DNA of 63,651 nucleotides from a virus. Taxonomy: Duplodnaviria > Caudoviricetes. Location of the stretch: IMG/VR virus record IMGVR_UViG_3300037467_001235, positions 1 to 63,651 of that record; one strand, 5' to 3'. How positions within the stretch are numbered: the first letter of the stretch is position 1; each line of letters begins with the position of its first letter. The notes below the pieces were generated by a model, which saw nothing but the letters and a program-made list of their open reading frames with translations, was not told the DNA's origin and did not search any database. Below, piece by piece: positions 1 to 63,651 of the stretch. Made by a program: the position numbers and the translations under genes.

Positions 1-1793
1 GGGAAACCGGGCGCGTTCACCGCGCACGCCGCGATCAGCTCCGGGTGGCCGGCGACCCGCTCCCAATGCCCTGAATGTGGTGTGCCGAGGGCCTGTTTCA
101 CCATGACGGGGTCGGCGGCCGGGTTGATCGCCCCCGATACCCAGATGCCGTGCTCATCTTCGCCCGCGCGCACCAACGCCCAGCAGGTGCCCACGTTGTC
201 GTAGTGCTCGATCGCCGCGCGCATTCCCTTGCCGGCGGGGCCGTGGCCTCCGCCGACCGTGAGCCGTCCGACGCGTAACCGGTCGCCGTCTTCGAGTTTC
301 ACGCTGGACTGGTGGAACTCGGCGTAACCCGAGTGTGACCGGTAGGGGGTGACGCAGCGGTCCCGGAATCCGGTGTGGCAGGTGTCCCACGCCGCCAAAT
401 GTCCTACGACTCGGCCGTCGTCGGTGACGTGGATGGGGGTGGGTTCGTCCAGGAGCGGGTTGTCGAAGAACTCCGCCGGGAAGGTGTCTTCGTCTACCGC
501 GGCGGCGGAGGCGACCATTGTGAAGTCGTCTACCGCGTCGCCGAGGATCATGTGGGCGTCGCGGAATTCCGGCACCGATACCAGCGTGGCGGCGACGATC
601 TCGGCCACGTCGATGCGAGACACGATCGCGGCGCCGTCCATCACCATCTGTTCCGCTGTGTCCAGGGTGACGGGGTTGCCGGCCGAATCGGTGAGAACTT
701 CCATCCGGCCCACCAGTTCGACACTGGGGCGACTCACTCCGGCCTCGATCTGCTGTATCGCTTCGGCAGCTTCGGGACTGTCGAGCATAGTGCCCGTGCC
801 CCACACAGCACCGTCGCGCAGCTCGACCGTTTCGAGGACACCGACCGTGTATGCGCCGTCGTGGCCGGGGTCAGCGGTCTTCTGCCACTTCATCGCCAGC
901 GGTAGGGCGGTGTCGACCAGCTGCACGTTGCCGGCGAGCATCCAGCCCTGACTGCGTCCGGGTACACCGGTCGGGATGATCATGGCTTCGAATGTTCTGC
1001 CAGCCATCGGTTTTCCTTCCATCGGCGCGGTGCTGGCCGCGATAGCGTCATTCTCGAGGGATTCGTCAGGACTGTCCAGGATGACTACGACACACCTGCA
1101 GTTGATTACTTCCTCCGGCGGCCCGAGGCGGTCGCCAGGGAATCGGAGCGAGAACCCGCCGACCACGAAGTCCGCGGCGAGCGGAACGCGCTGGCGGTCG
1201 GCGTGCCGGTGGGATGCGCGAGTGTGGCTGTCGTGGAGGCTGATCCACATCTTGTCCAGCGCCTTGCCGGTATCGCGCGATTCGAGCTCGGCACGCGCGA
1301 GCTTCGCTGCGTTGTACAGCGACACACCGTGAGTGCGGCCGATCTCGCTGGCATCGCCCCGCCACGAATCCACGAACGACAGGGCCCGAGCGGCGGCTTC
1401 GCGCGCCTTGTCCAGCGCCTGCCCAACGGTCTCACGTAGCGACGCCTCCACCTTTTTCCGCGCGCGGCCGGGCACACCGAGCAGTCCAGACCGTACGGAG
1501 GCGAGGGTGCGGGACTTCCACTCCCCGAGACGTTCCCGGTCGTCTCCAAGGAGCCGGTCCACGATCGCGCCGAGCTTCGGCAGGAACCCGTTGTCCAACT
1601 GCTGTTCCCACGCCGCCGCGGTACGAGTGATCGCGTCGGGGTCGGGTGGGATGATCGCCGCCGCCGTATACACGGGGAGAGCGGCATCGGTGGCAGCCTT
1701 CAACCAGGTCCGGAGTGCGGTTTCGGCGAGGGCTTCGATTTCGCGTTCGAGGGCGAGGACTTCGACCAGGGCGGCCCGCTGCTCTTGCCTCAT
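1..1793 (-). CDS. MuF-like minor head protein fused to capsid maturation protease (runs off window start; C-terminus at window end)
   Basis: Hand translation from ATG 1793 (MRQEQRAAL...) is open to base 1. It has MuF motifs KMWISLHDSHTRASH and FPGD..GPPEEVINCRC, then a protease-like region ending VNAPGFP. A possible internal start at 1007 follows GGAAGGA. Absent from the ORF track because it has no stop in the window. Confidence 0.85.
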   Translation of the reverse strand, partial: MRQEQRAALVEVLALEREIEALAETALRTWLKAATDAALPVYTAAAIIPPDPDAITRTAAAWEQQLDNGFLPKLGAIVDRLLGDDRERLGEWKSRTLASVRSGLLGVPGRARKKVEASLRETVGQALDKAREAAARALSFVDSWRGDASEIGRTHGVSLYNAAKLARAELESRDTGKALDKMWISLHDSHTRASHRHADRQRVPLAADFVVGGFSLRFPGDRLGPPEEVINCRCVVVILDSPDESLENDAIAASTAPMEGKPMAGRTFEAMIIPTGVPGRSQGWMLAGNVQLVDTALPLAMKWQKTADPGHDGAYTVGVLETVELRDGAVWGTGTMLDSPEAAEAIQQIEAGVSRPSVELVGRMEVLTDSAGNPVTLDTAEQMVMDGAAIVSRIDVAEIVAATLVSVPEFRDAHMILGDAVDDFTMVASAAAVDEDTFPAEFFDNPLLDEPTPIHVTDDGRVVGHLAAWDTCHTGFRDRCVTPYRSHSGYAEFHQSSVKLEDGDRLRVGRLTVGGGHGPAGKGMRAAIEHYDNVGTCWALVRAGEDEHGIWVSGAINPAADPVMVKQALGTPHSGHWERVAGHPELIAACAVNAPGF

Positions 1794-3616
1794 CGGCCCA
1801 GCCACATCGGTCGAGTGCCGGTAGTGAGCGAGTTACGGCATACCGCGGCTACTACGGCCCGTACCTGCTCGCGCGACATCTGAGCTTCCGCGCATGTTTC
1901 GTCGTCCAGGATCTCGTCCCAGCCTTCGATCAGCCGGTCCACGTCGGAGGCGGGGCAGGGGCCGAGGTGGTTGTGGAGGTGGGTGTCTTTCGCGGGGACG
2001 TCCCGCAGGCGGGCATGGTCTGATCGGCCGCGGCGGCGTTTGCCCGCGAGTTTCAGCCCCTCGTTCACCAATGTCCGGATCACCGGCGCGGCGGAAGCGG
2101 TGAGCGCGTCCTGAGTGTTCGGCGTGCCGCGCGGGTCCGGCGCCGGTTCGATCGCAGGCGGCGCCGGCGGGGGAGTGGGGAGCGCGATCTCGGGCAGCGC
2201 CAGCGACGGTTGGAGGACCCGCAGCACCGGCAACAGTGTCGGGATGAGGGTGGGGTCTTTGCGCAGCTGGTCCTGGAGGTATTTCACCCATCCGTCGCGG
2301 GTGTTGAGGTCGTAGCCGTCGTTCTCCACCGACAGGCCGAGTTCCCGCACATACGGTTCGGACGACAACGCCCCATCGAGGTAGCCCTGCCGCACCTTCT
2401 CGATCTGGTCGGGTTCTGCTTCGACATCGCTGGTGTCGTACCAGATCACCACATCCAGGTCGGGCAGCAGCGGGCGCAGTAGTTCGGTGGTGAGGGCGGC
2501 GCAGATGACTTCCATCTCTGGGGCGGCGTGCCACCGGACCGCTTCCTCTTCCACACCCCACAGCGACCAATGGTTGAGGTCGGCGAGGCCGAGGAGCACT
2601 TCGGGCGGCATGTCGAGAGTCATCGCGAGGCGGCCGACCGCTTTCTCTCGCGCGGCCTGCGCCTTATCCGACACCTCGGAGTCGAACTTGATGTGCTTGA
2701 TCTTGTCGACATGATCGCCGGGCACCTGGATCATGATTGGCACCAGTGCTGCGGCTGATGTGTGGTCGGCGATTGCGGTCGACATGGCCTCCTGCAACTG
2801 CATCCGCAGTTCATCGGCGGTGACGAACACATTCGGCGCAGGCCCCGAAGGAAGGCTAGGCGCGTCCGGGTCAGTGGCGCCGGTGGGGGCGGGCCGTGCG
2901 GACATCGAGATTTCGTTGGGCAGCACCAGCATCCCGTTGCCCGCCTGCCGTGACTTGCCAGCCGCTTCAATGTTCTGCGACATGCGCACGATCTCCCGCA
3001 GAATCGGGAGTGCCGCTTTCACGGGGGACCAGGCAAGCCAGGAGCGGCGCGGGTCGGGCCGCCAAATCCGGGAGATAGTGTCGACTTCCGGAACCATGAG
3101 GTATTTGGTGCCGTCCTGCAACGTGAGTTCCACGGTTTCGCCGCGGGCCTTCACCTCATCGTTGGACAGGATGTGCCACTGCTCCTCACCATCCGGGTAG
3201 ATGATCACCAACCAGCCTTCGCCGGGGATCATCAGCAGCGGGGCCAGTTTCGACAGCATCTGTGACTGCCCGGTAGCACCGCCCGCGATACGGCGCACGA
3301 TCTCCTGCGCGAGCGCGTTATCGGTGGTGCCGGTGGGTTTCCCTGTGTCGGGGTCGATGTCGGAGGCGACCAGCCGGAACCGGCTGAGGAGCGCGGTCTT
3401 CCACAGCAGCGCGAACGACAGCTCACCGACGAGGTCGAGCATCGACCAGGCTTCGTCCTGCCATTTCCCGGCGTCCCCGGATTGGGGTTTGACGATCTTT
3501 CCCCACTTCGCTGGCGGGACAGCGACCGCTGCGGCGGTGAGCGCGGACAGTCCGGTATCCACCTGCGGCTCGGTGGTGTCCGCGGTGGGCTTGCTGCGCC
3601 GCCAAATCATGCTCAT
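1790..3616 (-). CDS. portal protein
   Basis: 608 aa, directly upstream of MuF/protease; motifs RIWRPDPRR, RLAMTLDMPPEVLLG, NHWSLW typical of actinophage portals. Confidence 0.9.
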   Translation of the reverse strand: MSMIWRRSKPTADTTEPQVDTGLSALTAAAVAVPPAKWGKIVKPQSGDAGKWQDEAWSMLDLVGELSFALLWKTALLSRFRLVASDIDPDTGKPTGTTDNALAQEIVRRIAGGATGQSQMLSKLAPLLMIPGEGWLVIIYPDGEEQWHILSNDEVKARGETVELTLQDGTKYLMVPEVDTISRIWRPDPRRSWLAWSPVKAALPILREIVRMSQNIEAAGKSRQAGNGMLVLPNEISMSARPAPTGATDPDAPSLPSGPAPNVFVTADELRMQLQEAMSTAIADHTSAAALVPIMIQVPGDHVDKIKHIKFDSEVSDKAQAAREKAVGRLAMTLDMPPEVLLGLADLNHWSLWGVEEEAVRWHAAPEMEVICAALTTELLRPLLPDLDVVIWYDTSDVEAEPDQIEKVRQGYLDGALSSEPYVRELGLSVENDGYDLNTRDGWVKYLQDQLRKDPTLIPTLLPVLRVLQPSLALPEIALPTPPPAPPAIEPAPDPRGTPNTQDALTASAAPVIRTLVNEGLKLAGKRRRGRSDHARLRDVPAKDTHLHNHLGPCPASDVDRLIEGWDEILDDETCAEAQMSREQVRAVVAAVCRNSLTTGTRPMWLGR

Positions 3617-3624
3617 CGAGCGGC

Positions 3625-3645
3625 AAGCTAGTCATCGGGGGTGCA
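3625..3645 (-). promoter_or_regulatory. late-promoter motif TGCACCCC-N7-TAGCTT (portal)
   Basis: One of 10 copies with fixed 7-nt spacing; -10 is 8 nt from ATG 3616. Confidence 0.75.
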
Positions 3646-3663
3646 ACCGGCCTGGACGTGAGA

Positions 3664-3697
3664 ATGCCCCACTCCCAGGGGGTGAAGAGTGGGGCAT
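3664..3697. terminator. stem-loop/terminator
   Basis: ATGCCCCACTC...GAGTGGGGCAT, 11-bp inverted repeat downstream of 3725..4087. Confidence 0.6.
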
Positions 3698-3724
3698 CTA
3701 CCCGCACAGCGGGCGACCACGCCG

Positions 3725-4087
3725 CTACGGTAGCGGATTCTCGATGGAGGTCTCGGGGGTTTCGGCGAGCAACGCCCGATATCCGTGTGGACGCTCATAG
3801 GTTGTGTCGGTCGCGAGGTCGTGGATATCCACGAGGTCCCCGAGGTCGGGTGGAATACGTCCCCGCAGGTGGGTGATGTCGGGGATGACGACGAGTTCGA
3901 TCTTGTGGGTGAGGATGTGATCTATCAACGCCTCCGGCTGGTGCAGGGTTGAGGACCTGGTGAGACCGATGTAGTTGTAGCCCAGCCGGGCCGCGATCTG
4001 CACGCCCTGCCGGTTGAACCCGGTCAGGGTTTGCATCAGGTCCACGCACACGTATCCGATTGCGCGGGGCGGCGGCTCAACATCCAC
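3725..4087 (-). CDS. hypothetical protein, resolvase-catalytic-fold-like
   Basis: AIGYVCVD...AARLGYNY...VVIPDITHL pattern; no obvious catalytic Ser. Confidence 0.65.
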   Translation of the reverse strand: MDVEPPPRAIGYVCVDLMQTLTGFNRQGVQIAARLGYNYIGLTRSSTLHQPEALIDHILTHKIELVVIPDITHLRGRIPPDLGDLVDIHDLATDTTYERPHGYRALLAETPETSIENPLP

Positions 4088-4229
4088 GGTTATCTCCCTC
4101 AGCTTCGGCTTCGACCCGTTCCCGGATTCCTTCGACGCTTCGATCCTTCGGAATGCGCTGCGGCCACAACACCATCGCCGCGACGAATACGGCGGTGGCG
4201 ATGAAACACACGATCAGGAATGCGGTCAC
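4077..4229 (-). CDS. 50-aa small membrane/secreted protein
   Basis: AGGAGGAG RBS, GTG start; MTAFLIVCFIATAVFVAAMVLWPQRIPKDRSVEGIRERVEAEAEGDNRGC; overlaps the next start. Confidence 0.75.
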   Translation of the reverse strand: MTAFLIVCFIATAVFVAAMVLWPQRIPKDRSVEGIRERVEAEAEGDNRGC

Positions 4230-4372
4230 GGACTCCTCCTATGGTTCGCGCCCGCCGCCGAGGTCTGCGGCGCTCGGCGGCGGGGCGTGACTTGACATTG
4301 CCGCACCCCAAGCGCGTGAAGTACCAAACTTTTTCGCACTTTTCGCACCCCGGAAGGAGTTCAATAGGTGGG

Positions 4373-5590
4373 GTGAAAGGACACCGAGGCAGCACAGATG
4401 GAGTCGGGCCGCGCGTCGCGCAGATGCGGAAACTCGGTGGGCTAACCCAGAAACAGCTAGCCCTACGCGCCAACATCTCGGTCGGGCTGATCCGATCCGT
4501 CGAACAGGGCCGCGCCCCCGCCACCCCAGCGTTCCTCGGCGCCGTGTCGAAAGCGTTGCGGGTCAGCGTCCCCGACCTCACCGGCCAGCCCTACACCCCA
4601 GCACCAGGACAGGACAGCGAAGTGCACGCCGCTATCGCGGTCCTGCGCACAGAGATGGCCGCCTACGACCTCGACAACACCAGCATCACCGAACCGCGGC
4701 CCCTGCAACAGATCAGCGCCGGCGTGGCCCGTATCTGCCGGTACCGGCGCAATGCGTCGTTTCACCGGTTGGGGGAGGAGCTGCCGTCGCTGCTCGGCGA
4801 GGTCCGCGCCATCGTTCACCGCACCCGCGGCGATGTGCGGGACCGGGCGCTGGTGATGTTGTGCGAGCTGTACTACTCGGCGCACAGCCTCGCCCACAAA
4901 CTCGGGTACGCGGATCTCGCGGCTCTCGCGGTCGATCGACTGGCCTGGGCAGCACGAGAATCCGGTGACCAACTGTGGACAGCGACAGCACAGTTTCAGC
5001 GGGCAGCGTTGCTCACCTCCGGCGGCGATTGGACGGCAGCGCTCGACTTCCTCGAACGCTGCCGCAGCGACATCGAACCACGCCTCGCGGTCGGCCGCCG
5101 CGCCGACCTGATCTCTTGGGGTGGACTGCATCTGCAATCCGGGCTGGCAGCTTCACGCGCCGGAAACCGAAGCCTCGCAGACGCACACCTGGAGGAGGCT
5201 CGGGTCACCGCGGCGCGGGTGGGTGATGACCGGGATCAGGTGTTGTCGTTCGGGCCGACGAACGTCGATATCTGGTCGGTCGCGTTGGCGGTCGAGGCGA
5301 TGGACGGCACGGAGGCGTTGAACCGTGCCCGCACGATGGTGATTCCGGCGGACGCGCCGAAAGAACGCGCCGGCCACCACTTCATCGACCTGTCCCGCGC
5401 TTATCTCCTGCATGGGGATCGGCGGCACGCGTTCGGGTCGTTGCAGACGGCGAAAGCGATAGCGCCAGCACAAACCCGCTACAACCCGATGGTGCATGAG
5501 ACGGTGCGCGCGTTGGCGCGGGCCGAGGCTCGCAGTGTGGACACCGTGCACGGGTTCGCCGTGTGGTGCGGTATCGCCGACCGCCTCTAA
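4373..5590 (+). CDS. XRE-family HTH regulator with C-terminal TPR-like helical domain
   Basis: N-terminal GLTQKQLALRANISVGLIRSVEQG HTH plus ~330-aa helical region; start uncertain (GTG 4373). Confidence 0.85.
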   Translation: MKGHRGSTDGVGPRVAQMRKLGGLTQKQLALRANISVGLIRSVEQGRAPATPAFLGAVSKALRVSVPDLTGQPYTPAPGQDSEVHAAIAVLRTEMAAYDLDNTSITEPRPLQQISAGVARICRYRRNASFHRLGEELPSLLGEVRAIVHRTRGDVRDRALVMLCELYYSAHSLAHKLGYADLAALAVDRLAWAARESGDQLWTATAQFQRAALLTSGGDWTAALDFLERCRSDIEPRLAVGRRADLISWGGLHLQSGLAASRAGNRSLADAHLEEARVTAARVGDDRDQVLSFGPTNVDIWSVALAVEAMDGTEALNRARTMVIPADAPKERAGHHFIDLSRAYLLHGDRRHAFGSLQTAKAIAPAQTRYNPMVHETVRALARAEARSVDTVHGFAVWCGIADRL

Positions 5591-5592
5591 TT

Positions 5593-5895
5593 TCAGAGCC
5601 CCTTCACGACTGTGGGGGTGAGGAATTCGACGCGGAACGACTCCACGTACTGGCCGCGTTGCTCCAGGAAATACCTGGTGTGGGGTTGCTGCTCATGCTC
5701 ATCGAACGCCGCCCGGTCCCGGTACACCTCGTAGAAGATGCGCGCCAACGGTTCATCGGTGACGGCGTGGGTGGCGTAGACGAGGGTGCCGGGTTCATGG
5801 TCAGTGATCTGGCGGACCGTGTCGGCCACGAGCGCATCGAACGCGGCGGCTTTCTCCTCGGATTCCAGGTTGAACCGTACGACCAGCGCGAACAT
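5593..5895 (-). CDS. antibiotic-biosynthesis-monooxygenase (ABM) family protein
   Basis: 100 aa; EPGTLVYATH...FYEVYRDRAAFDEHEQQPH motif. Confidence 0.85.
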   Translation of the reverse strand: MFALVVRFNLESEEKAAAFDALVADTVRQITDHEPGTLVYATHAVTDEPLARIFYEVYRDRAAFDEHEQQPHTRYFLEQRGQYVESFRVEFLTPTVVKGL

Positions 5896-5966
5896 TGGTC
5901 CCCTTCGAATGACCCTGCGGTGATGGACGGTTCGGAGGGTAACCCGTCAGCGCTGGCGGTGCGCGG

Positions 5967-6167
5967 CTACTGGCCGGTAGCGGTGAGCTCCACTGCGGTG
6001 TCTCGGCGGGCGTCGTTGAGGATGTCGGTAGCTTCACGGATCGCGGCCGACAACTGCCGCAACCGCCACGACGGGATGGGACGCCCTGTGCGCGCGGCCT
6101 TCTGCAGTTCGAGTGCAACGCCGCCCAGGGACCTGGCTGCCTGGCCCGCGGGCGTCATATCGGCCAT
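5967..6167 (-). CDS. hypothetical protein (66 aa)
   Basis: ORF MADMTPAGQ...; fits gene packing. Confidence 0.5.
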   Translation of the reverse strand: MADMTPAGQAARSLGGVALELQKAARTGRPIPSWRLRQLSAAIREATDILNDARRDTAVELTATGQ

Positions 6168-6201
6168 ATGGGTGATATAGCACGAGGCACCGACAAACGT
6201 T

Positions 6202-6235
6202 ACGAGCCCCACCCAGAATGTTGGGTGGGGCTCGT
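6202..6235. terminator. stem-loop/terminator
   Basis: ACGAGCCCCACCCA / TGGGTGGGGCTCGT perfect 14-bp inverted repeat. Confidence 0.75.
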
Positions 6236-6278
6236 CGGTTGGTGCACGTTGGGAAGGGTGCCCGGTCAGTGTGTCTGC

Positions 6279-6806
6279 TCAGGCGGGAAGCTCATTCAGC
6301 ATGTACTGATCCCCCGACTCTGATGGCACGGTCTTAACTGCCTCACTGGTGCAGGCGCCGGCCCCGAGGGCCCATGTCACCAAATCCACCATCTGCTGTG
6401 CGTGGGCACGGCAGGACACCTCGACAGTGACAACACGGCGCGCGACTCCGGGCATGGACAGGGGCGGGTCGTAGAGGTCGACAGACCAGGGTTCGTAGTC
6501 GCTGTCGTGGAAGAACGGTCCGGCGAGAAAGTAGCCGTCCGCGGTTTTGCAGGTGCGGCCCATGACCTGGACGAGGGGGTTTATGGGCGCGCCCTGGATG
6601 ACGTCGTGGGGGTCGATGTCGCCGAGCAGGCGCCGGTAGTTGGCTGCGGCGTCCTCGTATGCCTGATAGGCGGCCTGGTAGCGGTCGTTCCATTCCTCCC
6701 ACGCCTGTTCGCCGGTGGGTTCGTCGTGGAGGTAGGACAGCATGTCGGCGTCGGCGTTGGCTACGGCCTTGGCGGCGGCTACCTGTTCGGGGGTGTAGAT
6801 GATCAT
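6279..6806 (-). CDS. hypothetical protein
   Basis: MIIYTPEQV..., start defined by leader motif with AGGAG. Confidence 0.75.
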   Translation of the reverse strand: MIIYTPEQVAAAKAVANADADMLSYLHDEPTGEQAWEEWNDRYQAAYQAYEDAAANYRRLLGDIDPHDVIQGAPINPLVQVMGRTCKTADGYFLAGPFFHDSDYEPWSVDLYDPPLSMPGVARRVVTVEVSCRAHAQQMVDLVTWALGAGACTSEAVKTVPSESGDQYMLNELPA

Positions 6807-6846
6807 GTCCAGCTCCTCTGGATAGGTGCCAGCTTGTTCTGGCGAT
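6804..6846 (-). promoter_or_regulatory. double-hairpin leader motif copy A
   Basis: ATC GCCAG-AACAAG-CTGGC ACCTA TCCAG-AGGAG-CTGGA C ATG. Confidence 0.8.
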
Positions 6847-6856
6847 GAATGGGGGG

Positions 6857-7240
6857 TTATACGGCCTGGTAGACGACGGCCGCCAGATGTTCGGCCATGA
6901 CATGCATCAGCGCGCCGAGGGTAGATTCGGATTCGGTGGGCATGGCGCCGTGAACGGCGGCGCCGCACGAGCAATCGACCAACACGGTGCCGTCGTCGGC
7001 CTGAGTGACGGTCTCGGCGACATGCTCCCGCAGGAGCCCGGCGAGTTCGGCGGGGGTGGACATGTTCAGCTCCTCGGTTATCGGGTGTGGAGTCCGGCGG
7101 GTGAGCATTCGGGCCTTGCGCTGCTCGCTGGTGGGTTCGATCCAGGTGTGCCATCCGGCGTCTGGGTGCCAGCGTTGCAAGTGCTCCTCGCGGTCCACCT
7201 CGCAGTGTCGGCAGCTGTTCGGATTCGGCGTGTCGGTCAC
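6857..7240 (-). CDS. hypothetical protein
   Basis: 127-aa ORF, CxxC N-terminus; possible internal start at MSTPAEL with GAGGAG. Confidence 0.65.
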   Translation of the reverse strand: MTDTPNPNSCRHCEVDREEHLQRWHPDAGWHTWIEPTSEQRKARMLTRRTPHPITEELNMSTPAELAGLLREHVAETVTQADDGTVLVDCSCGAAVHGAMPTESESTLGALMHVMAEHLAAVVYQAV

Positions 7241-7250
7241 GGTGAGTCTC

Positions 7251-7493
7251 CTATCGGTTGAGTCCGGCGGCGCGGCGCCACCACGACAGGTGGATGGCGC
7301 GCTTCGGCCAGATCAGCGACCGCAGAACCACAGCCGACCACAACAGGATTGTGGCGAGGGCGGGGTGGGCGTGGCTGGCGGCAGCGACTTCGGGGTCGGT
7401 GTCCTGGATGTAGTGCAGCTCGGGGGCGAGCATGGAAGCGTTCACCCCGTACCCGCACAGGTAGACGGCGAGGGCAGCCCAGAGTGGTGTCAT
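7251..7493 (-). CDS. small membrane protein
   Basis: Two hydrophobic segments; GAGGA RBS. Confidence 0.65.
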   Translation of the reverse strand: MTPLWAALAVYLCGYGVNASMLAPELHYIQDTDPEVAAASHAHPALATILLWSAVVLRSLIWPKRAIHLSWWRRAAGLNR

Positions 7494-7495
7494 GG

Positions 7496-7669
7496 TCAGT
7501 CCTCGAAGTGCTCGCCGGTGACGAGCCCGTTCAAGCGCTCACGGGACATTCGAAGGCCCGCGTAAGCGAATCGGCGTGTCGCATCGTCGTTGGCCCGGTC
7601 GATCATGCGGTGCCAGTCGGCGATGTCGGCGCGCTGCTCGGTGATCATGTTGGCGAGTGCCTGCTCCAT
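7496..7669 (-). CDS. hypothetical protein (57 aa)
   Basis: MEQALANM..., start follows leader motif. Confidence 0.7.
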   Translation of the reverse strand: MEQALANMITEQRADIADWHRMIDRANDDATRRFAYAGLRMSRERLNGLVTGEHFED

Positions 7670-7744
7670 GGTTCCGGCCTTCCGGTTGGTGCCAGCTGAT
7701 CTGGCGATGCAGTCGACTATACCAGCGACCGACTGTATAGACAA
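7667..7744 (-). promoter_or_regulatory. promoter plus double-hairpin leader copy B
   Basis: TTGTCT-17-TATAGT, then ATC GCCAG-ATCAG-CTGGC ACCAA CCGG-AAGG-CCGG AACC ATG. Confidence 0.85.
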
Positions 7745-7762
7745 GCCTGCTAGCGCGCCTAG

Positions 7763-8074
7763 CTAGCTTTCCGAATCCCAACGCCCCAACACACCAACCA
7801 GATACGAACCTGCCGGCCACAAACCGAACCCGAACCACCACGGCAGATGCGCCACCAACGCGGTCGGGAACGCGAGGGCCGCGCACACCCACCAGCCGAA
7901 ACACCAGGGGCAGTGGACCAGGAAGGTGACCATGGAGCCGGGCCCGTACTGGCGTATAGCGGCGTTGCGGATCGGGTCACCGATCTTGTCCACCACCACG
8001 ATCCGGGTCAGTCGGGCGGCAGCGAGCACGTAGACGGCGAGGGTGAGCAGGGTTGCGAGAGTGCTGTGTGGCAT
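7763..8074 (-). CDS. membrane protein, DUF1360-like
   Basis: ARLTRIVVVDKI...LVHCPWCFGWW signature; 3 hydrophobic segments. Confidence 0.75.
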   Translation of the reverse strand: MPHSTLATLLTLAVYVLAAARLTRIVVVDKIGDPIRNAAIRQYGPGSMVTFLVHCPWCFGWWVCAALAFPTALVAHLPWWFGFGLWPAGSYLVGVLGRWDSES

Positions 8075-8082
8075 GGCCCGGC

Positions 8083-8103
8083 ACGGTATGTACTGGGGAT
8101 GCA
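8083..8103 (-). promoter_or_regulatory. late-promoter motif TGCATCCC-N7-TACCGT
   Basis: -10 is 8 nt upstream of ATG 8074. Confidence 0.7.
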
Positions 8104-8149
8104 GGATCATTCGGCTCCACCGCTATCGGCCGCGCCCTATCCTCGATTG

Positions 8150-8290
8150 ATGGAACCCACCCGGGACGACATGGATGACATCTACCTGCCCGATGGGCGG
8201 TTGAATCCTGAGTACACGCGCGGCGGCCCACCATCCGAGGAAGAGATGGAGGCGTTGGCGAAGCGTCGGCCTGTCTCCCGCGAGGAGTAG
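8150..8290 (+). CDS. small acidic protein (46 aa), antisense to its neighbours
   Basis: MEPTRDDMDDIYLPDGRLNPEY...; TATCCT 6 nt upstream suggests a leaderless start; fills the gap after terL. Confidence 0.5.
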   Translation: MEPTRDDMDDIYLPDGRLNPEYTRGGPPSEEEMEALAKRRPVSREE

Positions 8291-8295
8291 CCGCC

Positions 8296-9861
8296 CTACG
8301 TCAATCCCATGGGCATCTGACCCCAACTGCTCGGGTTGCGGGACGCCACAGTCTGCCCACCACCAGCCAGCACGTCATAGACGATCGCCGCCGCTGCCAC
8401 CCGGTCGGGACAGTGCTGCGATTCCATCCACCTGATCGCGTGCGCCTCGAACGTCGCCAACCGGTGCTGAACCACCCGAGCACGCCCATTCGAGGTGGCG
8501 TACCGGAATCCGGTGGACCGCACCAGAGCGTTGCCGGACCGCTTCCACGGCGAGACGTGGAACGGCCGCGACGCAGGCACACGGACATCCTCGACCATCC
8601 CGCTGTTGGCTGCAGCTTCGGCGGCGAGGTCGTCGTAGGCGCGTTTGATCAGCTGCTCGTACGCGACGGCCGCCGAATACGCTTCGTACACAACTTCGCT
8701 GGCGCCGGTGCGCAGAGCGAGCAGGCAGGCCACGCGCGGCCATTCAGCGGACGACAGCTGCCCGGAATGGTCATCGGTCAGGACCACGGTCCCGTCCGCT
8801 GTGTACCCGCCGGCGATCACGCCAGCCTCGTCGCCTTGCCCGGTCTCAGCCGGATCGACACCCACGATGCGGCGGTACAGGGGCGGCGGGTCGGTGTTGA
8901 TCCGGTAGTCCTCGAACCATTTCGCGTTGAACAAGCCACCATCGGCGGGGACAGGGTTGCCCTGGTACATCGACGCCCACACGCGCGGGGGTTTGGTTGC
9001 CCGGATCGCTTCCCAATCGGTTTCGCCGCGCGGGTTCTGCAGGTATTCGCCGTACGGCCGGTTGAGGGAGTCGAGGATGCCTGGTTCGGCGATGGCCGGG
9101 AAGTTCAGGATGCGCCACGGGCCCGGCTCCACCGCTTGGAGGTAGACGTGCATGTCTTCCTCGTTCCAGCGGGTGCCGATCATGACCAGGGAGGCTTCTG
9201 GGCCGAGGCGTTGAGAGCCGACCGTGTCCCACCAGGTGCGCACTCGGCGGCGTTCGGCGGGGGAGTCGGCGGCCAACATGCCGGAGAACAGGTCATCGAG
9301 GAGCATGTAATCGGCTGGGCGGCCTGGTAGTGCTGTGCCGACGCCTGCGGCGATGAGGCCACCGCGGTGACCGGCGAGCTGCCAGCGCCCGGCTGAGGAT
9401 TTCGCTTTGCTGATCTGGATGCCGAGCCGGTCTGGGAGAGGTGCCCCGGTCATGGAGTCGCGGGCGTCGGTGCCGTAGGTCTGGATGATCGTGCGGATAC
9501 GTTCGGAGTGGGTCAACGCGAGGTCTTCGGAGTGGGTGACCACGATGGTGCGCCAATCCGGGTGGCGTTGCAGTGCCCGCACGGTCCCGCCGATGACAGC
9601 CCGCTCCGACTTACCAGTCTGGGAGGGCTTCGATATCATCAGCCGCGCACGGGGCGTGGTCTGTGCCCACTCCAACGCCTCATCGATCATCCGCAGGTCC
9701 GGGGTTTGCACGACTGTCGGGTCAAGGGCTTGCATGAGGGCGCCGGCGGATGCGTGAGCGCGCACAGACGCGACCCTGGTGAGGTTTTGTCGCGCCCACG
9801 CGGTGAACGCGGCTCGCTCACCGGGCGGTAGCTTCGCCGCCCGCGCCCACACATCAGTCAT
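8296..9861 (-). CDS. terL: terminase large subunit
   Basis: Walker A PSQTGKSE, Walker B YMLLDD, IGTRWNEED, nuclease IVGVDPA and C-terminal PDRVAA. Confidence 0.95.
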   Translation of the reverse strand: MTDVWARAAKLPPGERAAFTAWARQNLTRVASVRAHASAGALMQALDPTVVQTPDLRMIDEALEWAQTTPRARLMISKPSQTGKSERAVIGGTVRALQRHPDWRTIVVTHSEDLALTHSERIRTIIQTYGTDARDSMTGAPLPDRLGIQISKAKSSAGRWQLAGHRGGLIAAGVGTALPGRPADYMLLDDLFSGMLAADSPAERRRVRTWWDTVGSQRLGPEASLVMIGTRWNEEDMHVYLQAVEPGPWRILNFPAIAEPGILDSLNRPYGEYLQNPRGETDWEAIRATKPPRVWASMYQGNPVPADGGLFNAKWFEDYRINTDPPPLYRRIVGVDPAETGQGDEAGVIAGGYTADGTVVLTDDHSGQLSSAEWPRVACLLALRTGASEVVYEAYSAAVAYEQLIKRAYDDLAAEAAANSGMVEDVRVPASRPFHVSPWKRSGNALVRSTGFRYATSNGRARVVQHRLATFEAHAIRWMESQHCPDRVAAAAIVYDVLAGGGQTVASRNPSSWGQMPMGLT

Positions 9862-10094
9862 GACCTGGCGACCCATCCCGCGCCGTGCTCGATCCCATCG
9901 AGATACGCAGCGACCGTCGTATAGCTGGCATCGCGCAGCACCTCGGTCTGATTGAGGTGGACGGCGAATCCTGCTCCAGTACGCGCGCCTCCCAGGCGCT
10001 CCACGGTGACCGGAATATCCAGCACCTCATGGATACGTGCGCAACGCTGACGCAAGTGCGCGGCGTCCTCGTCCTGATCCCACACATCAGTCAT
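9858..10094 (-). CDS. hypothetical protein
   Basis: 78 aa, coupled by overlap; starts MTDVW like terL. Confidence 0.7.
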   Translation of the reverse strand: MTDVWDQDEDAAHLRQRCARIHEVLDIPVTVERLGGARTGAGFAVHLNQTEVLRDASYTTVAAYLDGIEHGAGWVARS

Positions 10095-10329
10095 GGCCGG
10101 ACCGCCCTGGCGGCCATGCTTCGATCAGTTCGACTCGATCCACCTTCGACCAATCGAACGTCGGCACACCGCCGATCCAGTTGGCGGGCGCCAGCCAGTA
10201 GCGGCCCTCGCGGTCATGGCCGACCGATCCCACGCTGTAGGGCGGGGCCTCGGGATCAGGGTTTTTCCAGTAGATGCGGTAGACGCCGAATTCCAGTCTG
10301 GTGTCCCGGTATGTACGGATCTCGGTCAT
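10087..10329 (-). CDS. hypothetical protein
   Basis: 80-aa ORF in tight operon. Confidence 0.7.
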   Translation of the reverse strand: MTEIRTYRDTRLEFGVYRIYWKNPDPEAPPYSVGSVGHDREGRYWLAPANWIGGVPTFDWSKVDRVELIEAWPPGRSGHD

Positions 10330-10332
10330 GGG

Positions 10333-10836
10333 TCAGCCCTGCGCCCACTCAGGCCGGTAATCCGTGCACGCCTCTACGGTGCGGGCCAGCTTGGCGTGCA
10401 TCGCTTCCCGAGCATCCTGGTACCCGGGCGTGTTGATGATTGCCTCGTCCAGATGCAGCCTGAGGCCGTGTATCTGACCGCACCCTTCGCACTCCATCTC
10501 CCACTTCTGCCACCGGCCGGGAGGTGTATCGGTTGCCTCAGATGATTCGCGGATCGCGGGATTGAGCATGGTTCGGCCCTCATCCTCGTATCCGCTGAAC
10601 TGCACATGCACGAAGAACTGGTCTGGCGGGTTATGCGGATACCAGGCGTCATCGGCCAGGACATCGAAGATCGCGTCTTTCCCGGACTGCATGTGGCACA
10701 AGATGCGATCTCCCGCCTGCGGGCGCTGCCGCATGTGCCCATAGATCTGACCGCGCCCGGTCTCGTCCGGCATACGGAACCATTCGATGTTGTCGGCCCA
10801 GTTCGAATGGTCGGCCATGCGGAATGTGGTGGTCAT
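10333..10836 (-). CDS. hypothetical protein
   Basis: 167 aa, CxxC in C-terminal half. Confidence 0.7.
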   Translation of the reverse strand: MTTTFRMADHSNWADNIEWFRMPDETGRGQIYGHMRQRPQAGDRILCHMQSGKDAIFDVLADDAWYPHNPPDQFFVHVQFSGYEDEGRTMLNPAIRESSEATDTPPGRWQKWEMECEGCGQIHGLRLHLDEAIINTPGYQDAREAMHAKLARTVEACTDYRPEWAQG

Positions 10837-11126
10837 GACTCGTCCCGGCGGAACTGGTCGAGCGCGTCCCTTACGGCGTCCTCGCCGCTATCGGCCGAAT
10901 CCCACCACTCCACCGAGCGGAGGACATCGCGGAGCCGCACCATCTTGGCGTCGATCGTCTTCTCGAATTCGCGGATGCTGTCGAGGATGTCCGTGACAGC
11001 TTGCGCTGCATCGTCCGCGTAGCCCAGGCCGGCGAGTCGGTCGCGGATGGCTTCCAGGTCGTTGGTCGCGTCGTGGAGTTCACGGGCATCCTTGATGTAC
11101 AGGTAGTTGTAGCTGCCGCCGCTCAT
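10833..11126 (-). CDS. hypothetical protein
   Basis: MSGGSYNYLY..., TGATG coupling. Confidence 0.75.
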   Translation of the reverse strand: MSGGSYNYLYIKDARELHDATNDLEAIRDRLAGLGYADDAAQAVTDILDSIREFEKTIDAKMVRLRDVLRSVEWWDSADSGEDAVRDALDQFRRDES

Positions 11127-11338
11127 CAGTCGTCCTCGGGTTTCACAGTGTGCTCCAACAGCTCTTCCGGCCGCCCACGCCACAAGCGCACGTAGCCGCC
11201 TGTTTCGCGGACCACCACCCAATCTGTCCCGATAGCTTCGACGCGCTTGTCATCGTAGGAATCTCGGCCGAATGCTCCATAGCAGTAGCCGTAGAGGACG
11301 GCGCCTACACGGAGTTGAGTGTCGCTCGCAGCGGCCAT
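11126..11338 (-). CDS. hypothetical protein
   Basis: MAAASDTQLRVG...GYCYGAFGRDSYDDKRVEAIG; TGATG coupling. Confidence 0.75.
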   Translation of the reverse strand: MAAASDTQLRVGAVLYGYCYGAFGRDSYDDKRVEAIGTDWVVVRETGGYVRLWRGRPEELLEHTVKPEDD

Positions 11339-11706
11339 CAGTTGTCCTTCGGGAGGCCGGTGATGCGGATGCACGGCAGCTTCACGCTGAACACCTCGTC
11401 GCCGCGCTCCGGCTCCAGGGACGGAAGAGACATGCCCATGGTCAGCTGGGCGAGAGTGTCGTAGGTCCGTTCGAAGGTCGGGGGGTCCTCGTGCAGAATC
11501 CCGCCCATCACCGCGGCGAACTGGAGGAGGAACAGGTTGAGGCCCCACGGGTCGTAGGCGTAGACGAGGGTGCCGCCTTCCTCGTCGTGGTCGAACTCGA
11601 TACCGTCGAACTCCTCCCGCAACCACAAGACATTGCGGACGGTTTCCCACCGGATCGAGAAGACTTCCGCTGGCACGTCTTCCGGCGTGGCGTTCTGGTC
11701 GCTCAT
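11338..11706 (-). CDS. hypothetical protein
   Basis: MSDQNATPED...; TGATG coupling. Confidence 0.75.
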   Translation of the reverse strand: MSDQNATPEDVPAEVFSIRWETVRNVLWLREEFDGIEFDHDEEGGTLVYAYDPWGLNLFLLQFAAVMGGILHEDPPTFERTYDTLAQLTMGMSLPSLEPERGDEVFSVKLPCIRITGLPKDN

Positions 11707-11876
11707 CAGTCGTCCTTGTCGGTTCTGCGCGGCTGGACACGGCCTTCGTTGACGGCCTCGGCGAAGCCTTGAAACGCCCGCCGAACGCTCTCCGCCGCCG
11801 CATTCGTAGCTGCCTTCATCGCCATGATCTTCTCGCTCAGGGTTGGCTCGCGATTGAATTCGATCTGCTCGGCCAT
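11706..11876 (-). CDS. hypothetical protein (56 aa, not in ORF track)
   Basis: MAEQIEFNREPTLSEKIMAMKAA...TDKDD; TGATG-coupled at both ends. Confidence 0.75.
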   Translation of the reverse strand: MAEQIEFNREPTLSEKIMAMKAATNAAAESVRRAFQGFAEAVNEGRVQPRRTDKDD

Positions 11877-12250
11877 CAGTCGTCCTTGTCGTCTTCGGGG
11901 AACACGGGTTCGATCCGCGGGTCATGCCGCATCCCCTCCGCCACGATCCGCTGCCACCACCTGTTCGGAGGCAACTCGTCTTTCCGGGTACGCCACACCC
12001 GAACCCGAACCTTGTCCCCACCCTCGGGCACGGTCGCCATGAACTCGGCCACTTCACGATCGAACCGTTCGAACAGGGCCTCGATCTCCGCCCAAATACC
12101 TGTCGGGATCGGATCGCGCCCCGATTCCCACGACTGATAGGTGTTCGGGCGGACACCCAGCATTTCCGCCATATCCACCTGCTCCAACCCCAGGTATCGG
12201 CGGGATGCGGTGAGGCGGCCGGCGCGTCCGTGTTCGCGTGCGGTGGGCAT
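11876..12250 (-). CDS. XRE-like HTH DNA-binding protein
   Basis: RRYLGLEQVDMAEMLGVRPNTYQSWESGRDPIP; AAGGGAG RBS. Confidence 0.8.
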   Translation of the reverse strand: MPTAREHGRAGRLTASRRYLGLEQVDMAEMLGVRPNTYQSWESGRDPIPTGIWAEIEALFERFDREVAEFMATVPEGGDKVRVRVWRTRKDELPPNRWWQRIVAEGMRHDPRIEPVFPEDDKDD

Positions 12251-12348
12251 AGACTCCCTTTCGTCCAGCACGGCCGCTGCTCGACCGTGCTGGGCACCAT
12301 GATCACACGCTCTGCGGAGTGATCGTGGGGTGAGGGAGCGGCGTGGGG

Positions 12349-12705
12349 TCACGCGGCGATCCGGGTGGGCATGTCCACGCGGTCAGCGGTGTCCGCCAGG
12401 TGGGGGTGGACGAACCGCAGGTAGTTGCGGCACACCTTCACGGTGATGGTTTCGTATGCGTCGACCTGATCCGACAAGGCCAGCATGTTGATGTGGGAGC
12501 CCGCGATGTCGCCCGCGTAGGTGCGGTCGGTGCGGTCACCGTCGACGGTGACCCATTCGACCTCGACCGCGCCCGGCGCCCCGGTCTCTTCGCACATGGC
12601 GTTGTCCCAGCCGTCGCGGGTGACCTCGATACGCACACGGTCGTCGGCGTGGATACCGAGCGCTTCGGCGACCTGGGCGGCGGGGGTGGCGATGAAGGTG
12701 GTCAT
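12349..12705 (-). CDS. hypothetical protein
   Basis: MTTFIATPAA..., follows leader motif. Confidence 0.75.
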   Translation of the reverse strand: MTTFIATPAAQVAEALGIHADDRVRIEVTRDGWDNAMCEETGAPGAVEVEWVTVDGDRTDRTYAGDIAGSHINMLALSDQVDAYETITVKVCRNYLRFVHPHLADTADRVDMPTRIAA

Positions 12706-12779
12706 GTCCGGCTCCTCCGGGGTTGTGCCAGCTGGTCTGGCGATAAGATGAATATACATGCGCGTGATGGTGCGGTCAA
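12703..12779 (-). promoter_or_regulatory. promoter plus double-hairpin leader copy C
   Basis: TTGACC-17-TATATT, then ATC GCCAG-ACCAG-CTGGC ACAACC CCGG-AGGAG-CCGG AC ATG. Confidence 0.85.
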
Positions 12780-12937
12780 GCGCCCCGCTTCTTCGTCGCC
12801 CTCAGCTCGATACGATCACCGTTCGGCATCCGATACGTGAGCGACTGCCCACATCGACGGAGAACGTCAAACCCGTTGACGGCCAGCACGTCCGCCACGT
12901 CTCGGATGGCGTCGACAGCGGTATATGGCTCGTTCAC
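12776..12937 (-). CDS. hypothetical protein (53 aa)
   Basis: GTG start overlapping upstream stop. Confidence 0.55.
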   Translation of the reverse strand: MNEPYTAVDAIRDVADVLAVNGFDVLRRCGQSLTYRMPNGDRIELRATKKRGA

Positions 12938-13386
12938 AGCGGAGCCCTCGGCCGCCACAGGGCCACGCCACGATCCCGCCACTTGGCGAATTCGCCGAGA
13001 GTCCACGAATCAGGGTGAGTCCAGAACTTCCAGGACAGGCGACCACGAGTCAGATCTACCGCCAGGTCGCGGCCCTCATACCGGTGTGCGGATTCACGGG
13101 TGATCCAGCCGGCGACCCGACGCCCCGCGGTGATGCCCCAGTAGATCCCGCTGCCAAGGATGGTGAGGTGGCCGTCGAATGGGGTCGAGGACGCGCCTGT
13201 GCCGACGTGGAATCGGATGCTGAACTCGGGCTTCGGCTTCCGTAGGACGGTTTGGAAATCGACTGCGACGAGCTCCGTTTCGGCGTCCTCATGGGGACGA
13301 ATGTGGAAGTGGTGCGTTTTGTTGTGGAGCACACCGGGCCGTGGTCGGCGCGCCTGGCGGTCGATCGTGAAGCGGTGCAGGTACAT
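12934..13386 (-). CDS. hypothetical protein
   Basis: 150 aa, AGAAAGG RBS. Confidence 0.7.
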   Translation of the reverse strand: MYLHRFTIDRQARRPRPGVLHNKTHHFHIRPHEDAETELVAVDFQTVLRKPKPEFSIRFHVGTGASSTPFDGHLTILGSGIYWGITAGRRVAGWITRESAHRYEGRDLAVDLTRGRLSWKFWTHPDSWTLGEFAKWRDRGVALWRPRAPL

Positions 13387-13461
13387 CGGAGCCTTTCTGT
13401 TGATGGGTCTATCGAGCAGAACATCCGCCCAACCATGATCGGTTGAGCGGCTACCCAGGGT

Positions 13462-13686
13462 CTACGCTTCGCCCCAGTCGTAGCCCCGCTGATAGGCGTC
13501 ATACGCGACATCCTCGGGGACACCGGCACGTTCGGCGGTGGCGAAGGCTCGTTCGATCGCGGCCACCGTCTCCGGGGTGTCGGGGTAGCCGTCCTCCGCT
13601 TCCTTCCGGGCCAGGCTGCCGATGGTGACCAGCGCGGTGATGGCGGCGTCGAGGGTGGTTGCGGGGGCGGGGGTGATGGTGAGCAT
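13462..13686 (-). CDS. hypothetical protein
   Basis: MLTITPAP..., follows leader motif. Confidence 0.75.
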   Translation of the reverse strand: MLTITPAPATTLDAAITALVTIGSLARKEAEDGYPDTPETVAAIERAFATAERAGVPEDVAYDAYQRGYDWGEA

Positions 13687-13758
13687 GTCCGGCCTTCCGG
13701 TTGGTGCCAGCTGATCTGGCGATACGCACACTATACCAGCGAGTGACTGTACCGTCTA
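13684..13758 (-). promoter_or_regulatory. promoter plus double-hairpin leader copy D
   Basis: TAGACG-gtACAGTCACTCGCTGG-TATAGT, then ATC GCCAG-ATCAG-CTGGC ACCAA CCGG-AAGG-CCGG AC ATG. Confidence 0.85.
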
Positions 13759-13786
13759 GGGAATGCGTGGGCTCCTCTGGATACGT

Positions 13787-14023
13787 TCAGGCGTCGCCGG
13801 CCACCCGCCCCGGGAAGACGGTGAAATCGCGGTGACAGCGCGAGCAATCGAACCGGGCGATCGGGTCGTACCAGCTCTCACCGTCCTCGCCCTCCACGAT
13901 CCAGTCGTGCGGGAGCCGGGCACGGCACCGGAAGCACCACTTCTCACCCACCGGCTTACGGCTGAATACCCGCCATGAGGACGGCCGGCAGATGCTCAGG
14001 TTGCCACTGTGAATGCAAGTCAT
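13787..14023 (-). CDS. small zinc-ribbon protein
   Basis: Two CxxC pairs (CFRC, CSRC). Confidence 0.7.
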   Translation of the reverse strand: MTCIHSGNLSICRPSSWRVFSRKPVGEKWCFRCRARLPHDWIVEGEDGESWYDPIARFDCSRCHRDFTVFPGRVAGDA

Positions 14024-14274
14024 CGTCTGGCCACCTCGGCTCTCAACTCGTACTTCGGTTTCTGCCCGTGCAGCGGCGCCACCCGGAATGTCATCTCGTA
14101 TCCGCCGTCCGGGTCCTCCCATACGTCGAGGTACCCGAGGAACATGGTGTTCGGGTCGGGCCAGTAGCGGACCGGGATGCTGTGGTTGGGTTCGCGGTCG
14201 AGCGGGGCGGGCTGGAAGCCGTTGCGTTCGAGCGTGTCCCGTACTGCGCCACGGATGTCGGGGAACTCGTTCAT
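14020..14274 (-). CDS. hypothetical protein
   Basis: MNEFPDIRG..., ATGA overlaps. Confidence 0.7.
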   Translation of the reverse strand: MNEFPDIRGAVRDTLERNGFQPAPLDREPNHSIPVRYWPDPNTMFLGYLDVWEDPDGGYEMTFRVAPLHGQKPKYELRAEVARR

Positions 14275-14546
14275 TGGTTCACCTCTGTCGGCCAGTACTG
14301 CATCAACGTGTATCGCTCCGCCCGCTGACGGAACCACGACCAACGCAACCGCACACGCACCAACTCCCACCCAGCCCCACGCGTCTCCACCATCAGCAGG
14401 TCGCCCGGTTTCGCCCCGGGAAGCATGTCGATGGTGAGGTGGAGTTCGCCGGCGGTGATGTGGGGGATGGGGTCGCTGTCGCCGTTGGGTTGGAGGGCGT
14501 GGAGTTGGCGGTCGGGGGACACCAACACCATCTGATCCGCGATCAC
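14271..14546 (-). CDS. hypothetical protein
   Basis: GTGA overlap; operon packing. Confidence 0.65.
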   Translation of the reverse strand: MIADQMVLVSPDRQLHALQPNGDSDPIPHITAGELHLTIDMLPGAKPGDLLMVETRGAGWELVRVRLRWSWFRQRAERYTLMQYWPTEVNQ

Positions 14547-14767
14547 TGGTCGGTCTCGCTTCCGGGAGTAGTGGCCTTGATTCCAACCGTGACCCACCAT
14601 CCGTCGTTGGTCATGTCCTGTTCGATCTCGATTGTGGTAGCCGCGTCGTGATGGTCAGCCGGATGAACGTCGTGCGCCCACCAACCACCGGTCGGACAGT
14701 CGAGCCAGCGGATCTGGGCTCCGCAGGTATCGCAGGGGGCAGTGATGTAGTCGGTATGGTCGGTCAC
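14543..14767 (-). CDS. hypothetical protein
   Basis: 74 aa, CxxC and His-rich. Confidence 0.65.
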   Translation of the reverse strand: MTDHTDYITAPCDTCGAQIRWLDCPTGGWWAHDVHPADHHDAATTIEIEQDMTNDGWWVTVGIKATTPGSETDQ

Positions 14768-15054
14768 TGCTGGTTCTCGCTTTCGGGATCGGCCCGCAGG
14801 CTTTCGATCAGGGCCGGGATCTTGTCGTCCACCACGATTCCCAGGACCAGCTGCGCGAGGGCGAGCAGTGTCGGTGGGGCGTCGCAGTTGTTGAGCAGTG
14901 CCTCGGCGCGTTGGGCGTGCACGTAGGCCAGGGCTACCTTGTCGTGCAGTGCAGCTTGCTTGTTGCCGTGGAGGGCTTCGAGGATGTCGGCGGCGGAACG
15001 CATTCCGGCGTTACTGCGGGCGTCGGGTGGGGTGCCTTCGGGTACTACGCGCAT
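14764..15054 (-). CDS. hypothetical protein
   Basis: 96 aa, coupled. Confidence 0.65.
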   Translation of the reverse strand: MRVVPEGTPPDARSNAGMRSAADILEALHGNKQAALHDKVALAYVHAQRAEALLNNCDAPPTLLALAQLVLGIVVDDKIPALIESLRADPESENQQ

Positions 15055-15386
15055 CAGTCGGTCTCGCTTTCGGGTCGGGGGTTCACGATGTCGCCGATAC
15101 GGGCACGCACGTACTCACCCACGGCGGCCTTGTCGTCGTAGCCGAGTTCCAGCCAGTGGTCCTCGGTGAGGATGCCGGCCTGGACCGCGGTGAGGACGTT
15201 GGTGAGCTTCCGCTGCTCCACCAACTCCCCGAGATGCGCCGTGATGGCCAGGAGGGCGTGCGCGTTGGCTCGCTGGTGCAGCGCGGTCAGATAGCCGAGA
15301 ACGGTGGGAGTGGGGTTGTCGGTATGCAGCTCGGCTGTGAAGTGCTCGGCAGCGGTGCGGTGATCGGTTGGAAGTGGTTCGGGCAT
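15054..15386 (-). CDS. hypothetical protein
   Basis: 110 aa, GAAGGGA RBS. Confidence 0.7.
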   Translation of the reverse strand: MPEPLPTDHRTAAEHFTAELHTDNPTPTVLGYLTALHQRANAHALLAITAHLGELVEQRKLTNVLTAVQAGILTEDHWLELGYDDKAAVGEYVRARIGDIVNPRPESETD

Positions 15387-15458
15387 GGTTGTTCCCTTCG
15401 GTCAGAGATACGGGAGAAGCGGCCGGGCCTTGTGGCGGTAGGCCCGGCCGCCGATAGA

Positions 15459-16070
15459 TCAGGACGCGGCAGCAGCCTCGGCCTCGGCGCGCTTGCGGGC
15501 GACGACGGCCAAGCGGGCGTTGCGGTAGTTCTCCCGCTTTCGCTCGTCCTTCGCCTTCCGCTCCGCCAGGTCCTTCTCGGACCGCAAGCGCTCCAACTGG
15601 TCCCGCGCGGCTTCCTCAACCTCGTCCTGCGTCAGCTTCGGGCGCTTCAACCAGTCCTTACGCGGTTCGGCGTGAGCGGCCATCCGCCACGGGTGGAAGA
15701 CTCCGACTCCGGTGGCGGCGGCGTAGAACCGTTGCCCGGCGATCTCGTACGACCGGACTACGGCGGTGGTTTGCCGCAGCATCTTCGCCGCCGACCGCGA
15801 CACCGGATACCAGTACCCGAACTCGACAGGCCGGGGGAGCTGGTCGGACGGGAATTCGGGGAGGCTCAACCGTTCCCGCATCGACGGCGGGATGGGGCGG
15901 TGGCTGTAGAACTCGGGCCGGGTGCCGTTGTTGAGGTCGTCCGCGATGTCCTTGGCCGTGACCGGGTTCGGGGAGGGGATGTAGATGAACGGGTTGGCGG
16001 CGGGGATGGTGGCCCACCGCCACATGTCGGTGGTGGTCCACGGGATGCTGACGGCCTGTTTGGGGATCAC
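15459..16070 (-). CDS. hypothetical protein
   Basis: 203 aa with charged C-terminal helix. Confidence 0.7.
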   Translation of the reverse strand: MIPKQAVSIPWTTTDMWRWATIPAANPFIYIPSPNPVTAKDIADDLNNGTRPEFYSHRPIPPSMRERLSLPEFPSDQLPRPVEFGYWYPVSRSAAKMLRQTTAVVRSYEIAGQRFYAAATGVGVFHPWRMAAHAEPRKDWLKRPKLTQDEVEEAARDQLERLRSEKDLAERKAKDERKRENYRNARLAVVARKRAEAEAAAAS

Positions 16071-16261
16071 AGTGCTACCGCCAGGGAGAACAGGACGACG
16101 GCGACGATCCAGGTGACGACGGTGGCGGTGAGTCCGACAGCGACCGCGAGCGGCAGGACGAAGATCACGGTGAACAGTGACAGGCCCATCAAGAGCAGGG
16201 GGATTTCGACGCTGATGCGAGCCCGCGCTACGGTGAATCGGTTGGGGTGTTTGATGTGCAT
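16067..16261 (-). CDS. small membrane protein
   Basis: MHIKHPNRF...; two hydrophobic helices; follows leader motif. Confidence 0.7.
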   Translation of the reverse strand: MHIKHPNRFTVARARISVEIPLLLMGLSLFTVIFVLPLAVAVGLTATVVTWIVAVVLFSLAVAL

Positions 16262-16336
16262 TCCGGCTCTTTTCCGGTTGATGACGGCTGTTCCGTCGAT
16301 GTGGGTAACGATACCAGCGAGTGACTGTGTTGTCAC
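16259..16336 (-). promoter_or_regulatory. promoter plus double-hairpin leader copy E
   Basis: GTGACA-acACAGTCACTCGCTGG-TATCGT, then ATC GACGG-AACAG-CCGTC ATCAA CCGG-AAAAGAG-CCGG A ATG. Confidence 0.85.
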
Positions 16337-16475
16337 GTGTTCCGGGAAGATTCCAGCCACCCGATCTGGCAACCGATCAGCGACCCCGGTCTAGCCCCCG
16401 CTGATCCGGGTACAGAATGCCTGGTCACACCCAAACAGCCACCCGCACCCCAACACACGCAGCAACCCCGCAGCA

Positions 16476-16967
16476 TCACTCCGGGGCCGAATCCACCACC
16501 TCACCCTCCACCACATCCCCAGCCGAACCATCCAGCAACGCCAACGCATCCCGCTTCAACCGCTCCAACTCCGCAGGATCACCACCAATCACCACCGACA
16601 CATCCGGCCCCTCCAACCCGTGGAGCTTCGACAAGCGAGCCAGGGCCTTATCCGCCGCGCTCATCGCCTTCACCAACGCATCCATGTCCCCCGCATCATC
16701 AGCCCGCAACACCGCGCCCCACGCACGCCCCCACAACGCCTCAGCACGCGCGATCATCTTCGGCCGCACCAACTCCGCGCCCTCGCCCGCCCGACGCTTC
16801 AGGATCGCGTCCACCGCCTGCCGCGCCCCCGACTCGCCGGCATACCCGACCTGTTCGGCGATCTCCGCGTAGGTGAACCCGCCTTGGACGACGAGGTCTA
16901 GGCATCGTTGCTGCTTGACCTGAGTTTCGGGGTCGACCTTCCCGCCTGGTTTGCCGTTACGCCCCAT
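16476..16967 (-). CDS. terS: probable terminase small subunit (HTH)
   Basis: GFTYAEIAEQVGYA HTH followed by helical region ending RLSKLHGLEGP; last gene of an operon behind a late-promoter motif. Confidence 0.6.
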   Translation of the reverse strand: MGRNGKPGGKVDPETQVKQQRCLDLVVQGGFTYAEIAEQVGYAGESGARQAVDAILKRRAGEGAELVRPKMIARAEALWGRAWGAVLRADDAGDMDALVKAMSAADKALARLSKLHGLEGPDVSVVIGGDPAELERLKRDALALLDGSAGDVVEGEVVDSAPE

Positions 16968-17241
16968 TCGCTGAATCCGTATCCGCAGAGGGCGAGTGAT
17001 ACCGACGGACGATCTCCCGCTTCAGCTCGGCCAGCTTGCTCTTCCCGAAGTCGGCGCCGGTGGAGGTCTCCCACCATCCGGTGTCGTCCTCGCATTCGTC
17101 CTTGTCGATGCCGCGGAGTAGGTCGTCCACCCAGGACAGATCGGGCGCTCCTGCCGCCTGGCGTTGCTCCTCGAGGATCTTCTGCACACCCTTGGGGGGT
17201 GGGACGTCCAGGGACTCCAGGGGGTAATCTCCGCCGCTCAT
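16957..17241 (-). CDS. hypothetical protein
   Basis: MSGGDYPLES...GWWETSTGADFG. Confidence 0.7.
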   Translation of the reverse strand: MSGGDYPLESLDVPPPKGVQKILEEQRQAAGAPDLSWVDDLLRGIDKDECEDDTGWWETSTGADFGKSKLAELKREIVRRYHSPSADTDSANGA

Positions 17242-17317
17242 GACTCCCCCCGCGTGGCGTAGAGGCCGCGGCCGAGCAGGGCGGCGATCACGATCACCCA
17301 CAACCACTGGGCGGCCA

Positions 17318-17671
17318 TCACAGCTCATCCTCGATGGATTCGGGCAGGCCGGGACCGAACATGTCCAACACCTCATCGGTGTCCATGCCCGCGCGGCGGC
17401 CCACCTCCAGCAGGACAGCGGCCATGTGGATAGCTACCGCGCTCTCATCCATGCCGATGAGGTTGAGGGTGGTCAACCGGTGGAGCGAGACCTCGCACAG
17501 GTCGGGGTTGGCGACGTGTTCGATGATGTGCCGGATATGGGGCCGTGCCTCGGCGATGTTGTCGTGAAGCTGGTAGGGCCGCACTACCAGCGCGTAGCGG
17601 AGGGCCACGACCAGTGAGGCGATGATGGCGATGGCGGCGCCGAGGGCGGCGTACAGGAGGGCGGCGATCAC
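17318..17671 (-). CDS. membrane-anchored protein (paralog of 17668..18030)
   Basis: N-terminal TM; shared PxIRxIIExV...VxRxAGM..EVxDMFxP. Confidence 0.7.
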   Translation of the reverse strand: MIAALLYAALGAAIAIIASLVVALRYALVVRPYQLHDNIAEARPHIRHIIEHVANPDLCEVSLHRLTTLNLIGMDESAVAIHMAAVLLEVGRRAGMDTDEVLDMFGPGLPESIEDEL

Positions 17672-18030
17672 AGTTCGTTCCGCTCACGGAGTTCACGATC
17701 GGACGGCAGGAACATGTCCATCACCTCGGTGCGGGACATGCCAGCGTGGCGGGCGACCATGAGGAGGGTGCTGGTCAGTTTGATGACCGTCGCTGTGTCA
17801 TCGATGCCGGAGAGATGCGAGTTGACGGCGCGCGACACCTTCTTCGGGGTGAGGGTGTGGTCATCGACGGATTCGATGATTTGGCGGATACGTGGTTCGG
17901 CTTTGAGGATGTGGGGGCCGAGGCGGCGGGGGTTCCACCAGTAATCTCGGGCGATACCCCACAAACACCAGAGGAGGATCATGTCGGTGACGCCGTCCAT
18001 GTAGTCGCTGGTCAGGTAGTCCCAGATCAT
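17668..18030 (-). CDS. membrane-anchored protein (paralog of 17318..17671)
   Basis: Same shared motif as 17318..17671. Confidence 0.7.
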   Translation of the reverse strand: MIWDYLTSDYMDGVTDMILLWCLWGIARDYWWNPRRLGPHILKAEPRIRQIIESVDDHTLTPKKVSRAVNSHLSGIDDTATVIKLTSTLLMVARHAGMSRTEVMDMFLPSDRELRERNEL

Positions 18031-18518
18031 CGGTTGCTCCGTTCCTGCTGCCAGCGGGTGAACGCTTGGTCCCGCTCCGCCTGGTCGGATGACTCCATAC
18101 CGAGGGTGTGGAGGGACATGGACTGCTCACGAGCCAGATAGCCGGCCTCGAACGCTTCGTCTTGCCGTGCCTGCGCGGCCATCCGGGCGCGCTGCCCTGT
18201 CCATGGCAGGTGGAGACCATCGTCGGAGTGGCGGGGTACGAAGTGGACGTGCAGGTGCGCGATCGTCTGGGTGGCGGCCATGCCGCTGGAGGTGATCAGG
18301 TTGTACGACTCGCCCGGTTCGGCGTACCGGGCGGCGGCCTCCATGCTGGCGCCCAGAGGGAAGGGCGACGGGTGCTCGGCATGTTCGGCGGGCAGGAACA
18401 GCATGTGCCCGGGAGTGACTGGGTTGAGCGGCCGGAATCGGACCACATCCCGGCGGTACGTGAGTTCGTATTCGCCGTGGCTGATGCGGTCACAGAACGG
18501 GCACTGAGGGGAGCTCAC
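18027..18518 (-). CDS. HIT-family nucleotide hydrolase (copy 1, with C-terminal extension)
   Basis: CPFC...PLNPVTPGH...HLHVHFVPR. Confidence 0.9.
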   Translation of the reverse strand: MSSPQCPFCDRISHGEYELTYRRDVVRFRPLNPVTPGHMLFLPAEHAEHPSPFPLGASMEAAARYAEPGESYNLITSSGMAATQTIAHLHVHFVPRHSDDGLHLPWTGQRARMAAQARQDEAFEAGYLAREQSMSLHTLGMESSDQAERDQAFTRWQQERSNR

Positions 18519-18871
18519 AGCAGGTCCTCCAGCGCCTTCCGGGCGGCGTCGGACTGTTCCGGCCCTCCGACGTAATTGATGGGGGCGTTGACGATGCGCT
18601 GCGCGTTCGGGGACAGGGTTTCCACGGCCTGCTGGAACTGGTCGAACGCCTCCATCTCCTCGTCGGCGGTGGGTTCGGGTGCGCCGATGCGGGCGCGGGT
18701 GCTGGTGTACTCGATGTTCAGGGGCCGGGCCTGTACGTATACGGCGTCGATGCGTCCCTCGTGGATGTGGACTTCGACCAGTGCGCGGTCCGGGTTGTCT
18801 GCTTCGATCCCCAGCAGGCGCATCGCTTCGGCGAAGTCAGCGGCGGGGATTCTGTTGGTGTTGCTGCCCAT
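18515..18871 (-). CDS. hypothetical protein
   Basis: Start reassigned to leaderless ATG 18871 (MGSNTNR) by the late-promoter motif. Confidence 0.7.
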   Translation of the reverse strand: MGSNTNRIPAADFAEAMRLLGIEADNPDRALVEVHIHEGRIDAVYVQARPLNIEYTSTRARIGAPEPTADEEMEAFDQFQQAVETLSPNAQRIVNAPINYVGGPEQSDAARKALEDLL

Positions 18872-18878
18872 GGCGGGG

Positions 18879-18899
18879 ACGGTATGACGGAGGGGTGCA
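18879..18899 (-). promoter_or_regulatory. late-promoter motif TGCACCCC-N7-TACCGT
   Basis: -10 is 7 nt upstream of ATG 18871. Confidence 0.75.
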
Positions 18900-19506
18900 G
18901 GATTCGGATGCTCTGTTGCCGCGGTCATTTCTCGCCCGGCCCGCGCATGTCGTGGCGCCCGAGCTGTTGGGGCGTGTCCTCATCTCCGGCGCTGTGGCGT
19001 TGCGCATTACGGAGGTGGAGGCGTATGAGGGTGGGGGTGATCCTGCGTCGCATGGGTGGCGGGGTAGAACAGCCCGTAACGCCACAATGTTCGGGCCTGC
19101 TGGGCATTTGTACGTGTATTGGGTGTACGGGATGCATCACGCCGCGAACATCGTGTGTGGTGGAGACGGTGAGTCTCATGCGGTGTTGGTGCGAGCGGGG
19201 GAGATCGTGGCCGGGAGCGTGGAGGCTGCTCGTCGTCGTCCTGCGGCGCGGTCGGTGAGGGAGTTGGCGCAGGGACCTGGGCGGCTCGCTGACGCGTTGG
19301 GCATCACTCGGGCCGTTGACGGTGTGGATGTGTGCGACCCGCGCTCGACCGTGCGTCTCGTTCGCGGCACCGCGGTGGGGGTGGATCGAGTGGAGAGCGG
19401 TCCACGTGTCGGTGTGTCGCGTGCTCATGATGTTCCTTGGCGGTTCTGGATAGCGGACGATCCGACAGTCAGCCGATACCGCCGGCATGTGCCGCGAAGC
19501 CGGTGA
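18895..19506 (+). CDS. mpg: 3-methyladenine DNA glycosylase (MPG/AAG family)
   Basis: RITEVEAY.G..DPASH, NATMFGPAGHLYVY..YGMH, AVLVRAGE, GPGRLADALGI, GPRVGVS..PWRF; start approximate. Confidence 0.9.
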   Translation: MQDSDALLPRSFLARPAHVVAPELLGRVLISGAVALRITEVEAYEGGGDPASHGWRGRTARNATMFGPAGHLYVYWVYGMHHAANIVCGGDGESHAVLVRAGEIVAGSVEAARRRPAARSVRELAQGPGRLADALGITRAVDGVDVCDPRSTVRLVRGTAVGVDRVESGPRVGVSRAHDVPWRFWIADDPTVSRYRRHVPRSR

Positions 19507-19596
19507 GTGCCCCGGGGAGCCGCCCCAGCCGGAAGCGGGAAGTTATCCATGCGGCTGAGGCGGCCGTGCCCGGACGGGCACGATTGAGGGGGCACC

Positions 19597-19710
19597 TCAG
19601 CCGAGGAGGAGCCACAGGGCCCACGCGAACAGGGCCATGGTCGACAGCCACATGATCACGCCGGGCCACGGGTTGTTGGGTTTCGGTTCGGTCGGGCGTT
19701 GTTCCAGCAT
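19597..19710 (-). CDS. small membrane peptide (37 aa)
   Basis: GAAGGA RBS; MLEQRPTE...WLSTMALFAWALWLLLG. Confidence 0.6.
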   Translation of the reverse strand: MLEQRPTEPKPNNPWPGVIMWLSTMALFAWALWLLLG

Positions 19711-19712
19711 GA

Positions 19713-20243
19713 TCAGTCCTTCACTGGTTTGCTGGCGCGGATCGGGATATCTGCGCCACGGTGGCGGTGGCCGCAATCCCATATCGGTGGCGCGTCGGAC
19801 ACGAAGATGTCCCCGTTGTATCGGCAGCGGGCGCACTCGTAGGACATTTCGTATCGGACCGGCACCTCCTCGGCGTTGTCCTCGTCGGGGATGTACAGGC
19901 CGGTGGGGTTCTCGCACTCTGGGTCATCCATGCCGCCGCAGTCGGGGCGGGTGCAGGCGGCCTTGTTCGGCGCGGAGCGGACCGTGACGAGCTTGCGGTG
20001 GGGGCGGAGCATCTTCTCCCCGCAGTCCACGCACTGATCCGTGTTGTTGTCGATACGCAGGTGCTGGCAGCCGCGGGGGTCCGGGAGTTCGGTGCCGCAG
20101 TCCGTACAGCGGACATCGTCCGGGTGATGGATGGTGATCATCCTGTGCTCGCACGGGACGATCTGTCGGTACGCCTCCTCGGCGGCAGCGAGTTCCGCTT
20201 TCGCCGCGGCGATACGCGCACGAGCGGCTTCAGGGGTGGTCAC
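19713..20243 (-). CDS. Cys/His-rich zinc-binding protein
   Basis: Repeated CxH...CxxC units. Confidence 0.7.
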   Translation of the reverse strand: MTTPEAARARIAAAKAELAAAEEAYRQIVPCEHRMITIHHPDDVRCTDCGTELPDPRGCQHLRIDNNTDQCVDCGEKMLRPHRKLVTVRSAPNKAACTRPDCGGMDDPECENPTGLYIPDEDNAEEVPVRYEMSYECARCRYNGDIFVSDAPPIWDCGHRHRGADIPIRASKPVKD

Positions 20244-20581
20244 TCAATCGTCCTTCCATGGTGTCTGGCGTACATGTGGGCCTCATCGGTGCGCCCGCAC
20301 TCCCATTCGACGCCGGAGCGGTACAGCACGCACTCATCCAGCGTGAGTGTGGCCCGGACCGGCGTTCGACCGGGCGCGATCAGGCCACCACGGTCGTACG
20401 GCGGTTCGATACCGAGCTCGGCGCGGTACGCGGATTCGGACATGATCCCCGCTTCCCATGCCCGGTTCATGTGGTCGCAGAACCGTTGCACGCGCGCGAT
20501 CGTGCGGCGGAAGCGGCGGCGGCCAGCCCGGTCGTTCATGTCCGGGAAGTGCAGAACGTTGCGCGGGCGACGGCGGCTCAC
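20240..20581 (-). CDS. hypothetical protein
   Basis: Coupled ORF. Confidence 0.6.
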   Translation of the reverse strand: MSRRRPRNVLHFPDMNDRAGRRRFRRTIARVQRFCDHMNRAWEAGIMSESAYRAELGIEPPYDRGGLIAPGRTPVRATLTLDECVLYRSGVEWECGRTDEAHMYARHHGRTIE

Positions 20582-20823
20582 CGGTCGCTCCACCGCTGGG
20601 TCATTGCGTCGAACGCCTTGCGCTGCAGCTCGCCTTTCGCGTAGGCCATGGCCTCCTGCCAGGTGTCGAACGAGTACATGAACGGACTCTGGTACACGAG
20701 CTCCCTGGTGGTCCGGTCGTGCTGGGTTTCGGCTACATGCCAGGCGCGGCAGCCGCCCAGACGAAGGGCGCGGTTATTGGGGTGATTGCGGAACACCCGG
20801 AACCGGGTGATGCTGTCGCGCAT
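20578..20823 (-). CDS. hypothetical protein
   Basis: MRDSITRF..., TAATG coupling. Confidence 0.65.
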   Translation of the reverse strand: MRDSITRFRVFRNHPNNRALRLGGCRAWHVAETQHDRTTRELVYQSPFMYSFDTWQEAMAYAKGELQRKAFDAMTQRWSDR

Positions 20824-21203
20824 TACCTGTAGCCCTCCCACTTCCGGCGCACCGCCGCGCGCTTCTCGTCAGTGATCGGGCGGCGGCCGTCGCCGAACGG
20901 GGAATCCCCGGCGTACTCGTAGGAGTGCTCCCAATACGGCTTGCCGCAGGTGTCGCAGGAGGTGAACGCCTGACCGATCCACGCGAACACCTCACATGCC
21001 GGGCGGCGTTCCGTGTCATCGCATCCACAGGTGTCGGTGTGGTGGTCACCGTGCTTGCCGTCTGGCCCGGCCGGGTGGTGGTAGCGGAGGCGTTCGACCA
21101 GCATCTCCATCAGCCCGCGGGTCTGCCAGTCGGGCACGTACGCGGCTTGGTTGTCCAGGTGCTCGATCAACCCTTTCGGGTGCCAGCGATCCGGGTAGCT
21201 CAT
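20823..21203 (-). CDS. hypothetical protein
   Basis: MSYPDRWHP...; His/Cys motifs. Confidence 0.7.
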   Translation of the reverse strand: MSYPDRWHPKGLIEHLDNQAAYVPDWQTRGLMEMLVERLRYHHPAGPDGKHGDHHTDTCGCDDTERRPACEVFAWIGQAFTSCDTCGKPYWEHSYEYAGDSPFGDGRRPITDEKRAAVRRKWEGYR

Positions 21204-21288
21204 CCGTACACCTCGATGGTGAGGATGGGGGTGGTGTAGACGGGCCCGTAACCCTCCAATGTGAGGATCGGGTGATGCAACCAGGCGG

Positions 21289-21555
21289 TCAGGCAGTGCA
21301 TGAGGTCTCCTTGGGGATTCGGGTGATGACGGTGGGTAGAGGTCGGGGCCGGATGCGGCGGTAAGCGCGGACACCGGGGGCTGGTCGAGCTCCGTGGTGG
21401 AGGCAGGCGGGGCAGATGTCGCCGGTGTGTGAGCGGGTGACGAACCAGCCGCAGCGCTGGAAGACAGCGAGTGCGTCGGGGGTGTCGCCGGGGGCTTGGG
21501 CGGTGTTGCGGCAGTGTGGTTGGTCGCAGACGATCTGCCACTTCTCCCGCCTCAC
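21289..21555 (-). CDS. small zinc-finger protein
   Basis: CDQPHC...GW...DICPAC. Confidence 0.65.
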   Translation of the reverse strand: MRREKWQIVCDQPHCRNTAQAPGDTPDALAVFQRCGWFVTRSHTGDICPACLHHGARPAPGVRAYRRIRPRPLPTVITRIPKETSCTA

Positions 21556-21833
21556 AGCGTGTCCCCATTGGTGGGGGTGGTCTTCTCGTCGGTGGTGATG
21601 TATCCCCGTGCCTGGAAAATGTCGAGGACAAGACGCCGGAACCGCTCCCACCGCGCCACCTTCGCATCCAGTTGGCGATGCCAGTCCGCGTGCACCTCCG
21701 GGCGGATCACGTACACGCCGCACGGCTCACAAACCGAAGACACTGGTGGTAGTCCCATCGGTGGGGACACCTGGGAAGGCTGCGGAGGGAGCGGGCGCCG
21801 GCGGGTGATCCGGCCCAAATTCGGCATGTTCAC
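21552..21833 (-). CDS. hypothetical protein
   Basis: CxxC...HxxWH; GTGA overlap. Confidence 0.6.
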   Translation of the reverse strand: MNMPNLGRITRRRPLPPQPSQVSPPMGLPPVSSVCEPCGVYVIRPEVHADWHRQLDAKVARWERFRRLVLDIFQARGYITTDEKTTPTNGDTL

Positions 21834-22189
21834 CGGAGCGGTCCCTTCTGCTGTCCGGTCCATGGCAGGGTCAGGCCATCGCCCTGCCGCCGCGGCACGT
21901 AATGCACATGGATGTGGGGGATGGTCTGGGTGGCGGCCGGGCCGCTGGAGGTGATCAGGTTGAAGTCCTCGCCCTGTTCGCCGCCGTACTGCTCGGCATA
22001 CGACATCGCGCCCCGCATCGCCTCTGGGTTCGGGTGCTCGGCGTGCCAGATCGGGACGAACAGCACATGCCCGGGAGTGACCGGGTTCAACGGTTCGAAC
22101 CTGACCACCGAGGCGTGGTACTCGTAGTCGAATTCGTCGGCGTCGATGCGTCGGCAGAACGGACAATCCGGGTCCAGGTCGTCATTCAT
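21830..22189 (-). CDS. HIT-family nucleotide hydrolase (copy 2)
   Basis: CPFC...PLNPVTPGH...HIHVHYVPR. Confidence 0.9.
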   Translation of the reverse strand: MNDDLDPDCPFCRRIDADEFDYEYHASVVRFEPLNPVTPGHVLFVPIWHAEHPNPEAMRGAMSYAEQYGGEQGEDFNLITSSGPAATQTIPHIHVHYVPRRQGDGLTLPWTGQQKGPLR

Positions 22190-22520
22190 TGGCGGCTTCC
22201 TCGGGTATGTGCAGGATGGTCGCTACGCCTTGGCGGGCCACCTGGGATGACGTCCACAGCAGGTACAGATCCATTGCCCGCCACAGCGCGCCCTTCGAGT
22301 TCCGTTGCTTGTGGCAGGCGACTCCGTTCACCAGGATCAGCGAGCCGAGCGGCAACGCCCGGAGTTCTTCGGCGGTCTCGATGCGGCGGGGTGGCGGGCA
22401 CCAGCCCTCGGCGATGATCGCGGCGGCGGCGTCCTCCAGGTCCTCCCGGTCGTTGTCGATCAGCTGCGGATCGGCCGCGCGCTGGATGATGTCGGCGAGC
22501 TGGTCGCGCAGATCAGGCAT
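22182..22520 (-). CDS. hypothetical protein
   Basis: MPDLRDQLA...IETAEELRALPLGS. Confidence 0.7.
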   Translation of the reverse strand: MPDLRDQLADIIQRAADPQLIDNDREDLEDAAAAIIAEGWCPPPRRIETAEELRALPLGSLILVNGVACHKQRNSKGALWRAMDLYLLWTSSQVARQGVATILHIPEEAANE

Positions 22521-23412
22521 CGCTGACCTTCCGCAGTGCGTACACGGCGACTGTCGGAATCGACGGACGTCGATACTCCGCCCTCTCCACCGCCTGAACA
22601 CGAGTCGAATACGCCACATGCTCCAACCCACACACACGGTCCTGATCGTTCAGGAACCCAGTCACATACCCGGCAGGGAACGGCTGGGAGGCTTCGAGTT
22701 CGGCGATGCGGGCGTCCCGGGCATCCACTTGCGCCCGCAGCTCCACCACACGCGCCTGTAGCGATCCCGCGGTGCCACGTGCCGCACCAACATCGCGTCG
22801 CGCCTCGTCCCGCTCAGCAGCGAACCAGGCAGCCCAGTCGCTGGCCGTCCACATGTTGGCCTCCAGCTCGGCGATGCTGCGGCCCATGCGTTGACCGGTC
22901 AGGGCCGCGCGTTCGAGCCAATGATCCTTCTCGGCAGCGAACCAAGCAGCCCAGGTGCGGGCCTCGATCAGCTCGACTTCCGTCGTGCTCCAACGCTTGG
23001 CGTTGTTGGTGGCTTGGCCGAGCATGAACCCGCTTTCGCGTTCCATATCGGCGATGCGGGCGCGCACCACTTCCGGGAGGACATCGAACCGCGTGTCCTC
23101 GCGTGCGCCTACGGCGTCCACGATCTCGGCGAGAATCGCCCGCCATTCGGCGATGCGGGCGTGGGCGGCGTCCAGTTGCTGTTGGGTATCCACGCGCTCG
23201 GTGTTCTCCAGCGAGTACGTGAACAGATGCTCGAACGCTTCGCTCTGCCACTGCCGGCGGGACCGCATCAGGTGATGGATCAGCGACAGAGCGCGAGTCA
23301 GGCGCGCAGCCATGGCTTCCACGTCATCGAAACCGCAATAGAGGCAGGCGAATCCCGTCTCGTCCATTTCGTGTTCGGAGAACTCGCCGTGATGGGAGAT
23401 GCATTTACTCAC
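22513..23412 (-). CDS. coiled-coil protein with two WAAWFAAE motifs
   Basis: GGAGG RBS, GTG start; heptad-like ARIAELE repeats. Confidence 0.75.
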   Translation of the reverse strand: MSKCISHHGEFSEHEMDETGFACLYCGFDDVEAMAARLTRALSLIHHLMRSRRQWQSEAFEHLFTYSLENTERVDTQQQLDAAHARIAEWRAILAEIVDAVGAREDTRFDVLPEVVRARIADMERESGFMLGQATNNAKRWSTTEVELIEARTWAAWFAAEKDHWLERAALTGQRMGRSIAELEANMWTASDWAAWFAAERDEARRDVGAARGTAGSLQARVVELRAQVDARDARIAELEASQPFPAGYVTGFLNDQDRVCGLEHVAYSTRVQAVERAEYRRPSIPTVAVYALRKVSDA

Positions 23413-23674
23413 CGCCGACCTCCTCGATGCCCAGTGCGCTGCGGAGCATGACTGCCCAGCACGGACGGTTGGCGCAGTCGTGTTCGTCGGGGTCTTCGCT
23501 GTGGAGTCCGTGATCGACCATCGCTGTAACACGGGCGAGCTTGTCGCGGGCAGCGATCAGTTCGCGTGCAATCCGGTGCGCGGTGTCAGCTGGCGGTGGC
23601 GTACCGATCGCGGCGACACCAGCGATCAGACGGAGCGCGCCATCGGTGAGCGGTTCGGGTGTCTGGTCAGTCAC
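23405..23674 (-). CDS. hypothetical protein
   Basis: GAGGAG RBS before GTG. Confidence 0.65.
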   Translation of the reverse strand: MTDQTPEPLTDGALRLIAGVAAIGTPPPADTAHRIARELIAARDKLARVTAMVDHGLHSEDPDEHDCANRPCWAVMLRSALGIEEVGGE

Positions 23675-24287
23675 GGTAAGGCTCCTCATGTGTTCCGTGT
23701 ACGGCCATCCGCAACTCCTCGATGGCGACATGAAGCCCTTCGGCGAGGCCGTACTCACCGGCGGCGCGATGCTCGGACTCCTCGGCCGCCCACTTCTCGA
23801 ACAAGTCAGTGACTCTGCTGATGGTCTGGATTGCGGCGTGGAGAGCGTCTTGTTCGATCGCCCGGCCGGACTCCAGGCTGGCGATGCGGGCACGGGTGGC
23901 GGCCAGCTGGTCGTCCCGTTCGGAGACGAGAGTCTGGGTCCCCCAGAGCTGCCCGGTGAAGACGTTGCGGTCGGCCCCCATGCAGTCGAGTGCTCGGCGG
24001 ATGTAGTCACGCTCGGCAGCGAACCAGGCGGCCCACCGGCACGCCTCGCCGAAACGCTTGAGTGGTGGCTCAGGAGATTCCAACTCGGCGATACGAGAGC
24101 GAGCGGCTTCGAGCTGATCGAGCAGTTTCAGCACACCAGCAGGACTGCCCGCTGCCAGCGACCAATCCAAATACTGGCCCTTGACCACGTCGCTGAGGTC
24201 GTTGACCGAATCGCGGGCTACCTCGGTGACCCTGCGCCACTCGGCGAGCTGTTCGTCCGTGAACTGCTCGGATGCTTGATCAGGCAT
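23667..24287 (-). CDS. coiled-coil protein with WAAWFAAE motif
   Basis: MPDQASEQF... Confidence 0.75.
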   Translation of the reverse strand: MPDQASEQFTDEQLAEWRRVTEVARDSVNDLSDVVKGQYLDWSLAAGSPAGVLKLLDQLEAARSRIAELESPEPPLKRFGEACRWAAWFAAERDYIRRALDCMGADRNVFTGQLWGTQTLVSERDDQLAATRARIASLESGRAIEQDALHAAIQTISRVTDLFEKWAAEESEHRAAGEYGLAEGLHVAIEELRMAVHGTHEEPYRD

Positions 24288-24687
24288 TGGTCTGCACTTC
24301 CGTGAGGATCGGCCAGTCCACCGTGGCGTCCGGATGGCCTGGTTGAGGGATGGTGCCGTGATGCCGACCTGCGTGACCGTTCGGCAGCTCGCACCAGACG
24401 GTGCGGCCAGGATCGTTGACCAGCACGCCAGTGGTCGAGGTTGTGGCTTGGCAGCGGACAGCGGCGACCGCTTGATCGCAGCCGTATTCGTCGCGGGCCC
24501 GGTACCCCGCCTCGTAACCCGTCCGATACAGACCGAACGCATACGACACAGCCACGACAGTCGCCCCACCAACCACGATGTGCGGCCACGAAGTAGTGAT
24601 CAGCAACAACACCGGGACACCGAACAACACCACCAGGAGAGCGGTGCCGGCGTAGCGGACGAAGACACCGGATTCGCGGCGCATCAT
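24280..24687 (-). CDS. membrane protein with Cys/His C-terminus
   Basis: 2 TM segments; WCELPNGHAGRHH. Confidence 0.7.
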   Translation of the reverse strand: MMRRESGVFVRYAGTALLVVLFGVPVLLLITTSWPHIVVGGATVVAVSYAFGLYRTGYEAGYRARDEYGCDQAVAAVRCQATTSTTGVLVNDPGRTVWCELPNGHAGRHHGTIPQPGHPDATVDWPILTEVQTNA

Positions 24688-25184
24688 GACGCCTCCCGCT
24701 TCGCAGCGCGCAGGCAGGCAGCACACTCGGCGCGACCACCGACTATGTGCCACTGCGCGGACCACGTGTAGGCGCGTGCCCGACCACAGACCGCTGCGAC
24801 CTCCTCGCGGCGGCCGAACCCGCTGTGCTGACCCTTCTCGATGACCAGCGGGACCAGGTGCAGGACGCGACCGTCGTGCGTTCCGGCCCAGGTGTGACCT
24901 TCGCGCTCCGGACGCGGCTCCACTCCCCACTTCGGGGTGTGAGCGCAGTTGTCGGCGATCCGGGTGTCCGAGTTCCGCTTGATCTGCACGGTGTAACCGG
25001 CCTTCTCGTCGCGGCGGCGGACCGCCTTCGATCCGAAGAAACCTTCTCGTGCTTCCTCTTCCGAACTTGTGTATCGGCAGGTAGCCCAAGCGCATTCGCA
25101 CCCACAGGGGGCGATGAGTACCCAGGTGCATTCCTTGGCCGGGACAGGTTGTCCGTCGACTTCGAAATAGGTAGTGACAGCCAT
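24684..25184 (-). CDS. Cys-rich hypothetical protein
   Basis: MAVTTYFEVDG..., PCGC and CAAC. Confidence 0.7.
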   Translation of the reverse strand: MAVTTYFEVDGQPVPAKECTWVLIAPCGCECAWATCRYTSSEEEAREGFFGSKAVRRRDEKAGYTVQIKRNSDTRIADNCAHTPKWGVEPRPEREGHTWAGTHDGRVLHLVPLVIEKGQHSGFGRREEVAAVCGRARAYTWSAQWHIVGGRAECAACLRAAKREAS

Positions 25185-25189
25185 TGCGA

Positions 25190-25606
25190 TCAGCCCTCGG
25201 CCGGGATGAGGGTGATGTCGTCCAACTTGATGTAGCGGACGTCGGGGCCGATGGTGACGTAGTCGTTGCCGGTGATGAAGTCGTTCGCGATCCAACCCGG
25301 ATCGCCGGGCTCGGCGCCGATACGCGACGTCGTTTCCCAGTATCCGCCGAGGCTGTTGCGGGGGATGGCCTGGTAGGTGCCGGGGGCGATCTGCTCGGGG
25401 ACCTTCCAACGTCCGTTGGTGGACAGCGGGTTTGCGGGCGGGGAAGTGTGACGGATCGCGGGCTGCTCGGCGCGGGCGGGGACGAGGCCCGCGGTGGTGG
25501 ACAGGCTGGCGGGGGAGCTGAGGTCGTCGTCGGGGTCGCAGGCGGTGATACCGAGAGCGAGGACGGCGGCGGCGATAACGGGGATGGTGCGGCGCAGGAT
25601 GCGCAT
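25190..25606 (-). CDS. lipoprotein
   Basis: Signal peptide with lipobox ITAC; GRWKVPEQIAPGTY-type domain. Confidence 0.8.
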   Translation of the reverse strand: MRILRRTIPVIAAAVLALGITACDPDDDLSSPASLSTTAGLVPARAEQPAIRHTSPPANPLSTNGRWKVPEQIAPGTYQAIPRNSLGGYWETTSRIGAEPGDPGWIANDFITGNDYVTIGPDVRYIKLDDITLIPAEG

Positions 25607-25664
25607 GATCAGTTGCCTTTCGGAGATGTCGGGATGTGCGGGGCAGCAGGGGCCCATCGCGGGG

Positions 25665-26009
25665 TTAGGAGTTGGCTTCGGTGTCGATCCGGGCGGCGTC
25701 CTGCACCATCACGATCGCGGCGCGAACGTCGTCGTTGCTGATCGCGTCGTCGCCCTTGTTGACGAGGATGTGTTCCAGGATCTGGTCGGTGTCGCAGGTG
25801 TAGGGGAGGTTGGTGTTCCAGTCCTCGTCCTCCACTGCGAAGCCGATGCCGATGGTCAGGAACTTCGGGAACCCGACGACGGCCTGGCGGTCGCTGAGCT
25901 TCACGCGATACGCCCAGTACGACTCATCGACTGCGGGCGTGATCAGCACCGGCCCGACTTGCTTCGTCTCGTTGTCCTGGTTGCGGCGTTCGAGCACGAG
26001 ATCGGTCAT
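25665..26009 (-). CDS. hypothetical protein
   Basis: MTDLVLERR...YWAYRV...DWNTNLPY. Confidence 0.75.
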   Translation of the reverse strand: MTDLVLERRNQDNETKQVGPVLITPAVDESYWAYRVKLSDRQAVVGFPKFLTIGIGFAVEDEDWNTNLPYTCDTDQILEHILVNKGDDAISNDDVRAAIVMVQDAARIDTEANS

Positions 26010-26137
26010 CAGTAGTTCGCTTTCTGGTCGTTGTCGTGGGGGTCGCACCAGGTGGTGATTTCGCCTGTGCCGCCGCAGAACCGGCAGCCCTCACCGCGGC
26101 AGTGCTCGCAGTAGGCCCAGTGCTGAATGCGGGCCAT
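26009..26137 (-). CDS. small DnaJ-type zinc-finger peptide (42 aa)
   Basis: CEHCRGEGCRFCGGTG; TGATG-coupled on both sides. Confidence 0.7.
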   Translation of the reverse strand: MARIQHWAYCEHCRGEGCRFCGGTGEITTWCDPHDNDQKANY

Positions 26138-26517
26138 CAGCCGCGGCGCTCGGCGTTGGCGGCCCGGTCTCGGGCCTGCTCCTCCCAAGTACGTCCGCAG
26201 GAGACGCAGCGCCCGTACCGCGATTCCTCGTGTCGGCAGCGGCACGGCGCGGTCTGCTCGGGTTGGGCGCTCTTGGCGAAGGCGTCGGCTACGGCGGCCA
26301 TAAGCGTGTTCGCGCGGGCCACGATCGCCTCGGCGTCGGCTTCCGCGATATCGCTCATGCCGGGCCTGTTCCAGGCGGCGGAGGATTCGAACCGGGTCGC
26401 GAGGTGGTCGGTCACGAGCTGATGAGCGAGAACGTCGATTGCCGCCAGTCTGGTACCGCGGAAAGCGGCGTCATTGACTGCACCGATGATCTCGGATGCA
26501 AAGTTGGGTGAACTCAA
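26137..26517 (-). CDS. hypothetical protein
   Basis: TTG start directly after leader motif. Confidence 0.7.
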   Translation of the reverse strand: MSSPNFASEIIGAVNDAAFRGTRLAAIDVLAHQLVTDHLATRFESSAAWNRPGMSDIAEADAEAIVARANTLMAAVADAFAKSAQPEQTAPCRCRHEESRYGRCVSCGRTWEEQARDRAANAERRG

Positions 26518-26592
26518 TTCCGGCTCCTATCCGGGTGATGCCAGCTGATCTGGCGATGGCTTGAATATACCTGCGTTCGCTGGTGTCGTCAA
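26515..26592 (-). promoter_or_regulatory. promoter plus double-hairpin leader copy F
   Basis: TTGACG-17-TATATT, then ATC GCCAG-ATCAG-CTGGC ATCAC CCGG-ATAGGAG-CCGG AA TTG. Confidence 0.85.
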
Positions 26593-26634
26593 ACGGTGCG
26601 GCGTGTCGCCTCAATCCGCTGCAGTCCAGCAGTA

Positions 26635-27420
26635 TTACGCGGCTGTGCCGTCGTCCCATTCGCCCCCGCGCGCGCCCGTAGCCTGCCGATCGCGAACCAC
26701 TTGCCGTTTCGACACACCCACCCGGACCGCGATCTCCTCCGCCGAAAACCCCACACGAGTCAGGCCGGCGACCTTCTCCCGCCGCCACTCGGCGAGCTCG
26801 GCGGTGCCGGTGCGGGTTTCGACACCCGACACCTTCGCGGCCACGCGAGGATCGTCTATGTCGTGGCCGTGCCAATCGAGGGGCGGTGCCCAGCCTCGGC
26901 GGCGTGACTGTGCGCGAGCCTTGTTCGCCGATTGCCCGATTGGTCCTGGGGTGCCGGAAAGCTGTTCGTAGCTGTCGTGGATCGCTTTCCACAGCGGCCA
27001 GTCGATAGCCGGGCGTTTCGAATCAGGGTGGGCGTAGCGGGACAGGATTTGCTTGTCGACACCGCAGTGCTCGGAGATGGCGTGCCATGTCCAGCCGAGC
27101 GCGTGGAGGGCGCGCAGGCGGCGGGCGGCGCCGATAGCGATCACGACTTGCTGGCGTTCGTTCGGGTGGAAGTCGACGGCACGGATCGCAGCGGCTTGGC
27201 GGATGCGGATGTTGTCGAACGCGCCACTGTTCGCGGCCACCACGCACGTGTATCCGACTCCAGCGTCACGGGCGATGGACGCCAGCGGCAGGCCCATGCC
27301 GGTGAGGGTGGCGATGTGGTCGCGGACTGGGGCGTTGGGGATGTAGCCGGGGGCGTCACCGAACCGGGTGACGTGCTCGTAGGCGGCTTTCTTCCTGCCC
27401 TGCGGCTCGTATCTGGACAT
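26635..27420 (-). CDS. multi-HTH DNA-binding protein (candidate transcription activator)
   Basis: RRLRALHALGW...GWAPPLDW..DIDDP and C-terminal GFSAEEIAVRVGVSKRQVVRDR HTH. Confidence 0.75.
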   Translation of the reverse strand: MSRYEPQGRKKAAYEHVTRFGDAPGYIPNAPVRDHIATLTGMGLPLASIARDAGVGYTCVVAANSGAFDNIRIRQAAAIRAVDFHPNERQQVVIAIGAARRLRALHALGWTWHAISEHCGVDKQILSRYAHPDSKRPAIDWPLWKAIHDSYEQLSGTPGPIGQSANKARAQSRRRGWAPPLDWHGHDIDDPRVAAKVSGVETRTGTAELAEWRREKVAGLTRVGFSAEEIAVRVGVSKRQVVRDRQATGARGGEWDDGTAA

Positions 27421-27462
27421 GCCCACAGCGCGCGGGGTGGGGACTTGTCTTGGCACTGGGAG

Positions 27463-27963
27463 TTATCCGATCGGGAACAGCGGGAGGGTTTCGGCGGTGA
27501 GGGTTGGCCGGCGCCGGGTGCGGGGTGGGTGGACGACGATCACCGAGGGGGGACAGGGCTGATCGGCGAGTCGCCGCATTTCGGCCAACTGTCCGATGAG
27601 TCGGTTTTCGGAGTCGCGGAGCCGGTCGCGGTCGGCCATGAGCTGGTTCATGGCATCAGGCGTGACGCGGGAGGCACGAACCTTGCTCTCCGCCTTCTCC
27701 ACTGCCGCCTCGGCGGCCAGTAGTTGGGTGGTGAGGACGGCTACGGGTTCGGTGCGGGCCATTTGGACGGTGCGGCGGGAGACGTGGAGCCAGGCGGCGA
27801 TGGTGTCGGTGGTGTGGCCGCGGTGGGTGAGGTGAGCGACCAGCCAGGCCCGGTCGCTGGCGGGGAGTTTCACGCCCTGGACACGCCCAGCTATCGCGGC
27901 GTCGATCAAGCATTCATCCGGGTTCCAGCGGGGCTGGTGCATGGTCAGGACGGTCACGGTCAC
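27463..27963 (-). CDS. HTH DNA-binding protein
   Basis: GHTTDTIAAWLHVSRRTVQ HTH plus coiled coil. Confidence 0.7.
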   Translation of the reverse strand: MTVTVLTMHQPRWNPDECLIDAAIAGRVQGVKLPASDRAWLVAHLTHRGHTTDTIAAWLHVSRRTVQMARTEPVAVLTTQLLAAEAAVEKAESKVRASRVTPDAMNQLMADRDRLRDSENRLIGQLAEMRRLADQPCPPSVIVVHPPRTRRRPTLTAETLPLFPIG

Positions 27964-28967
27964 CTCCGGGTAGCGGTTACGGGGGCTGTACGGGCCATGG
28001 CCGGGCCAGAAAGGTCCGGCGGAGGGGTGGCGCTGTATCGGCGCGGCTTCGACGCGAGAGCGGCACGTACCTTGGCGGCGCCGCGGCGCGCGGTCTCCAC
28101 TGCGTGCGGGTCGTGGAGGCACTTCACCGCGGGAGCGCTGAATCCGTCGTCGTCGCACATGCCGCAGGCGGTGATCTCGTCGGCTTCGGCGCGGTGCTTC
28201 GCGGCCAGCTGTTCGCGTTCGGCGGCGGCGCGGGCGTGGGCGGCGCGTTCCTCCCACGCTTTACGTTCCAGCCGGTTCGCCTTGCATCGACCGCACGGGA
28301 CATCGCCGGGATTGCCGGGATGGTCCGGGCACCAGGGTGCCGGGGCCTCGTCGGGGACAGCGTTGGCCGGAGCGGGCTCGGGTTCGGGTTCGACTGATTC
28401 AGCCGGGAGGGGGGTGGGGTTATCCACAGGCTCGGCGGGCGGCAAGTGAGGTACCCCGGAAACGCAACCCCCCTCATTGGTTCTATGGACGGTTCTAAAG
28501 GACGGTTCTATAGAGGGGACACCTGTGTCCCCCCGCGACCGGTCACCCGTGTCCCCCCGCGAGGGGACACCCATGTCCCCCCGTTCGGATTGTCCGGCCG
28601 CAGATGTCTGGGCGCGGGGGGACAATTTGCCCCCCCGTTTCGACGCCCCCTCCACACCCTCCGACTCGTCCTCACTGCGGCGCATCGACAAGTTCAAGTC
28701 CCACACCACCGGACGGCGATCCTTCGGCAGATGCGCCACTAACCGCTGATCCCCACGACGAATCAGCCCACGCTGCTCCATCGCCTTCAAGTGCCGGCGC
28801 ACAGTGCGCTCGTCGCAGCGCCCCAACTTCGCCAGGGTGGATTGCTTCTGGAACGACGCGGTGCCGTCGGCGTGCGCGACATCCGCCATCGCCCACAGGA
28901 TCACCAACTCCTGCGCAGAGATGGTGGGGGCATCGTGCAGGGCCCAGGTGGTGGCAGCGAGACTCAT
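27960..28967 (-). CDS. replication initiator (HTH_36-like)
   Basis: LVILWAMAD...STLAKLGRCDERTVRRHL...RRPVVWDL; internal DNA repeats; C-terminal Cys motifs. Confidence 0.85.
   Translation of the reverse strand: MSLAATTWALHDAPTISAQELVILWAMADVAHADGTASFQKQSTLAKLGRCDERTVRRHLKAMEQRGLIRRGDQRLVAHLPKDRRPVVWDLNLSMRRSEDESEGVEGASKRGGKLSPRAQTSAAGQSERGDMGVPSRGDTGDRSRGDTGVPSIEPSFRTVHRTNEGGCVSGVPHLPPAEPVDNPTPLPAESVEPEPEPAPANAVPDEAPAPWCPDHPGNPGDVPCGRCKANRLERKAWEERAAHARAAAEREQLAAKHRAEADEITACGMCDDDGFSAPAVKCLHDPHAVETARRGAAKVRAALASKPRRYSATPPPDLSGPAMARTAPVTATRR
28420..28428 (+). promoter_or_regulatory. DnaA box
   Basis: Perfect TTATCCACA inside the initiator gene, near the iterons. Confidence 0.6.
28513..28636. 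repeat. iteron-like repeats (putative origin)
   Basis: GGGGACA..TGTCCCC units at 24-bp period, encoding RGDMGVPS/RGDTGDRS/RGDTGVPS. Confidence 0.75.
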
Positions 28968-29461
28968 TCGGCACCACCCAGAATCTTCGCGTCCTCCGCC
29001 GGACTGCCGAGTGAGACCGTGCCATCCTCAGCGATGGTGACGCTCACGCCCAGGAGTGCCCGTGCAGCCGACAGGGCGGTGGATTCGATAGCGGGGCGGG
29101 AGTTCAGGATCTCGACGGCGAGAGCGATCCTCAGCGGCCAATCAGCCGCCCCCGTCGAATCGCTCTTCCTCCGGTTGCATGGCGAACACGCCGACCGGAG
29201 ATTGTCGTCGGTGTTCTTGCCGCCCAGCGCCCGCGGCATGATGTGGTCGAGTTCGAGGAACACTGTGCGATCGCCGATTACGCAGAACGGGGCATTGTGC
29301 CCCCTCTCCTGCTTCGGCGTGGTGGGAGGTATGCGACGGCCGCAGTACTGGCACGTCCAATCGTCACGCTCGTAGACGCGACGACGCCGGCCGGGCGTGA
29401 TCTTCGGGGCCGGCAGGTAGCGCAGTCTGATGGGGGTTGTCGTCGCGTGGGTGTGGCTCAT
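28964..29461 (-). CDS. HNH endonuclease
   Basis: VYERDDWTCQYCG...LDHIMPRALGG...NLRSACSPCNRRK. Confidence 0.9.
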   Translation of the reverse strand: MSHTHATTTPIRLRYLPAPKITPGRRRRVYERDDWTCQYCGRRIPPTTPKQERGHNAPFCVIGDRTVFLELDHIMPRALGGKNTDDNLRSACSPCNRRKSDSTGAADWPLRIALAVEILNSRPAIESTALSAARALLGVSVTIAEDGTVSLGSPAEDAKILGGAE

Positions 29462-29512
29462 TTCCGGCTCCAATCCGGTTGGTGCCAGCTGACTGGCGAT
29501 GACTTGATGATA
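29459..29512 (-). promoter_or_regulatory. -10 plus double-hairpin leader copy G
   Basis: TATCAT-6nt-ATC GCCAG-TCAG-CTGGC ACCAA CCGG-ATTGGAG-CCGG AA ATG. Confidence 0.8.
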
Positions 29513-29556
29513 TGGGCACAGCAGCGAGGGGACCGCGCAAACGCGGCCCCCTCAAT

Positions 29557-29901
29557 TCATGCGGCGGGTTCGGGCTCACGCATCCCGCCCGAGTCGTCCA
29601 GCAGAACCCAACGCCCCCACAGATTCACGGGGACCGCGTCCGGGTCCTGCTGTTGAGCCACCAGATACCCGTGCTCGCGGGCCCATTCCCGGTTACGTTC
29701 GATCCGCTCATGACACCCGTCGTCCACATCGAGAAGGTTCGCCGCACGGTTGGTGGACACGCGGCGGCTACCTCCCATTCCTCGCGGCCGCCGATGGTGG
29801 ATCTGGTTCGCGCGTCGGGCGCCGCAGATTTCGCACACCCCGCCGGAGCGGGCGCGGACGATCGCCACGGCCACACGGGACGGGTTCGTGTTGCGGGCCA
29901 T
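29557..29901 (-). CDS. HNH endonuclease
   Basis: RSGGVCEICG..HHRRPRGMGG..NLL...CHERIE. Confidence 0.85.
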   Translation of the reverse strand: MARNTNPSRVAVAIVRARSGGVCEICGARRANQIHHRRPRGMGGSRRVSTNRAANLLDVDDGCHERIERNREWAREHGYLVAQQQDPDAVPVNLWGRWVLLDDSGGMREPEPAA

Positions 29902-30353
29902 CAGAACTCACCGCCCTTCACATACCGGTCATGCAGCACCAGCGACCCGGCCACTGAGACGTTCAGCGAACCCGCCGCAGGACTCGGGATCTGCACCACG
30001 TAATGGCAGCGCTTCAACACCCCATCAGGCAGACCGTGATCCTCGGCGCCCAACAGATAGAGGGCCCGGCGCGGATGCTCGAAGGTCGTGAGCGCTTCGG
30101 CGCGGTCATCCAACTCGATTCCCACCAACGGACAGCCGTGGGGCAGATGGGCTACCAAATCCTCGATGTCGGAGAAATGCTGCAACGGGATCTTGTTCGG
30201 AGCCTTGCAAGTATCGGACGCCTGCGGCGAATAGCGGCGTCCCACTGTCGCCAGCATCGCCGCCCCATAGGTGTGCGCCGACCGCCACAGCGTCCCGACG
30301 TTCACCTCATGCTTCGGATGCCACACCGCGACCCCGAAATACCCGGCGGTCAT
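29901..30353 (-). CDS. SpoU/TrmH-family RNA 2'-O-methyltransferase
   Basis: SPOUT motifs NVGTLWRSA, LLGAEDHGL, VQIP...SLNVSVAG. Confidence 0.9.
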   Translation of the reverse strand: MTAGYFGVAVWHPKHEVNVGTLWRSAHTYGAAMLATVGRRYSPQASDTCKAPNKIPLQHFSDIEDLVAHLPHGCPLVGIELDDRAEALTTFEHPRRALYLLGAEDHGLPDGVLKRCHYVVQIPSPAAGSLNVSVAGSLVLHDRYVKGGEF

Positions 30354-30727
30354 GCACCAACCCCCCGACCGGCGATCTCGTATTGCGCCCGGACGCTGGC
30401 ACCGATCGATTGGACAGCGGAGAGCTGATCTTTCAGTGCTTCCGCCTGTGACTTCGCGTAGTGGTAGGCGATGTCGGCGACGGTCAGCTCGTCGCGCAGC
30501 TGTTCGGTGGCGATGATCGCGGCGTACTTCTTGGCGTGCGCCGGGCCGCTGTAGTTCATGTAGGCGCGGGCGTTCGCCTTCTCTAAAGCGTTCTTCGCGT
30601 GCGCGTACGCGGAATACGCCTCCGCCAGCGCGTCAACGCCTTTCGTGATCTGCTCATCAATCCACGCCAGCCGCTGTTCCACAGCGACTGGCGACCACAC
30701 CTCACGCGCCTTGCGGTTCTCACTCAT
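30350..30727 (-). CDS. hypothetical coiled-coil protein
   Basis: MSENRKAREVWSPVAVEQRL...LSAVQSIGASVR. Confidence 0.75.
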   Translation of the reverse strand: MSENRKAREVWSPVAVEQRLAWIDEQITKGVDALAEAYSAYAHAKNALEKANARAYMNYSGPAHAKKYAAIIATEQLRDELTVADIAYHYAKSQAEALKDQLSAVQSIGASVRAQYEIAGRGVGA

Positions 30728-31388
30728 GCGCGATTGCCGCCAACTCGGCATCCTGCTGCGCCGCGTGCTCAGAGCGGTAGCGTTCGGCCAGCGCCCGAAT
30801 CGCTTCCGCGTCCGTGGTGGAGCGGATGTCGAGACCGTCGGTGTCGGATGCGAAGTCCCGCACCGCTTGTTGGGGGTCAATCCCCAGTTCATCGCACAGA
30901 GTCAGCAAATCCGCGCGTGCCGCATCCGCAGGGTTGGGCGCGCGTTCGGCGCTCCGCTCGTGCGAACTGGCGTCCGGGTCCGGCTCGTTCGTGGGGATCG
31001 TCAACCCCTGCAACAGGAACACGCGGTAGGCCACGCTCTGCGCCTTCGATACAGCCTTGTCGCCGGAGTCGCTGGCCTGCCCGAACGTCACACCGGAAAA
31101 CGAATCCCCGGCGGGGCCGAACACGGTGTACCGCATACGGACCACCGCACCCTGCATCAGCGAGCCCTTCGCCGTCTGGTACCGCTCCAGCTGGATGTCC
31201 TCGGCGGTCGGAAGGATCACCACACCATGCTCACGCAGCACCGGACCGACCGTGTCCATGACGGTGTCGATTCCGCGGAAGTGGAACCGCTGGTCTTTGT
31301 TGTATTCGCCCTTGCTGATCGCCTGCACGTCAGCCATGACCGCGGAGAACGCTTCGAGTGCGGACGGTTTCGCGTCGGCCACGCTCAC
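30720..31388 (-). CDS. ERF-family ssDNA annealing protein
   Basis: FHFRGIDTVMDTVGPVLREHG...DSGDKAVSKAQSVAYR. Confidence 0.9.
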   Translation of the reverse strand: MSVADAKPSALEAFSAVMADVQAISKGEYNKDQRFHFRGIDTVMDTVGPVLREHGVVILPTAEDIQLERYQTAKGSLMQGAVVRMRYTVFGPAGDSFSGVTFGQASDSGDKAVSKAQSVAYRVFLLQGLTIPTNEPDPDASSHERSAERAPNPADAARADLLTLCDELGIDPQQAVRDFASDTDGLDIRSTTDAEAIRALAERYRSEHAAQQDAELAAIAHE

Positions 31389-31954
31389 GCCTCCAGCTCA
31401 CGCAGGACCGGCGACGCAGCGATCATCGACGCAATCACCGTCCGCGCGTTCTTCGCCGGCGTCACCGTCAACGTCGGAGTAGCGAGGCGGCGTTGCGTGC
31501 CCGGAACATCCTCGGACGCGGCGCGATCCAGGGCGCGTTCCTTCAACGTCGCCGGAACCGACGAATGCACCGTCACCAGGTGAGGTGCGTGCTCCCGCAG
31601 GACGTCGATCACCTCATCGTTATCGGGATCGATCTCGGTCCACACCTCGATCTTGTCGGGCCAGGTTGCGCGGCAATACTGTTCGAACACCTCCCGGTCG
31701 GTGACGTACGCGACAGGGTCCGGGTTCGACATGGTGGCGGTACCGAGGGTGAGGGTTTCATCCTGCGGGTTGAACGCGGTCACCTTGGAGCCGCGTTCGA
31801 GGCGGGTTTTCAGTTCGGCCCGGTGCGCGTCGTTCTGCTCCTTCACCCACTTGGCGAGGGCGGCGAGGGCAGCCGCGCGGGCGGCCAGAGTTTGGGTGTC
31901 CATTTCCTCGAGGGGGTTACTCACGGCGCGCTCCTGATCGGTTATGGTGGACAT
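31385..31954 (-). CDS. hypothetical protein
   Basis: MSTITDQER...; start uncertain. Confidence 0.7.
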   Translation of the reverse strand: MSTITDQERAVSNPLEEMDTQTLAARAAALAALAKWVKEQNDAHRAELKTRLERGSKVTAFNPQDETLTLGTATMSNPDPVAYVTDREVFEQYCRATWPDKIEVWTEIDPDNDEVIDVLREHAPHLVTVHSSVPATLKERALDRAASEDVPGTQRRLATPTLTVTPAKNARTVIASMIAASPVLRELEA

Positions 31955-32031
31955 GGCGATTGATTCCCTTTCGTTTGTGAGTTGGGGCCCGCACCTGTTC
32001 GCACCAGGTGCGGGTTTCGTCTTTCTGGGGG

Positions 32032-32859
32032 TCATTGCGCGGCAGCGAGAATCGGCAGGGCTTCACCGCCGCCGAGCCGCTTGTGGAGGGCGGCCAGACC
32101 TTTCGCGGTGACCCGGATCGTCGGTGGCGGATTCCGCAACTCCCCAGACGGTTCGTGCAGGTACGGCTTGCCTAGCTTCTCCACCAGACGCCCGTTGTCG
32201 ACCTGTGTCTGATACGCCTTCCACGCGCCTGCGGAGGCGTCACGGAAGATCCAGCCTTCCCCCTGCATGAACCGGAACAGCCGGTCACGACCGATGGAGA
32301 TGGACGGATCGCGGGACAGGACTTTCGCGGCATCGGCGACGGAGTAGTCCCCGCTGGATTCAGCGAGGTGCGACCACGCGGACGCGGGGGCGTGCAATGC
32401 ACGGGCGTGGTTCTCAGCCTCGATACGCGCGGCCTGCTCGGTCTCGGCGCGTTCCTCGGCGGCCACCAGCTGGCGGGCGTACTCCAGCGGGGTCAGCCGC
32501 TCGACCGCCTGTCCATAGCCTCCGGTGCGTCGGATCTCTGGAAGCACCTCGGTAGTGATCCAGCGGCGGACCTTGCGGGCCTGATCCTTGTTGCTCTGGA
32601 AGATCAGCGCCCACATCCCGGACTCGTTGACGATCGTCAACATCTGGACTTGGGGCGCGATACCCGTGAAAAAGTGCGGAGTATCTGACCTGCGCAAACT
32701 GCGCTTGTCGTCGTCATCCACCATCTTCAACGCCGAGCTGGTGTCGCGGAGGTCGAGCATCCGACAGGCATCGGCCGCGACGAACCACGGCTCGGAATCG
32801 ATTGTGAGCGTTCGAAGTTCGAAGCCCTCGTAGGCGAAGGGCATCAGTTCATTGCTCAC
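32032..32859 (-). CDS. antirepressor (BRO-N plus KilAC/ANT domains)
   Basis: EPWFVAADAC...VNESG...WITTEVLPEIRRTGGY; SVADAAKVL..GRDRLF..RVTAKG. Confidence 0.9.
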   Translation of the reverse strand: MSNELMPFAYEGFELRTLTIDSEPWFVAADACRMLDLRDTSSALKMVDDDDKRSLRRSDTPHFFTGIAPQVQMLTIVNESGMWALIFQSNKDQARKVRRWITTEVLPEIRRTGGYGQAVERLTPLEYARQLVAAEERAETEQAARIEAENHARALHAPASAWSHLAESSGDYSVADAAKVLSRDPSISIGRDRLFRFMQGEGWIFRDASAGAWKAYQTQVDNGRLVEKLGKPYLHEPSGELRNPPPTIRVTAKGLAALHKRLGGGEALPILAAAQ

Positions 32860-33011
32860 GCCGCTTCCCCCCGCTGTCGACGGATGACGGGGAGAAGGGC
32901 CCCGCGGATGATGGCCTTCTGACGGTCGGAGAGGGGTGGGGCTGCAGCCACCAGCTCCTCGATCCGCTTCGCCATGTTGGCTTCGCTCTTCGCGGACCGG
33001 CGTGCGCTCAT
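32856..33011 (-). CDS. putative recombination directionality factor, phiRv1 Rv1584c-like (51 aa)
   Basis: MSARRSAKSEANMAKRIEELVAAAPPLSDRQKAIIRGALLPVIRRQRGEAA; ATGA/GTGA overlaps; AAAPPL(S/T)DxQ motif. Confidence 0.75.
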   Translation of the reverse strand: MSARRSAKSEANMAKRIEELVAAAPPLSDRQKAIIRGALLPVIRRQRGEAA

Positions 33012-33247
33012 ACCGCATCACCTGCCGCTGCCTCGTCATCGGGGAGTAGATCGGCGGCTCGGACGCCGAGTACTCGCGCGATGGCGATTAGCTGGGCTGC
33101 TTTGATATCGCGCCTGCCGTTTTCGAGTCGGAAGATCGTCGCGGAGCTGAGGCCGGCGCGCGAAGCCAGCTCCTCTTGCGTGATCCTGAGCCTTGCCCTT
33201 GCTGCGCGTAGCTCGTCAGCGAGCCTCGCCCTGCCCTTGCCTTCCAT
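33008..33247 (-). CDS. Cro-like XRE HTH protein
   Basis: ITQEELASRAGLSSATIFRLENG; first gene of the leftward operon. Confidence 0.85.
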   Translation of the reverse strand: MEGKGRARLADELRAARARLRITQEELASRAGLSSATIFRLENGRRDIKAAQLIAIARVLGVRAADLLPDDEAAAGDAV

Positions 33248-33259
33248 GCGGTTGATTCA

Positions 33260-33277
33260 ACCAGCCAATTGGATGGT
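33260..33277. promoter_or_regulatory. putative operator
   Basis: Near-palindrome ACCAGCCAATTGGATGGT between divergent HTH genes. Confidence 0.6.
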
Positions 33278-33366
33278 CGTCAAGTCCGAACGGCTGGCGG
33301 TTTGCTGGCCTGGAATGGGGATAGGCCCGTTTGCCAAACCTCCGAACAGGCGACACAATTGGCCGC

Positions 33367-33627
33367 ATGGACGGTACAGACATCCGGGCCGACGAAACGT
33401 TGGTCGACAAGGCGCACCGCGCGATATCGGATCACTTACGCGCGGAGCGAGCGCGGGCGGACTTGACGCAAGCTCAGCTCGCGGAGAAAAGCGGACTGGC
33501 CGAGATCACTATCTACCGGCTCGAGAAGAACCAGCGAAAGATGACGCTTACCCAGCTTTTCGCGATAGCTGAGGCACTCGGGGTCAAGCCGGGCGACTTT
33601 CTGGATTCAGCACAGTCCCATATGTGA
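33367..33627 (+). CDS. XRE HTH repressor candidate
   Basis: LTQAQLAEKSGLAEITIYRLEK; divergent from cro; CACAAT -10 suggests leaderless start. Confidence 0.85.
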   Translation: MDGTDIRADETLVDKAHRAISDHLRAERARADLTQAQLAEKSGLAEITIYRLEKNQRKMTLTQLFAIAEALGVKPGDFLDSAQSHM

Positions 33628-33804
33628 CAGCAGGCGACTCGGTTCGAGACCGAGGCGCATTGCCACGGCAACAACATCGGCTGCCGCCATGTACCGCGCA
33701 CAGGCGCGCGTGGACTCGGGATCGCCGGGCGCGGGCGTGAGCGCGGGCAGCGGTTGCAGCCGTTGTGTCAGTTCAGTGTTACTGCGAAGCGTTTCGTTCG
33801 ACAT
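33607..33804 (-). CDS. small protein downstream of a LexA box
   Basis: GGAGGG RBS; MSNETLRSN... 65 aa. Confidence 0.55.
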   Translation of the reverse strand: MSNETLRSNTELTQRLQPLPALTPAPGDPESTRACARYMAAADVVAVAMRLGLEPSRLLSHMGLC

Positions 33805-33835
33805 GAGCCCTCCGCCTCGTGCAATCGTCCCGCAA

Positions 33836-33851
33836 TCGAACATACATTCGA
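33836..33851. promoter_or_regulatory. LexA (SOS) box
   Basis: TCGAAC-ATAC-ATTCGA, one mismatch from actinobacterial TCGAAC-N4-GTTCGA. Confidence 0.75.
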
Positions 33852-34145
33852 ACGATGTCGATTGGAAGGACCCTCGCAAAGATGTGGCAGCCGCTGGTCT
33901 AGACCGCCGAGCAGTCGGATTGATCTGCCCAGGCTCATGGTGTGAAACGCCATCGGTGCTGGATGGCATCTTGTGCCCCCTCGCGCTGGGGCAAGATCGC
34001 CGATCTTGCTGTTTACCAAAAGTTTTCAAATCGATAATACGAGCGCGTGACAGGTATTTGCCGGAGAATCGTCCCATCTTCCGGATTCGTTACCTGAGGC
34101 AACTGGCAGCTACGGCTACGCATAGCATCCAATCAGATTCTATCG

Positions 34146-34167
34146 GCATCCGATCGGATGCTATCGT
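34146..34167 (+). promoter_or_regulatory. palindromic operator abutting -10 of the double-HTH gene
   Basis: GCATCCGATCGGATGC then TATCGT, 7 nt before ATG 34175. Confidence 0.65.
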
Positions 34168-34174
34168 GGCCCCT

Positions 34175-34744
34175 ATGCTGAATCACGCCGCAAGCAGCCC
34201 GCAACGCGATGAGCGCCACGCCGCTATCCGGGCCGCGGTCGCTTCGGAACTGCGCGCAGAGATCGGACGACAGAACCTCGATCAAGGTCAAGTTGCCGAG
34301 CGAGTTGGCATGTCTCGCATCACCGTTAACCGCCTGCTCAACGAGCACCGATCGATCGACTCCGTCCAGTTGTTCGACTTCGCAGACGGCTTAGGCATCG
34401 ACATCGGCAACCTGATGAGCCGCGCACGCCAGAAATACACCGAGCAATTGCGCGCCATGGATGAGGACCGTACGGTCCACACAGGGGGACCGTCTGTTCT
34501 CGATGGCATCATTGGCGAACAGCTGCGCCGAGAACGTGTTGAGCGCAAGATGTCTCGCGCCGCTCTGGGAGCTGCTGCTGGGATCAGCGATAAGACCATC
34601 CAGCGCATCGAAGATGGAACACGATCGGGCGACATCCGCCAAATCGCCGCGATCCTAGCCGTTCTCGGCATAGCCCTCGACACCTTCGTCGCCGAGGCAC
34701 TCAAAGCGACCCCGAACGGGACTCACATGGACCCGACTATGTAA
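34175..34744 (+). CDS. tandem double-XRE HTH protein (immunity repressor candidate)
   Basis: LDQGQVAERVGMSRITVNRLLN and MSRAALGAAAGISDKTIQRIEDG. Confidence 0.85.
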   Translation: MLNHAASSPQRDERHAAIRAAVASELRAEIGRQNLDQGQVAERVGMSRITVNRLLNEHRSIDSVQLFDFADGLGIDIGNLMSRARQKYTEQLRAMDEDRTVHTGGPSVLDGIIGEQLRRERVERKMSRAALGAAAGISDKTIQRIEDGTRSGDIRQIAAILAVLGIALDTFVAEALKATPNGTHMDPTM

Positions 34745-34807
34745 CAGTGGTCTCTTCCGAGGCGATCAATCCGCGATCCGCCAACCGGAAACTCGCAGGG
34801 GAGACAC

Positions 34808-35368
34808 ATGAAACTCGCAGGGGCAGCTGCCATCACGATCATCGCCACCGCCGCGCTCGCAGGATGCTCATCCAACGACAACACCAGCGCGCACGCCGAC
34901 ACCGGCACCGGTACTCCAGCCAAGGCGCCGGCCACCGCCGCGCCCATCCCGGTCACCATCGGTCAGCCGTTCCTGATCAGCAGTTCCAAGGGCACAACCG
35001 GATTGGTCACCGTCGACAAGATCGAGCTCAACCCGACCTGCACCACCAAGTTCGGTCCGGTCACCCCGCCGAAAGGCACCAACGTAGCCGTCGAACTGGA
35101 CGTGCAAACCAACGCCATCCCGCCCAGCACCTACATCACCGAAAACTGGTTCCAGGAACTCACCCCCGACGGCTACACGAAACGCCTGCCGATGGCCGAC
35201 AACCTGTGCATCGCCGACCGCGAAGACATGGGCACCCCCTACCAGCCGAACTCGAAGTACCACGGCTGGGTGCTGCTCGACGTCTCCAATACCGCATCCT
35301 CCCTGCTGATGTCGGACATCTACGACGGCCGCCCTGTCCCCGAAGTGCACCGCATCCCGATCAGCTGA
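34808..35368 (+). CDS. lipoprotein (superinfection-exclusion candidate)
   Basis: Lipobox LAGC; lies between repressor and integrase. Confidence 0.8.
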   Translation: MKLAGAAAITIIATAALAGCSSNDNTSAHADTGTGTPAKAPATAAPIPVTIGQPFLISSSKGTTGLVTVDKIELNPTCTTKFGPVTPPKGTNVAVELDVQTNAIPPSTYITENWFQELTPDGYTKRLPMADNLCIADREDMGTPYQPNSKYHGWVLLDVSNTASSLLMSDIYDGRPVPEVHRIPIS

Positions 35369-36716
35369 GCCAGTCGACGCCGATGTCCTCCGGCCGAAAC
35401 TCCGCACCCTTCCGTGTCGGCCGGATCGTCACCTTCAACAGCGCGGCCACCATCTCCCGCTGCCGATCCAACCCCGCCGCATCGAATGCCGCCTGCACGT
35501 CGTCGGCGCCGATCACGCCCTCGAAGATCCTGGCTTTCTGCGAATCCGCCATCCGCGCCTCAATCTCCGCCAACTCCGTGGTTAGACGCTTCGCCGTCTT
35601 CAATGCAAACGAAGCCATCATCTGATCGTCCTGCGTGAACTCCGCTTCGAGGGCTTCCAGCTTCCCGCGCAACACAGCCGCTTTCGCACTCAACTCCCCA
35701 ACCCCCTCCCGATCCCGGTCCACCAGCAGTTCTTTCGCGTCCGGCCGCGACAGGCGACCCACCACCAGGCCCGTAACGAACTTGTCCACCATCACCTGAT
35801 TCCGGCCGATCCCATGACATTCACGGCAGATGTACATGGTCGACTTCCACGCCGTCTGCCCAGACCCCAACGTCGTCCCATCATCGCACTTGCCGCACAA
35901 CGCCAACCCCGACAACAGGTACTTCCGGCCACCAGAGCCCGGCCGCCGCCGCTCCGGATCGGCCCGGATCGCGCACACAGCCCTCCACGTCTCCTCATCC
36001 ACCAACGCCGGCCAATCGCCCTTTCGCACGATCTCCCCGTTGTAGGCGAGCAGCCCAGCCAATTTCGGGTTCACCATGTACTGGGACACGGTCGGCCCCC
36101 GCCACTGATTCCCCACCGTGGTCGTCAGTCCCGCGAGGTTCCACGCCTGCGCGATCGAACCGAACGACGAGCCAGCCAGGAACCGTTCGAACCCCTCCCG
36201 CACCGCGGGCGCCTCTACCGGGTGGGGTTGCATGTCCTCGGTGTAGCCGAACAGTCGGCGGTTTCCCCACGGCTTCCCCGCCTCCGCGCGCTGTCGGTGA
36301 GATGCTTTCTGCCGCGCCGACTTCTGATCCATCTCCGCCCGCGCCACCGCGCCTTTGATACGTGCGTACAACCGACCATTGTGAGTAGCGAGGTCGATCT
36401 CACCGGTGACGGTGACGAGCATCAGCCCCTTCCGGTCCGCGAGATCGATGAACGTCTCCAACTCGGCCGGATGCCGGTGCAGCCGGTCCAGGTCCCACGC
36501 CACTACCGCGCCGATCTTCCCTTCCTGGATATCGGTGATCAGCTGTTGATACGCGGGCCGTGTGCCCTTCATCGCGGACCGGTCGTTGTCGATGTATTCG
36601 GTGGCGTCCCAACCGTGCTCGTCGCACTTCTCCCGGCACGGGCCGCGCTGGCGAGAGATGGCGAGCATGTTGCCTTCACGGTCGAGAGACTGGCGGAGGT
36701 AGATGGCTGCGTGCAT
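35361..36716 (-). CDS. int: large serine integrase (phiRv1-like)
   Basis: IYLRQS catalytic motif, WDLDRLHR, recombinase domain, YLLSGLALCGKC zinc ribbon, coiled coil. Confidence 0.95.
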   Translation of the reverse strand: MHAAIYLRQSLDREGNMLAISRQRGPCREKCDEHGWDATEYIDNDRSAMKGTRPAYQQLITDIQEGKIGAVVAWDLDRLHRHPAELETFIDLADRKGLMLVTVTGEIDLATHNGRLYARIKGAVARAEMDQKSARQKASHRQRAEAGKPWGNRRLFGYTEDMQPHPVEAPAVREGFERFLAGSSFGSIAQAWNLAGLTTTVGNQWRGPTVSQYMVNPKLAGLLAYNGEIVRKGDWPALVDEETWRAVCAIRADPERRRPGSGGRKYLLSGLALCGKCDDGTTLGSGQTAWKSTMYICRECHGIGRNQVMVDKFVTGLVVGRLSRPDAKELLVDRDREGVGELSAKAAVLRGKLEALEAEFTQDDQMMASFALKTAKRLTTELAEIEARMADSQKARIFEGVIGADDVQAAFDAAGLDRQREMVAALLKVTIRPTRKGAEFRPEDIGVDWLS

Positions 36717-36732
36717 CCCCCGAGGCTACCCG

Positions 36733-36786
36733 ATATACGTTCTCCAGTAATGAGTTACGGCATGTAGATGACCGAAGCACGTATAT
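36733..36786. other. candidate attP
   Basis: 54-bp imperfect inverted repeat ATATACGTTCTCCAGTAAT...ATGACCGAAGCACGTATAT (15/19 arm match), centre GG 36759-36760, directly upstream of int. Confidence 0.8.
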
Positions 36787-36808
36787 GGGTTGCGCTGGAG
36801 ACATGCGA

Positions 36809-36843
36809 AGGGCCGCGACCCGCACACAGCGGACCGCGGCCCT
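36809..36843. terminator. stem-loop ending the lysis operon before attP
   Basis: AGGGCCGCG...CGCGGCCCT. Confidence 0.55.
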
Positions 36844-36853
36844 CGCCCAGCTG

Positions 36854-36958
36854 TCAGCCGACCAGAGCGGTCAGAACAGCGATGAGAACGACGCCCACGA
36901 CATGGGCGACAGTCCCCCACGGCACCGCGGAAGCGGCAGCCGAAAGACTCGCGATCAT
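36854..36958 (-). CDS. hydrophobic micropeptide (34 aa)
   Basis: MIASLSAAASAVPWGTVAHVVGVVLIAVLTALVG; GAAGGAG RBS, ATGA overlap. Confidence 0.6.
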   Translation of the reverse strand: MIASLSAAASAVPWGTVAHVVGVVLIAVLTALVG

Positions 36959-37149
36959 AATTGCTCTCCTTCTATTTCTCGTGTTTCCGAGGACTTGGCG
37001 TGATGCGCCGCGAAACTCGATTCAGCGTTCGCGTACAGGCTGAGCAGAATCACCCAGATAATCGAGTCCTTCCACCACAGGACCGAAGGAACCGCCAACA
37101 GAATCCACACCCACCCGAGAATGCGGTGACGATTGTCGGCGATCCACAT
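36955..37149 (-). CDS. small membrane protein (64 aa)
   Basis: MWIADNRH...; 2 hydrophobic segments; TGATG coupling. Confidence 0.7.
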   Translation of the reverse strand: MWIADNRHRILGWVWILLAVPSVLWWKDSIIWVILLSLYANAESSFAAHHAKSSETREIEGEQL

Positions 37150-37226
37150 CAGCGCGGACTGATGCCGAAGACACGCAGCAGGCATTGCACTGCGGCGAAC
37201 CAGGCGGCATCCAGGCGGTCGATCAC
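37149..37226 (-). CDS. micropeptide (25 aa)
   Basis: MIDRLDAAWFAAVQCLLRVFGISPR; GTGA/TGATG overlaps. Confidence 0.5.
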   Translation of the reverse strand: MIDRLDAAWFAAVQCLLRVFGISPR

Positions 37227-37291
37227 AATGGCCTCGCCATGTGGAGCAGCCACTGAATCAGCTGATACGCCAGCCACGGATTGACGATCAC
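37223..37291 (-). CDS. micropeptide (22 aa)
   Basis: MIVNPWLAYQLIQWLLHMARPL; GTGA overlap with endolysin stop. Confidence 0.5.
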   Translation of the reverse strand: MIVNPWLAYQLIQWLLHMARPL

Positions 37292-38103
37292 TTACCCGAT
37301 ACTTTTCGGATAAGGGCCGCGATCCCATCGCGCAAGGTCAACTCTTCGCCCTTCGCGTTCTGGCCCAGCGAAGAATCCGCACTCCATTCGGGATGCTTCG
37401 GGCCGAGCTGGTCCCGGATGTAGCGGGAATTCTCCAGCAGTTCGCGCTGCTCGTCGTCGCTCAATGCGGCCATGATGTTTCCTCCTGCGGTTCCAATGCC
37501 GCACACCGCGGCGAATTCCTTCGGCGACAAACCGTTCGCCGCGTTCATGTCGCAGCGGCCGAACGGGTCCGCGCCCTCCGGCAGCCCACCGCCGTACCCC
37601 TGCCCATCGGTGTACTGGTGGGCCACCATCCCCGGATATGACGGCTGTTGCCCGTACCCGGCCACCACCAGTGGCACGCCGTCCGGCTTGTCCGGCCAGA
37701 GCGTGTTCAGGTCGTAGGTGTTGCCGTAGGCGATGACCCGGCGCCGGTCGCCGAGCCAGTCGGCGATGCCCCAATACAGGCGGTTGATGCCGTCCGAATG
37801 GTCGCCGCCGATCTGCCCGCCCCACGACTCGACATCGATCATCACCGCCATCTTCGGGTGCGGCTGCCCGACCATGTCCTTCAACGTCAGCAGCGTTTCC
37901 GCCCAGTTCGGCCGGTACACGAGGTAGACGATGAAGAACTCGAGCGCGCCCTCATCGGCCCGCCGGCAACACCACGGGTAGTTGGTGGGCCAGTTCCGGT
38001 CTCGGTAGGTGCCGTCGCTGGCGCGGATCGCGATCACCGGATACGGGTACGAGTTGTCTACCGGTCGCTGCCACTCGGATACGTCCGCGTAGATCGTGTC
38101 CAT
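37288..38103 (-). CDS. endolysin (GH25-like muramidase)
   Basis: ADVSEWQ...MIDVESW...HQYTDG..CDMN; GAGGAGG RBS. Confidence 0.85.
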   Translation of the reverse strand: MDTIYADVSEWQRPVDNSYPYPVIAIRASDGTYRDRNWPTNYPWCCRRADEGALEFFIVYLVYRPNWAETLLTLKDMVGQPHPKMAVMIDVESWGGQIGGDHSDGINRLYWGIADWLGDRRRVIAYGNTYDLNTLWPDKPDGVPLVVAGYGQQPSYPGMVAHQYTDGQGYGGGLPEGADPFGRCDMNAANGLSPKEFAAVCGIGTAGGNIMAALSDDEQRELLENSRYIRDQLGPKHPEWSADSSLGQNAKGEELTLRDGIAALIRKVSGK

Positions 38104-38129
38104 GTCGTCTGCCTCCTCAGTCCGCCGAC

Positions 38130-38150
38130 ACGGTAGGCGGTGGGGGTGCA
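38130..38150 (-). promoter_or_regulatory. late-promoter motif TGCACCCC-N7-TACCGT (endolysin)
   Basis: Fixed spacing, upstream of lysin RBS. Confidence 0.8.
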
Positions 38151-38299
38151 GCCTTTGCGCGCGTACGCGGGCACGCGCGCGAACGCGCGGCACTATCCGC
38201 GCCGCTGCTGGTGCCAGGTAGTGACCTACGCAGCATTGATGCCAGCTAACTACCCGTACACGAGCATGTATGATCATGGCGTACGAAAGGAATCCAGCC

Positions 38300-38602
38300 G
38301 TGACCATCCGCTACCTCAACGCCCGCGAGTTCGCCGAGCGCATCGGCGTAGGCCGCAACACCCTGTGGCAGTACAAGCTGCCCCCGCCGGACGCGATGAT
38401 CGGTGACCGGAAAGGCTGGCTCCCGCAGACGATCGACGCATGGCAGGAACGGCGTCCCGGTCACCGCACCAAGCAGGCGGACGAGAACTGGCACCTCCCC
38501 CCGGAGGTGGCGGCCACGCTGGTACCGGTTACTCGCCCGCCATCGCGGCGAAAGCGTCAAACGACGCCAACTCCTCCTGCGGATCAAAGCCAGCCGGAAT
38601 AA
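38300..38602 (+). CDS. HTH DNA-binding protein (AlpA/excisionase-like)
   Basis: YLNAREFAERIGV...LPPPDAMIG..GW...IDAW..RRPG; GAAAGGA RBS. Confidence 0.75.
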   Translation: MTIRYLNAREFAERIGVGRNTLWQYKLPPPDAMIGDRKGWLPQTIDAWQERRPGHRTKQADENWHLPPEVAATLVPVTRPPSRRKRQTTPTPPADQSQPE

Positions 38603-38840
38603 CCTTCAACTCGCCCGACCGCGTATCGATCGTTTCCTGTCGATACATTTCGCGCTGTAATTCCTTGAGCCTGTCTGGTTCCAGATATTCCGGTAACAGG
38701 ACTTCCACGAAATTCAGTACCGAATGCATGTCCGGCAATTCGCGCAACGGGTCGCGAATGCCGGACATCATGAACCGTCCGTGAATGATTCGCCAATTGA
38801 CCGCCGCGAACTCCGCTAGGAGCGCGACGGCCCGGTAGGG
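38529..38840 (-). CDS. tail assembly chaperone -1 frameshift extension
   Basis: -1 frame open from CGC-CCT-AC: PYRAVALLAEFAAVNWRIIHGRFMMSG...AAMAGE. Confidence 0.7.
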   Translation of the reverse strand, partial: PYRAVALLAEFAAVNWRIIHGRFMMSGIRDPLRELPDMHSVLNFVEVLLPEYLEPDRLKELQREMYRQETIDTRSGELKVIPAGFDPQEELASFDAFAAMAGE

Positions 38841-39448
38841 CGGCCCGTTTCCAATGTCGCGATCTCGGTGAACAGTTTCCCGAAATCGTCCATCGTGAAC
38901 GAATCTTCGGGGTCCATCATCCGCGACAGCAGCGTCCCGAACGACAGTTCCGAAATATGGTTCTTCACGAACCGGGTTACCAGTTCGTTTTGCAACTTCG
39001 AGGGCGTGACACTCGCTCCCGCCATCGCCACGGCCGACAACGCCTCCGGGCGCGGCTTACGCACCTGGATCTTGTAGCCGTCGATATCGATGGTCTGGTA
39101 GGGCCACTTCGGGATCGGCTTGCCGTCGCTGCCGATGATCGGCTTCCCGGTGTCGACGTCGATCTCGTATGCGCTGTCCTCGACGTTGACCACGGCCGGA
39201 GTCGACGGATTCGCGTACGCGGGTTCCTGCGCGATCGGTTCACCGGTGGGCTGAATGATCTGCGGCTGATCCTCGCGTTCCCGCCGCTGCCGGACCAGAG
39301 CCTGATCCCGTTCGAGTGCTGCACGCTCGGCGGCGAGCGCTTCACGCTCGGCCCGTGCTGCGGCGCGCTCGTCCTCGATGCTGGCCGACTGCCCGTTCAG
39401 GTCCGGGAATCCACTCGGGGGTTCGATGTTCGTCATGGTGTCCTCCAT
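38816..39448 (-). CDS. tail assembly chaperone
   Basis: Acidic ORF ending ETGRPTGPSRS with an overlapping -1 ORF; start may be 39436. Confidence 0.75.
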   Translation of the reverse strand: MEDTMTNIEPPSGFPDLNGQSASIEDERAAARAEREALAAERAALERDQALVRQRREREDQPQIIQPTGEPIAQEPAYANPSTPAVVNVEDSAYEIDVDTGKPIIGSDGKPIPKWPYQTIDIDGYKIQVRKPRPEALSAVAMAGASVTPSKLQNELVTRFVKNHISELSFGTLLSRMMDPEDSFTMDDFGKLFTEIATLETGRPTGPSRS

Positions 39449-39479
39449 CCGTTACTGCTGCCCTGGGGTACAGGCGCGC

Positions 39480-39500
39480 ACGGTAGGGGGCAGGGGTGCA
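39480..39500 (-). promoter_or_regulatory. late-promoter motif TGCACCCC-N7-TACCGT (TAC)
   Basis: Fixed spacing. Confidence 0.8.
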
Positions 39501-39602
39501 GAACTCCCGCCATCAAGATTCGGGCGCCAGACTTGAAACTGGGGGCTCTACTTTCAAGACTGCTTGTGAGTACACTCTGCGGTGGGCGGGTTGATCGCCG
39601 CC

Positions 39603-39798
39603 TGCTCGGGTTGAGGATTACCGGCGGAAGCGCGCATCCAAAACAGCGAGGGCACACCAGCCCGTAGGGAATAGCTACCCAACATCGGGCCATGGAGGCG
39701 CGGAGTCTCCGAGGGGCTTGGCTGGCAGCGCAGTTTAGAGGGCCGCACTCGTGGCGCCTCGCATATCGGGTTCAACTCCCGACATCCTCGACCGAGCA
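39603..39798 (+). ncRNA. putative structured ncRNA with tRNA-like T-arm and acceptor-like stem
   Basis: T-arm TCGGG-TTCAACT-CCCGA (39766-39782); ends pair (39603-39618 with 39784-39798); upstream TACACT; downstream hairpin. Confidence 0.65.
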
Positions 39799-39824
39799 CG
39801 AACCATCCGCAAATATCGGATAGT

Positions 39825-40439
39825 TCACGGGATCACGGGCACGGAGAACAGATCCAACCTCACCGGCCCCACCTTGCCGAGCCGGGACGGTATCGGGTCA
39901 CCCCACGCGGTGGTGTACCAGTCGATACCCCACGCTGAGGTGTACCACGACACCTCCACTTTCGCCTTCATCTGCTGCCCCGGGGTGAGTGTGGCGATAT
40001 CGCCGATGGGGACCGAGTTGGTGGGTTGCCGGTCCTCCAGCAGGAAGTAGATGGCCGCGGTGCCGCCGCCCGATCCCGTGGACCCGGTGCCGAGGTCCCC
40101 GTATCCGCGCATCAGAGACTCGTCGGTGAGGGTGGGGTCTGCGGGGGAGGTGCCTGAGGAGACGCCCCATCGGGTGCGGATGGTGAGGTCTTTCAGGCCG
40201 TCGATCGAATACCGTTGCGGGCCCTGCGTCATCAGCGCGTACACCTGCTGCGATATGCCGGTGTCGTTCGTCCACGCCACATTCACCGTGAACAGGACAG
40301 TTCCGGGGGAGACGTTGGATGCTGGGGTGAAGGTCGCGCCGCCGCCCTGCGCGGTCGCGCGCTGCGCCCACTGCCACCGCCGCAACGGGTCGAGCGCCCC
40401 ATCTGTCGTGTCGAAGAAAGAACTATCAGCACAGGTCAT
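39825..40439 (-). CDS. minor tail protein
   Basis: Paralogous with the two upstream genes (VAWTNDTG...RLDLF). Confidence 0.75.
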   Translation of the reverse strand: MTCADSSFFDTTDGALDPLRRWQWAQRATAQGGGATFTPASNVSPGTVLFTVNVAWTNDTGISQQVYALMTQGPQRYSIDGLKDLTIRTRWGVSSGTSPADPTLTDESLMRGYGDLGTGSTGSGGGTAAIYFLLEDRQPTNSVPIGDIATLTPGQQMKAKVEVSWYTSAWGIDWYTTAWGDPIPSRLGKVGPVRLDLFSVPVIP

Positions 40440-40442
40440 GAT

Positions 40443-41021
40443 CTACTCCGGAGCCGCCCACAGCAGCAGCCGCACCCAGTAGGCGCGCACCACCTGGAAC
40501 GCCTGGTTAGGGTCACGCCACTGCCCCGGCGTGGTGTAGAGGGCGCGGTAACGGATGTGCGCGGTCTGCCCGGCCGGCACCACCCCCAACGACTGGAACC
40601 GCACATTGTCATCCCAGCCACGGAAGAACCTGCCGTAGTTGATCTGGTTCAACGCGAACGGGGTGATGGAGGCGCGGCACCCGATCCCGTCCTCCGTCGC
40701 GTACGGGTCGGGAGCATTCGGCGAGACGGCGATATCGAAGGACACCGCGTCATCGAGGGCGTACGTGTTCGGATTGGTCGCGACGATAGTCCGCGGTGCG
40801 CGATGCGTCGACAGCCAGCACTGCTGATCGGAGCCTGTGGCGTTGGTCCACGACATCTCCGCATCGATGAAAATCACCGGGTCCGGCGCGCGCTGAACAT
40901 TCCCATCCTTCGTGGAGGTGGTGAATCGTTCGGCCACGATGCGCGGCATCCACGCTTCCGCGAACCCCGTTCCGCGCGGCCCGGAGATCATCATCTCCGA
41001 CGAGCAGATCGCGATACTCAT
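40443..41021 (-). CDS. minor tail protein
   Basis: MSWTNATG...RLLLWA. Confidence 0.75.
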   Translation of the reverse strand: MSIAICSSEMMISGPRGTGFAEAWMPRIVAERFTTSTKDGNVQRAPDPVIFIDAEMSWTNATGSDQQCWLSTHRAPRTIVATNPNTYALDDAVSFDIAVSPNAPDPYATEDGIGCRASITPFALNQINYGRFFRGWDDNVRFQSLGVVPAGQTAHIRYRALYTTPGQWRDPNQAFQVVRAYWVRLLLWAAPE

Positions 41022-41632
41022 CGCACCGCCTCATCCAAGGTAGGGAACGCCCACAACCGCAACGTGACCCCGCGCGCCCACGCCTCGTGCAGCGGATTGT
41101 TGGCGCTGGCGTTGTTGCTCCAGGGTGGGGGAGTCCAGCAGTACGCGCGGTACTTGATCTGGATCGAGGACCCGGCCGGCAGGTCGTACCACTCCTCCGA
41201 CGCGCTGGCCGGGTAGTGCTGGTGGATGCGCGCATAAAACGGCTGGGATGCCTGGTCGGTACCCATGTCCCACGACAGCGTGGTCAGCGAGTTGACCAGG
41301 TTGTACGAGTCGGGAGTGACCGCGGACCGGTCGATGCCGACGTTCCAGCTGTCCCAAATCTGGACCGCATTCGGGTTCGACGCGATGAGGGTCCGGTACT
41401 TGCGGATCACCTGCAACCGCATCACCGAAGCCAGCGGCGAATCCGACGTCCACGACACCGACGTGTCGATCATCAACCGCCCCGGCTGCGAGGGGAGGCC
41501 CGCACTGCTGATCGTGCCGTCACCGGTGGAGGTGGCGGTCTGCTGCGCGACCAGGCGCGGCGCGGACCACTTCGCGATCCCCAGCACACCGGAGGTGATG
41601 GACAGATTTCTGGATGCGCATACCTTCGGCAT
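41018..41632 (-). CDS. minor tail protein
   Basis: VSWTSDSP...TLRLWA. Confidence 0.75.
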   Translation of the reverse strand: MPKVCASRNLSITSGVLGIAKWSAPRLVAQQTATSTGDGTISSAGLPSQPGRLMIDTSVSWTSDSPLASVMRLQVIRKYRTLIASNPNAVQIWDSWNVGIDRSAVTPDSYNLVNSLTTLSWDMGTDQASQPFYARIHQHYPASASEEWYDLPAGSSIQIKYRAYCWTPPPWSNNASANNPLHEAWARGVTLRLWAFPTLDEAVR

Positions 41633-41636
41633 CAGG

Positions 41637-42308
41637 TCAGCTCCTCTGCACCAAGGACATAGAGAACACCGTCGGCACCGGGGATGTGGTCAGGGTTGTC
41701 GACCCGATCCCCTGCCCCGAATAGGCGGCAGCCCACAGTTGAATCTTCTGGCCTGCGTTCACCCTCAATAGCCCGTTGACCTGCGAGGTAAGCCAAATGT
41801 TGTTCTGTCCGGAGTTGTCGGAGATCCGGCCGTACAACAGCGGCTGGTCATCCACGAGAACGATCACCATCCAGTAGCCTGACCCGTCCCGGAAGTGCAC
41901 AGAGCCTGACACCTGATAGATCCCGGAGACCGGGGCGTTGATCGCGTCGAAGGTCGTTTTGCCGCCCGTCCAATCCCCACCGGACTGGAAGCGTGCGCCG
42001 TCGAAGATCACCGCGGCCCCACCCGACGGGAGGGTTTGGGAGGCGTTGCGCACCACCGACACCGCGGGGACAGCGTCGTCCTGGATGGTGTCCGGGTCGT
42101 TCTCCCCGCCGGCGGGCTGGCGGGCGATGACCACGCTGCCACCGTTGACGTTCGACGCGATCAGGCTGCCGTCCGTGCTGGTGGACAGCACCCATTCCCC
42201 AACCCGCATCGACGTAGGGTTCTCCACCGAGCCGATACGGCGGTCAGTTTCGCGGGCCCATTCGGCGTCATTCTTCGGGGGCCGCGGCGATTCCGCTGTA
42301 CCGCTCAT
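41637..42308 (-). CDS. minor tail protein
   Basis: KNDAEWARE...RVGEWVLS N-terminus plus C1q-like beta-sandwich (APVSGIYQVSG). Confidence 0.75.
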   Translation of the reverse strand: MSGTAESPRPPKNDAEWARETDRRIGSVENPTSMRVGEWVLSTSTDGSLIASNVNGGSVVIARQPAGGENDPDTIQDDAVPAVSVVRNASQTLPSGGAAVIFDGARFQSGGDWTGGKTTFDAINAPVSGIYQVSGSVHFRDGSGYWMVIVLVDDQPLLYGRISDNSGQNNIWLTSQVNGLLRVNAGQKIQLWAAAYSGQGIGSTTLTTSPVPTVFSMSLVQRS

Positions 42309-43318
42309 TGCGCCGTCGCTCCCGCCTGCTCGAGTGCTGTGGGGTTGTCCGGGGTGGACAGCGACACAGCCACCTGCGTGCCAGACGACGAGCCCGACAC
42401 CTGCACCTGATCTAGGCGCAGGATCGTACGGAGATCCAGTGCAGACACCGTGACGTTGATCCCGGGCACCAACACATCCAGCTCAACTGGCGCGTCCGGT
42501 GAGAGGGTCGCGGACTGCGGCACCACCAGTTCATCCCGGATCACCGCCGACCGGCCGACATACTCTGCTGCCGCCCGCTGGATATTGCTGACCCCGAACA
42601 AGTCATCGAGAGACACGATGGACTGCAGGTGCAGCCCGGCGAGCTCCCGGCGTTCCGTCCACGCCGAGTTCTTCCCCTGCACCCGCACATCGTTCGCGGT
42701 TTTCGCGCCGGACCGTTTGATCGTCATCCCCACCGTAAAATCGCAATCCGCCAACTCGGCGGCGATCTCGGTCGGTTGGGTACCGAGGATCGGCCGACCG
42801 CGCACCACCGTCCACCGCAGCCCGAGTTTCGACAGGTCGGCCATGTCCTGCTGCACATACCGCAGATCCGCGGTCACCTGATAGTCGTACCGGGACGCGG
42901 TAGCCAGGGCCGGAAGGACAACGGGATCGGCGTCGATGCCATGGAAGGACAGCATGTCCCGCCACATATCGGCCGCGATGGGCGACACGTTGAGCTGTGA
43001 CCATTTCCGCGTGATTTGTGTACGGGTGTGCCACATCAGTGTGGACACATCCCGCGCGTCGATCGTCATACCGGTCCGGTCGCGGGTCGCTTCCTGGATC
43101 GGCCCGAACCACTGCAGGGTTCCGCCGTGCCACGCCGAGACCCAATGCGCCCACGGCGTAATCAGCGTCGACAACTCCTGCAACGGAGCCTGCACCTGAC
43201 AGCGCGACACTTCGTTCAGTTCCCGCGACCACGTGAAGCTGGTGGGGCATTCCAGCGCACCCAGCGTGGAGCCGTCCACAATGGAGTGGATGGCGAATGC
43301 CGCACCCTCAAGCTTCAC
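42305..43318 (-). CDS. minor tail protein (baseplate hub-like)
   Basis: FTWSRELNEVS...PWAHWVSAW...LVPG; second large gene after TMP. Confidence 0.8.
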   Translation of the reverse strand: MKLEGAAFAIHSIVDGSTLGALECPTSFTWSRELNEVSRCQVQAPLQELSTLITPWAHWVSAWHGGTLQWFGPIQEATRDRTGMTIDARDVSTLMWHTRTQITRKWSQLNVSPIAADMWRDMLSFHGIDADPVVLPALATASRYDYQVTADLRYVQQDMADLSKLGLRWTVVRGRPILGTQPTEIAAELADCDFTVGMTIKRSGAKTANDVRVQGKNSAWTERRELAGLHLQSIVSLDDLFGVSNIQRAAAEYVGRSAVIRDELVVPQSATLSPDAPVELDVLVPGINVTVSALDLRTILRLDQVQVSGSSSGTQVAVSLSTPDNPTALEQAGATAQ

Positions 43319-44571
43319 GACTGCCGCCCCCGAACCGAGACCTGGACAGTGAAGTCGATCCCCGGTTCGTGCTGCGCGACGAGCTCCCAGCACTGCCCGG
43401 CATCCAGCACGACGGGTGTCCACGGCGCGCCCGTAGGCGTGTGGACAATGCCCACCTGCCGCACCTGCTGATCCCCCACCACACCGTAAGGGCGGCCCAT
43501 CACCGAATCGGCGACGATCGTGGACCCCGCAGGGAGACCCGCGAGGGACAGGAACCCGGTCCGGTCGCAGGTGGCGGTGGACCCGCACGGCCGGAACCAA
43601 AAATTCACCGACACCGGATCAGCGCCAGCAGTGACGGTGAGGGTCACCGTTTCGTCCCGGCACATCACGCCCTCCGCGGCTGGCACCTGCGCCACGCGGG
43701 TCTGCACCGAACAGACCGGGATGCAGCCCGCGCACACCGGCGGCTGCACCGCGGTCACATCCACGGTTGCCGGGACGCACACCGCCGAGGCGAGCATGGG
43801 AATCTCCGCACAGGAGCTGGGGTCTTCACAGTCGGGTGGGTGCGCCCACTCGATGGACTCAGTGACTGACGACGCCCACACCACCGTGCGGGAGGTGGCG
43901 GGCCCGTACACGTACGGGTCGAGCACACCCATTTCCCAGTCGACGGTTTTCACCGCGCCCTGCCGATGCTGCTGCCCCCGTGTCCCGAACGACTTGGTTT
44001 CCCGCAGCTCCCGCGTGTAGACGACGCGGGACATGACCCGCCGCAACAGTTCCGGGTCCGCGCTCGAATCCTCCGGATGCGCCGACAGGTACTCCAGAGT
44101 GGTGCCCGACAGGCTGGTGGCGTCGCGCAGGCGGCACGCCAGCCACTCCTTGCCGTACTCCACCCCGGCGTTCGTGCAGCCGATGAGGATTGCTTCGAAC
44201 GTGAGTCCGCGCGCCTTGTCCCGATGCGGGCCGGTCACGCCGCCCGCGCAGATCGCGTCGTTGATCTGCCGGTCCACCGGCGCGGGACCGAACCCGTCAG
44301 TACTGGTCACCCAAACACCCAGGAACTCCGCCGACTGGGGGACGGTCGGGTCATACCAGGGCGCGTTCGACAACACGTACGGTTCGTCACCGAGGAACGT
44401 GGCGAGGTCGGGCCAGGAGTCGTCATAGCGGATGTAGTCGCGGGGAGCGACGCATCGGCATTGGGCGCGGGCTTCCTCCATCGAGGACGGCACACCGGGG
44501 ACGGCGTGCGCGACTAGCCGGGACGTGTTGGTCAACTCCGTCCCGGCCAGCGCCAGATAGCCTCGGAACAC
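43315..44571 (-). CDS. minor tail protein (distal-tail-like)
   Basis: MFRGYLALAG...APWYD..SAEFLGVW; follows TMP. Confidence 0.85.
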   Translation of the reverse strand: MFRGYLALAGTELTNTSRLVAHAVPGVPSSMEEARAQCRCVAPRDYIRYDDSWPDLATFLGDEPYVLSNAPWYDPTVPQSAEFLGVWVTSTDGFGPAPVDRQINDAICAGGVTGPHRDKARGLTFEAILIGCTNAGVEYGKEWLACRLRDATSLSGTTLEYLSAHPEDSSADPELLRRVMSRVVYTRELRETKSFGTRGQQHRQGAVKTVDWEMGVLDPYVYGPATSRTVVWASSVTESIEWAHPPDCEDPSSCAEIPMLASAVCVPATVDVTAVQPPVCAGCIPVCSVQTRVAQVPAAEGVMCRDETVTLTVTAGADPVSVNFWFRPCGSTATCDRTGFLSLAGLPAGSTIVADSVMGRPYGVVGDQQVRQVGIVHTPTGAPWTPVVLDAGQCWELVAQHEPGIDFTVQVSVRGRQS

Positions 44572-44718
44572 CTACTCCTCCGGTTCCGCGAGCACGGGAG
44601 TAGGCGCGGTCAACCCCACCACGGCGAGATAGGTGGGTTCAGGCTCATGATCGGGCGGGACAGCGTCCGCGTCCGACACGGTCCGTTGCCCCAGGTCCAC
44701 GATCTGTGATTGGTCCAC
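44572..44718 (-). CDS. hypothetical protein (48 aa)
   Basis: GGGAGG RBS; fills the gap after TMP. Confidence 0.55.
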   Translation of the reverse strand: MDQSQIVDLGQRTVSDADAVPPDHEPEPTYLAVVGLTAPTPVLAEPEE

Positions 44719-44728
44719 GACAGCCTCC

Positions 44729-47700
44729 CTATAGCAGCGACAGCAGATGGTCTTGGAGCGCGACCGGCCCACCCGACCCGACGTAATGGATGGGGGCGTT
44801 CACGGTGGTGTTGCCGCGGCGCCGGCCACCGTTCTCCAGTGCGGCCACGAGCCGGTCGAACGACTCCGTCTGCCGCGGAGAGAGAACGCGTTCGGGGCTG
44901 ATGGTGTCTTTCGGCATGTAGCCCTTGCCGTAGGCGATACCGCCCTCATCGAAGCTGTCGATCGCCGCGCCTGCGCCGACCGCGATACCCGACACCACCA
45001 CCGCCGCCAGGCCGGCCAACGCCGCACCCACGACAGCGCCGATAGCTGCGCCTATCGCTGTGCCGATGCCGGGGATGATGGACCCGATCGCCGCGCCGAT
45101 CGCGGTGACGACGAGCTGGATCATCGCGGACAGGATCGCGGTGAGGATCGGGATGAGCACCGCCGTAATCAGGTACCGCAGTACGGCTTTCATGAGCGCG
45201 GTGTTCAGGCGGTTCATTTCCTGGATGACCAGGTCGCGGGACGATTCGTTGCGTTGCATCAGGTCCGCGGTGTCGGCGACGATGCGGCCTGTCGCGTCGA
45301 ACGCCGACTGCTGATCGCCGCGGAACCGGCGGATCTCGTCGTTCGCCTTGACCAAGTTGTCGCGGATCTCGATGTTCACGCCGGTGAGACGGACGATCAT
45401 GTCCACCAGCGGGCCGCCGGAGATGTCTTTGCCGAGGGTGCCGCGCGAGTTCTGGACCTTGCTGTCCTGCTGCGCGAGGGCCGCGTTCGCCACCTGCTGC
45501 GCGACCTGCTGGAACGCGCTGGTGGCGGCCTGCGCCACCGACTGCACAGCCTTCGATATCTCCGCCACCGCGTCGAACGCCGAGCCTGGCGCGCCAAACG
45601 GGGACACCGCGCCCGGACCGGGGTTGTTGCCGCCCGGTGTCGTCGCCACCGTGCCGTTCAAGTTGTTCACCGCGGCCGTCGTCGCGTTCGCCGCATCCAC
45701 CACCGTGCCGAACCCGGACCCCAGCCAGTCCTTCACCACGCCCAGCGCGGAATCGAACGCGGACTGCATGATCGGGGTCAGCACCCCGCCCGTGAGCCTG
45801 TTCGAAATCTCTGTCAGGACGGCCCGGAGTTGTTCGGTCTGCTGCTGGGTCACCAATTCCTGGCTGGACTCCGAACGCAGCACCAGATCCCGCGTCTGGG
45901 CCGCAACCTGTCCCGTCTGGGAGATTGCTTCCGCGGTCTGCTCCTGGAACTTCTGATCCTCCGGCGTCTGCCGCGGCGCGAGCTGCACGCCCAGCAGGTT
46001 CGACAACACATCTATCCCGGAGGTGAACACCGCATTCGTCAGCAAGTCGGGATCGGAGCGGCCGGGGGAGCCGCCCGCGATCTGCTGCAAACTCATCACC
46101 ATCGCGTCGAACAAACGGGTCTGCTCGGGGCTGAGGACGCGTTCGGGCGCGATCACGTTCTTCGGCATGAACCCGGTACCCGACGCGAGACCGCCGGAGT
46201 CGAAAGGCGTCACGAAGTCCAGCACCTTGCGGCCGGCATCCACGACGGAGCTGCCCACCGACTTCGCCTTGGTCCACGCGGACGACAGGCCATCGGTCAG
46301 CCCATCCGCCAGGCCGGTCAGGTACTTCACCGACCCGTTCTCGAATGCGCCCAAGTATTCGCCCGGGATCTTCCGGAATTGCGGCGGCGGCGCCCCGATC
46401 TCGGTATCGATGCGCCGGCGGATCGGTTCCGTCAGACCGTGCACGATATCGGCGATCTTCCGCGCCAGGAACCCATGCTGATCTGACACCGAAGGACCGA
46501 CTGACCCGCCGCCCGCGCCGGGCTGGAAATAGCCGTTGGCGCCGATTGGCAGGTGGTAGATGGACGCGAAGCTGGTCGGGTCGGTGCCCGCCCCGTAATG
46601 CACGTCGCCGAGCGCGCCACCGGATTCCGCGCGCATCGCTGTAGCGATACCGAGCAGCGGGATAGCGCCGAGAACACCCGCGGTGTGGCCGCCGCCGGGC
46701 CCGCCGGGGTCGTCGGTGACGCCGATGGTGAACCCGGCATCCGGACCCGATGTGAACCCCATGGGCCCGGTCTGCGGGTAACCCGCGAACGAACTGGTCG
46801 ACCAATACCGCTGCCACGGATTGAGACCGAGGATCGCGGCAGCCACAGAGCCCATGAACCCGGAGCAGTCGAAGCTGTCTCCGACGAATCGCGGCCCCGC
46901 CCACTGGTACGGCTTCCCCGACTGCTCACGCGCGAAGTTGTGACCGGCGAGCAACTGATACATCCACGGTTCGACTGCGCCGCCCTGCGCGAACCGCGGC
47001 TGCAGCTGGTCGAACAACCCTTCGGGGCTGACGTTGCCGATGCCCTTCGCCGCCACCGCGGCCCCGTACCGGTCCAGGTTGTCCCGGCCCAGGTCGGTGA
47101 CAATCTTGCCGTTATCCCACGTGAAAGGGATACCGCGGGCGATCATGTCGCGGATCGCGTACAGCACGTTCTGGCCGCCGGCGGCGATCACTTCCCTCGC
47201 GGTGACGACGTGCTCACCGTTGGACAGGTAGGCGAGGATGTCGTCGGAGGTGCCGGACCCCGGCCCGTTGACGCCACCACCGCGCGCGAATGCGAGCTCG
47301 ACAGGCTTGAGCTCTCCCAGGCCCGGAAGGAACCCAGCGACCGCGTTCCAGGCTTTGAGTAGCCCGCCGTTCCAGACGGTGCCGATGACGAACCTCACCG
47401 GATCGGCGGCGGCACTCTTCAGTCCATCCCAAATGGTTCGGATGCCCTTGACACCGTCATCGAACCAGCCTTTGACCTTGTCAATAGCGTCGCCGATCTT
47501 CGGGAACAGTGTGTCGGTCAGCCAGTCGACGCCCTTGCCGATGAAATCGTTCATCGTCTGCCAGTCGTCGGTGATCAACCGCAGAGCGGGCAGCAGCAGC
47601 TTCTGCACAACCTCGGTGACGAACCAGGTGAAGGCGTTGATGATGTCGGTGATGACTGGCAGCAGAATTTTCAGGATGTCGATCACGCCAGGCATGACCT

Positions 47701-50134
47701 GCACGGCGAGATCCACCAGCTGCGGTAGCAGCGGGATCACTGCGAGCAGCAGGTTCGCGAACGCGCTCACCAACTGAGGCAGATACGGGGCGAGCTCCTG
47801 AAGCGCGTTCGCGAACGCCTGCCCGAGTGTCATCGCGACCTGCGCCAGCACCGGCGCGAGCTGCTGGATCACCGGCTGCATCTGCTGCGCGAACGACTGA
47901 ATCACCGGCGCCAACGCCTGGAACACCGTCGACAGTGCGGGCGCGAGGGCCTGAATCGCGACCGACAGGTTCTCCGCGATCAGGGGGACGATCGGCGCGA
48001 CCGCGGTCAACAGGTCAGCGAACGCCTGCGCCAGCGGCCCCATGGCGGGGGCGAGCGCGTTCACAGCGCCGACCAAGGCGTTGCCGATCACCTGAACGAT
48101 CTGCGACAGCGGCCCGATCATCGGGGTCAGCGCGGTCATCAACGCGGACAGCAGGTTCGAGATCACCGGCAGAATCGGGGCCAGCCCCTCCGCCAGATCG
48201 CCGATGAACGTGCCCAACTGCGGCAGGATGGGGGTCAGGGCGTCCGCGAATGCCGCTCCCAGGTCCCCAAGTCCCGGCGCGAGGTTCACCAGTCCCTGGC
48301 CGAGCGCTTCGAGCATCGGCCCCAGCGACGGCAATACCCTGTCCGCGATCGTGAGCAGCGCGGTGGTGAAATTGCCGAGCAACGGCCCTATCCCGGACAG
48401 GGTTTGCGCGAACCCGTCCAGCACCGAATCCAGCAACCCCGACTTCGCGGCATCCGAGAATGCCGCCCCGATGCTGTCGCCGATCAACGCGACCTGCTGC
48501 CCGATCCCGACCAGCGCCGGGGTCACGACATGGACGAAATCCAACAGTCCCTGCGTCGCTTCACCGGTGCCCATTCGGAAACCGGCCATCAGGTTCGTCG
48601 CGCCCTGGAAGACATCGGTCAGCCCTTGCAGGCCGCGCGCGGACCCGAGGAAGTCCAGGGCCGATTTCGCGGCGCCGTTGAACTGGGTGGCGACACCAAC
48701 CATCCCGGTCTGCAACACCGGCAGCACCCGACCGGACACATCCGTCAATGTGGCGCCGAGGCCGGCGAATCCCGCGTCCTGTACGGCGTTCTTCACGCCC
48801 TCCATCGCCGGTTTCAATCCGACCAGGGCGCGCACGAACTCTTGCGCGTTCGGCGACAGCTTCGACATCGCCTCCGCGTAAGCCTGCTGAGTGGTCGTGC
48901 CTTTCGCCTGCTCGGCCGCCAAATCCCGCACAGCCTTCGCCGCATCCCTGGACGCGATCGACGCCTCATACTGGGCGTCCGCCAGGCGCTGCTCGGCCTG
49001 CTGCTGTTTGTCCTTCGCCGCGGTGACCGCGTCCGACCCTTCGATGCCCTTCTTCTGCGCTTCGGCGTTGTCCTGCTGCGCGCGAGTGTTCTCGTCAACG
49101 GCCTGGTCGTAACGCAACTGCGCACGCTCCAGAGCCACCAAATCCTTCTCATGCTGCGCCGGATTGAACACCGACTGCTGGGCCTGTTTGGTGGCCTCCC
49201 GCAGATCGATTGCCGCTTCCTTCTGCGAGATCGTCGCGCCGCGAGCCCGCAACATCGCGTCTTCGAGATCGCGCCCAGCCTGCCGGTAGGCGCGGCCCAC
49301 ATCGTCGGCAGCTTGGGTGGCTTCGCGCTGGGCGGAGGTCAGCGAACGTTGTGCGATCTGTGCGGTATGGGCGGAATCCGACACCCGGTCCTGCGCATCC
49401 GCCAATGCCCTCGACTTATCCGCCGCTTCGAGGGCTTCCTTCGGGCCGTGCTCGCTTGCGTCGTTCGCGGCCTTGATCGCGTCTTTGAAGCCGTTCAACC
49501 CGACTACCGCGGTCGCCATGATCCCGCCAGCGGCGGGCCCGATCGCCGCCAGCGCCACGGCTAAACCGCCTACCGCACCTGCCGCGGCACCAGCGGCCGG
49601 CACTATTCCGGCGAGAACGCCCGTAACAATTCCCAGGCTTCGAGCAGACGGCGCGATCGATCCAATCGCTGATCCCAGCCGTTGGAACGCGGCTGTGCTG
49701 GCGTCAGCGTCACCACGTAGCCGCGACGTACCGCCACCGGAAGGTGTCGCCGCCCGCAGCCCGGCCGCGGCAGCCGACTGCGCGCGAGACAGCGTGGCCT
49801 GGTCGACCTCCACCCGGATCTGCTGAGTGATCGGCCGTGCTTCACGCTCCAGATCAGCGTGGACGGCCCGCATGTGCTCGGTGACACCCGTGGCATCGAG
49901 GTCGACGGCAATTTCTACGCCGAGATTCGCGGCGTCCAAACGGGTTTGGAGTTCCCGCAAATGGTCGTTGACGGTGGAGTCATCGAAGTTGATGTTGATG
50001 GGGACGGTGAGCGGCCGGGCGTCCATCTGCAACTGGACTTTCCGCATCGCGGAGATGACCACGCGCGACAGGTCCGCTTCGAACCCGCGCGCGTCCGCGG
50101 TGATGGGGATGCGGATTCCGCCGGGAGCAGTCAC
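44729..50134 (-). CDS. tape measure protein with NlpC/P60-like domain
   Basis: 1801 aa, Ala/Leu repeats; GKPYQWAG...FDCSGF...GHTAG. Confidence 0.95.
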   Translation of the reverse strand: MTAPGGIRIPITADARGFEADLSRVVISAMRKVQLQMDARPLTVPININFDDSTVNDHLRELQTRLDAANLGVEIAVDLDATGVTEHMRAVHADLEREARPITQQIRVEVDQATLSRAQSAAAAGLRAATPSGGGTSRLRGDADASTAAFQRLGSAIGSIAPSARSLGIVTGVLAGIVPAAGAAAGAVGGLAVALAAIGPAAGGIMATAVVGLNGFKDAIKAANDASEHGPKEALEAADKSRALADAQDRVSDSAHTAQIAQRSLTSAQREATQAADDVGRAYRQAGRDLEDAMLRARGATISQKEAAIDLREATKQAQQSVFNPAQHEKDLVALERAQLRYDQAVDENTRAQQDNAEAQKKGIEGSDAVTAAKDKQQQAEQRLADAQYEASIASRDAAKAVRDLAAEQAKGTTTQQAYAEAMSKLSPNAQEFVRALVGLKPAMEGVKNAVQDAGFAGLGATLTDVSGRVLPVLQTGMVGVATQFNGAAKSALDFLGSARGLQGLTDVFQGATNLMAGFRMGTGEATQGLLDFVHVVTPALVGIGQQVALIGDSIGAAFSDAAKSGLLDSVLDGFAQTLSGIGPLLGNFTTALLTIADRVLPSLGPMLEALGQGLVNLAPGLGDLGAAFADALTPILPQLGTFIGDLAEGLAPILPVISNLLSALMTALTPMIGPLSQIVQVIGNALVGAVNALAPAMGPLAQAFADLLTAVAPIVPLIAENLSVAIQALAPALSTVFQALAPVIQSFAQQMQPVIQQLAPVLAQVAMTLGQAFANALQELAPYLPQLVSAFANLLLAVIPLLPQLVDLAVQVMPGVIDILKILLPVITDIINAFTWFVTEVVQKLLLPALRLITDDWQTMNDFIGKGVDWLTDTLFPKIGDAIDKVKGWFDDGVKGIRTIWDGLKSAAADPVRFVIGTVWNGGLLKAWNAVAGFLPGLGELKPVELAFARGGGVNGPGSGTSDDILAYLSNGEHVVTAREVIAAGGQNVLYAIRDMIARGIPFTWDNGKIVTDLGRDNLDRYGAAVAAKGIGNVSPEGLFDQLQPRFAQGGAVEPWMYQLLAGHNFAREQSGKPYQWAGPRFVGDSFDCSGFMGSVAAAILGLNPWQRYWSTSSFAGYPQTGPMGFTSGPDAGFTIGVTDDPGGPGGGHTAGVLGAIPLLGIATAMRAESGGALGDVHYGAGTDPTSFASIYHLPIGANGYFQPGAGGGSVGPSVSDQHGFLARKIADIVHGLTEPIRRRIDTEIGAPPPQFRKIPGEYLGAFENGSVKYLTGLADGLTDGLSSAWTKAKSVGSSVVDAGRKVLDFVTPFDSGGLASGTGFMPKNVIAPERVLSPEQTRLFDAMVMSLQQIAGGSPGRSDPDLLTNAVFTSGIDVLSNLLGVQLAPRQTPEDQKFQEQTAEAISQTGQVAAQTRDLVLRSESSQELVTQQQTEQLRAVLTEISNRLTGGVLTPIMQSAFDSALGVVKDWLGSGFGTVVDAANATTAAVNNLNGTVATTPGGNNPGPGAVSPFGAPGSAFDAVAEISKAVQSVAQAATSAFQQVAQQVANAALAQQDSKVQNSRGTLGKDISGGPLVDMIVRLTGVNIEIRDNLVKANDEIRRFRGDQQSAFDATGRIVADTADLMQRNESSRDLVIQEMNRLNTALMKAVLRYLITAVLIPILTAILSAMIQLVVTAIGAAIGSIIPGIGTAIGAAIGAVVGAALAGLAAVVVSGIAVGAGAAIDSFDEGGIAYGKGYMPKDTISPERVLSPRQTESFDRLVAALENGGRRRGNTTVNAPIHYVGSGGPVALQDHLLSLL

Positions 50135-50140
50135 GCGCGG

Positions 50141-50161
50141 AGACTGGCAAACGGGGGTGCA
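50141..50161 (-). promoter_or_regulatory. late-promoter motif TGCACCCC-N7-CAGTCT (TMP)
   Basis: 6 nt upstream of GTG 50134. Confidence 0.7.
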
Positions 50162-50170
50162 AACCCAAGG

Positions 50171-50581
50171 TCAGAGCAGTTTCGCCCGCGCCATTTCGTC
50201 CCGGACCGACGACTGGAGGAACGGATTTCCGCGGTAGCCGGGATGGTTCACGCGCCGCGCGAACACGGTCCGGCCACCGACCTCGAACCGCAGCACCCGC
50301 GCGCGGCGCGGCACGATCACATGCGGCCGAGTCCCATCGTGGACCCACCTCGCATACCGCGCGGTGGCGTACACCTCAGTCAACACAGTCGGGCCCAGGA
50401 CGGCGGTTCGGTCACCGAGCGTGGATCGCAGGTGCCCCGACCGCACATTCACCCGCCGCCGCGCCGTCCGGGTGATCGCGCGCCCGAGCTTCCGCATCGT
50501 CGGCGCGGCCTGCTGCGCCGCCTCCAGATCCACACCAGCGGGTGGGATGAAGTACGACCCGGCACGGACCTTGATCGTCAT
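50171..50581 (-). CDS. HK97 gp10-like neck/tail-completion protein
   Basis: VRSGHLRS...YARWVHDGT..H....VNHPG..NPFL. Confidence 0.8.
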   Translation of the reverse strand: MTIKVRAGSYFIPPAGVDLEAAQQAAPTMRKLGRAITRTARRRVNVRSGHLRSTLGDRTAVLGPTVLTEVYATARYARWVHDGTRPHVIVPRRARVLRFEVGGRTVFARRVNHPGYRGNPFLQSSVRDEMARAKLL

Positions 50582-50790
50582 TCGGTTACCGCGCGCCGCC
50601 GCCGTTTCCGCGGGGCAGGCTCGGGAGCCTTCTCTACGGCAGGCTCCTCGGGTTCGTCGTGGTGCCAGTCGACGATTTCGATGATGCGGTTCGCGGCAAG
50701 AGCTTTCAACCGGTCGGTCAACTCCACGGTGTGCTGTTCACCGCGCGCGCACACGTCGCTGTTGATGACGCCCTCGATGGTCACCTTCAT
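50578..50790 (-). CDS. hypothetical virion-region protein
   Basis: MKVTIEG..., TAATG coupling. Confidence 0.7.
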   Translation of the reverse strand: MKVTIEGVINSDVCARGEQHTVELTDRLKALAANRIIEIVDWHHDEPEEPAVEKAPEPAPRKRRRRAVTE

Positions 50791-51311
50791 TACTGCTCCT
50801 TCTCCAGTTCCGCGTACGCGAGCTGTGTCCACACCAACACGAGACCTTCCGGCCCCCATGGCTCCCCGGCACCGAGCGCCGTATCCGACGCCTTTCCGGC
50901 TCGTTTCGCATCGGCCATGGCCGCGCACAACGCCAAGTCGATGCGCCAGGCGTCGTCCCACTGCACTGCCGCCAACTGCTCCAACTCATCCGGGTCGTCT
51001 GTGAGGGGATGGCAGCGAGCTATACCGGCTTCGATGGTGATGGCTTTCTGGAGCGTGCACCGTGCCGTCACGGCCTCGGTGGGGAATTCCTCTGTCCGCC
51101 ACCGCCGCACGAGCCGCACCCACACAAACGGACCACACCCGTCGCACGAATCGGAGTCGGTGCCAACCCATTCCGGCGGGGTGACCGCTTCACCAGCGAC
51201 CACACGCACCCTGTCGGTGCCGCCGCCGAGCGGAGGCGCGGAGGCATCTGGCGCGAACACTGCCTGTAGGCGGGTGACCGCGAGACCGACAATCGTTGCT
51301 ACAGCGTCCAT
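50790..51311 (-). CDS. tail terminator-like protein
   Basis: PFVWVRLVRRWR...IEAGIARC...WGPEG; position after adaptor. Confidence 0.65.
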   Translation of the reverse strand: MDAVATIVGLAVTRLQAVFAPDASAPPLGGGTDRVRVVAGEAVTPPEWVGTDSDSCDGCGPFVWVRLVRRWRTEEFPTEAVTARCTLQKAITIEAGIARCHPLTDDPDELEQLAAVQWDDAWRIDLALCAAMADAKRAGKASDTALGAGEPWGPEGLVLVWTQLAYAELEKEQ

Positions 51312-52054
51312 CAGGCGCCGCCAGGATAGTCCGGAGAAATCACTGCGGGCGGCACGGAGAGCCGGTTCGGGTTCACCGCGGCGATCCACAAATCCACTTC
51401 CGGAATCCCGGTCTGCATGTTCTGGAACAGCGCGGTCGGGTCAGCGATCTTCATCGACACCCCCTGCCGGGACACCGATTCCGTACCACGCGGAAGGCGG
51501 CACTTCTGGCCCTTGCACAGGTTCCAGAACTCCAAGGCCAGAGTCCCCACCATCTGGTCCGCGCCCGCCGGCGGCTCCCGCCCCTGTAAATACTCGACAG
51601 TCCACGTGCCCGGCGACCCTGCCGGCCGGGACAGGTCTTGGTCCGGCCAGCGTCCTGACGTGGCGTATAGGCGGTCACCCTCGAGGACGTACAGCCCGGA
51701 GTCGATCACCGCCCCGTCGATGGTGACGGAGGTGATGGAGCAAACCGGCCCGGGTAGGTGCACGACACCGGGACCGCCTGTGCGGCAGAGAGGTCCGCAG
51801 CCGCAGCCGATGTTGCGCCACACCCCGGAATCCAGGTCCGGGAACCACGCGTCGCCGGGCAGCCATCCGAGATAGCCGCGGTCGTGGTCGCGTGGGCACG
51901 GCCGGACGGTGATCGGGCAGCACCCGAACTGCCTGCCTGTGAAGCTCCACAGGACGTGGACGGCGGTGTCGATCGCGGCCTGTAGCTGCGCGACATCCTC
52001 CGGCGCGGTCACCTCGGGTAGACACGCGCGCGAGACGGGCCAAGTGCAGCTCAT
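51311..52054 (-). CDS. head-to-tail adaptor
   Basis: LWSFTGRQFG.C...CRLP....VSRQGVS...TGIPEVDLW..VNP. Confidence 0.85.
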   Translation of the reverse strand: MSCTWPVSRACLPEVTAPEDVAQLQAAIDTAVHVLWSFTGRQFGCCPITVRPCPRDHDRGYLGWLPGDAWFPDLDSGVWRNIGCGCGPLCRTGGPGVVHLPGPVCSITSVTIDGAVIDSGLYVLEGDRLYATSGRWPDQDLSRPAGSPGTWTVEYLQGREPPAGADQMVGTLALEFWNLCKGQKCRLPRGTESVSRQGVSMKIADPTALFQNMQTGIPEVDLWIAAVNPNRLSVPPAVISPDYPGGA

Positions 52055-52061
52055 AGCGGGG

Positions 52062-52082
52062 ACCGTAGGTGGGAGGGGTGCA
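52062..52082 (-). promoter_or_regulatory. late-promoter motif TGCACCCC-N7-TACGGT
   Basis: 7 nt upstream of ATG 52054. Confidence 0.8.
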
Positions 52083-52087
52083 GTCCC

Positions 52088-52489
52088 TTACTCGGCTGGC
52101 GGAGTGATGTTGCGGTTCAACGGATATGTCACGGCCGGAGTCACACCCTCAATCGCGTAGTCAGGGACGAGAGCCACCCGAGCGACCCACAAAAACACCT
52201 CGGAATTGATGTACGGATACGCACCCTCCACACCGGCAGCCCGCGGCCAATATGGTGCCAGGATCTGCCCCGGCCCCGGATTCACCGAGTGCTGGTCAGG
52301 CAATGTGTCGGTGCGGATCAAGCAGTAACCCTCGTCCGGTTCGAGGTCCGCCGCCCAATACGTGGCGATGAGTCCCCCGTCGATGTTGTGCGCCCAGACC
52401 AATTGGCCTCCAGCATCGATGACCGACCATTGATCGCTGGGGACCATGTCGACCCGATTCAGTTGCGATGGCATGTCGTCCTCTTTCAT
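52088..52489 (-). CDS. hypothetical protein
   Basis: 133 aa after the SGNH protein; start may be 52474. Confidence 0.65.
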   Translation of the reverse strand: MKEDDMPSQLNRVDMVPSDQWSVIDAGGQLVWAHNIDGGLIATYWAADLEPDEGYCLIRTDTLPDQHSVNPGPGQILAPYWPRAAGVEGAYPYINSEVFLWVARVALVPDYAIEGVTPAVTYPLNRNITPPAE

Positions 52490-52498
52490 TCGGAATTA

Positions 52499-53737
52499 CT
52501 ACGGCAGCATGGTTGCCAGCTCGGTCGCCATGCGTCGATGCCCCAGCCAGGATGGGTGGATGGTGTCGCAGGTGCCGTCAGCCCATATCGCGGTGGCGCT
52601 ACCGCCGCGCATCGCACCCGCGAAGTCGATAATGGCCGAGCAGAACGATGGCTTCAGTGCCAGCCACTCGTTGTAAGAGGCGCGCACACTGTCACCGGTG
52701 GATGTGCGGGGAATGATGGTGCCCATATAGACGGGCCCACTGAAGCTCGCCAGCGTTTGCACACGGCTGATCAACGTGAGTACAGCGGCCTGCATCGTCG
52801 CCAAGGTTCCACCGCCGCCGAACGCATCGTTGGACCCGCCGCTGATCAGCAGTTCATCGACCGGATATGTGCCGAGGTTCATTCGGTTCCAGACATGCGC
52901 GATGATCACGTTCGACGTGTCTGTCGCGTAGTCGCTGAGCTTCCATCCTGCCAGCGACAGGTTGACGATCAGCCGATTGTGTTCGGCCGCCCACAAATAC
53001 ACATTGCCCCGCCACAGTGGGGTAGGCGAAATGCTGGCGCTGGTTGTGCCGCGCGTGCCGCCGATCGGCTCGAAGATGCTGTCCCCGATGACGAAACACA
53101 CCTGCCGGCGAGTCGTGCACTCGTATTCGATGATCCAATCGAACGGCACAAAGGTCACGGTCCCGCCCGAGCCGGCGACAGTCGGGTCAGTGGCCGACGT
53201 CGAGTTGGTCCAGGTCCACGCCTTCCCGGCGCCGGTCTGTACCGCGGTCGATGATGCGAATGTCCACCCGAACGCCACCAGAAATTCCGTGTTTGCGGTG
53301 AACAGGGCAGGAGCTGACGTCACCCATGGCGACGTGTAATACGTTCCGTCGCCGGGGATCGTCTGGTCCGTGGACACGATCGTCGTCGCAGCGGAACCGG
53401 TGAAACTTCCGGTATCGGAGGCATCGCCGGTGGTAGCCACACTGTGTGTGCCGACCACCAGTTTTTTCAATGTCGCCGCAGTCTTTGCGGTTTCGCCTGA
53501 GTCGCGGTTGCGGATCTTGATGCGCCATCGCGACACGTCCACGGGCAGCTTCACTATGAACCGTGTGCTGCCTGCTGTGCCTGCTGACAGGCTCGTCGCC
53601 ACTGTTCCACCCAACCCGCCGTTGGTGTGCGGGAGGATCATGGTGCGCAGGGGAAGCGGCTTCAGCGTCAGTGTGTCGCTGTCCGGTAGTTCTTTGACGG
53701 CGCCCGCGTCGAGGACGAGGGGACGACGCTCCACCAT
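52499..53737 (-). CDS. SGNH/GDSL hydrolase-domain protein (probable virion appendage)
   Basis: Blocks GDS(I), G, GSND, DTIHP. Confidence 0.85.
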   Translation of the reverse strand: MVERRPLVLDAGAVKELPDSDTLTLKPLPLRTMILPHTNGGLGGTVATSLSAGTAGSTRFIVKLPVDVSRWRIKIRNRDSGETAKTAATLKKLVVGTHSVATTGDASDTGSFTGSAATTIVSTDQTIPGDGTYYTSPWVTSAPALFTANTEFLVAFGWTFASSTAVQTGAGKAWTWTNSTSATDPTVAGSGGTVTFVPFDWIIEYECTTRRQVCFVIGDSIFEPIGGTRGTTSASISPTPLWRGNVYLWAAEHNRLIVNLSLAGWKLSDYATDTSNVIIAHVWNRMNLGTYPVDELLISGGSNDAFGGGGTLATMQAAVLTLISRVQTLASFSGPVYMGTIIPRTSTGDSVRASYNEWLALKPSFCSAIIDFAGAMRGGSATAIWADGTCDTIHPSWLGHRRMATELATMLP

Positions 53738-54249
53738 CAGGCGAGCACCACCGCGGGGCCCGGCTCGAAGTTGATTGCGGTAGCCGACACGGCCACGCCG
53801 ATACGCTGCGACACATTCCCCGAACCGGACGGGGAGCTACCGGCCGCAGTGCCGGCGGTGGTGGCCAGGTACACCGGTCCGGGAGTGGCGCCGGTGACGC
53901 CGGTGTTGGTGCCCTCGAAGTAGACCGTGGCGCTCGCGCCCGACGACACCGCTGAGAGGACGAAGCCGTGCGCCTCCTTGCCCGCGGTGGTGGCGTCGGC
54001 TTTGCGGACCTTCGCGCCGGTGCTGTTCCACACGTTCACGAAATCCCCCGCGGCCAGGGCCTCCGACGCGGTGATGGTGGCGGTGTCCGCGCCGATACCG
54101 ACAGGCAGCATCGAGTTATCGAGGCGACCGGACGAATCCAGGGCAGGGATCTTCCCCGCATCCCCGGCGCCGGCCGAGGACTGCACAGCAGCCTGTTCGG
54201 TCAGCTGCCCGGTCGTGGTATCGAGCTTGATGTACTTGTTACCGGCCAT
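53737..54249 (-). CDS. virion structural protein (fibre/decoration-like)
   Basis: AGKIPALDSSGRLD...ASEALAAGDFVN...PVYL. Confidence 0.75.
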   Translation of the reverse strand: MAGNKYIKLDTTTGQLTEQAAVQSSAGAGDAGKIPALDSSGRLDNSMLPVGIGADTATITASEALAAGDFVNVWNSTGAKVRKADATTAGKEAHGFVLSAVSSGASATVYFEGTNTGVTGATPGPVYLATTAGTAAGSSPSGSGNVSQRIGVAVSATAINFEPGPAVVLA

Positions 54250-54261
54250 GATTGGAACTCC

Positions 54262-55041
54262 CTACAGTTGGATGCTCGGTGAGCGGTCGATGAATACGGT
54301 GGTCGCGCCAGTAGCCGCGGCCAGCTGCGCCAGGAACCCGCTCCCCGGCACGGTTTGGGTCAGCGCGCCCGCCGCGCCGAGGAAGATCGGGCCGGGTGTC
54401 CACGCCCAGGACGGCTCGGTCATCTCGCCGAGCATCTGCACCTGAATGTCCCCGCCGGATGCTGCCGCGCCCGTGGTTATCCCGATCGGCAATGTCAGGT
54501 GGGCGGGGTTGGTGTTGTCGGCGTAGATGAATCGGCCGTCCGTGCGGCGCACCACCGCCCGATGCCCCGACAACGCCGCCCCGGCCGTGCCGGTGACGAC
54601 GACGGCCGCGCCGCCCTCACCGTTTCCAGGCGGACCGGCCGGGCCTGGCACCGGGACGGCGACGGCCTGACTGTCCGGCAGGGGGACTGTGGTGGGGCAG
54701 CCGATACCTGTTGGCCCGCACCCGCTATCGACGCGCCCCTCGACCCAGATGAATGCTGGGTTGTCCGGGTAGTCCAGCCACAATTCGGCGTACGCGGACC
54801 GAGGCACAGCGGCCACCTGGTCGGCGGTCACATGCCACGACATCACCGCCCCCGAAATCGTCGCCGGCCATTGCACATCGAAGCTCGTGCCCCGCGCGGA
54901 CAGGTGCAGCCACGCCGATGTTCCGGACGGCCACGACATGGGTGTTCCGAGCGGCTGCTGTAGCTCGATCCGGCCGACGAAGTCCGCGGCGGGGTCGAGC
55001 GCGAGGCGCAGCCGACCAGCGACAGCGCCCAGGGTCAGCAT
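54262..55041 (-). CDS. virion structural protein
   Basis: LtfC-like N-terminus, VPGPAGPPG linker, ALSGHRAV decoration-like domain. Confidence 0.75.
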   Translation of the reverse strand: MLTLGAVAGRLRLALDPAADFVGRIELQQPLGTPMSWPSGTSAWLHLSARGTSFDVQWPATISGAVMSWHVTADQVAAVPRSAYAELWLDYPDNPAFIWVEGRVDSGCGPTGIGCPTTVPLPDSQAVAVPVPGPAGPPGNGEGGAAVVVTGTAGAALSGHRAVVRRTDGRFIYADNTNPAHLTLPIGITTGAAASGGDIQVQMLGEMTEPSWAWTPGPIFLGAAGALTQTVPGSGFLAQLAAATGATTVFIDRSPSIQL

Positions 55042-55048
55042 GGCCCGG

Positions 55049-55069
55049 AGGGTAGGTGGGAGGGGTGCA
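55049..55069 (-). promoter_or_regulatory. late-promoter motif TGCACCCC-N7-TACCCT
   Basis: 7 nt upstream of ATG 55041. Confidence 0.8.
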
Positions 55070-55073
55070 GATG

Positions 55074-55493
55074 TTATGCGGCGTCGATCTGAACGAACGT
55101 GCCCGACGCGGCCAGAGTGGCGCCGGTGGTGGAGGCCGCTACCCGCATATCCAGGGTGTCGTTTACGCCGACCACCACGCCCGCGATATCGAGATTGATT
55201 GTGCCCGTGCCAGCGAGGGAGGCGGATTTGATCTGTGCGCCGTTGAGGTAGATGTAGCCGGTGATCGTCGCAGAGAACGTGTTCGAACTGATCACCATCC
55301 GCGCCGTGACATTCACAGTGCCGGCCCGGTCCACCACCAGTGCGTTACTGACAATGTTGGTGGCCGGATATCCAGCATCAGCGGTCCAGGTCGGCACGAC
55401 CGTCGGTGTGGTGCCCGACAGAGATTGATTGCCGGACTTGTTCATCCGCTGCGACGACGGCGGCGACCCGCCACCCATGACGGCGAGCAACAT
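55074..55493 (-). CDS. minor tail protein
   Basis: QRMNKSG...WTADAGYPATNI beta-rich domain. Confidence 0.75.
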   Translation of the reverse strand: MLLAVMGGGSPPSSQRMNKSGNQSLSGTTPTVVPTWTADAGYPATNIVSNALVVDRAGTVNVTARMVISSNTFSATITGYIYLNGAQIKSASLAGTGTINLDIAGVVVGVNDTLDMRVAASTTGATLAASGTFVQIDAA

Positions 55494-56926
55494 CAGCGCG
55501 TCACCGCCGTAATCTCCACGATCAGGCCCAGGCCGGGCGTCGTGCCGACAGCGGTGATCCACGGCAGCAGGATGTCGCCGGCGTCGTAATCGAATGTGCC
55601 GGTGGCGGTGGCGTTCGCGCCGCCGGCGGTCTGATCGGCGACGGCGATGGATTTGTTCGTGCTGGCGACCTGGCTGCCGTTCTTCCGTAGCTCGACGTCG
55701 AGCGTCCCGGATACGCCTGCGGTAGCGCCGCGGTATCGGACCTGCGTGATTCGGATGTTGCGGGTGAGCTTGATGCCCTGGGAGGCGACGTTGCCGCCGC
55801 CGGTGGCGCGGGTGGTGGCGGAGTTGGTGTGGACGTACACGATGTCGTACACCTGCCCGGCCGCGGTCGGGGTGCGTGAGTCGGACAGTCGCGGGTCGGT
55901 GTCGGCGATGGTGGATATGACGCCCCGCGCGGCGGCGGCGTCGGTGGCCTTCATCAGGTTCCGGCCGACCGTGGTGGAGTCGCTGATATCGGTGGCTGGA
56001 TGGGTGTGGCCCACATTGGATTTGCCCGCGAGTCCCGGCACGGTGGGGGATGCCGCCGTGCCGCCGAGGTCACCGGCGAGTTGGAGGATGCCCTTCACGC
56101 TCGAGGTGGCATCCGGCGCAGGCGGGCCCGCTGGTCCGGTAGCGCCCTGTGGCAGGGTGAGGTTCAGCAGCCAGTGAGGGGAGGGGCCGGTGACGCTGGC
56201 GGCGGCGGAGCTGCCGGGCGCGCCGGTGGTGACGGTGCCGATACCGAGCGTGAACGACGCAGCAGCCGTTTCCGCCGCGGTAGCCGAATCGGCTGCGTCG
56301 CTGGCGCTGTCGGCCGCCGCATCCGCCGCGGCTTGCGCGTCCGTGATCGCTGGAATGGGAACACCGGGCAGGGTGGAGCCGTCCGACAGGGAGAACACCA
56401 GCGCGTCCCCGACGAGCGCCACACCGACCACGGACACACCCGCTGTGACGGCGTTCCCGAGGCTGCCGGGCACCGGTGACACCTTGGTGAGGTCGGTGAT
56501 CCCGGTCGATCCGGTGTCGGGGTCGGCAGGGTTTGGGCCGGGCGTGTACTCGGTGACGTAGAACGAGAACGACGGCAGTTTGACCGGTTTCGTCCCGTAG
56601 TACAGGTTGAACGACACCCGGTACGTGAAGGTGCTGGGATTGGTGGTGCCCGGTGTGGGCGCGATGACCCGCACCCCGCGCTCGCCCTGATTCGAGAGGT
56701 AGCCCTGATCATCGAGGGTGCACACGTAATAGTCGGGCAGCTGAACCACAGTCGTCGGGTCCGGGTCGCCCTGCGGTACGAGGATTTTCGGGGGCTCGGC
56801 CTTGATCGTGACCTCACCCGACAGCGGCTCGAATTCCGGGAGGTCGTCGGAGTCGACGCCATCGGCGACGTTGGCCAGGAATCGGCCGACGATCTTGCCG
56901 AACTTCAAACCGAGAGGGTCGGTCAC
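55493..56926 (-). CDS. minor tail/fibre protein
   Basis: DATSSVKGILQLAGDLGG, HTHPATDISD, DPRLSDSRTP fibre motifs. Confidence 0.85.
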   Translation of the reverse strand: MTDPLGLKFGKIVGRFLANVADGVDSDDLPEFEPLSGEVTIKAEPPKILVPQGDPDPTTVVQLPDYYVCTLDDQGYLSNQGERGVRVIAPTPGTTNPSTFTYRVSFNLYYGTKPVKLPSFSFYVTEYTPGPNPADPDTGSTGITDLTKVSPVPGSLGNAVTAGVSVVGVALVGDALVFSLSDGSTLPGVPIPAITDAQAAADAAADSASDAADSATAAETAAASFTLGIGTVTTGAPGSSAAASVTGPSPHWLLNLTLPQGATGPAGPPAPDATSSVKGILQLAGDLGGTAASPTVPGLAGKSNVGHTHPATDISDSTTVGRNLMKATDAAAARGVISTIADTDPRLSDSRTPTAAGQVYDIVYVHTNSATTRATGGGNVASQGIKLTRNIRITQVRYRGATAGVSGTLDVELRKNGSQVASTNKSIAVADQTAGGANATATGTFDYDAGDILLPWITAVGTTPGLGLIVEITAVTR

Positions 56927-56951
56927 GAATTACTCCCTCGAACAGGACGGA

Positions 56952-56981
56952 GTGGTGGACCGGGACTGCCCGGTCCACCAC
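56952..56981. terminator. stem-loop after major tail gene
   Basis: GTGGTGGACCGGG-ACTG-CCCGGTCCACCAC, 13-bp stem. Confidence 0.7.
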
Positions 56982-56987
56982 CACCGA

Positions 56988-58091
56988 TCATGCGTAGACG
57001 CCGCCCTTGACGGTCTCGGCCACAGTGACGGACGGCGACGTGCCGCCGGTCAGACCCGCACCCGAACCGGTCATCAACGGCAGATCCAGACCCGCCAGCT
57101 CGCCCTTGAACTCGCACACGTACGGCCCCGAACCGGTCACATCGATGTTCCCGGTGCCGATGGTCGACAGAGCCTCCAGCGCCGCCTTCACCGCGGTATT
57201 CGCGGCGTTGTATGCGATACCGGAGGTGGTCTGCGACTTGTAGGTGAGCGTGAAAGTCCCACCAGTCGGCGAACCGGTGATGGTCACGGTCTGCTTCTCG
57301 TTCGAAGCGACAGTGCCGCAAGCGGGCTGCTCCGGCGCCGTCTCCGCAGCCAACTCCCCGTAGTAGGGGGTCGGCAGGATCAGCGGGCACGCACCATCGG
57401 TGGGTTCCGGCGGGGCGATCGTGGTCTTGAACGACCGGTAGTGCTGGCCCGCCTTGATCGCGGTCAGCAGACGGCCCGGCGTGTTGTCCACGTCGGTGGC
57501 CATCACGTTGTACGGGCCGCGACCCCAGCGGGTGCCAGCGGCGGTGATGCCGGTGAGCGTGAAAGTCGATGCTTTCGCGCCGATCTCGGTGTCACCGACC
57601 TGCGCCTCTTTCAGGACGGGCCACAGCATGTACCCGTACGGCAGGTTCTGCACACCGCCCGCGCCGACGAGAATGTCATCGGAATCCGGGACATCGCAGG
57701 CGTCGTCGGAGCCGACACCCGACCACAATTCGATGGCGACACCAGTGGTGTCGGGGACTTCCTTCTGATCGGAGAAACCGATCGCCTTACCGTCCCAGGA
57801 GGTGACGACCTCCCAGTCCAACAGCATGTTGAAGAAGTCGGTGTCCACGCCACACAGTTCGATGGCGAGACTCCACCATTTGCGTTCGGGCGGGGTGCGA
57901 TCAGCTACGCACACACGCCCTTCGGCGTTGGTTTGTTCGATGTCGTCGGCGTCGCGCATCACGGGGGATGCCTTGACGGTGACGAATCCGGAGGTGACCA
58001 GCCGCGACCGCGGTCCGGCCAGGGGCATGCCACAAGCGTCGACCAGGGTCGCCCGCAGGCGCTTTCCCTTCACGACCGCGAAAGTTGCCAC
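56988..58091 (-). CDS. major tail protein with C-terminal extension
   Basis: RATLVDACG...NAEGRVCV...WGRGPYNV; strong RBS and late promoter. Confidence 0.9.
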   Translation of the reverse strand: MATFAVVKGKRLRATLVDACGMPLAGPRSRLVTSGFVTVKASPVMRDADDIEQTNAEGRVCVADRTPPERKWWSLAIELCGVDTDFFNMLLDWEVVTSWDGKAIGFSDQKEVPDTTGVAIELWSGVGSDDACDVPDSDDILVGAGGVQNLPYGYMLWPVLKEAQVGDTEIGAKASTFTLTGITAAGTRWGRGPYNVMATDVDNTPGRLLTAIKAGQHYRSFKTTIAPPEPTDGACPLILPTPYYGELAAETAPEQPACGTVASNEKQTVTITGSPTGGTFTLTYKSQTTSGIAYNAANTAVKAALEALSTIGTGNIDVTGSGPYVCEFKGELAGLDLPLMTGSGAGLTGGTSPSVTVAETVKGGVYA

Positions 58092-58152
58092 GGTGACTCC
58101 TCAAATCCCATGTCAGAGTTGTTTTCGTGGCTGCCCATGCCCCGTGCGCCGC

Positions 58153-58173
58153 ACCATAGAGAGGCGGGGTGCA
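58153..58173 (-). promoter_or_regulatory. late-promoter motif TGCACCCC-N7-TATGGT (major tail)
   Basis: Fixed spacing. Confidence 0.8.
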
Positions 58174-58178
58174 GACGA

Positions 58179-58523
58179 TCAGTCGAGACGGTGACCGTTG
58201 CGCAGGATCTGCCGGAGGTCGTCTGCGTCCGCGCCGTGAGAGTCGAGACGACCGATCGCCGACCACAGTGCGGTGGTCAGTTCGCCAACCCGGTCGCGGA
58301 GGGTGTCGACGCTCTTCTGGAGGGTGTCGACCTTCGTCTCCAGTTGCTGGTTCTCCTTGCGCACGTCCTCGGCGACGTCGTGGGACATCTTCGCCGCGAT
58401 CTGCGCCAGCTCGGCGTCCTGCAATTTGCGGGGCGGCCGGCGGGATGCCCACATGCCGCCGAGGGTGGCGATACCGGCCGATAGCACCCCGGAACCCACG
58501 AGGGCTGTTACGACATCACTCAC
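58179..58523 (-). CDS. membrane protein with coiled coil (lysis-associated)
   Basis: N-terminal TM plus heptads. Confidence 0.75.
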   Translation of the reverse strand: MSDVVTALVGSGVLSAGIATLGGMWASRRPPRKLQDAELAQIAAKMSHDVAEDVRKENQQLETKVDTLQKSVDTLRDRVGELTTALWSAIGRLDSHGADADDLRQILRNGHRLD

Positions 58524-58956
58524 GGGACACCTCTTTCACCGCCCGCTGGAACTGGCGCAATCTGCGCAAATCCCGAGCGAGAATCAACACCGCGCACGCC
58601 GTCAACGCCGCCGCAGACCACGCCGAAAACGTGGCCCGTTCAGCCCATGTCGCCTGCAACACGGCCACCACATACGCGGCGGTCGCGCACGCCGCCCCCG
58701 CATCCCCTGCCACGAGCAGCCACAACCCACCCGGCCGCTTCCGCAGCAGATACCCCAACCCCGACAGGATCGGGCAGGCGATCAGCAGCCCGGTCCACAT
58801 CAGCGACACCCACGGCCCCATCGCCTGCGCCACCACAGTCGGTGGCGACCCCAACGCCAACGACTGGATACCGGCGATGGCATAGGAGATGAAGATGATC
58901 CCCTGGTAGAGCCGTACTGATTCGCTGTCCACCCAGCGGGTGGCGCGTCGCCTCAT
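58516..58956 (-). CDS. 4-TM membrane protein (lysis-associated)
   Basis: Four hydrophobic segments. Confidence 0.75.
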   Translation of the reverse strand: MRRRATRWVDSESVRLYQGIIFISYAIAGIQSLALGSPPTVVAQAMGPWVSLMWTGLLIACPILSGLGYLLRKRPGGLWLLVAGDAGAACATAAYVVAVLQATWAERATFSAWSAAALTACAVLILARDLRRLRQFQRAVKEVSRE

Positions 58957-59378
58957 CCCTTGAGCTCACTCCCCGGCGGGGACACCAGCCGATGCACGTA
59001 CGCGGTCACCACGGCCAGCACTGCACCGATCGCCGCGCCGCCCACGGCTTTCCAGTCCGACAGGTTGGTGAAGTCGAACCCGTTACCACCGATCACCCCC
59101 GCCACGGCCAGTAGGACGCCCACGACCACGGTGGAGATCGCGCCTTGAATGGCGGTGCGGCGGGCCCGATCCCGTGCGTCCGCTTTGGCCGGCACGTCAC
59201 CGGCAGGCAGAACGACCTGTCCGCCGTCGCCGAGCCAATCCCGGATCTGCCGTTCGGCCGCTTCACGCGCCTGCTCGGCCGCGGCGGTTGCAGCGGCGGT
59301 GATGCGGGGCTCCACCTGTGACTCGATCTGCGTCAGGACCTGTCGGGCGACGAGATCGACCACGTTGGTGCCGGTCAT
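58953..59378 (-). CDS. holin-like protein
   Basis: RARRTAIQG plus two TM segments. Confidence 0.65.
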   Translation of the reverse strand: MTGTNVVDLVARQVLTQIESQVEPRITAAATAAAEQAREAAERQIRDWLGDGGQVVLPAGDVPAKADARDRARRTAIQGAISTVVVGVLLAVAGVIGGNGFDFTNLSDWKAVGGAAIGAVLAVVTAYVHRLVSPPGSELKG

Positions 59379-59680
59379 GACTTGCCCTCAGCGGGCTTGT
59401 TGTCAGCGGCCTTGTCGTCGGCCTTCGGCTTCGCGCGGCTCGCGGTCTTGCGGGCGGGCTTCTCCGCCTTCTCATCCGAATCGTCATCGAGGAACCCCGC
59501 CGCGCGGGCGATATCGACCGGTACCCGGAACTCGCCGGCCGAACGCCCTGTGACGGTGCGGACTTCGCGGCGCCGATCCCCGGCCGCGTCGAGCAGTTTC
59601 GACGCCAGCGCGCTGCGGTCGGATTCGTTGAGGGGGCGGATGTCGGCGAAATCGCCGTCTACCTGGGTGATTACGTTCAT
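59375..59680 (-). CDS. hypothetical virion-region protein
   Basis: LASKLLDAAG...VRT...FRVP. Confidence 0.7.
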   Translation of the reverse strand: MNVITQVDGDFADIRPLNESDRSALASKLLDAAGDRRREVRTVTGRSAGEFRVPVDIARAAGFLDDDSDEKAEKPARKTASRAKPKADDKAADNKPAEGKS

Positions 59681-59682
59681 GA

Positions 59683-60423
59683 TCAGACTCCGATCGTGAC
59701 TGCGGTCGCCCAGCATTCCCAGGTGACCAGTACTTCTCGCTCCGCAACAGTGAGGCGGTCGTTGTGGGGATAATCAGCGCCATCGGTGAGCACGACCGGC
59801 CCTCGATGGACAGTGACGGGGCCGGTGGACACGATGGTGTCGTTCAGGCCCGAATAGCCTGCGCCGAACGCCCACCGGTGCCCGAGCGGCGAAAGCAGCT
59901 GCCCGCCTTGCCGAATCACCAGTTGGGCGGCAGACAACGGTGCAGCCAGGTGCGGGGCAGCATGGAACACGCCCGTGAATCCGCTACCGGCGACCGCTTC
60001 CTCCAAAGCGCCCACAGCCGCAACCACACCGGTCACGGTGTCGGGTGTTCCGGCCGCGGCCAGCAGTTTCGGGGTGAGCTGTTCCTCGGCGCGCACCTGC
60101 TCCTGTAGACGCAGGAGCTGTTGCGCGCGTTCGTGCGCCTCCGCCAGCGGCACAGACGCGCCGCAGTCGTCGTCGGCGCCGACCACATCACCCTCGAATG
60201 GGTCGGGGCGTTCGGCCCGGTCGCTGCCTTTTGGCGACGGATCGGGGATCGGTTCGGAGCAGTTGATCGGCCACACCCACGACGTGCCGCAGTTGCGGGA
60301 ATCGACCAACACGCCGAGACCTAGACGTGACGGCTCCCCGCTGTCGATGAGCGTCGCCGCCGTGTACAAGCCGGTGCCGGCGGGATTCGCCGGTGGCGGC
60401 GTGTAAATCTCGCCATAGTCCAT
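59683..60423 (-). CDS. second capsid protein (pentamer-like)
   Basis: Follows major capsid; VGALEE...GVFHA...LSPLGHRWAFGAGY...AEREV. Confidence 0.7.
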   Translation of the reverse strand: MDYGEIYTPPPANPAGTGLYTAATLIDSGEPSRLGLGVLVDSRNCGTSWVWPINCSEPIPDPSPKGSDRAERPDPFEGDVVGADDDCGASVPLAEAHERAQQLLRLQEQVRAEEQLTPKLLAAAGTPDTVTGVVAAVGALEEAVAGSGFTGVFHAAPHLAAPLSAAQLVIRQGGQLLSPLGHRWAFGAGYSGLNDTIVSTGPVTVHRGPVVLTDGADYPHNDRLTVAEREVLVTWECWATAVTIGV

Positions 60424-60457
60424 CAGGGAAACCACCTCTCAAAGGGGAAGGTCCGGC

Positions 60458-60508
60458 CGGGGGGCGGGGAGCGGGGGCAGCCACACAGGGACTGCTCCCC
60501 GCCCCCCG
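60458..60508. terminator. 15-bp stem-loop between the two capsid genes
   Basis: CGGGGGGCGGGGAGC...GCTCCCCGCCCCCCG. Confidence 0.7.
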
Positions 60509-60533
60509 AACCGGAGTCAGGGAAGAACGCCCG

Positions 60534-62600
60534 TTAGTTCGGGGCGCCCTTCGTGGTTTCCGCGACCGCGATCGACGGGCTGGTGCCGCCGGTGAACGAA
60601 CCGCTCACGGTGATCGCCGTGGTATCGGTGGCCGCCAGGTCGCCCTGGAACTTCACCGCGTACGGGCCGCCCGCGTTGCCGGTGACTGCGACATTGCCGG
60701 TGCCGATGGTGGACAGGCCCGCCAAAGCGGACTGCACCGTCGCGGCGGAGGCGTTGTACGGCAGAGCCGACGTGGTCTGACCCTTGTAGGTCGCGGTCCA
60801 GGTGCCGCCGGTCGGGGAACCGGTGATGGTGATGGTCTGGACCTCGGCGGTGTCGGTGGTGACCGCGATCTCGACCCGTCCACCCACGGAACCGTTCACA
60901 GCGACCGGCACGGTGACGACCTCGGAGACACGGCACCGGTTGTCCACCAGGTACTCGTCCTCGGTGAAGACCTCCATGTACCGGTTCTGCTGCAGGAGCG
61001 CCTTGTCGTACAGGGTGCCGACCTCGATCACGTTGGCGAGGTGACGGAACCACGCACCCGACGGGTACAGCAGCACCTGCGCGCTGCTCGGCCAGTGGGT
61101 GGCAGCATCGGGCAGGCCCTGCCAGTGACCGACCCACTGGATGCGGATGTTGCGGTTGGCCAGCCAACCGTCCACGGTCGCGTCGGTGACCGCCTTGACG
61201 TCCAGGCCCTGCTGCAGAGCCATATCCGCCGCAGCCGCCTTCAACAACCAACTCGGGGCCACACCCTCGATGGGCGCGGTGTGGGAGATGCGTTCCTTCT
61301 GCCGAATCACAGTCGCCCGCAACGCCAATCCATTGAGGATCGCGCCCGCACCACCCAGCACCGAACCGGTACCAGAGACCGCGGCAATACCCGACATCGC
61401 GGGAATGGTGATCGCCGACGAACCGGCCACCATGTCACCGATGGTCCACATGGACAGCTGGATCGCGTGAGCCTTCATCACCTCGGCCATGAACCGGGCA
61501 ATGACCTCCGGGTAACCCCTCCGCTGGAGGATGCCGGCGGTGACGCACAGGCCGATGGCTTCGGCGCGGATCTCCTCGAAAGTCGTGCACGGGATCTCGA
61601 TGCACGGCTTCGTCGGGTTCTCCATCAGCTCCGCTTCCGTGTACCGGAACGGCAGAGTCTCGTACAGCTCGGAGAAGTCGGGTTCGACCGGGCGCCGGAT
61701 ACCGCCACGGGTGATGTTCATGTCCGGCAGCGTGATCAGATCGGTCGCCGGGTTGACCTCGCAGAACTCGTAGCTGGTGTCCGAGGGCGAGCACCAACCA
61801 GCGGACGCGGTGAGAGCGCCGTCGTCGGCGAACTCGTTGGCCTTGTACGGGGTGGCCTTGATGATCTCGTTCACCTCGGCCGCGGCGTCGGTGTCCTTCT
61901 CGGACACGACGATCCGGTCCTGCCCGAACTCGCGGGACAGGGTGCCCAGGCTCATGGCGATCTTCTCGGCGCTGGAACGGTGCGGGTTGCGGTTCGACCG
62001 GATGACACTGGACGGGGCCATGCTGTCGATCGATGCGGCCAACTGCTCGTAACCAACCAGACCGGCCGCATACTTCGGCACATTCGCCGTCATGCGGAAA
62101 CCGATTTCCTGCTTCGGCGCGACGCGAGCCGGAGATTTTCCGGTACGCGCACCCAGGCCCTTGAAGCTCGCGACCTTCGGCTTGGTCGCCGCGGTCACCG
62201 CTTCCTGCGCGGCCTCCTGAGTCACCGCTTCCGCCTCGGCCACCACATCGGTGCCGCCGTCGCCGGGTTCGTCGGTCTCCTCGGTTTCGGTGTCGGTGTC
62301 CTCGTCGCCCTCCGGGTCCTCGTCGGGCTCCGCGCGCTTGGCGTTTCGGGCCTCGATCAGCTGACGGGCTTCTTCGGTGCGCTGCCGCTCCTCGGCCTGC
62401 ACCTCGCCGATCCGCGCCACCAGGGCATTGCCGGCGTCATTGAGCGCCTTCATATCGGCCACCACTTGGGCCGAAGGCGCAGGGCCGTCCTCGGTGACTT
62501 CCTTCTCCAGCTCCGCGAATTCGGCTTCGGCTGCGGTGGCCAGTTCGGTCAGCTGCTCGATCGAGAGCCCGTCCAGGCTCTCCGGCATCTGGAACTTCAT
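60534..62600 (-). CDS. major capsid (hexamer) protein with N-terminal scaffold-like region and C-terminal extension
   Basis: Acidic helical N-terminus, LTASAGWCSPS, K.C.EIPC, LYDKALL..N.Y...FTED. Confidence 0.9.
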   Translation of the reverse strand: MKFQMPESLDGLSIEQLTELATAAEAEFAELEKEVTEDGPAPSAQVVADMKALNDAGNALVARIGEVQAEERQRTEEARQLIEARNAKRAEPDEDPEGDEDTDTETEETDEPGDGGTDVVAEAEAVTQEAAQEAVTAATKPKVASFKGLGARTGKSPARVAPKQEIGFRMTANVPKYAAGLVGYEQLAASIDSMAPSSVIRSNRNPHRSSAEKIAMSLGTLSREFGQDRIVVSEKDTDAAAEVNEIIKATPYKANEFADDGALTASAGWCSPSDTSYEFCEVNPATDLITLPDMNITRGGIRRPVEPDFSELYETLPFRYTEAELMENPTKPCIEIPCTTFEEIRAEAIGLCVTAGILQRRGYPEVIARFMAEVMKAHAIQLSMWTIGDMVAGSSAITIPAMSGIAAVSGTGSVLGGAGAILNGLALRATVIRQKERISHTAPIEGVAPSWLLKAAAADMALQQGLDVKAVTDATVDGWLANRNIRIQWVGHWQGLPDAATHWPSSAQVLLYPSGAWFRHLANVIEVGTLYDKALLQQNRYMEVFTEDEYLVDNRCRVSEVVTVPVAVNGSVGGRVEIAVTTDTAEVQTITITGSPTGGTWTATYKGQTTSALPYNASAATVQSALAGLSTIGTGNVAVTGNAGGPYAVKFQGDLAATDTTAITVSGSFTGGTSPSIAVAETTKGAPN

Positions 62601-62671
62601 GTTCGTGTCCTCCCACGACAAATACGGTCTTTCGGTCCGGGAGGCCCACAGCCATGCCCCATTGGCCGCGC

Positions 62672-62692
62672 ACGGTAGGGAAGGGGGGTGCA
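62672..62692 (-). promoter_or_regulatory. late-promoter motif TGCACCCC-N7-TACCGT (capsid)
   Basis: Fixed spacing; a second TGCACCCC lies just upstream. Confidence 0.8.
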
Positions 62693-62743
62693 AAAACGGG
62701 GTGCAGCGAATTCAGGGCGGTTCGATTACGTGCCCGCGCGCAC

Positions 62744-62824
62744 TTGTTTATGCCAGCGTGTGACTGTATGGTTTGAGGTATCGACGGAATGCGCCGTCAC
62801 CAACCGGAAAGGCCGGAAACCATG
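62744..62824 (+). promoter_or_regulatory. promoter plus double-hairpin leader copy H
   Basis: TTGTTT-17-TATGGT, then ATC GACGG-AATGCG-CCGTC ACCAA CCGG-AAAGG-CCGG AAACC ATG. Confidence 0.85.
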
Positions 62825-63175
62825 ACCATCTCCATCGAAGTCCGCACCGCCGTACACGAACTCGACGCCCTCAACGAACTGGGCATTGCCATGCAGCACG
62901 CGCACTCCATGGCCACCATCTCCGCCATCGAAAACGCCGTGGCCGTCATCTCCGACCGGGCCGCAGGGAAGGGCGCGACCATCGATGAAATCTACGAGGG
63001 CTACACCACCGGACGCCGGGGCCTGACCTACCTGAAAGCGGACCGAGACGAACAACTCGTCACCGCCCACCTCGCCCGCGCGTTGGTGTACCTCGATGAC
63101 ACCGACCTGGCTTCGATGCTGGCGGTCGCGGCGGCTATCGCGCCTGCGGTCACCGCCGACACCGCCGCCGCATAA
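62822..63175 (+). CDS. hypothetical protein (moron inserted in head module)
   Basis: MTISIEVRT...; own promoter/leader and terminator. Confidence 0.75.
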   Translation: MTISIEVRTAVHELDALNELGIAMQHAHSMATISAIENAVAVISDRAAGKGATIDEIYEGYTTGRRGLTYLKADRDEQLVTAHLARALVYLDDTDLASMLAVAAAIAPAVTADTAAA

Positions 63176-63192
63176 CGGGTCGGAAAACGAGA

Positions 63193-63221
63193 AGGCCCGG
63201 ACATGGGATGTGTCCGGGCCT
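63193..63221. terminator. bidirectional stem-loop
   Basis: AGGCCCGGACA...TGTCCGGGCCT between convergent genes. Confidence 0.75.
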
Positions 63222-63226
63222 CTCTG

Positions 63227-63400
63227 CTATGCGGGGACTACCTGTTTGACGATGCCGCCGCCCGCCGCCTGCGCCGCGATCCGCGCCTCCGTCGCGGTGA
63301 GGAACGGGCCTTGCCGCGGATCTCCTGATGCCGGGTACATGAACCAGTTGCCGGATGTGCTCGGACCGCTGCTACGGCCACCACGGCACGCGCACGCCAT
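63227..63400 (-). CDS. small head-module protein (57 aa)
   Basis: MACACRGG...EARIAAQAAGGGIVKQVVPA; TGATG-coupled to the protease gene. Confidence 0.75.
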   Translation of the reverse strand: MACACRGGRSSGPSTSGNWFMYPASGDPRQGPFLTATEARIAAQAAGGGIVKQVVPA

Positions 63401-63651
63401 CAGCTCGCCTTCCGTGCCATGCGGCGCGCGTGGTCCGCGCGGATCACTTCACCCAATGTCCTGCGGCGGGGGGCGCTGGCGGCCACCAGTTTCCGGGCGG
63501 CGGCGGCACGTTCCTCGCCTGCCTGCTGCTGCGCGTACGCCTTCACCGCCCGCGCCGCGACATCATCCAGGATCGACGTATCGAGCGGGGGCCGGGACTG
63601 GCGAGGCGCGAACGATGCGACCATGGCCAGGTCGCCGTCACGGTCACGCTG
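63400..63651 (-). CDS. C-terminal part of the MuF/protease gene
   Basis: Frame open to the window end (QRDRDGDLAMVAS...RKAS); gene order continues from base 1. Confidence 0.75.
   Translation of the reverse strand, partial: QRDRDGDLAMVASFAPRQSRPPLDTSILDDVAARAVKAYAQQQAGEERAAAARKLVAASAPRRRTLGEVIRADHARRMARKAS

Follow-up and report, generated by a model that had tools for sequence, protein, structure and literature searches.

Ten sites with a shared bipartite motif and a fixed internal spacing precede virion and lysis genes in the 63,651-nucleotide stretch of DNA analyzed here (the window), which is the entire 63.6 kb genome of a temperate siphophage whose hosts appear to be Nocardia-type bacteria. 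These sites are probably late promoters, with a probability of roughly two in three, that combine a sigma-A-type -10 element with an upstream box read by a phage protein. In the mechanism proposed from the sequence, host RNA polymerase carrying the principal (sigma-A-type) sigma factor would recognize a TANNNT -10 element, and the role of the -35 element would be taken by an 8-bp box 7 nt 5' of the -10, with the consensus TGCACCCC and the core TGCAC. The box would be read by a DNA-binding protein encoded in the phage early operon, and the virion and lysis genes would stay silent until that protein is made. Transcription would start 6-8 nt past the -10, which at six promoters is the first base of the start codon and would yield leaderless mRNA; the other four would yield short leaders with a Shine-Dalgarno (SD) sequence. 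We infer that the sites are active as promoters, that they act late and that they depend on an activator, whose identity is likewise an inference; the label 'late' comes from what the downstream genes do and from nothing else. In actinobacteria, a promoter that has just a -10 can be active; the box could therefore modulate transcription rather than enable it, or act negatively.

The sequence itself shows the motif and its fixed spacing, where the sites lie, that they are conserved and that they are confined to phage DNA. The box TGCACCCC occurs ten times in the window, always on the minus strand, compared with a mean of 3.89 in shuffled sequences, of which one in 100 contains at least ten copies. 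The full pattern, TGCACCCC-N7-YANNNT, has nine exact matches, at coordinates already listed in an earlier note on this DNA, against a shuffle mean of 0.06 and with nine reached in none of 100 shuffles; the tenth site (8103-8083) has one mismatch in the box, and an apparent eleventh match is a mere overlap of two tandem boxes (62705/62692). Boxes with at most one mismatch are found on both strands (37 minus, 30 plus), and just ten of them, both strands counted, have (T/C)ANNNT 7 nt further on. The box occupies the positions 15 to 8 nt upstream of the -10, and the 7-nt gap is the same at all ten sites, as the earlier note had claimed. At six sites the start codon follows the -10 by 6-8 nt, which would put the box at about -28 to -20. 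This asymmetric box always points the same way with respect to transcription, is present in many copies genome-wide and overlaps the stretch that RNA polymerase would cover. All ten promoter copies are on the coding strand, each directly 5' of a virion or lysis gene (Table 1), which supports the view that they serve these two classes of genes only. The -10 hexamer has A2 and T6 at every site and T1 at nine of the ten, in agreement with the TANNNT form recognized by the principal sigma factor.

Table 1. Putative promoter sites, neighboring elements and candidate reader genes in the window. Distances are in nt from the end of the -10 to the start codon.
Feature	Position	Strand	Box	-10	Distance and start codon	Predicted leader type	Family match or remark
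Capsid gene promoter	62672..62692	-	TGCACCCC	TACCGT	71, ATG 62600	SD GGGAGG	phrog_777
Orphan second box	62698..62705	-	TGCACCCC				13 nt 5' of the capsid promoter box; without its own -10
Major tail gene promoter	58153..58173	-		TATGGT	61, GTG 58091	SD GAGGAG	phrog_792
LtfC-like fiber-type gene promoter	55049..55069	-		TACCCT	7, ATG 55041	leaderless layout	PF23926
Head-tail adaptor gene promoter	52062..52082	-		TACGGT	7, ATG 52054	leaderless layout	phrog_783
Tape measure gene promoter	50141..50161	-		CAGTCT (weak form)	6, GTG 50134	leaderless layout	
Tail-assembly-chaperone-like (TAC) gene promoter	39480..39500	-		TACCGT	31, ATG 39448	SD GGAGG	PF23781
Endolysin gene promoter	38130..38150	-		TACCGT	26, ATG 38103	SD GAGGAGG	endolysin PHROGs
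First late promoter past the early region	18879..18899	-		TACCGT	7, ATG 18871	leaderless layout	
DUF1360-like membrane protein gene promoter	8083..8103	-	TGCATCCC	TACCGT	8, ATG 8074	leaderless layout	phrog_781, PF07098
Portal gene promoter	3625..3645	-		TAGCTT	8, ATG 3616	leaderless layout	phrog_776
Terminator-like hairpin	63192..63222	-					12-bp stem and T run; 5' of the capsid promoter
Candidate A	27463..27963	-					166 aa; N-terminal HTH (HTH_23/GerE-like)
Candidate B	26635..27420	-					261 aa; three HTH-like modules
Candidate C	11876..12352	-					XRE/Aca2-like HTH protein; gene within the late gene run

The reported lack of an evident -35 element is borne out. Across 38 sites from six related genomes, several of these sites being orthologous and hence not independent, the information content stays at or below 0.34 bit throughout the positions -40 to -2, counted from the box, and no TTGACA-like hexamer 16-18 nt 5' of the -10 is conserved. 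Ordinary promoters do not compete in the stretch 49000-63651, as a -35/-10 consensus scan of this stretch stays at chance level, with one site against 1.4 expected; that site is not among the ten.

The arrangement of the start codons supports a predicted leaderless layout at six promoters (3645, 8103, 18899, 50161, 52082 and 55069), in agreement with the count of six start codons 6-8 nt after the -10 in the earlier note. At each of these, an ATG or GTG lies at that distance with no GGAG or GAGG in between, and three of them (50161, 52082 and 55069) fill stop-to-start gaps of 32-36 nt. All four longer leaders, at 38150, 39500, 58173 and 62692, contain a GGAGG-like sequence. The leaderless layout, with the start codon at the predicted +1 and no SD sequence, recurs at orthologous sites in relatives. 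Nine of the downstream gene labels given in the earlier note agree with family matches; the label 'terS operon' found no such backing, as the gene at ATG 18871 encodes a 118-aa product without a family match. This gene leads a same-strand gene run that extends to terL (9876-8296). The description of the virion genes as split into many units was overstated. The hairpin upstream of the capsid promoter is the only terminator-like one on the coding strand in the late stretch 49000-63651, so most promoters of that stretch look internal and additive.

The box and -10 precede orthologous genes in six related genomes (G001, G002, G004, G005, G006 and G007), whose adaptor proteins are 69-98% identical to that of the window. 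The genes concerned are capsid, major tail, adaptor, tape measure, portal, TAC and lysis genes. Spacers and upstream flanks diverge among these genomes despite the conserved box and -10; many of the compared sites are orthologous, and the counts thus overstate the independence of this conservation. The weak -10 of the tape measure promoter is kept as a weak form in relatives (CACCTT, CACCGT and GATTGT), and the site at 8083..8103 has orthologues with the boxes TGCGCGGT in G004 and TGCGCGGG in G007. Beyond these genomes, the reduced pattern TGCAC-N10-TANNNT is present exactly twice in forward and never in reverse orientation in each of five Bclasvirinae genomes, a sample from several hundred, with 0-1 matches for the reversed control. 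The core precedes the major tail gene in all five sampled cluster-B mycobacteriophages (Marley1013 and four more) and in Nocardia phage NTR1. The capsid-side core is the same or a one-base variant in the cluster-B sample and NTR1, and in Marley1013, where the gene after the capsid-side site was read, it is the capsid gene. The Mycobacterium prophage L098 has the core as well, and Gordonia phage Sour has a box before its major tail gene with no clear TANNNT after it. The motif search in related phages that the earlier note had called for thus finds promoters of this type before orthologous genes in Nocardia prophages and the core in cluster-B phages and NTR1. The motif is not peculiar to this genome: every related phage sampled has this type of promoter, which the window carries in an expanded set of ten copies.

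Clusters of the pattern in host genomes are confined to prophages. All exact matches in two Nocardia genomes of 7.8-7.9 Mb lie on the prophage contig (seven of seven and five of five), with none for the reversed control. Among 151 Nocardia genomes, 87 have no match and most others have one or two, with co-oriented clusters on a single contig in a few (G004, G007, G027, G037 and G143). Of two recurrent single host matches that were checked, one lies antisense within the coding sequence of a long open reading frame and the other in a non-coding stretch with repeated TGTGGA-type words, which we take to be DnaA boxes.

The restriction of the box to phage DNA in these searches points to a phage-encoded reader, in line with the earlier proposal. 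Of the two genes named there, 27463..27963 (candidate A) gains from its co-occurrence with the motif and 26635..27420 (candidate B) appears weaker. Candidate A is the most likely reader, a tentative assignment with the odds somewhat against it. Its gene belongs to the early operon and is a neighbor of the replication initiator gene; in its product, the N-terminal HTH is followed by a long stretch of helix and, toward the C-terminus, a conserved TLPLF motif. Homologues are found in every core-bearing genome examined (G001, G003-G008, NTR1, the five Bclasvirinae and Sour), including Marley1013 gp78, Sour gp70 and NTR1 Orf22, and in none of four phages that have the same tail protein family with no motif upstream of that gene. 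A tblastn search matches 368 Mycobacterium phage records; a fold search with the candidate A model gave no informative match. Candidate B has 56% identity to its counterpart in the sister phage G001, where the boxes are identical, and was not found in G003, G008, NTR1 or Marley1013. Members of candidate C's family are also common among cluster-B-type phages, and a search of NTR1 did not find candidate C (best E 0.17). Candidates A and C both follow the lineage, and the co-occurrence table compares clades rather than independent events. By analogy with PafBC, which acts in this way on the host DNA-damage regulon, candidate A may be a viral sigma adaptor that binds the TGCAC(CCC) box at about -25 and supplies the contact that the host's principal sigma factor would otherwise make with a -35, a possible but doubtful role.

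Other readers and other functions of the box need to be weighed against this proposal. The box may be the operator of a repressor, similar to the stoperators of cluster A phages, placed at -10-only promoters that are intrinsically active and turned off in lysogens. Its asymmetry, single orientation, copy number and overlap with the polymerase-covered region would suit an operator, and HTH proteins of repressor type are encoded in the phage at 33689-34744 and 4220-5590. Such a role is nevertheless unlikely, since the TGCAC core is kept with the same spacing in NTR1 and the five Bclasvirinae genomes, and neither an integrase nor an immunity repressor appears in the feature tables of NTR1 and Marley1013. 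Moreover, the divergent switch region (33040-33688) contains no box with at most one mismatch, the 4220-5590 protein lacks a homologue in G004, G005 and G007, whose boxes are identical, and the rigid 7-nt distance between box and -10 fits a polymerase contact better than plain occlusion. A reader supplied by the host, in the form of a protein conserved in Nocardia, Mycobacterium and Gordonia that recognizes the TGCAC core and is borrowed by phages, would account for a core and spacing common to phages of three host genera. This too is improbable, given that the host genomes show no sign of a regulon, that clusters of exact TGCACCCC-type sites are confined to prophages and that the recurrent single host matches that were checked are coding or origin-like sequence; an ever-present host factor would also lead to expression of tape measure, portal and lysin genes from the prophage.

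The bipartite form and fixed spacing are shared with sigma-dependent promoters, and the whole 21-bp element may be recognized by an alternative sigma factor of host or phage, with the box as its upstream element. The -10 elements of ECF sigma factors resemble CGT, which is present in the frequent -10 form TACCGT. This explanation is very unlikely, as A2 and T6 are invariant even in TAGCTT, TATGGT and CAGTCT, a signature of the principal sigma factor, and the 7-nt gap is much shorter than the spacers of known sigma factors (16-18 nt). The element is also unused by the host chromosome, and no above-threshold match to a sigma family was obtained for the phage proteins scanned (80 against PHROGs, 79 against Pfam and 10 against NCBIfam). 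Finally, the sites may not be promoters at all, but recombination junctions or signals for RNA processing or translation at module boundaries. The mosaic relationship of the window to G001 has two breakpoints that coincide exactly with promoters, with a different lysin gene 3' of the 38150 promoter and a different gene 5' of the 52082 box; breakpoints at regulatory junctions are, however, expected in any case. No RNA family match is found anywhere in the window, and TANNNT 6-8 nt before SD-less start codons is the standard layout of actinobacterial leaderless promoters, for which comparable predictions are reported in a study of cluster O phages (PMC4351075). Sites without promoter function are thus extremely improbable.

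The proposed promoters provide an explicit fixed-spacing model for ten genes here and, in the five cluster-B mycobacteriophages sampled, for the genes of the capsid and major tail proteins. They also offer a concrete handle on how late genes are switched on in a Nocardia-type phage and related mycobacteriophages. According to a 2022 review, few late promoters of actinobacteriophages have been characterized and more work is warranted (PMC9262239). The list of activator candidates is short and can be tested in Mycobacterium smegmatis. If candidate A is a sigma adaptor, its relatives would be the late-gene activators of cluster-B mycobacteriophages and of their Nocardia and Gordonia kin, and the ten-copy, partly leaderless arrangement would allow this lineage to scatter its structural genes. 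Late promoters that are both strong and under tight control would have a further use as tools for expression.

Several known systems share parts of this design. Cluster A stoperators are 13 bp long, are bound by the immunity repressor and are not known to lie at a fixed distance from a -10. They resemble the phage boxes in being short, asymmetric, multi-copy and oriented with transcription. The core found here, by contrast, is retained in relatives with neither an integrase nor an immunity repressor in their feature tables, and no box is found at the genetic switch (33040-33688). The MotA box of T4 lies further upstream, at about -30, and serves middle rather than late genes. Even so, T4 middle promoters (MotA/AsiA sigma appropriation) likewise have a phage box in place of the -35, together with a host-type -10, many genomic copies and a phage-protein reader, as proposed here; PHROG and Pfam scans of the predicted proteins gave no match to a MotA or AsiA family. 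The PafBC paper discussed below mentions these T4 promoters (PMC8635444). Cluster O mycobacteriophages have predicted SigA-like promoters with leaderless mRNAs, which differ from the window's sites in their recognizable -35 hexamers and 17-bp spacers; in the sections of that paper available, they do not form a late-gene regulon and no common upstream box is described (PMC4351075).

Mycobacterial PafBC promoters, as described by Muller et al. (2021), follow the pattern tGTCgg(N10)tA(N3)T; they lack a -35 and combine a canonical -10 with a '-26 element' that spans -23 to -28 (PMC8635444). On that description, both sets of sites are hybrids from Corynebacteriales with a sigma-A -10 (TANNNT) and no -35, and the phage sites have a PafBC-like short asymmetric element with a geometry of about -23 to -28 and a fixed distance to the -10. 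The sequences differ (tGTCgg compared with TGCACCCC), as do the starting points, 16 nt before the -10 for PafBC and 15 nt for the phage box. TGTCGG-N10-TANNNT is abundant in host Nocardia genomes (56 and 68 copies; controls 8 and 26) and has no match in the phage window, whereas the phage box is absent from the host chromosome. PafBC-type promoters depend on a WYL-domain activator that inserts between the DNA and sigma domain 4, and no WYL-domain protein was matched among the phage proteins scanned against PHROGs and Pfam. Should the box act as the -26 element does at PafBC promoters, phages would have independently reached -35-free 'adapted' promoters, and such an origin would back a suggestion of the PafBC paper, namely that control of this kind is common throughout the actinobacteria (PMC8635444).

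The box TGCACCCC, an 8-base element with the core TGCAC, occurs ten times in the window, on the minus strand only (shuffle mean 3.89; 1 of 100 shuffles reaches ten). Joined to a -10 element as TGCACCCC-N7-YANNNT, it yields nine matches against 0.06 expected, and none of 100 shuffles reaches nine. The ten putative late promoters proposed in the earlier note, named here by box start on the minus strand (3645, 8103, 18899, 38150, 39500, 50161, 52082, 55069, 58173 and 62692), are borne out, with nine exact matches and a TGCATCCC box at the tenth site (8103). The claimed constant spacing of 7 nt also holds: boxes with at most one mismatch number 37 on the minus and 30 on the plus strand, and only the same ten carry (T/C)ANNNT at +7. 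One exact box is left over (62705-62698); it stands in tandem with the box of the capsid promoter, 13 nt upstream of it, and no such tandem is present at the orthologous sites of three Nocardia prophages (G004, G005, G007).

Six of the ten sites display the predicted leaderless layout that had been noted for them. The start codon follows the -10 by 6 nt at 50161 (GTG), by 7 nt at 18899, 52082 and 55069, and by 8 nt at 3645 and 8103, and a Shine-Dalgarno sequence is found at none of the six. The other four sites place 26, 31, 61 and 71 nt between -10 and start codon, with a GGAGG-like sequence in each. At 50161, 52082 and 55069 the promoter occupies the entire gap of 32-36 nt from the upstream stop codon to the start codon. 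A comparison of 38 sites from six related genomes, many of them orthologous and with the box columns fixed by the search pattern, agrees with the lack of a conserved -35, as no position upstream of the box exceeds 0.34 bit save a pyrimidine directly adjoining it. In the same comparison the spacer is pyrimidine-rich, TAC(C/G)GT prevails as the -10, and the next six bases are almost purely G or C.

The leaders and first codons contain further conserved elements. The capsid leader (62601-62671) holds GGGGYATGGCTGYGGGCCTCCCG, which is also present in two copies each in the capsid leaders of G004 and G007; pairing is possible between its CCUCCC and the Shine-Dalgarno sequence GGGAGG. Leader folds are no better than those of shuffles (capsid z -1.37, tail z -0.66, TAC z +1.10, the last being the tail-assembly-chaperone-like gene), and an Rfam scan of the window gave no match. 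The word GGGCAGC lies at 58136, 39463 and 18869 (minus), which is 16, 16 and 9 nt past the -10 of the tail, TAC and 18899 promoters, and orthologous sites in relatives retain it; it is a common word without enrichment in the genome (14 copies minus, 19 plus). The first codons of the 18899 gene, ATGGGCAGCAACACC, are conserved in G004 and G007, and the rest of its protein has no match.

The record is complete at 63,651 bp with ~66% G+C, and nearly all of its genes are on the minus strand. The capsid protein shares ~39-40% identity with its counterparts in Nocardia phage NTR1, Skermania phage SPI1 and cluster-B mycobacteriophages, and a megablast search for near-identical GenBank phages returned one weak partial match only. 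Because the nearest relatives are prophages of Nocardia genomes (adaptor identity 69-75%), the most probable host is a species of Nocardia or a closely allied one. The left end cuts through the MuF-like gene, and relatives carry portal, MuF-like and capsid genes in that order on a single strand; the record thus shows the genome in permuted linear form.

Genes and candidate regulators of the window
Feature	Position	Strand or setting	Basis or remark
Serine integrase	36716-35361		family scans
HTH repressor-type genes		plus strand	family scans
Antirepressor, Erf, HNH and replication-initiator genes		early region	family scans
Virion genes: terL, portal, MuF-like, major capsid, major tail, adaptor, tape measure, minor tail proteins			family scans
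Endolysin gene		listed with virion genes	family scans
Candidate A	27963-27463		HTH protein proposed to read the box
Candidate B	27420-26635		HTH protein proposed to read the box
Candidate C	12352-11876		HTH protein proposed to read the box
HTH_3 protein gene (456 aa)	4220-5590	plus; opposite strand, amid late genes	absent from G004, G005, G007
ABM-domain gene	5895-5593		adjoins the HTH_3 gene
HIT-domain paralogues (two)	18027-18518; 21830-22189	one in late run, other in early region	
DUF7172 paralogues (three)	39825-41632	tandem, after minor tail genes	
GDSL lipase-like gene	53737-52499	among tail genes	
Classical promoter-like site (TTGACG, 17 nt, TATATT)	26564-26592	minus; directly downstream of candidate B	best of early/middle region; 10/12 matches

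Conservation of the promoters can be followed from close to distant relatives. The sister phage G001 (adaptor 98% identical) retains eight of the sites, some with changed spacers; a provirus fragment (G002, 70%) has six co-oriented sites, and in G003 (49%) two sites are exact and four differ by one mismatch, all six in the same orientation. In the Nocardia prophages G004-G007 a box and -10 precede the orthologues of the capsid, major tail, tape measure and portal genes and, varying by genome, the adaptor, TAC, lysis and LtfC-like genes. Flanks and spacers of these sites differ, and degenerate boxes (TGCACCCT, CGCACCCC, TGCGCCCC, TGCGCGGT) are included among them. The tape measure promoter has a weak -10 throughout (CAGTCT, CACCTT, CACCGT, GATTGT), in which only A2 and T6 are retained, the two bases that matter most when the principal sigma factor recognises a -10. 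Mosaic breakpoints between the window and G001 (L074, L077) fall exactly at the promoters 38130-38150 and 52082; in G001 a different lysin gene comes after the 38150 promoter, in leaderless layout, and the gene upstream of the adaptor promoter (52082) is replaced.

The core extends to a wider family of phages. The pattern TGCAC-N10-TANNNT occurs exactly twice forward and never in reverse in each of the five Bclasvirinae genomes sampled (Marley1013, Rosebush, Thonko, Fang and Heath; reversed control 0-1). The Marley1013 sites precede the major capsid and major tail genes, and in the other four genomes one site precedes the major tail gene while the second lies ~5 kb upstream, at the expected position of the capsid gene. 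In NTR1, TGCACGCC-N7-TACTGT precedes the tail gene and TGCATAGT-N7-TACTGT the capsid gene, and a Mycobacterium prophage (L098) has four co-oriented TGCAC-N10-(T/C)ANNNT sites and no exact TGCACCCC form. Gordonia phage Sour carries TGCACCCT-N7-TACGGT at 11385 and an exact TGCACCCC before the tail gene, with no clear TANNNT after it. The motif is absent from the 130 nt upstream of the tail gene in Leonard, RoadKill, Gina and Ranunculus, which have the same tail protein family. Since the motif family is present across related phages, the ten-copy state is an inherited promoter type that was expanded and sharpened, and no invention of this genome. Four Marley1013 genes (portal, tape measure, gene 41 and lysin A) each start 6 nt past a TANNNT preceded by a weak box (GACACCCT, AGCGCCCC, GGCACGTT, CGCACCGG), which weakly hints that the distributed, partly leaderless layout may be old in the lineage. 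A classical promoter, TTGCAC-N18-TAAGGT, also recurs in NTR1 (L122): it stands upstream of Orf14 and of Orf28 and, in inverted orientation, before Orf41. Its spacer contains the dyad GCACGGAACCCGTGC, and the whole is probably an early promoter combined with an operator.

Host genomes were searched as well. All exact TGCACCCC-N7-TANNNT matches are on the prophage contig in G004 (7 of 7; 7.8 Mb) and G007 (5 of 5; 7.9 Mb), and the reversed control pattern has none in either. Of 151 Nocardia genomes, 87 lack the pattern and the remainder mostly have one or two matches (controls 0-2 per genome); co-oriented clusters on a single contig are found in G004 (7), G007 (5), G027 (6), G037 (6) and G143 (3), and G006 and G094 have nine matches each, scattered over small contigs. 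Two families of single host matches recur across species, and examples of both were inspected: one is antisense within an open frame of ~1000 codons, and the other occupies non-coding DNA in which TGTGGA-type words recur. Neither resembles a regulon. The non-coding region (L153-L155) is conserved in Nocardia chromosomes, contains the motif in several species, and has words that we take to be an origin-like cluster of DnaA boxes. By its distribution, the motif belongs to phages rather than to the host.

Three conserved HTH proteins of the window are candidate readers of the box; scans with Pfam, PHROGs and NCBIfam found no sigma factor, and no WYL protein was found among the scanned window proteins. 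Candidate A begins with an HTH, continues with a long helical region and ends in a conserved TLPLF motif; within the early operon, its gene comes after that of the replication initiator. The G001 protein shares 99% identity with it and the G004 protein 64%, and it has relatives in G003, G005-G008, NTR1, all five sampled Bclasvirinae and Sour; tblastn matches it in 395 phage records, 368 of them Mycobacterium phages, and no homologue was found in the four motif-less phages of the same tail family. Candidate B has three HTH-like modules, is only 56% identical in G001 despite identical boxes there, and was not found in G003, G008, NTR1 or Marley1013. Candidate C is XRE/Aca2-like, lies inside the late gene run and is as widespread as A (497 phage records); it was not found in NTR1. 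By this comparison, which is one between clades, candidate A is the favoured putative reader; of the two proposed in the earlier note it is the better backed, and B, diverged or missing despite the boxes, is the weaker. The structure model of A (mean pLDDT 72.5) has no Foldseek match in the PDB at E <= 0.001, an Atlas look-up gave generic homeodomain-like HTH neighbours only, and a complex prediction pairing residues 10-135 with the principal sigma factor of Nocardia (domain 4), run without controls, returned no verdict for or against (scores 0.00 and 0.00). The TLPLF tail (window 27463-27500) resembles short hydrophobic sliding-clamp-binding tails; in the cluster-B and Sour relatives it is replaced by a cysteine/histidine-rich segment.

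Several other roles for the box can be weighed against reading by a phage protein. An operator for a repressor is weakened by the presence of the core in two phages, NTR1 and Marley1013, with neither an integrase nor an immunity repressor in their feature tables, and by the absence of the box from the switch region. Direct reading by an alternative sigma factor is weakened as well, as the -10 carries the principal-sigma signature, the gap to it is very short, scans found no phage sigma factor, and there are no host sites. That phages borrow a host factor reading the short TGCAC core is improbable and would leave the silencing of late genes in the prophage unexplained. A role other than that of a promoter is unlikely, and the leaderless geometry argues against it.

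The promoter set would constitute a late regulon, since the genes downstream are all virion or lysis genes. The earlier description of virion genes split into many units goes too far: a scan of 49000-63651 revealed a single terminator-like hairpin on the coding strand (63222-63192), so most promoters probably add transcripts inside long read-through units rather than delimit operons. Their main effect may be on how much of each protein is made; full boxes and strong ribosome-binding sites go with the capsid and tail genes, a weak -10 with the tape measure gene. The terL gene lies several kilobases of other genes away from portal, and NTR1 and Marley1013 share the scattered order, which fits, without proving, that distributed late promoters permit it. 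In four RNA-library runs (X3-X6), ~a quarter of the sampled words of 50000-59999 are present; for 44000-63651 these runs are assembled contigs from root-associated RNA libraries, without starts or strand information. The contigs include 18.8 and 14.4 kb pieces of a phage ~5-10% divergent from the window at aligned positions, and may derive from DNA carry-over.

No description of the motif was found in the main texts of the open-access articles searched, PMC3029335 and PMC11772480 among them; a 2022 review states that few mycobacteriophage late promoters are characterised (PMC9262239). Among the closest known systems is PafBC, the host DNA-damage activator of mycobacteria. [quoted passage not shown] The phage promoters share this geometry: the -10 is of the principal-sigma type, the -35 is absent, and starts 6-8 nt past the -10 would put the box at about -28 to -20. 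In contrast, the phage box has another sequence and occurs in phage DNA only. TGTCGG-N10-TANNNT has 56 and 68 matches in two Nocardia hosts versus 8 and 26 for the control, and none in the phage. The economical reading is that a phage protein would read the phage box and help the host holoenzyme at otherwise poor promoters; the steps beyond sequence anatomy are ones that we infer. The finding is filed as a -35-less hybrid promoter with a proposed activator element, in a putative phage late regulon.

Follow-up and report, generated by a model that had tools for sequence, protein, structure and literature searches.

A repeated two-hairpin leader with compensatory base pairing precedes small accessory genes in temperate actinophages

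A leader of roughly 40 nt recurs ahead of many small accessory genes in a phage of soil actinobacteria and in the relatives of this phage. The leader consists of a 5-bp hairpin (HP1), an A/C-rich single-stranded linker of 5–8 nt and a second hairpin of 4–5 bp (HP2), whose loop is the Shine-Dalgarno (SD) sequence and whose 3′ arm forms the spacer to the start codon, 1–5 nt beyond. About 50 copies were found in six related phages and prophages, namely the window (the whole stretch of DNA analyzed here, 63,651 nt), one IMG/VR contig and four host-clade prophages. We see an even chance that the leader is a cis-acting 5′ RNA, which combines a terminal protective hairpin with an SD-presenting hairpin and is reused as a portable expression module for accessory genes.

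The window is the complete record of a 63.6-kb temperate siphovirus (IMGVR_UViG_3300037467_001235), with genes for a serine integrase, a repressor/cro-like pair and an anti-repressor that point to the temperate lifestyle. A preliminary description of this DNA had listed eight leader copies. A covariance model built from these copies (R1, filters off) recovered exactly the same eight positions and strands in the window, with scores of 51.7–64.6 bits compared to 15.4 bits for the runner-up. The copies and the genes that follow them are:

6804..6846, minus strand: copy 1, leader without promoter, beginning 14 nt past the preceding stop codon; 53.2 bits; HP1 GCCAG/CTGGC, HP2 TCCAG/CTGGA; ATG at 6806-6804
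6343..6806, minus strand: gene of copy 1, 154 aa, no family
7667..7744, minus strand: copy 2, promoter TTGTCT-17-TATAGT (7744-7716) and leader (7708-7667); 60.7 bits
7496..7669, minus strand: gene of copy 2, 57 aa, no family
12703..12779, minus strand: copy 3, promoter TTGACC-17-TATATT (12779-12751) and leader (12744-12703); 59.5 bits
12349..12705, minus strand: gene of copy 3, 118 aa, no family; an XRE-type HTH gene (11876-12352) comes next
13684..13758, minus strand: copy 4, promoter TAGACG-17-TATAGT (13758-13730) and leader (13723-13684); 64.6 bits
13462..13686, minus strand: gene of copy 4, 74 aa, no family
16259..16336, minus strand: copy 5, promoter GTGACA-17-TATCGT (16336-16308) and leader (16300-16259); 56.8 bits; HP1 GACGG/CCGTC
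16067..16261, minus strand: gene of copy 5, 64 aa, hydrophobic, no family
26515..26592, minus strand: copy 6, promoter TTGACG-17-TATATT (26592-26564) and leader (26557-26515); 60.1 bits; TTG start
26137..26517, minus strand: gene of copy 6, 126 aa, no family
29459..29552, minus strand: copy 7, -10-like TATCAT (29512-29507) and leader (29500-29459); 59.9 bits
about 29552-29527, minus strand: GC-rich, terminator-like hairpin upstream of copy 7
28964..29461, minus strand: gene of copy 7, HNH endonuclease, abutting a replication-initiator gene (27960-28967)
62744..62824, plus strand: copy 8, promoter TTGTTT-17-TATGGT (62744-62772) and leader (62780-62824); 51.7 bits; HP1 GACGG/CCGTC
62822..63175, plus strand: gene of copy 8, 117 aa, no family

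Copy 8 is the sole plus-strand copy in the window, and every copy is in sense orientation ahead of a start codon. A loose pattern (ATCG, first stem, linker and CCGG) matched seven times in the window compared to 0.70 matches expected, a count reached by none of 100 shuffles; the copy outside this pattern was the one with the variant second stem (6804-6846). Single-sequence folding returned two hairpins as the minimum free energy structure for 7/8 window copies, with z-scores that were weak relative to shuffles (−0.96 to −2.37). Searches against Rfam 15 at the gathering threshold gave no match on the window or on six host loci, and at E ≤ 1 no match on six window loci and two host loci overlapped any copy. 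The preliminary description had not recognised the motif either.

Evidence for selection on hairpin structure comes from HP1. The preliminary description had noted covariation of this stem within the window, where six copies carry GCCAG/CTGGC and two carry GACGG/CCGTC, and had proposed a covariance-model check; the compensatory pairing proved far stronger and extends across all six genomes, well beyond the eight copies. In alignment A5, which was fitted to the covariance model and takes in six host thrS sequences, all 240 cells of the 5-bp stem were paired over 48 distinct sequences. Double compensatory changes occurred at three of the five pairs (pair 2, AU 27, CG 19 and GC 2; pair 3, CG 41 and GC 7; pair 4, GC 28 and AU 20), which together with one HP2 pair (G-C/A-U) is the type of change looked for in structured cis-regulatory RNAs. 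The HP1 covariation score was 0.338 versus 0.135 in shuffles, was reached by 0/500 shuffles and fell to at most 0.147 in slid registers. As a control, a pattern with free stem positions yielded only 10 of 80 chance matches that were complementary at both. Six or seven helices occur across the six genomes (GCCAG, GACGG, GAGGG, GGCAG, GCCGG and GACAG, plus UGGGG), all of them perfectly paired; a minimum of about 5–7 double substitutions was counted, and many covarying cells may stem from few events. The HP1 loop ranges from 4 to 7 nt, a variation in keeping with a hairpin but not with a rigid dimer site. No G-U pairs were present in HP1 among the 48 distinct sequences, and hence covariation alone cannot tell an RNA hairpin from a DNA hairpin.

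In the window, the second stem reads CCGG/CCGG in seven copies and (T)CCAG/CTGG(A) in one, and the covariation first noted there recurred as a switch between CCGG/CCGG and CCAG/CTGG (40 versus 10 of the 50 real copies that remained after 4 of the 54 rows in the cross-genome table had been judged false). Compared with the corresponding copies of prophage G003, double changes in HP2 were found at the copies starting at 12744, 16300, 26557, 29500 and 62780, and a double change in HP1 at 12744; this correspondence was read from colinearity and, for two loci, also from locus comparison. The HP2 loop, 4 to 7 nt long, contains the SD core, the gap between HP2 and the start codon is 1–7 nt, and the start codon is ATG in 45/54 rows.

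About two thirds of the copies have a SigA-type promoter upstream, in many cases with an extended -10, and in these promoter-bearing copies the distance from the -10 hexamer to HP1 is 9–12 nt. The promoter-plus-leader layout described before thus holds. Of the six window copies for which a -35/17-nt/-10 promoter had been reported, five passed a strict sigma-70 scan of both strands of the whole genome, which returned 10 sites in total, five of them directly upstream of leader copies; the sixth (62780) has the weaker TTGTTT/TATGGT pair. At 29500, a -10-like TATCAT following a hairpin is all that precedes the leader, and the copy at 6846 lacks a promoter. Promoter-less copies come after either a stop codon or a GC-rich hairpin. 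Among the 54 rows, the script label assigns 17 to this group, of which 4 were judged false; this corresponds to 13–17 of the 50 real copies or roughly a quarter to a third. Hence, the proposal that the element represents the entire 5′ UTR of a primary transcript, with start sites that are themselves predicted, does not extend to these 13–17 copies.

If the leader acts as a 5′ RNA module, HP1 would shield the 5′ end from 5′-end-dependent decay by RNase E or RNase J, the linker would provide a ribosome landing site, and HP2 would keep the SD in an unchanging context and thereby make initiation independent of the following coding sequence. Promoter-less leaders may function as intercistronic initiation modules which, after processing, would supply a protected new 5′ end. 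Its repetition would also make the leader a joint for gain and loss of gene-hairpin-leader units, in line with the leader-bounded insertions at two orthologous sites described below. Conversely, a 4-bp stem that occupies the SD-to-AUG spacer could also lower initiation instead of raising it.

The leader-bearing phages are relatives of one another: their TerL proteins share 44–64% amino acid identity and their small genes are syntenic. Leader-bearing prophages occur in 4/101 host-clade genomes. The IMG/VR contig (G001) has 8 copies, prophage G003 has 12 copies and a partial one, and 9, 9 and 5 copies were detected at E ≤ 1e-4 in G006, G032 and G038, respectively. Single helices dominate HP1 within genomes (GACGG in 10/10 real rows of G006 and 7/7 of G038, GAGGG in 7/8 of G032). 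One prevailing HP1 per genome would not be needed by a purely structural element and may reflect gene conversion, recent spread or a factor that reads the sequence.

Actinobacteriophages have been known to carry start-associated repeats (SAS) since 2011, and as late as 2024 the role of these repeats was described as unknown (PMC3203893, PMC11373665). According to these reports, the SAS of cluster K mycobacteriophages is a many-copy motif at the ribosome binding site (RBS), located in a single orientation few nucleotides (3–9 nt) ahead of the start codon, mostly ATG, of non-structural genes. In its core, G/C arms flank a purine-rich SD (GGG-N7-CCC); the scan rule is a 13-nt GGGATAGGAGCCC with at most two deviations (PMC3203893, PMC11373665 for the motif; PMC3203893 for the rule). 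About half of the SAS have an immediately upstream unit, ESAS, of 46–50 nt that contains a SigA-like promoter as well as an imperfect 15–17 bp inverted repeat overlapping the promoter region, whose departures from symmetry, per the authors, do not support RNA pairing (PMC3203893, PMC11373665). The leader likewise is a many-copy, exclusively sense element at the RBS just before mostly ATG starts, with G/C arms around the SD and, for about two thirds of the family, with a SigA-type promoter. However, its arms are CCGG or CCAG instead of GGG/CCC around a loop of 4 to 7 nt, and its upstream repeat, unlike that of ESAS, forms a perfect hairpin of 5 bp, lies past the -10 and shows compensatory changes. 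By eye, only 1/8 window copies falls within two deviations of the published 13-nt rule (26557, whose HP2 13-mer differs from the consensus only at the two outer bases), while the copy at 29500 has three deviations and the remaining window copies have shorter loops, and the family as a whole does not match. Cluster K mycobacteriophages are unrelated to the leader-bearing phages at the sequence level. The proposed novelty therefore stands with respect to Rfam but not with respect to type: HP2 closely resembles the published SAS and promoter-plus-SAS units are already described, so that the motif is new but its kind is not. In the available text on Microbacterium phages, cluster EF has an SAS/ESAS-like RBS-position motif, GGGAAAGGACCCC, in ten or so copies per genome with a weakly conserved upstream extension, and clusters EC and EG have other start-proximal repeats (PMC7302621). 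The leader is similar to the EF motif in copy number and RBS position but differs in sequence, and no hairpin covariation is described in that text for the EF, EC and EG motifs (PMC7302621).

Further systems share features with the leader. The 5′ stabilisers in the E. coli ompA leader, the B. subtilis aprE leader and cryIIIA STAB-SD are single-gene elements with experimental support; they resemble the leader in having a short hairpin few nucleotides from the (here predicted) 5′ end, a strong SD nearby and a proposed RNase shield, whereas the leader is a multi-copy family described from sequence. Cluster A stoperators and the phiC31 conserved inverted repeats (CIRs) are protein-binding DNA sites that are asymmetric or have fixed spacing. 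Like them, the leader is short, present in many copies across a temperate actinophage genome and tied to transcription units, but its half-site spacing varies (4 to 7 nt), its symmetry is limited to 5 bp and its pairing is strictly kept. The PeSL of T4-type phages are promoter and stem-loop repeats around small accessory genes, for which gene shuffling was proposed; the leader shows a similar promoter-stem-loop repetition and differs in host, promoter class and the SD hairpin. As far as the literature searched shows, the leader family is the first start-associated unit with clean compensatory evolution. In place of a loosely defined conserved motif, there is now a structural model that mutation can test, consisting of a 5′ hairpin and a hairpin with the SD in its loop. 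The model also suggests a small hairpin as a reading of SAS itself. In high-GC actinobacteria, a compact, context-insulating promoter-leader could also serve as an expression part.

Among the alternatives, it is rather unlikely that a phage or host trans-acting protein binds HP1, the linker or HP2 as an RNA operator and thereby switches translation of all cassette genes together, either repressing or activating it. Within lineages, bases outside the stems are conserved (ATC ahead of HP1, (A/G)C behind it, and A and G as the first and last bases of a loop), and the dominant HP1 differs between genomes; a bound factor was likewise considered by the SAS authors in the available text (PMC3203893, PMC11373665). 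A similar module in the thrS 5′ UTR of six host-clade genomes is in line with such an operator, but the thrS leaders of the lysogens G003, G006 and G038 are without it. Minority HP1 variants in the same genome are still perfectly paired, HP2 loops vary in length, and no candidate RNA-binding protein was found, the regulators identified in the phage being XRE-type HTH proteins. An operator at the DNA level, akin to the CIRs, the stoperators or the function suggested for the inverted repeats of ESAS, seems improbable to us: here, a phage repressor would bind the HP1 palindrome just past the start site and silence the promoters in the lysogen. The temperate lifestyle, the location of the palindrome (around +4 to +19 in the predicted transcripts), the lack of G-U pairs and the genome-specific HP1 type are compatible with this reading, and the available text on Adephagia proposes a regulator for ESAS repeats (PMC11373665). 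Yet the half-sites are only 5 bp long, perfectly symmetric in every copy and variably spaced within flanks without symmetry, a change at a variable position is always matched on the other side, which protein contacts would not demand, and the promoter-less rows offer no promoter to repress. We regard it as highly improbable that the two hairpins act in cis on RNA polymerase and cause read-through of the GC-rich hairpins between cassettes. The HK022 put RNA is such a processive antiterminator, and the leader hairpins do lie straight after the promoter in transcription units that contain GC-rich hairpins; however, they are far smaller than put RNA, some copies directly follow GC-rich hairpins without a promoter, and HP2 is accounted for by the SD.

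That recombination joints or ends of mobile gene cassettes are the main role of the repeats, with expression secondary, also has a low probability in our view, although the earlier suggestion that the copies act as homology for gene shuffling was partly substantiated. At two orthologous sites of G003, gene-hairpin-leader units are inserted between an orthologous promoter-leader and an orthologous gene: the orthologue of the 16067..16261 gene has an extra gene-hairpin-leader unit upstream, and that of the 62822..63175 gene has three additional elements upstream, namely a small gene, a terminator hairpin and another leader. Judging from coordinates, the number of leader-bearing cassettes downstream of TerL differs (0, 1 or 2) among the window, G001 and G003, and in the sequence comparison 5/7 comparable window copies lie ≤20 nt from a homology break with G001. 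Contigs of the relatives join or end at cassette edges, where breaks and joints at a repeat may be assembly artefacts. Against a primary role in recombination, mosaic breaks of phages fall at gene boundaries with or without a leader, at least one indel (window 12783-13419 versus G001) is not leader-bounded, and joints need neither strict pairing nor SD geometry. A broader scenario, which we consider unlikely, has the leader as a shared RNA operator whose single trans-acting factor co-evolves with the dominant HP1 of each phage and switches the accessory regulon at translation or mRNA decay, the same leader being the crossover site at which cassettes join or leave the regulon. If true, it would explain SAS/ESAS as hairpin operators and make the thrS look-alike a captured copy or the source of the operator. 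The thrS loci that carry this look-alike matched no Rfam model, the T-box model included.

The genes following the window copies fit the accessory character first ascribed to them, which excluded virion genes: 7/8 fall into no Pfam or PHROG family, and the remaining one encodes the HNH endonuclease. The copies at 6846 and 7708 are located between the terminase and portal genes, yet front small unknown genes.

The preliminary description had reported eight copies of a structured leader, and all eight are real. Each window site follows the same layout: ATC, the first hairpin (HP1; 5 bp, loop of 4–6 nt), an A/C-rich, CACCAAC-like linker, the second hairpin (HP2; 4–5 bp, with a purine-rich loop such as AAGG, AGGAG, ATAGGAG and similar), 1–5 nt, and a start codon, which is ATG in all copies except for one TTG. 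A loose pattern gave 7 matches in the window compared to 0.70 expected, and 7 or more matches were reached in 0 of 100 shuffles; the eighth copy carries the other HP2 helix. R1, a covariance model derived from the eight window sites, was run with filters off on both strands of the window; it returned exactly these copies with 51.7–64.6 bits, and the next match scored 15.4 bits. Both hairpins were recovered by MAFFT and RNAalifold on the window copies, HP1 with two compensated pairs, and single-sequence folding gave the two-hairpin structure as the minimum free energy fold in 7 of 8 copies, with weak z-scores (−0.96 to −2.37). The element is a real, specific and structured multi-copy leader. 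A generic two-hairpin regular expression was too permissive in this GC-rich DNA (184 matches vs 82 in the reversed sequence).

The window is an entire IMG/VR record (63,651 bp) rated 100% complete, and PHROG and Pfam matches identify it as a temperate siphovirus with nearly all genes on the minus strand.

Main genes of the window identified by PHROG/Pfam matches (strand where noted)
1790–3616, portal
8296–9876, large terminase (TerL)
27960–28967, replication initiator
28964–29461 and 29557–29901, HNH endonucleases
30720–31388, Erf
32032–33039, anti-repressor
33008–33247 and 33331–33627, divergent cro-like/repressor-like pair
35361–36716, serine integrase
37288–38307, lysin
44729–50134, tape measure
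56988–58091, minus, major tail protein
60534–62693, minus, capsid

Seven copies are distributed over the early/accessory region and the stretch between terminase and portal, and one, on the plus strand, adjoins the capsid gene. The genes following the copies lack a Pfam or PHROG family in seven of eight cases; the remaining one encodes an HNH endonuclease. By capsid protein, the closest cultured relatives are Nocardia phage NTR1 and Skermania phage SPI1 (~40% amino acid identity), followed by cluster B mycobacteriophages.

Covariation was assessed in an alignment of 52 matches (48 distinct; six are host thrS leaders), which was fitted to the covariance model and whose cells do not equal independent events. 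HP1 was paired in 240 of 240 cells (100%), and its covariation score of 0.338 exceeded that of all 500 shuffled alignments (0.135 ± 0.013); the best score in a slid-register control was 0.147.

Base pairs of HP1 in the covariation alignment
Pair 1: invariant
Pair 2: AU 27, CG 19, GC 2
Pair 3: CG 41, GC 7
Pair 4: GC 28, AU 20
Pair 5: invariant

A direct parse by regular expression, which missed a few model-found copies, yielded 54 rows, four of which were judged false (GGTCG in G001, GGGAT in G003, CGCCG in G006, and a G006 row with the loop GGG). In the 50 rows judged real, HP1 was perfectly complementary throughout, with the helices GACGG (20), GCCAG (19), GAGGG (7), GGCAG (2), GCCGG (1) and GACAG (1); a further helix, UGGGG/CCCCA, came from the separate generic two-hairpin search. 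Across all 54 rows the HP1 loop was mostly 5 nt (29 rows) or 6 nt (18 rows) long; 6 rows had 4 nt and one had 7 nt. This set of helices implies at least 5–7 separate double substitutions in HP1, and no intermediates were seen. Among 80 chance matches with stem positions 2 and 4 left free, both positions were complementary in only 10. HP2 switched between CCGG/CCGG (40 rows) and CCAG/CTGG (10 rows), and mismatched combinations, which the regular expression permitted, occurred in 0 of 50 rows; one model-found copy (G003, 56506) has an HP2 mismatch. The lower value of 86.5% paired cells for HP2 in the alignment reflects that stem 2 is partly misaligned there. At positions corresponding between the window and the G003 prophage, HP2 shows a double change at five loci and HP1 at one, where correspondence is our reading of colinearity and, for two loci, also of an orthologous-site comparison. 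The covariation of both stems proposed in the preliminary description is borne out. Since G-U pairs are absent, the covariation of HP1 alone does not separate an RNA from a DNA hairpin.

In IMG/VR, three scans with DNA patterns yielded a single carrier, G001, a contig of 54.7 kb (89% complete) with 8 copies, which is a mosaic relative to the window (70–97% identical). Scanning one genome per species revealed G003, a 92-kb contig of an uncultured Actinomycetota MAG, of which 29.8–88.9 kb is a prophage colinear with the window (68–79% identical) that contains 12 copies and one partial copy. The R1 model matched 12 of 101 genomes near G003: four with several clustered copies (G003, G006, G032 and G038), six with a single match in the thrS 5′ UTR, and two doubtful ones (G043 and G081). 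When more candidates were scored, G006, G032 and G038 had 9, 9 and 5 copies, respectively, at E ≤ 1e-4. These loci encode TerL with 44–64% amino acid identity, and small genes near the window copies also have orthologues there; they belong to one phage group as its more distant members. Sampling 151 genomes evenly across the order revealed no further carrier, and NTR1, SPI1 and Mycobacterium phage Athena lack copies (best R1 score 13.8 bits). Megablast and short blastn searches of 50,697 phage records gave no copy and no nucleotide match to the window, and no TerL relatives were found in IMG/VR by protein pattern. In a metagenome scan, all 80 matches listed (of 100) fell within coding sequence by chance and were not followed by a start codon. 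Four RNA-library runs from one root-metagenome study contained contigs 90–99% like window positions 5000–20000, which shows that phage relatives were present in those samples; these are contigs alone and carry no transcription start site (TSS), strand or proof of transcription. Within the genomes searched, the leader has six carriers, all from a single small group of temperate actinophages.

A strict sigma-70 scan of both strands of the whole window gave 10 sites, five of which, including the two best (10/12 matches), end 7–8 nt upstream of a copy's ATCG. A separate scan of 5.5–17.5 kb found 5 sites compared to 1.6 expected, and 4 of these belong to copies. Of the six promoters originally proposed, five pass the strict scan, and the sixth, at copy 62780, is a weaker pair (TTGTTT/TATGGT). 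At copy 29500 nothing but TATCAT is present, located after a GC-rich hairpin, and copy 6846 lacks a promoter and begins 14 nt past the upstream stop codon. In promoter-bearing copies from all six genomes, the distance from the −10 box to the first base of HP1 is 9–12 nt, and the bases flanking HP1 differ by genome (ATC in three; GTCA, GTTC or GTTA in the others). Transcription usually starts 6–8 nt after the −10 box, as seen in mycobacterial TSS maps, so HP1 would begin 1–5 nt from the predicted 5′ end. The suggestion that the leader forms the entire ~40-nt 5′ UTR is consistent with this fixed distance for the promoter-bearing copies, but does not extend to the promoter-less rows (17 of 54, including the four judged false). 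Upstream of promoter-less copies there is either a stop codon or, in repeated instances, a GC-rich hairpin at a distance of 6–17 nt. Such hairpins, mostly without a U tract, were observed at window 29527–29552 (minus) and in G003:C8 at ~56650, 66930, 73600 and 86350; they may be terminators, or 3′-end protectors at processing sites. In the promoters of G006, G032 and G038 (loci L314, L316, L320, L325, L326, L329 and L330), the spacer and extended −10 include a stretch of ACACG..CGTGT / GTGTGTGTATAGT, inverted or alternating, that is absent from the window promoters.

The copies had no Rfam match at gathering scores and no overlapping match at E ≤ 1. The closest known likeness is to the start-associated sequences of cluster K mycobacteriophages. 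These phages carry 11–19 copies of the 13-nt SAS GGGATAGGAGCCC, located 3–7 nt ahead of the start codon, mostly ATG, of non-structural genes; about half of the SAS are preceded by an extended SAS (ESAS) with imperfect 17-bp inverted repeats, for which the authors saw little evidence of pairing at the RNA level and preferred binding by DNA-binding proteins (PMC3203893). Later work describes seven ESAS in Adephagia, each with a SigA-like promoter, and still call the roles of SAS and ESAS unclear (PMC11373665), and a similar motif is mentioned for cluster EF Microbacterium phages (PMC7302621). HP2 of window copy 26557 and the cluster K SAS have an 11-nt core, GGATAGGAGCC, in common, and they differ in just the two outer bases. 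The kind of element, a promoter with a start-associated motif repeated before accessory genes, is therefore already known. Unlike SAS and ESAS, the window leader family has a predicted transcribed, perfectly paired and covarying 5-bp hairpin, and it departs from SAS in the arms of HP2 and in the variable length of the loop. What remains novel is the leader family itself, for which no description was found in the literature outside subscription journals and PDF supplements.

All copies are in sense orientation directly 5′ of a start codon, with the SD in the loop of HP2. A dimeric DNA-binding protein would be a poor fit for HP1, in which the symmetry extends over just 5 bp and the distance between the arms differs by up to three nucleotides. 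HP1 was also rejected as an intrinsic terminator, as it has only 5 bp and no U tract. Since promoter-less copies keep the leader, it is the leader that stays constant, rather than the promoter, and a post-transcriptional role is therefore to be expected for it. We favour a mechanism, inferred from sequence, in which HP1 would shield the 5′ end of primary transcripts or, alternatively, the 5′ end left when the transcript is processed in the interval from the upstream hairpin to HP1, the A/C-rich linker would serve as a ribosome landing site, and HP2 would provide a fixed SD context.

Another candidate was mimicry of a host leader. Single R1 matches of 28–39 bits in six host-clade genomes lie in the thrS 5′ UTR (loci L315, L317, L318, L319, L321 and L324 in G044, G007, G025, G027, G046 and G008, at about position 1500), after a promoter and a first hairpin and 65–70 nt before the start. 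Like the minority HP1 type of the window, this module has AUCGACGG-loop-CCGUCAC and a CCGG hairpin, and its loci have no Rfam match. In the lysogens compared, G003, G006 and G038 (G032 was left out), the thrS leader retains its promoter and lacks the module, which argues against the phages copying the thrS leader of their own host, and mimicry was rejected on these grounds. A tRNA-anticodon mimic or T-box specifier was likewise dismissed for the thrS module, given its inconsistent loops (ACCAG, ACGAG, AUCGAG) and the lack of a T-box match. The look-alike may reflect capture or convergence. Two near-identical host loci in G003:C12, at ~715.1 kb (L205) and ~665.8 kb (L206), carry the 3′ half of the leader, an A/C-rich linker and GGGAGCCGGACATG without HP1, before duplicated genes.

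The preliminary description had also proposed that the copies could act as homology for gene shuffling. Two sites with promoter-leader-gene in the window have orthologous counterparts in G003 that read promoter-leader-extra gene-hairpin-leader-gene; the leader-bounded extra units, at G003:C8 73500–73955 and 56506–56730, contain ORFs of 112 and 32 amino acids, respectively. As read from coordinates, the number of leader-bearing units at the site after TerL is 0 in the window, 1 in G001 and 2 in G003. These units support the proposal. Homology breaks with G001 lie within 20 nt of 5 of 7 comparable window copies, which may be no more frequent than at other gene boundaries. RNA-library contigs of relatives have joints and contig ends at cassette edges, which may be assembly effects at a repeat.

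Several minor features of the window were also observed. The 163-aa protein encoded directly upstream of copy 5 (PHROG label ‘Rnase E’) had no PDB or NCBIfam match and gave only a sub-threshold match to sigma region 4. The capsid (residues ~606–718) and major tail protein (~259–360) match the same PHROGs (10909, 2839 and 5042) and thus share a C-terminal domain. Paralogues occur as three tandem copies of phrog_282 (39825–41632, minus) and two dispersed copies of phrog_3962 (18027–18518 and 21830–22189, minus). Between terminase and portal, the only long gene against the flow (4220–5590, plus) encodes a 456-aa XRE-HTH protein with a weak TPR-like match, which may be a regulator expressed in the lysogen.

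Follow-up and report, generated by a model that had tools for sequence, protein, structure and literature searches.

The G3-U70 pair in the acceptor stem of tmRNA (SsrA) sets its alanine identity, and tmRNA 3' ends are classic integration targets. RNA-based prophage replication origins belong to phages that are kept as plasmids. According to the accessible part of PMC4201824, Y RNAs of the YrlA type imitate tRNAs and possess a T-arm, with phages encoding some of them. Here, we describe a cassette in the tail region of an actinophage from soil that shares traits with several of these systems. Its likeness to tmRNA comprises a T-arm of the tmRNA type together with the beginning of the 3' acceptor strand, a terminal stem of the 5' and 3' ends that adjoins this T-arm, and a large non-tRNA insert in place of the anticodon region. 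On the contrary, the G3-U70 pair, an encoded CCA, pseudoknots and a conserved tag frame are missing, as are the 5' GG.UUCGAC and the GGAC ahead of the T-arm. The element is also smaller (~200 nt compared to 340-400 nt for tmRNA), while its stem is longer (15 bp compared to 7 bp).

The window, i.e., the complete stretch of 63,651 bp that was analyzed, is an entire IMG/VR virus record (IMGVR_UViG_3300037467_001235) with a completeness rating of 100% and a G+C content of 62-68%. Nearly all genes with coding-type GC3 are located on the minus strand. Protein matches point to distant kinship with cluster-B-type mycobacteriophages, Tsukamurella phage TPA2 and Nocardia phage NTR1. The lineage carries no tRNA genes. 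Table 1 lists the parts of the cassette and the surrounding genes, among them the SpoU methylase gene that the first-pass annotation of this DNA had mentioned and that is indeed encoded.

Table 1. Positions of the cassette, its parts and the genes around it in the window.
Feature	Position	Strand	Remark
Intergenic gap, 376 bp	39449-39824		contains the cassette
Whole accessory cassette, 299 bp	39502-39800		missing in one close relative and in distant relatives
Palindrome CAGACTTGAAA-N13-TTTCAAGACTG	39528-38 / 39552-62		possible operator; missing in variant X9
-10-like hexamer TACACT	39571-39576	+	retained, along with ~12 nt after it, in each of the three filled variants
Putative leader hairpin GGCGG / CCGCC	39585-39602	+	inferred by reading the sequence
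5' strand of the long acceptor-like closing stem	39603-39618	+	identical in L002
Conserved post-stem block	39619-39644	+	D-region position; GG within GGCGGAAGC
Exchangeable internal domain	39645-39723	+	64-71% identity in L002; other letters in X9
Conserved hairpin GGG-A(A/G)TAGCTA-CCC	39667-39680	+	inside the variable domain; loop palindrome TAGCTA
Conserved pre-T-arm block	39724-39765	+	two alternative folds
T-arm TCGGG-TTCAACT-CCCGA	39766-39782	+	tmRNA type
3' strand of the closing stem	39784-39798	+	altered in L002, pairing with the same 5' strand kept
Hairpin over the stop codon of the upstream gene	39800-39826		backbone, outside the element
Third DUF7172/phrog_282 paralogue	39825-40439		right-hand neighbor of the cassette
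Three tandem DUF7172/phrog_282 paralogues	41632-39825		right of the gap
Tape measure protein	44729-50134		near the cassette, along with minor tail proteins
Phage_TAC_16 protein, tail-assembly-chaperone-like	38816-39448	minus	left-hand neighbor of the cassette
Lysin	38307-37288
Serine integrase (serine recombinase)	36716-35361		2.7 kb from the cassette
SpoU methylase	29901-30353

The stretch 39502-39800 is a discrete, dispensable accessory cassette. Its dispensability follows from the empty site in X8, a contig from a public run in which position 39501 is joined to 39801 with nine other letters in between. The spacing between the homologous genes, for which synteny was checked, is 24 nt in both TPA2 and Phelemich and 20 nt in NTR1. 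At least three allelic forms occur, built from conserved flanking blocks around an exchangeable center of ~80 nt, and some carry a second tRNA-like unit. Contig X3 is window-like, with four differences in 39609-39783, and contig X2 equals the only full-length relative in IMG/VR, IMGVR_UViG_3300037419_001325 (L002). Both X2 and X3 carry A39671G in the conserved central hairpin. In contig X9, 39503-39591 is replaced by 25 letters that retain TACACTCT.CGGTGGGCGG, 84 other letters stand in place of 39645-39723, and 217 letters follow 39784. Each of the two conserved blocks of X9 has two differences from the window (in the first, within 39592-39644), compared to 25 in 224 nt of flank. Note that these contigs document the presence of the variants and hold no RNA ends, strand or level; those from RNA libraries span whole genes and could be DNA, and neither their depths nor the parts of the stretch that they leave uncovered entered the evidence. 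Neither the presence or absence of the cassette nor its exchangeable interior had been noticed in the first-pass annotation, and the same applies to a tRNA/tmRNA-derived relic as an explanation of much the same evidence. The hairpin at 39800-39826 had been taken as the downstream part of the element. It extends over the upstream gene's stop codon and persists at the empty site, and thus belongs to the phage backbone.

All positions given earlier for the T-arm, the pairings, the TACACT hexamer and the palindrome were confirmed by reading the sequence. The T-arm consists of a 5-bp stem and a 7-nt loop of the form TTCRANY. The pattern N5-TTCRANY-N5' with a Watson-Crick stem occurs at this one site when both strands of the window are considered, compared to a mean of 0.115 in shuffled windows (at least one in 11% of 200 shuffles). 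Directly 3' of the T-arm lies CATCCTC-G, of which ATCCTC (39784-39789) forms six acceptor-like base pairs with GAGGAT (39613-39618). T39619 and C39783 are unpaired, leaving a T-C mismatch at the 7-66 position between this stem and the T-stem. The pairing extends to ~15 bp (39603-39618 with 39784-39798), including one G-U pair and one bulged G. This closing stem is present in the minimum-free-energy fold and has an RNAduplex energy of -24.3 kcal/mol. In this G+C-rich genome, a stem that equals or betters it is found beside 5.6% of 3000 placements chosen at random. The chance expectation of T-arm and stem jointly is ~0.006 per window by our own arithmetic. GCGAGG (39646-51), GAGGCGC (39695-701) and CCTCGC (39757-62), the last three nucleotides ahead of the T-arm, are all present, with GCGAGG and GAGGCGC as competing partners of the CCTCGC strand. 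The position of G3-U70 is occupied by G39615-C39787 in the window and by A-U in the L002 register. The half-sites of the palindrome have no other occurrence in the window. The only plus-strand frames in the cassette measure 32, 43 and 99 amino acids and all three are disrupted by many indels in the relative, so that no conserved ORF is left, in agreement with the earlier view that the region contains no credible one.

Comparison with known RNA families by ARAGORN and Rfam returned no confident match. ARAGORN found no tRNA or tmRNA gene by default or with the intron option, and Rfam at gathering scores reported no tRNA, tmRNA, Y RNA or other family in the region. With E-values up to 10, the tRNA model (RF00005) has no match in the window or in the L002 record, and the tmRNA model (RF00023) has none in the whole record. 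The sole Rfam match in the window at this level is Tymo_tRNA-like (12.5 bits, E = 5), and that of the second unit in L002 is mascRNA (14 bits, E = 8.4). Both are far under the gathering scores of 40 and 42.5 bits, respectively, and convey generic tRNA-likeness only. At thresholds of 60-80%, ARAGORN proposes a 'permuted tmRNA' with tag peptides that are wholly different between the window and L002. Judged by these searches, the element is not a canonical tRNA or tmRNA, as the first-pass annotation had also concluded, and belongs to no known family. For annotators, neither a tRNA nor a tmRNA label is appropriate, irrespective of whether the element is a functional RNA or a relic.

The tmRNA-like character proposed earlier is retained for the T-arm and the 3' strand, which match tmRNA 3' ends, but for nothing beyond these 28 nt. 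A scan of 185,579 species genomes returned 32 sites with the 21-mer composed of the T-arm and CAYC (TCGGGTTCRACTCCCGACAYC). ARAGORN annotates a tmRNA at 25 of the 32, in 24 cases with the 21-mer at the 3' end of the gene; three of the remaining sites are tRNA 3' ends (Leu, Ala, Ile) and four have no overlapping gene. As a comparison set, 37 tmRNAs were used, 29 of them actinobacterial (genomes flagged as unpublished were left out) and eight from the pattern scan. The best window match of an HMM built on their 3' ends is 39767-39786 (E = 0.012), while an HMM of their 5' ends has no match in 39502-39800. Local alignment of 39766-39793 to the same set scores 44, whereas the null maximum is 25 and none of 200 shuffles reached this score. 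Four other blocks yield p-values from 0.11 to 0.98, and those for the 5' blocks are at least 0.69. Homology of the whole element to tmRNA was rejected, as the 5' block matches seen by eye are no better than those of shuffles. The tmRNA-type part is these 28 nt of T-arm and 3' strand only, and the remainder resembles nothing known.

The homologue search recovered one full relative with conserved blocks, L002. The paralogue genes that flank its cassette share 92.8% identity with those of the window, and its left-hand chaperone-like gene shows 52-80% identity per 50-nt bin. Identity amounts to 96-100% over 39450-39650 and drops to 64-71% in the center (39650-39750). The stretch 39566-39650 is free of differences (0/85) and the T-arm block 39724-39784 has 3/61, compared to 67/341 (19.6%) at the fourfold-degenerate sites of three adjacent genes. 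At such a neutral rate, 0/85 would arise with a chance of ~1e-8 and 3/61 with ~1e-3 (own arithmetic). This low divergence of the blocks argues for constraint, but it would look no different if recombination had exchanged the cassette recently. In L002, the closing stem has an altered 3' strand that still pairs, with one G-U turned into A-U and the bulge filled; next to the T-stem, its acceptor-like stem counts five base pairs and two mismatches. L002 has ~190 extra bases 3' of the T-arm, which hold a second tRNA-like unit on the same strand with a 7-bp acceptor closure, the T-arm CCGGG-TTCGATT-CCCGG and a 6-nt anticodon loop. This defective cloverleaf is called by ARAGORN at the 80% threshold only. 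The T-arm consensus is readable on the plus strand only, opposite to all neighboring genes. A tRNA-related origin on this strand, as initially suggested, can be regarded as secure, since both T-arms of L002 have a closure and lie on one strand.

The fold of ~200 nt that had been proposed gained no statistical support. Its z-scores in the window (-1.37 on the plus strand, +0.70 on the minus strand) are not significant, and in L002 the strand opposite to the element folds better (-0.76 for the gene strand, +0.20 for the element strand). A column-shuffle test on the two-sequence alignment, which has low power, gave z-scores of +0.24 (plus) and -0.44 (minus), and structure conservation is not above the null (index of 0.573 versus a null of 0.619). 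Two full sequences are too few for a covariation statistic. RNAalifold finds six pairs that changed on both sides, all in the diverged center, where the two-sequence alignment is unreliable. Both sequences adopt a similar plan: the closing stem, a GCGC-GCGC helix enclosing the variable domain, the conserved GGG-ARTAGCTA-CCC hairpin, a pre-T hairpin and the T-arm. The central hairpins in the window include several G-U pairs, and these pairs are possible on the plus strand only. The block 39724-39765 can form either a hairpin (39738-39760) or an anticodon-like arm (39730-39746) followed by a long variable region. The TACACT hexamer, previously read as a -10 element, is present at its position, but a scan of 39300-40000 detected no consensus sigma-70 promoter and no terminator. 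It counts as a -10-like hexamer only.

Our preferred explanation, to which we assign a probability of roughly 40%, is that the cassette encodes a moron-like, self-transcribed small RNA with tRNA-like features. A noncoding cassette with a tRNA/tmRNA-derived module as its core would have entered the junction of the chaperone-like gene and the last DUF7172 gene of the tail region, against the orientation of all neighbors. Transcription of the plus strand is predicted to start just downstream of TACACT and to run from ~39583 to ~39800, giving an RNA of ~220 nt. This RNA would fold into a long acceptor-like stem stacked on the tmRNA-type T-arm, with the exchangeable domain of ~80 nt inside. It would thereby present the 'stem plus elbow' of a tRNA to tRNA-handling proteins of the host. 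Without G3-U70 and CCA it would not be chargeable as a tmRNA, and without a canonical anticodon arm it would not be able to decode. With neither tmRNA-type charging nor decoding at hand, a role as mimic, decoy or scaffold is what remains, with the internal domain possibly setting the specificity. The conserved blocks are those that would build the tRNA-like core. Like phage morons, the cassette is present or absent between close relatives, has an opposite orientation and its own -10-like hexamer, and is bordered by the hairpin of the preceding gene on one side and by the UTR of the following gene on the other; unlike morons, which normally carry a protein gene, it has no conserved ORF. If expressed, the RNA would be a phage-encoded tRNA/tmRNA mimic outside every curated family, and its swappable internal domain would suggest a specificity module in phage-host or phage-phage conflict. 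It would also extend the moron cargo of actinophages, to date mostly protein genes, by an RNA. The identity of the blocks could alternatively reflect recent recombination of a mobile cassette rather than selection. The fold z-scores, the shuffle test, the chance level of the stem, the missing consensus promoter and terminator and the dispensability of the cassette also weigh against the preferred reading.

A bolder variant, which we consider rather unlikely, is that the cassette represents a new phage-borne class of modular, promoter-driven tRNA mimics of ~220 nt, in which a constant scaffold holds a swappable domain of ~80 nt. The scaffold would consist of the tmRNA-type T-arm and the long acceptor-like stem, sometimes with a tandem second tRNA-like unit. 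If produced in the prophage state, for instance, and against the direction of the late operon, such an RNA might titrate or redirect a host factor that binds tRNA or tmRNA; candidate targets would be SmpB, RNase P, a modification enzyme or a tRNA-cleaving defense nuclease.

The most serious alternative, which we judge doubtful rather than implausible, is an inert relic: decayed DNA derived from tRNA or tmRNA that would have no present function. Its sources could be pseudo-tRNA genes or att-type cores that an earlier integration or recombination event at the 3' end of a tmRNA or tRNA gene left behind, and related phages would pass it on and reshuffle it when they recombine. In favor of a relic, only 28 nt are tmRNA-like and the rest is without a match, the fold lacks statistical support, ARAGORN draws tRNA-like folds at a noise-level threshold only, and both the presence/absence pattern and the cassette-type variation speak for such DNA, as does the defective cloverleaf with a 6-nt anticodon loop in the second unit of L002. 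As in att cores and pseudo-tRNAs, a short stretch of the tmRNA/tRNA 3'-end type is accompanied by a partial direct repeat, and the breakpoints of the variants fall at repeats. The repeat concerned (AACTCCCGCCATC, 13 nt, at 39502-14 and 39774-86) copies the T-loop, the T-stem and the start of the acceptor; the first copy opens exactly where the insertion starts on the left, and the window and L002 cease to be homologous at 39784/5, where the second copy ends. Yet, the repeat may be due to chance and was not retained as significant, given that 13-nt repeats with at most one mismatch occur in 45 out of 127 windows of 501 nt. For a phage integrating into a tRNA or tmRNA gene, the attP would combine a core identical to the 3' end of the host t(m)RNA with an adjacent tyrosine integrase; core-like 28 nt are present, but no such integrase was found among the ORFs scanned, and the sole integrase is the serine recombinase, which has a better attP candidate right beside it. 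Moreover, a relic would have no need for 15 bp of pairing with the 5' strand. The flanking non-tRNA blocks are conserved, and the numbers of 0/85 and 3/61 against 67/341 at fourfold sites are unexpected for junk unless it was recently exchanged. A relic would be of minor interest, as a record of tmRNA-type recombination-core traffic in a phage whose present integrase is of the serine type.

It is rather unlikely that the cassette is a cis-acting element of the minus-strand late operon or of the phage DNA with an incidental T-arm, whether as a terminator after the tail genes, as a promoter or operator, or as a 5' UTR that serves the chaperone-like gene and the lysis genes. Its position between two co-oriented genes, the operator-like palindrome and the slightly better fold of the gene strand in L002 fit such a role. 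On that same L002 strand, a hairpin followed by TGTTTTGG in the center was scored as terminator-like, while no terminator was scored in the window itself. The stretch 39417-39501 adjoining the cassette is invariant in all four variants, which also counts in favor, and is surely a 5' UTR or initiation region. Nonetheless, gene expression does not need the cassette, since X8 lacks it entirely, X9 lacks 39503-39591 including the palindrome, and three distant relatives have only 20-24 nt at the site. The T-loop consensus, which occurs twice in L002 and always on the strand opposite to the genes, likewise disagrees with a cis-acting role.

Far less credible is a working but non-canonical tRNA or tmRNA, be it a class II Ser-like tRNA in which an insert or intron parts the 5' acceptor strand from the body, or a minimal tmRNA. 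ARAGORN at the 80% threshold does place a tRNA-Ser(aga) at 39710-39793 of the window and likewise in L002, removal of 39619-39710 (92 nt) in silico turns this into a call at the default threshold, and G39742A in L002 changes a U-G pair of the corresponding anticodon stem into U-A. However, the default call results from one of 2820 deletions tried, the 80% threshold also calls a tRNA within a coding region, and a bacterial intron type of ~90 nt is not known. The cloverleaf-like alternative with the arm at 39730-39746 exists only at noise level or after this single deletion. Both the tRNA and the tmRNA variants of this idea conflict with the empty Rfam models and with the lack of G3-U70 and CCA, and a minimal tmRNA additionally with the missing 5' part and with tag peptides that are wholly unlike in the window and L002. 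Equally hard to defend is a Y-RNA-like RNA that acts with Ro60/Rsr of the host: the element shares with YrlA, as portrayed in the accessible part of PMC4201824, that it is a noncoding tRNA mimic with a T-arm and no decoding, some YrlA being phage-borne, but it matches no Y RNA family in Rfam, a scan of 71 ORF entries (some entered twice) detected no TROVE domain, in line with the earlier remark that no Ro60 gene had been found, the Ro-binding motif GNCGAAN0-1G of that source does not occur in 39566-39800, and the order of modules differs from the YrlA topology given there.

No homologues beyond those described above came from the collections searched. Exact and degenerate DNA patterns in IMG/VR returned nothing or a single relative contig, and protein-seeded scans of IMG/VR led to that same contig. 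There was no match in JGI metagenomes (T-arm pattern and protein-seeded scan), in species genomes (protein-seeded scan) or, at a cutoff of 1e-5, in 50,697 phage records by blastn, which gave chance matches of 22-24 nt with E-values of at least 2. A minor-tail protein search in three actinobacterial genomes that share the T-arm 21-mer yielded no prophage relative. No description of such an element was found in the openly accessible literature searched. Several further ideas were dropped. A MITE- or MPME-type element does not fit, as the inverted repeat 39603-18/39784-98 is not at the left boundary (39502). An RNA-based prophage replication origin, as presented in the accessible part of PMC7157519, was discarded because the phage has an integrase. 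The longest antisense matches within the phage measure 13 nt, which is probably chance level. Finally, the palindrome at 39528-62 was considered as the attP of the serine integrase, for which an inverted repeat right beside the integrase gene is, by eye, the likelier candidate.

The stretch spanning the first codons of the chaperone-like gene, which encodes a Phage_TAC_16 protein, and its upstream region is identical to the window in three relatives: L002, the sole full relative of the window's cassette (compared over 39449-39501), and the contigs of close phage relatives from the public sequencing runs X8 and X9. The body of this gene, by contrast, retains only 52-80% identity. On the minus strand, the invariant stretch probably represents a 5' UTR or a region of translation initiation under constraint.

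X8 and X9 are two libraries registered as root-metagenome RNA-Seq, and contain contigs of close relatives of this phage in the region 39200-40050. The cassette state differs between the two; such contigs denote sequence presence and give no indication of transcription.

In L002, a second tRNA-like unit adjoins the first one (the T-arm and acceptor-like stem that the window's cassette also carries). Its acceptor closure has 7 bp, its anticodon loop is 6 nt long and its T-arm reads CCGGG-TTCGATT-CCCGG. ARAGORN detects this unit at the 80% threshold only, and Rfam returns mascRNA alone (E = 8.4). Contigs from X9 and a further run, X2, each carry an insert of the same length, 217 letters. The variable centre of the L002 cassette also contains, on the gene strand at 2786-2803, a terminator-like hairpin followed by TGTTTTGG. 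The site corresponds approximately to 39640-39665 of the window, minus strand, and was scored in L002 but not in its window counterpart.

Features of the window and of its relative L002
Feature	Coordinates	Strand	Remark
ABM monooxygenase-like protein	5593-5895
HIT-domain protein	18027-18518
SpoU-type methylase	29901-30353		150 aa
Invariant stretch	39417-39501		first ~30 nt of chaperone-like gene and 53 nt upstream
Three tandem DUF7172/phrog_282 paralogues	39825-41632
Protein with GDSL lipase domain	52499-53737		412 aa; amid structural genes
Second tRNA-like unit	L002 2575-2656	minus	adjoins first unit

An inverted repeat read by eye at 36730-36789 (CCGATATACGT ... ACGTATATGGG; 10/11 complementary, 38 nt apart) lies in an A+T-richer stretch that immediately precedes the start codon of the serine integrase gene. 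It is a candidate attP and is not among the repeats listed by a repeat-finding program. The SpoU-type methylase, the HIT-domain protein, the ABM monooxygenase-like protein and the protein with a GDSL lipase domain count as accessory enzymes of the phage. Finally, the DUF7172/phrog_282 paralogues share around 20% mutual identity, and the triplet is also present in the distant phage relatives TPA2, Phelemich and NTR1.
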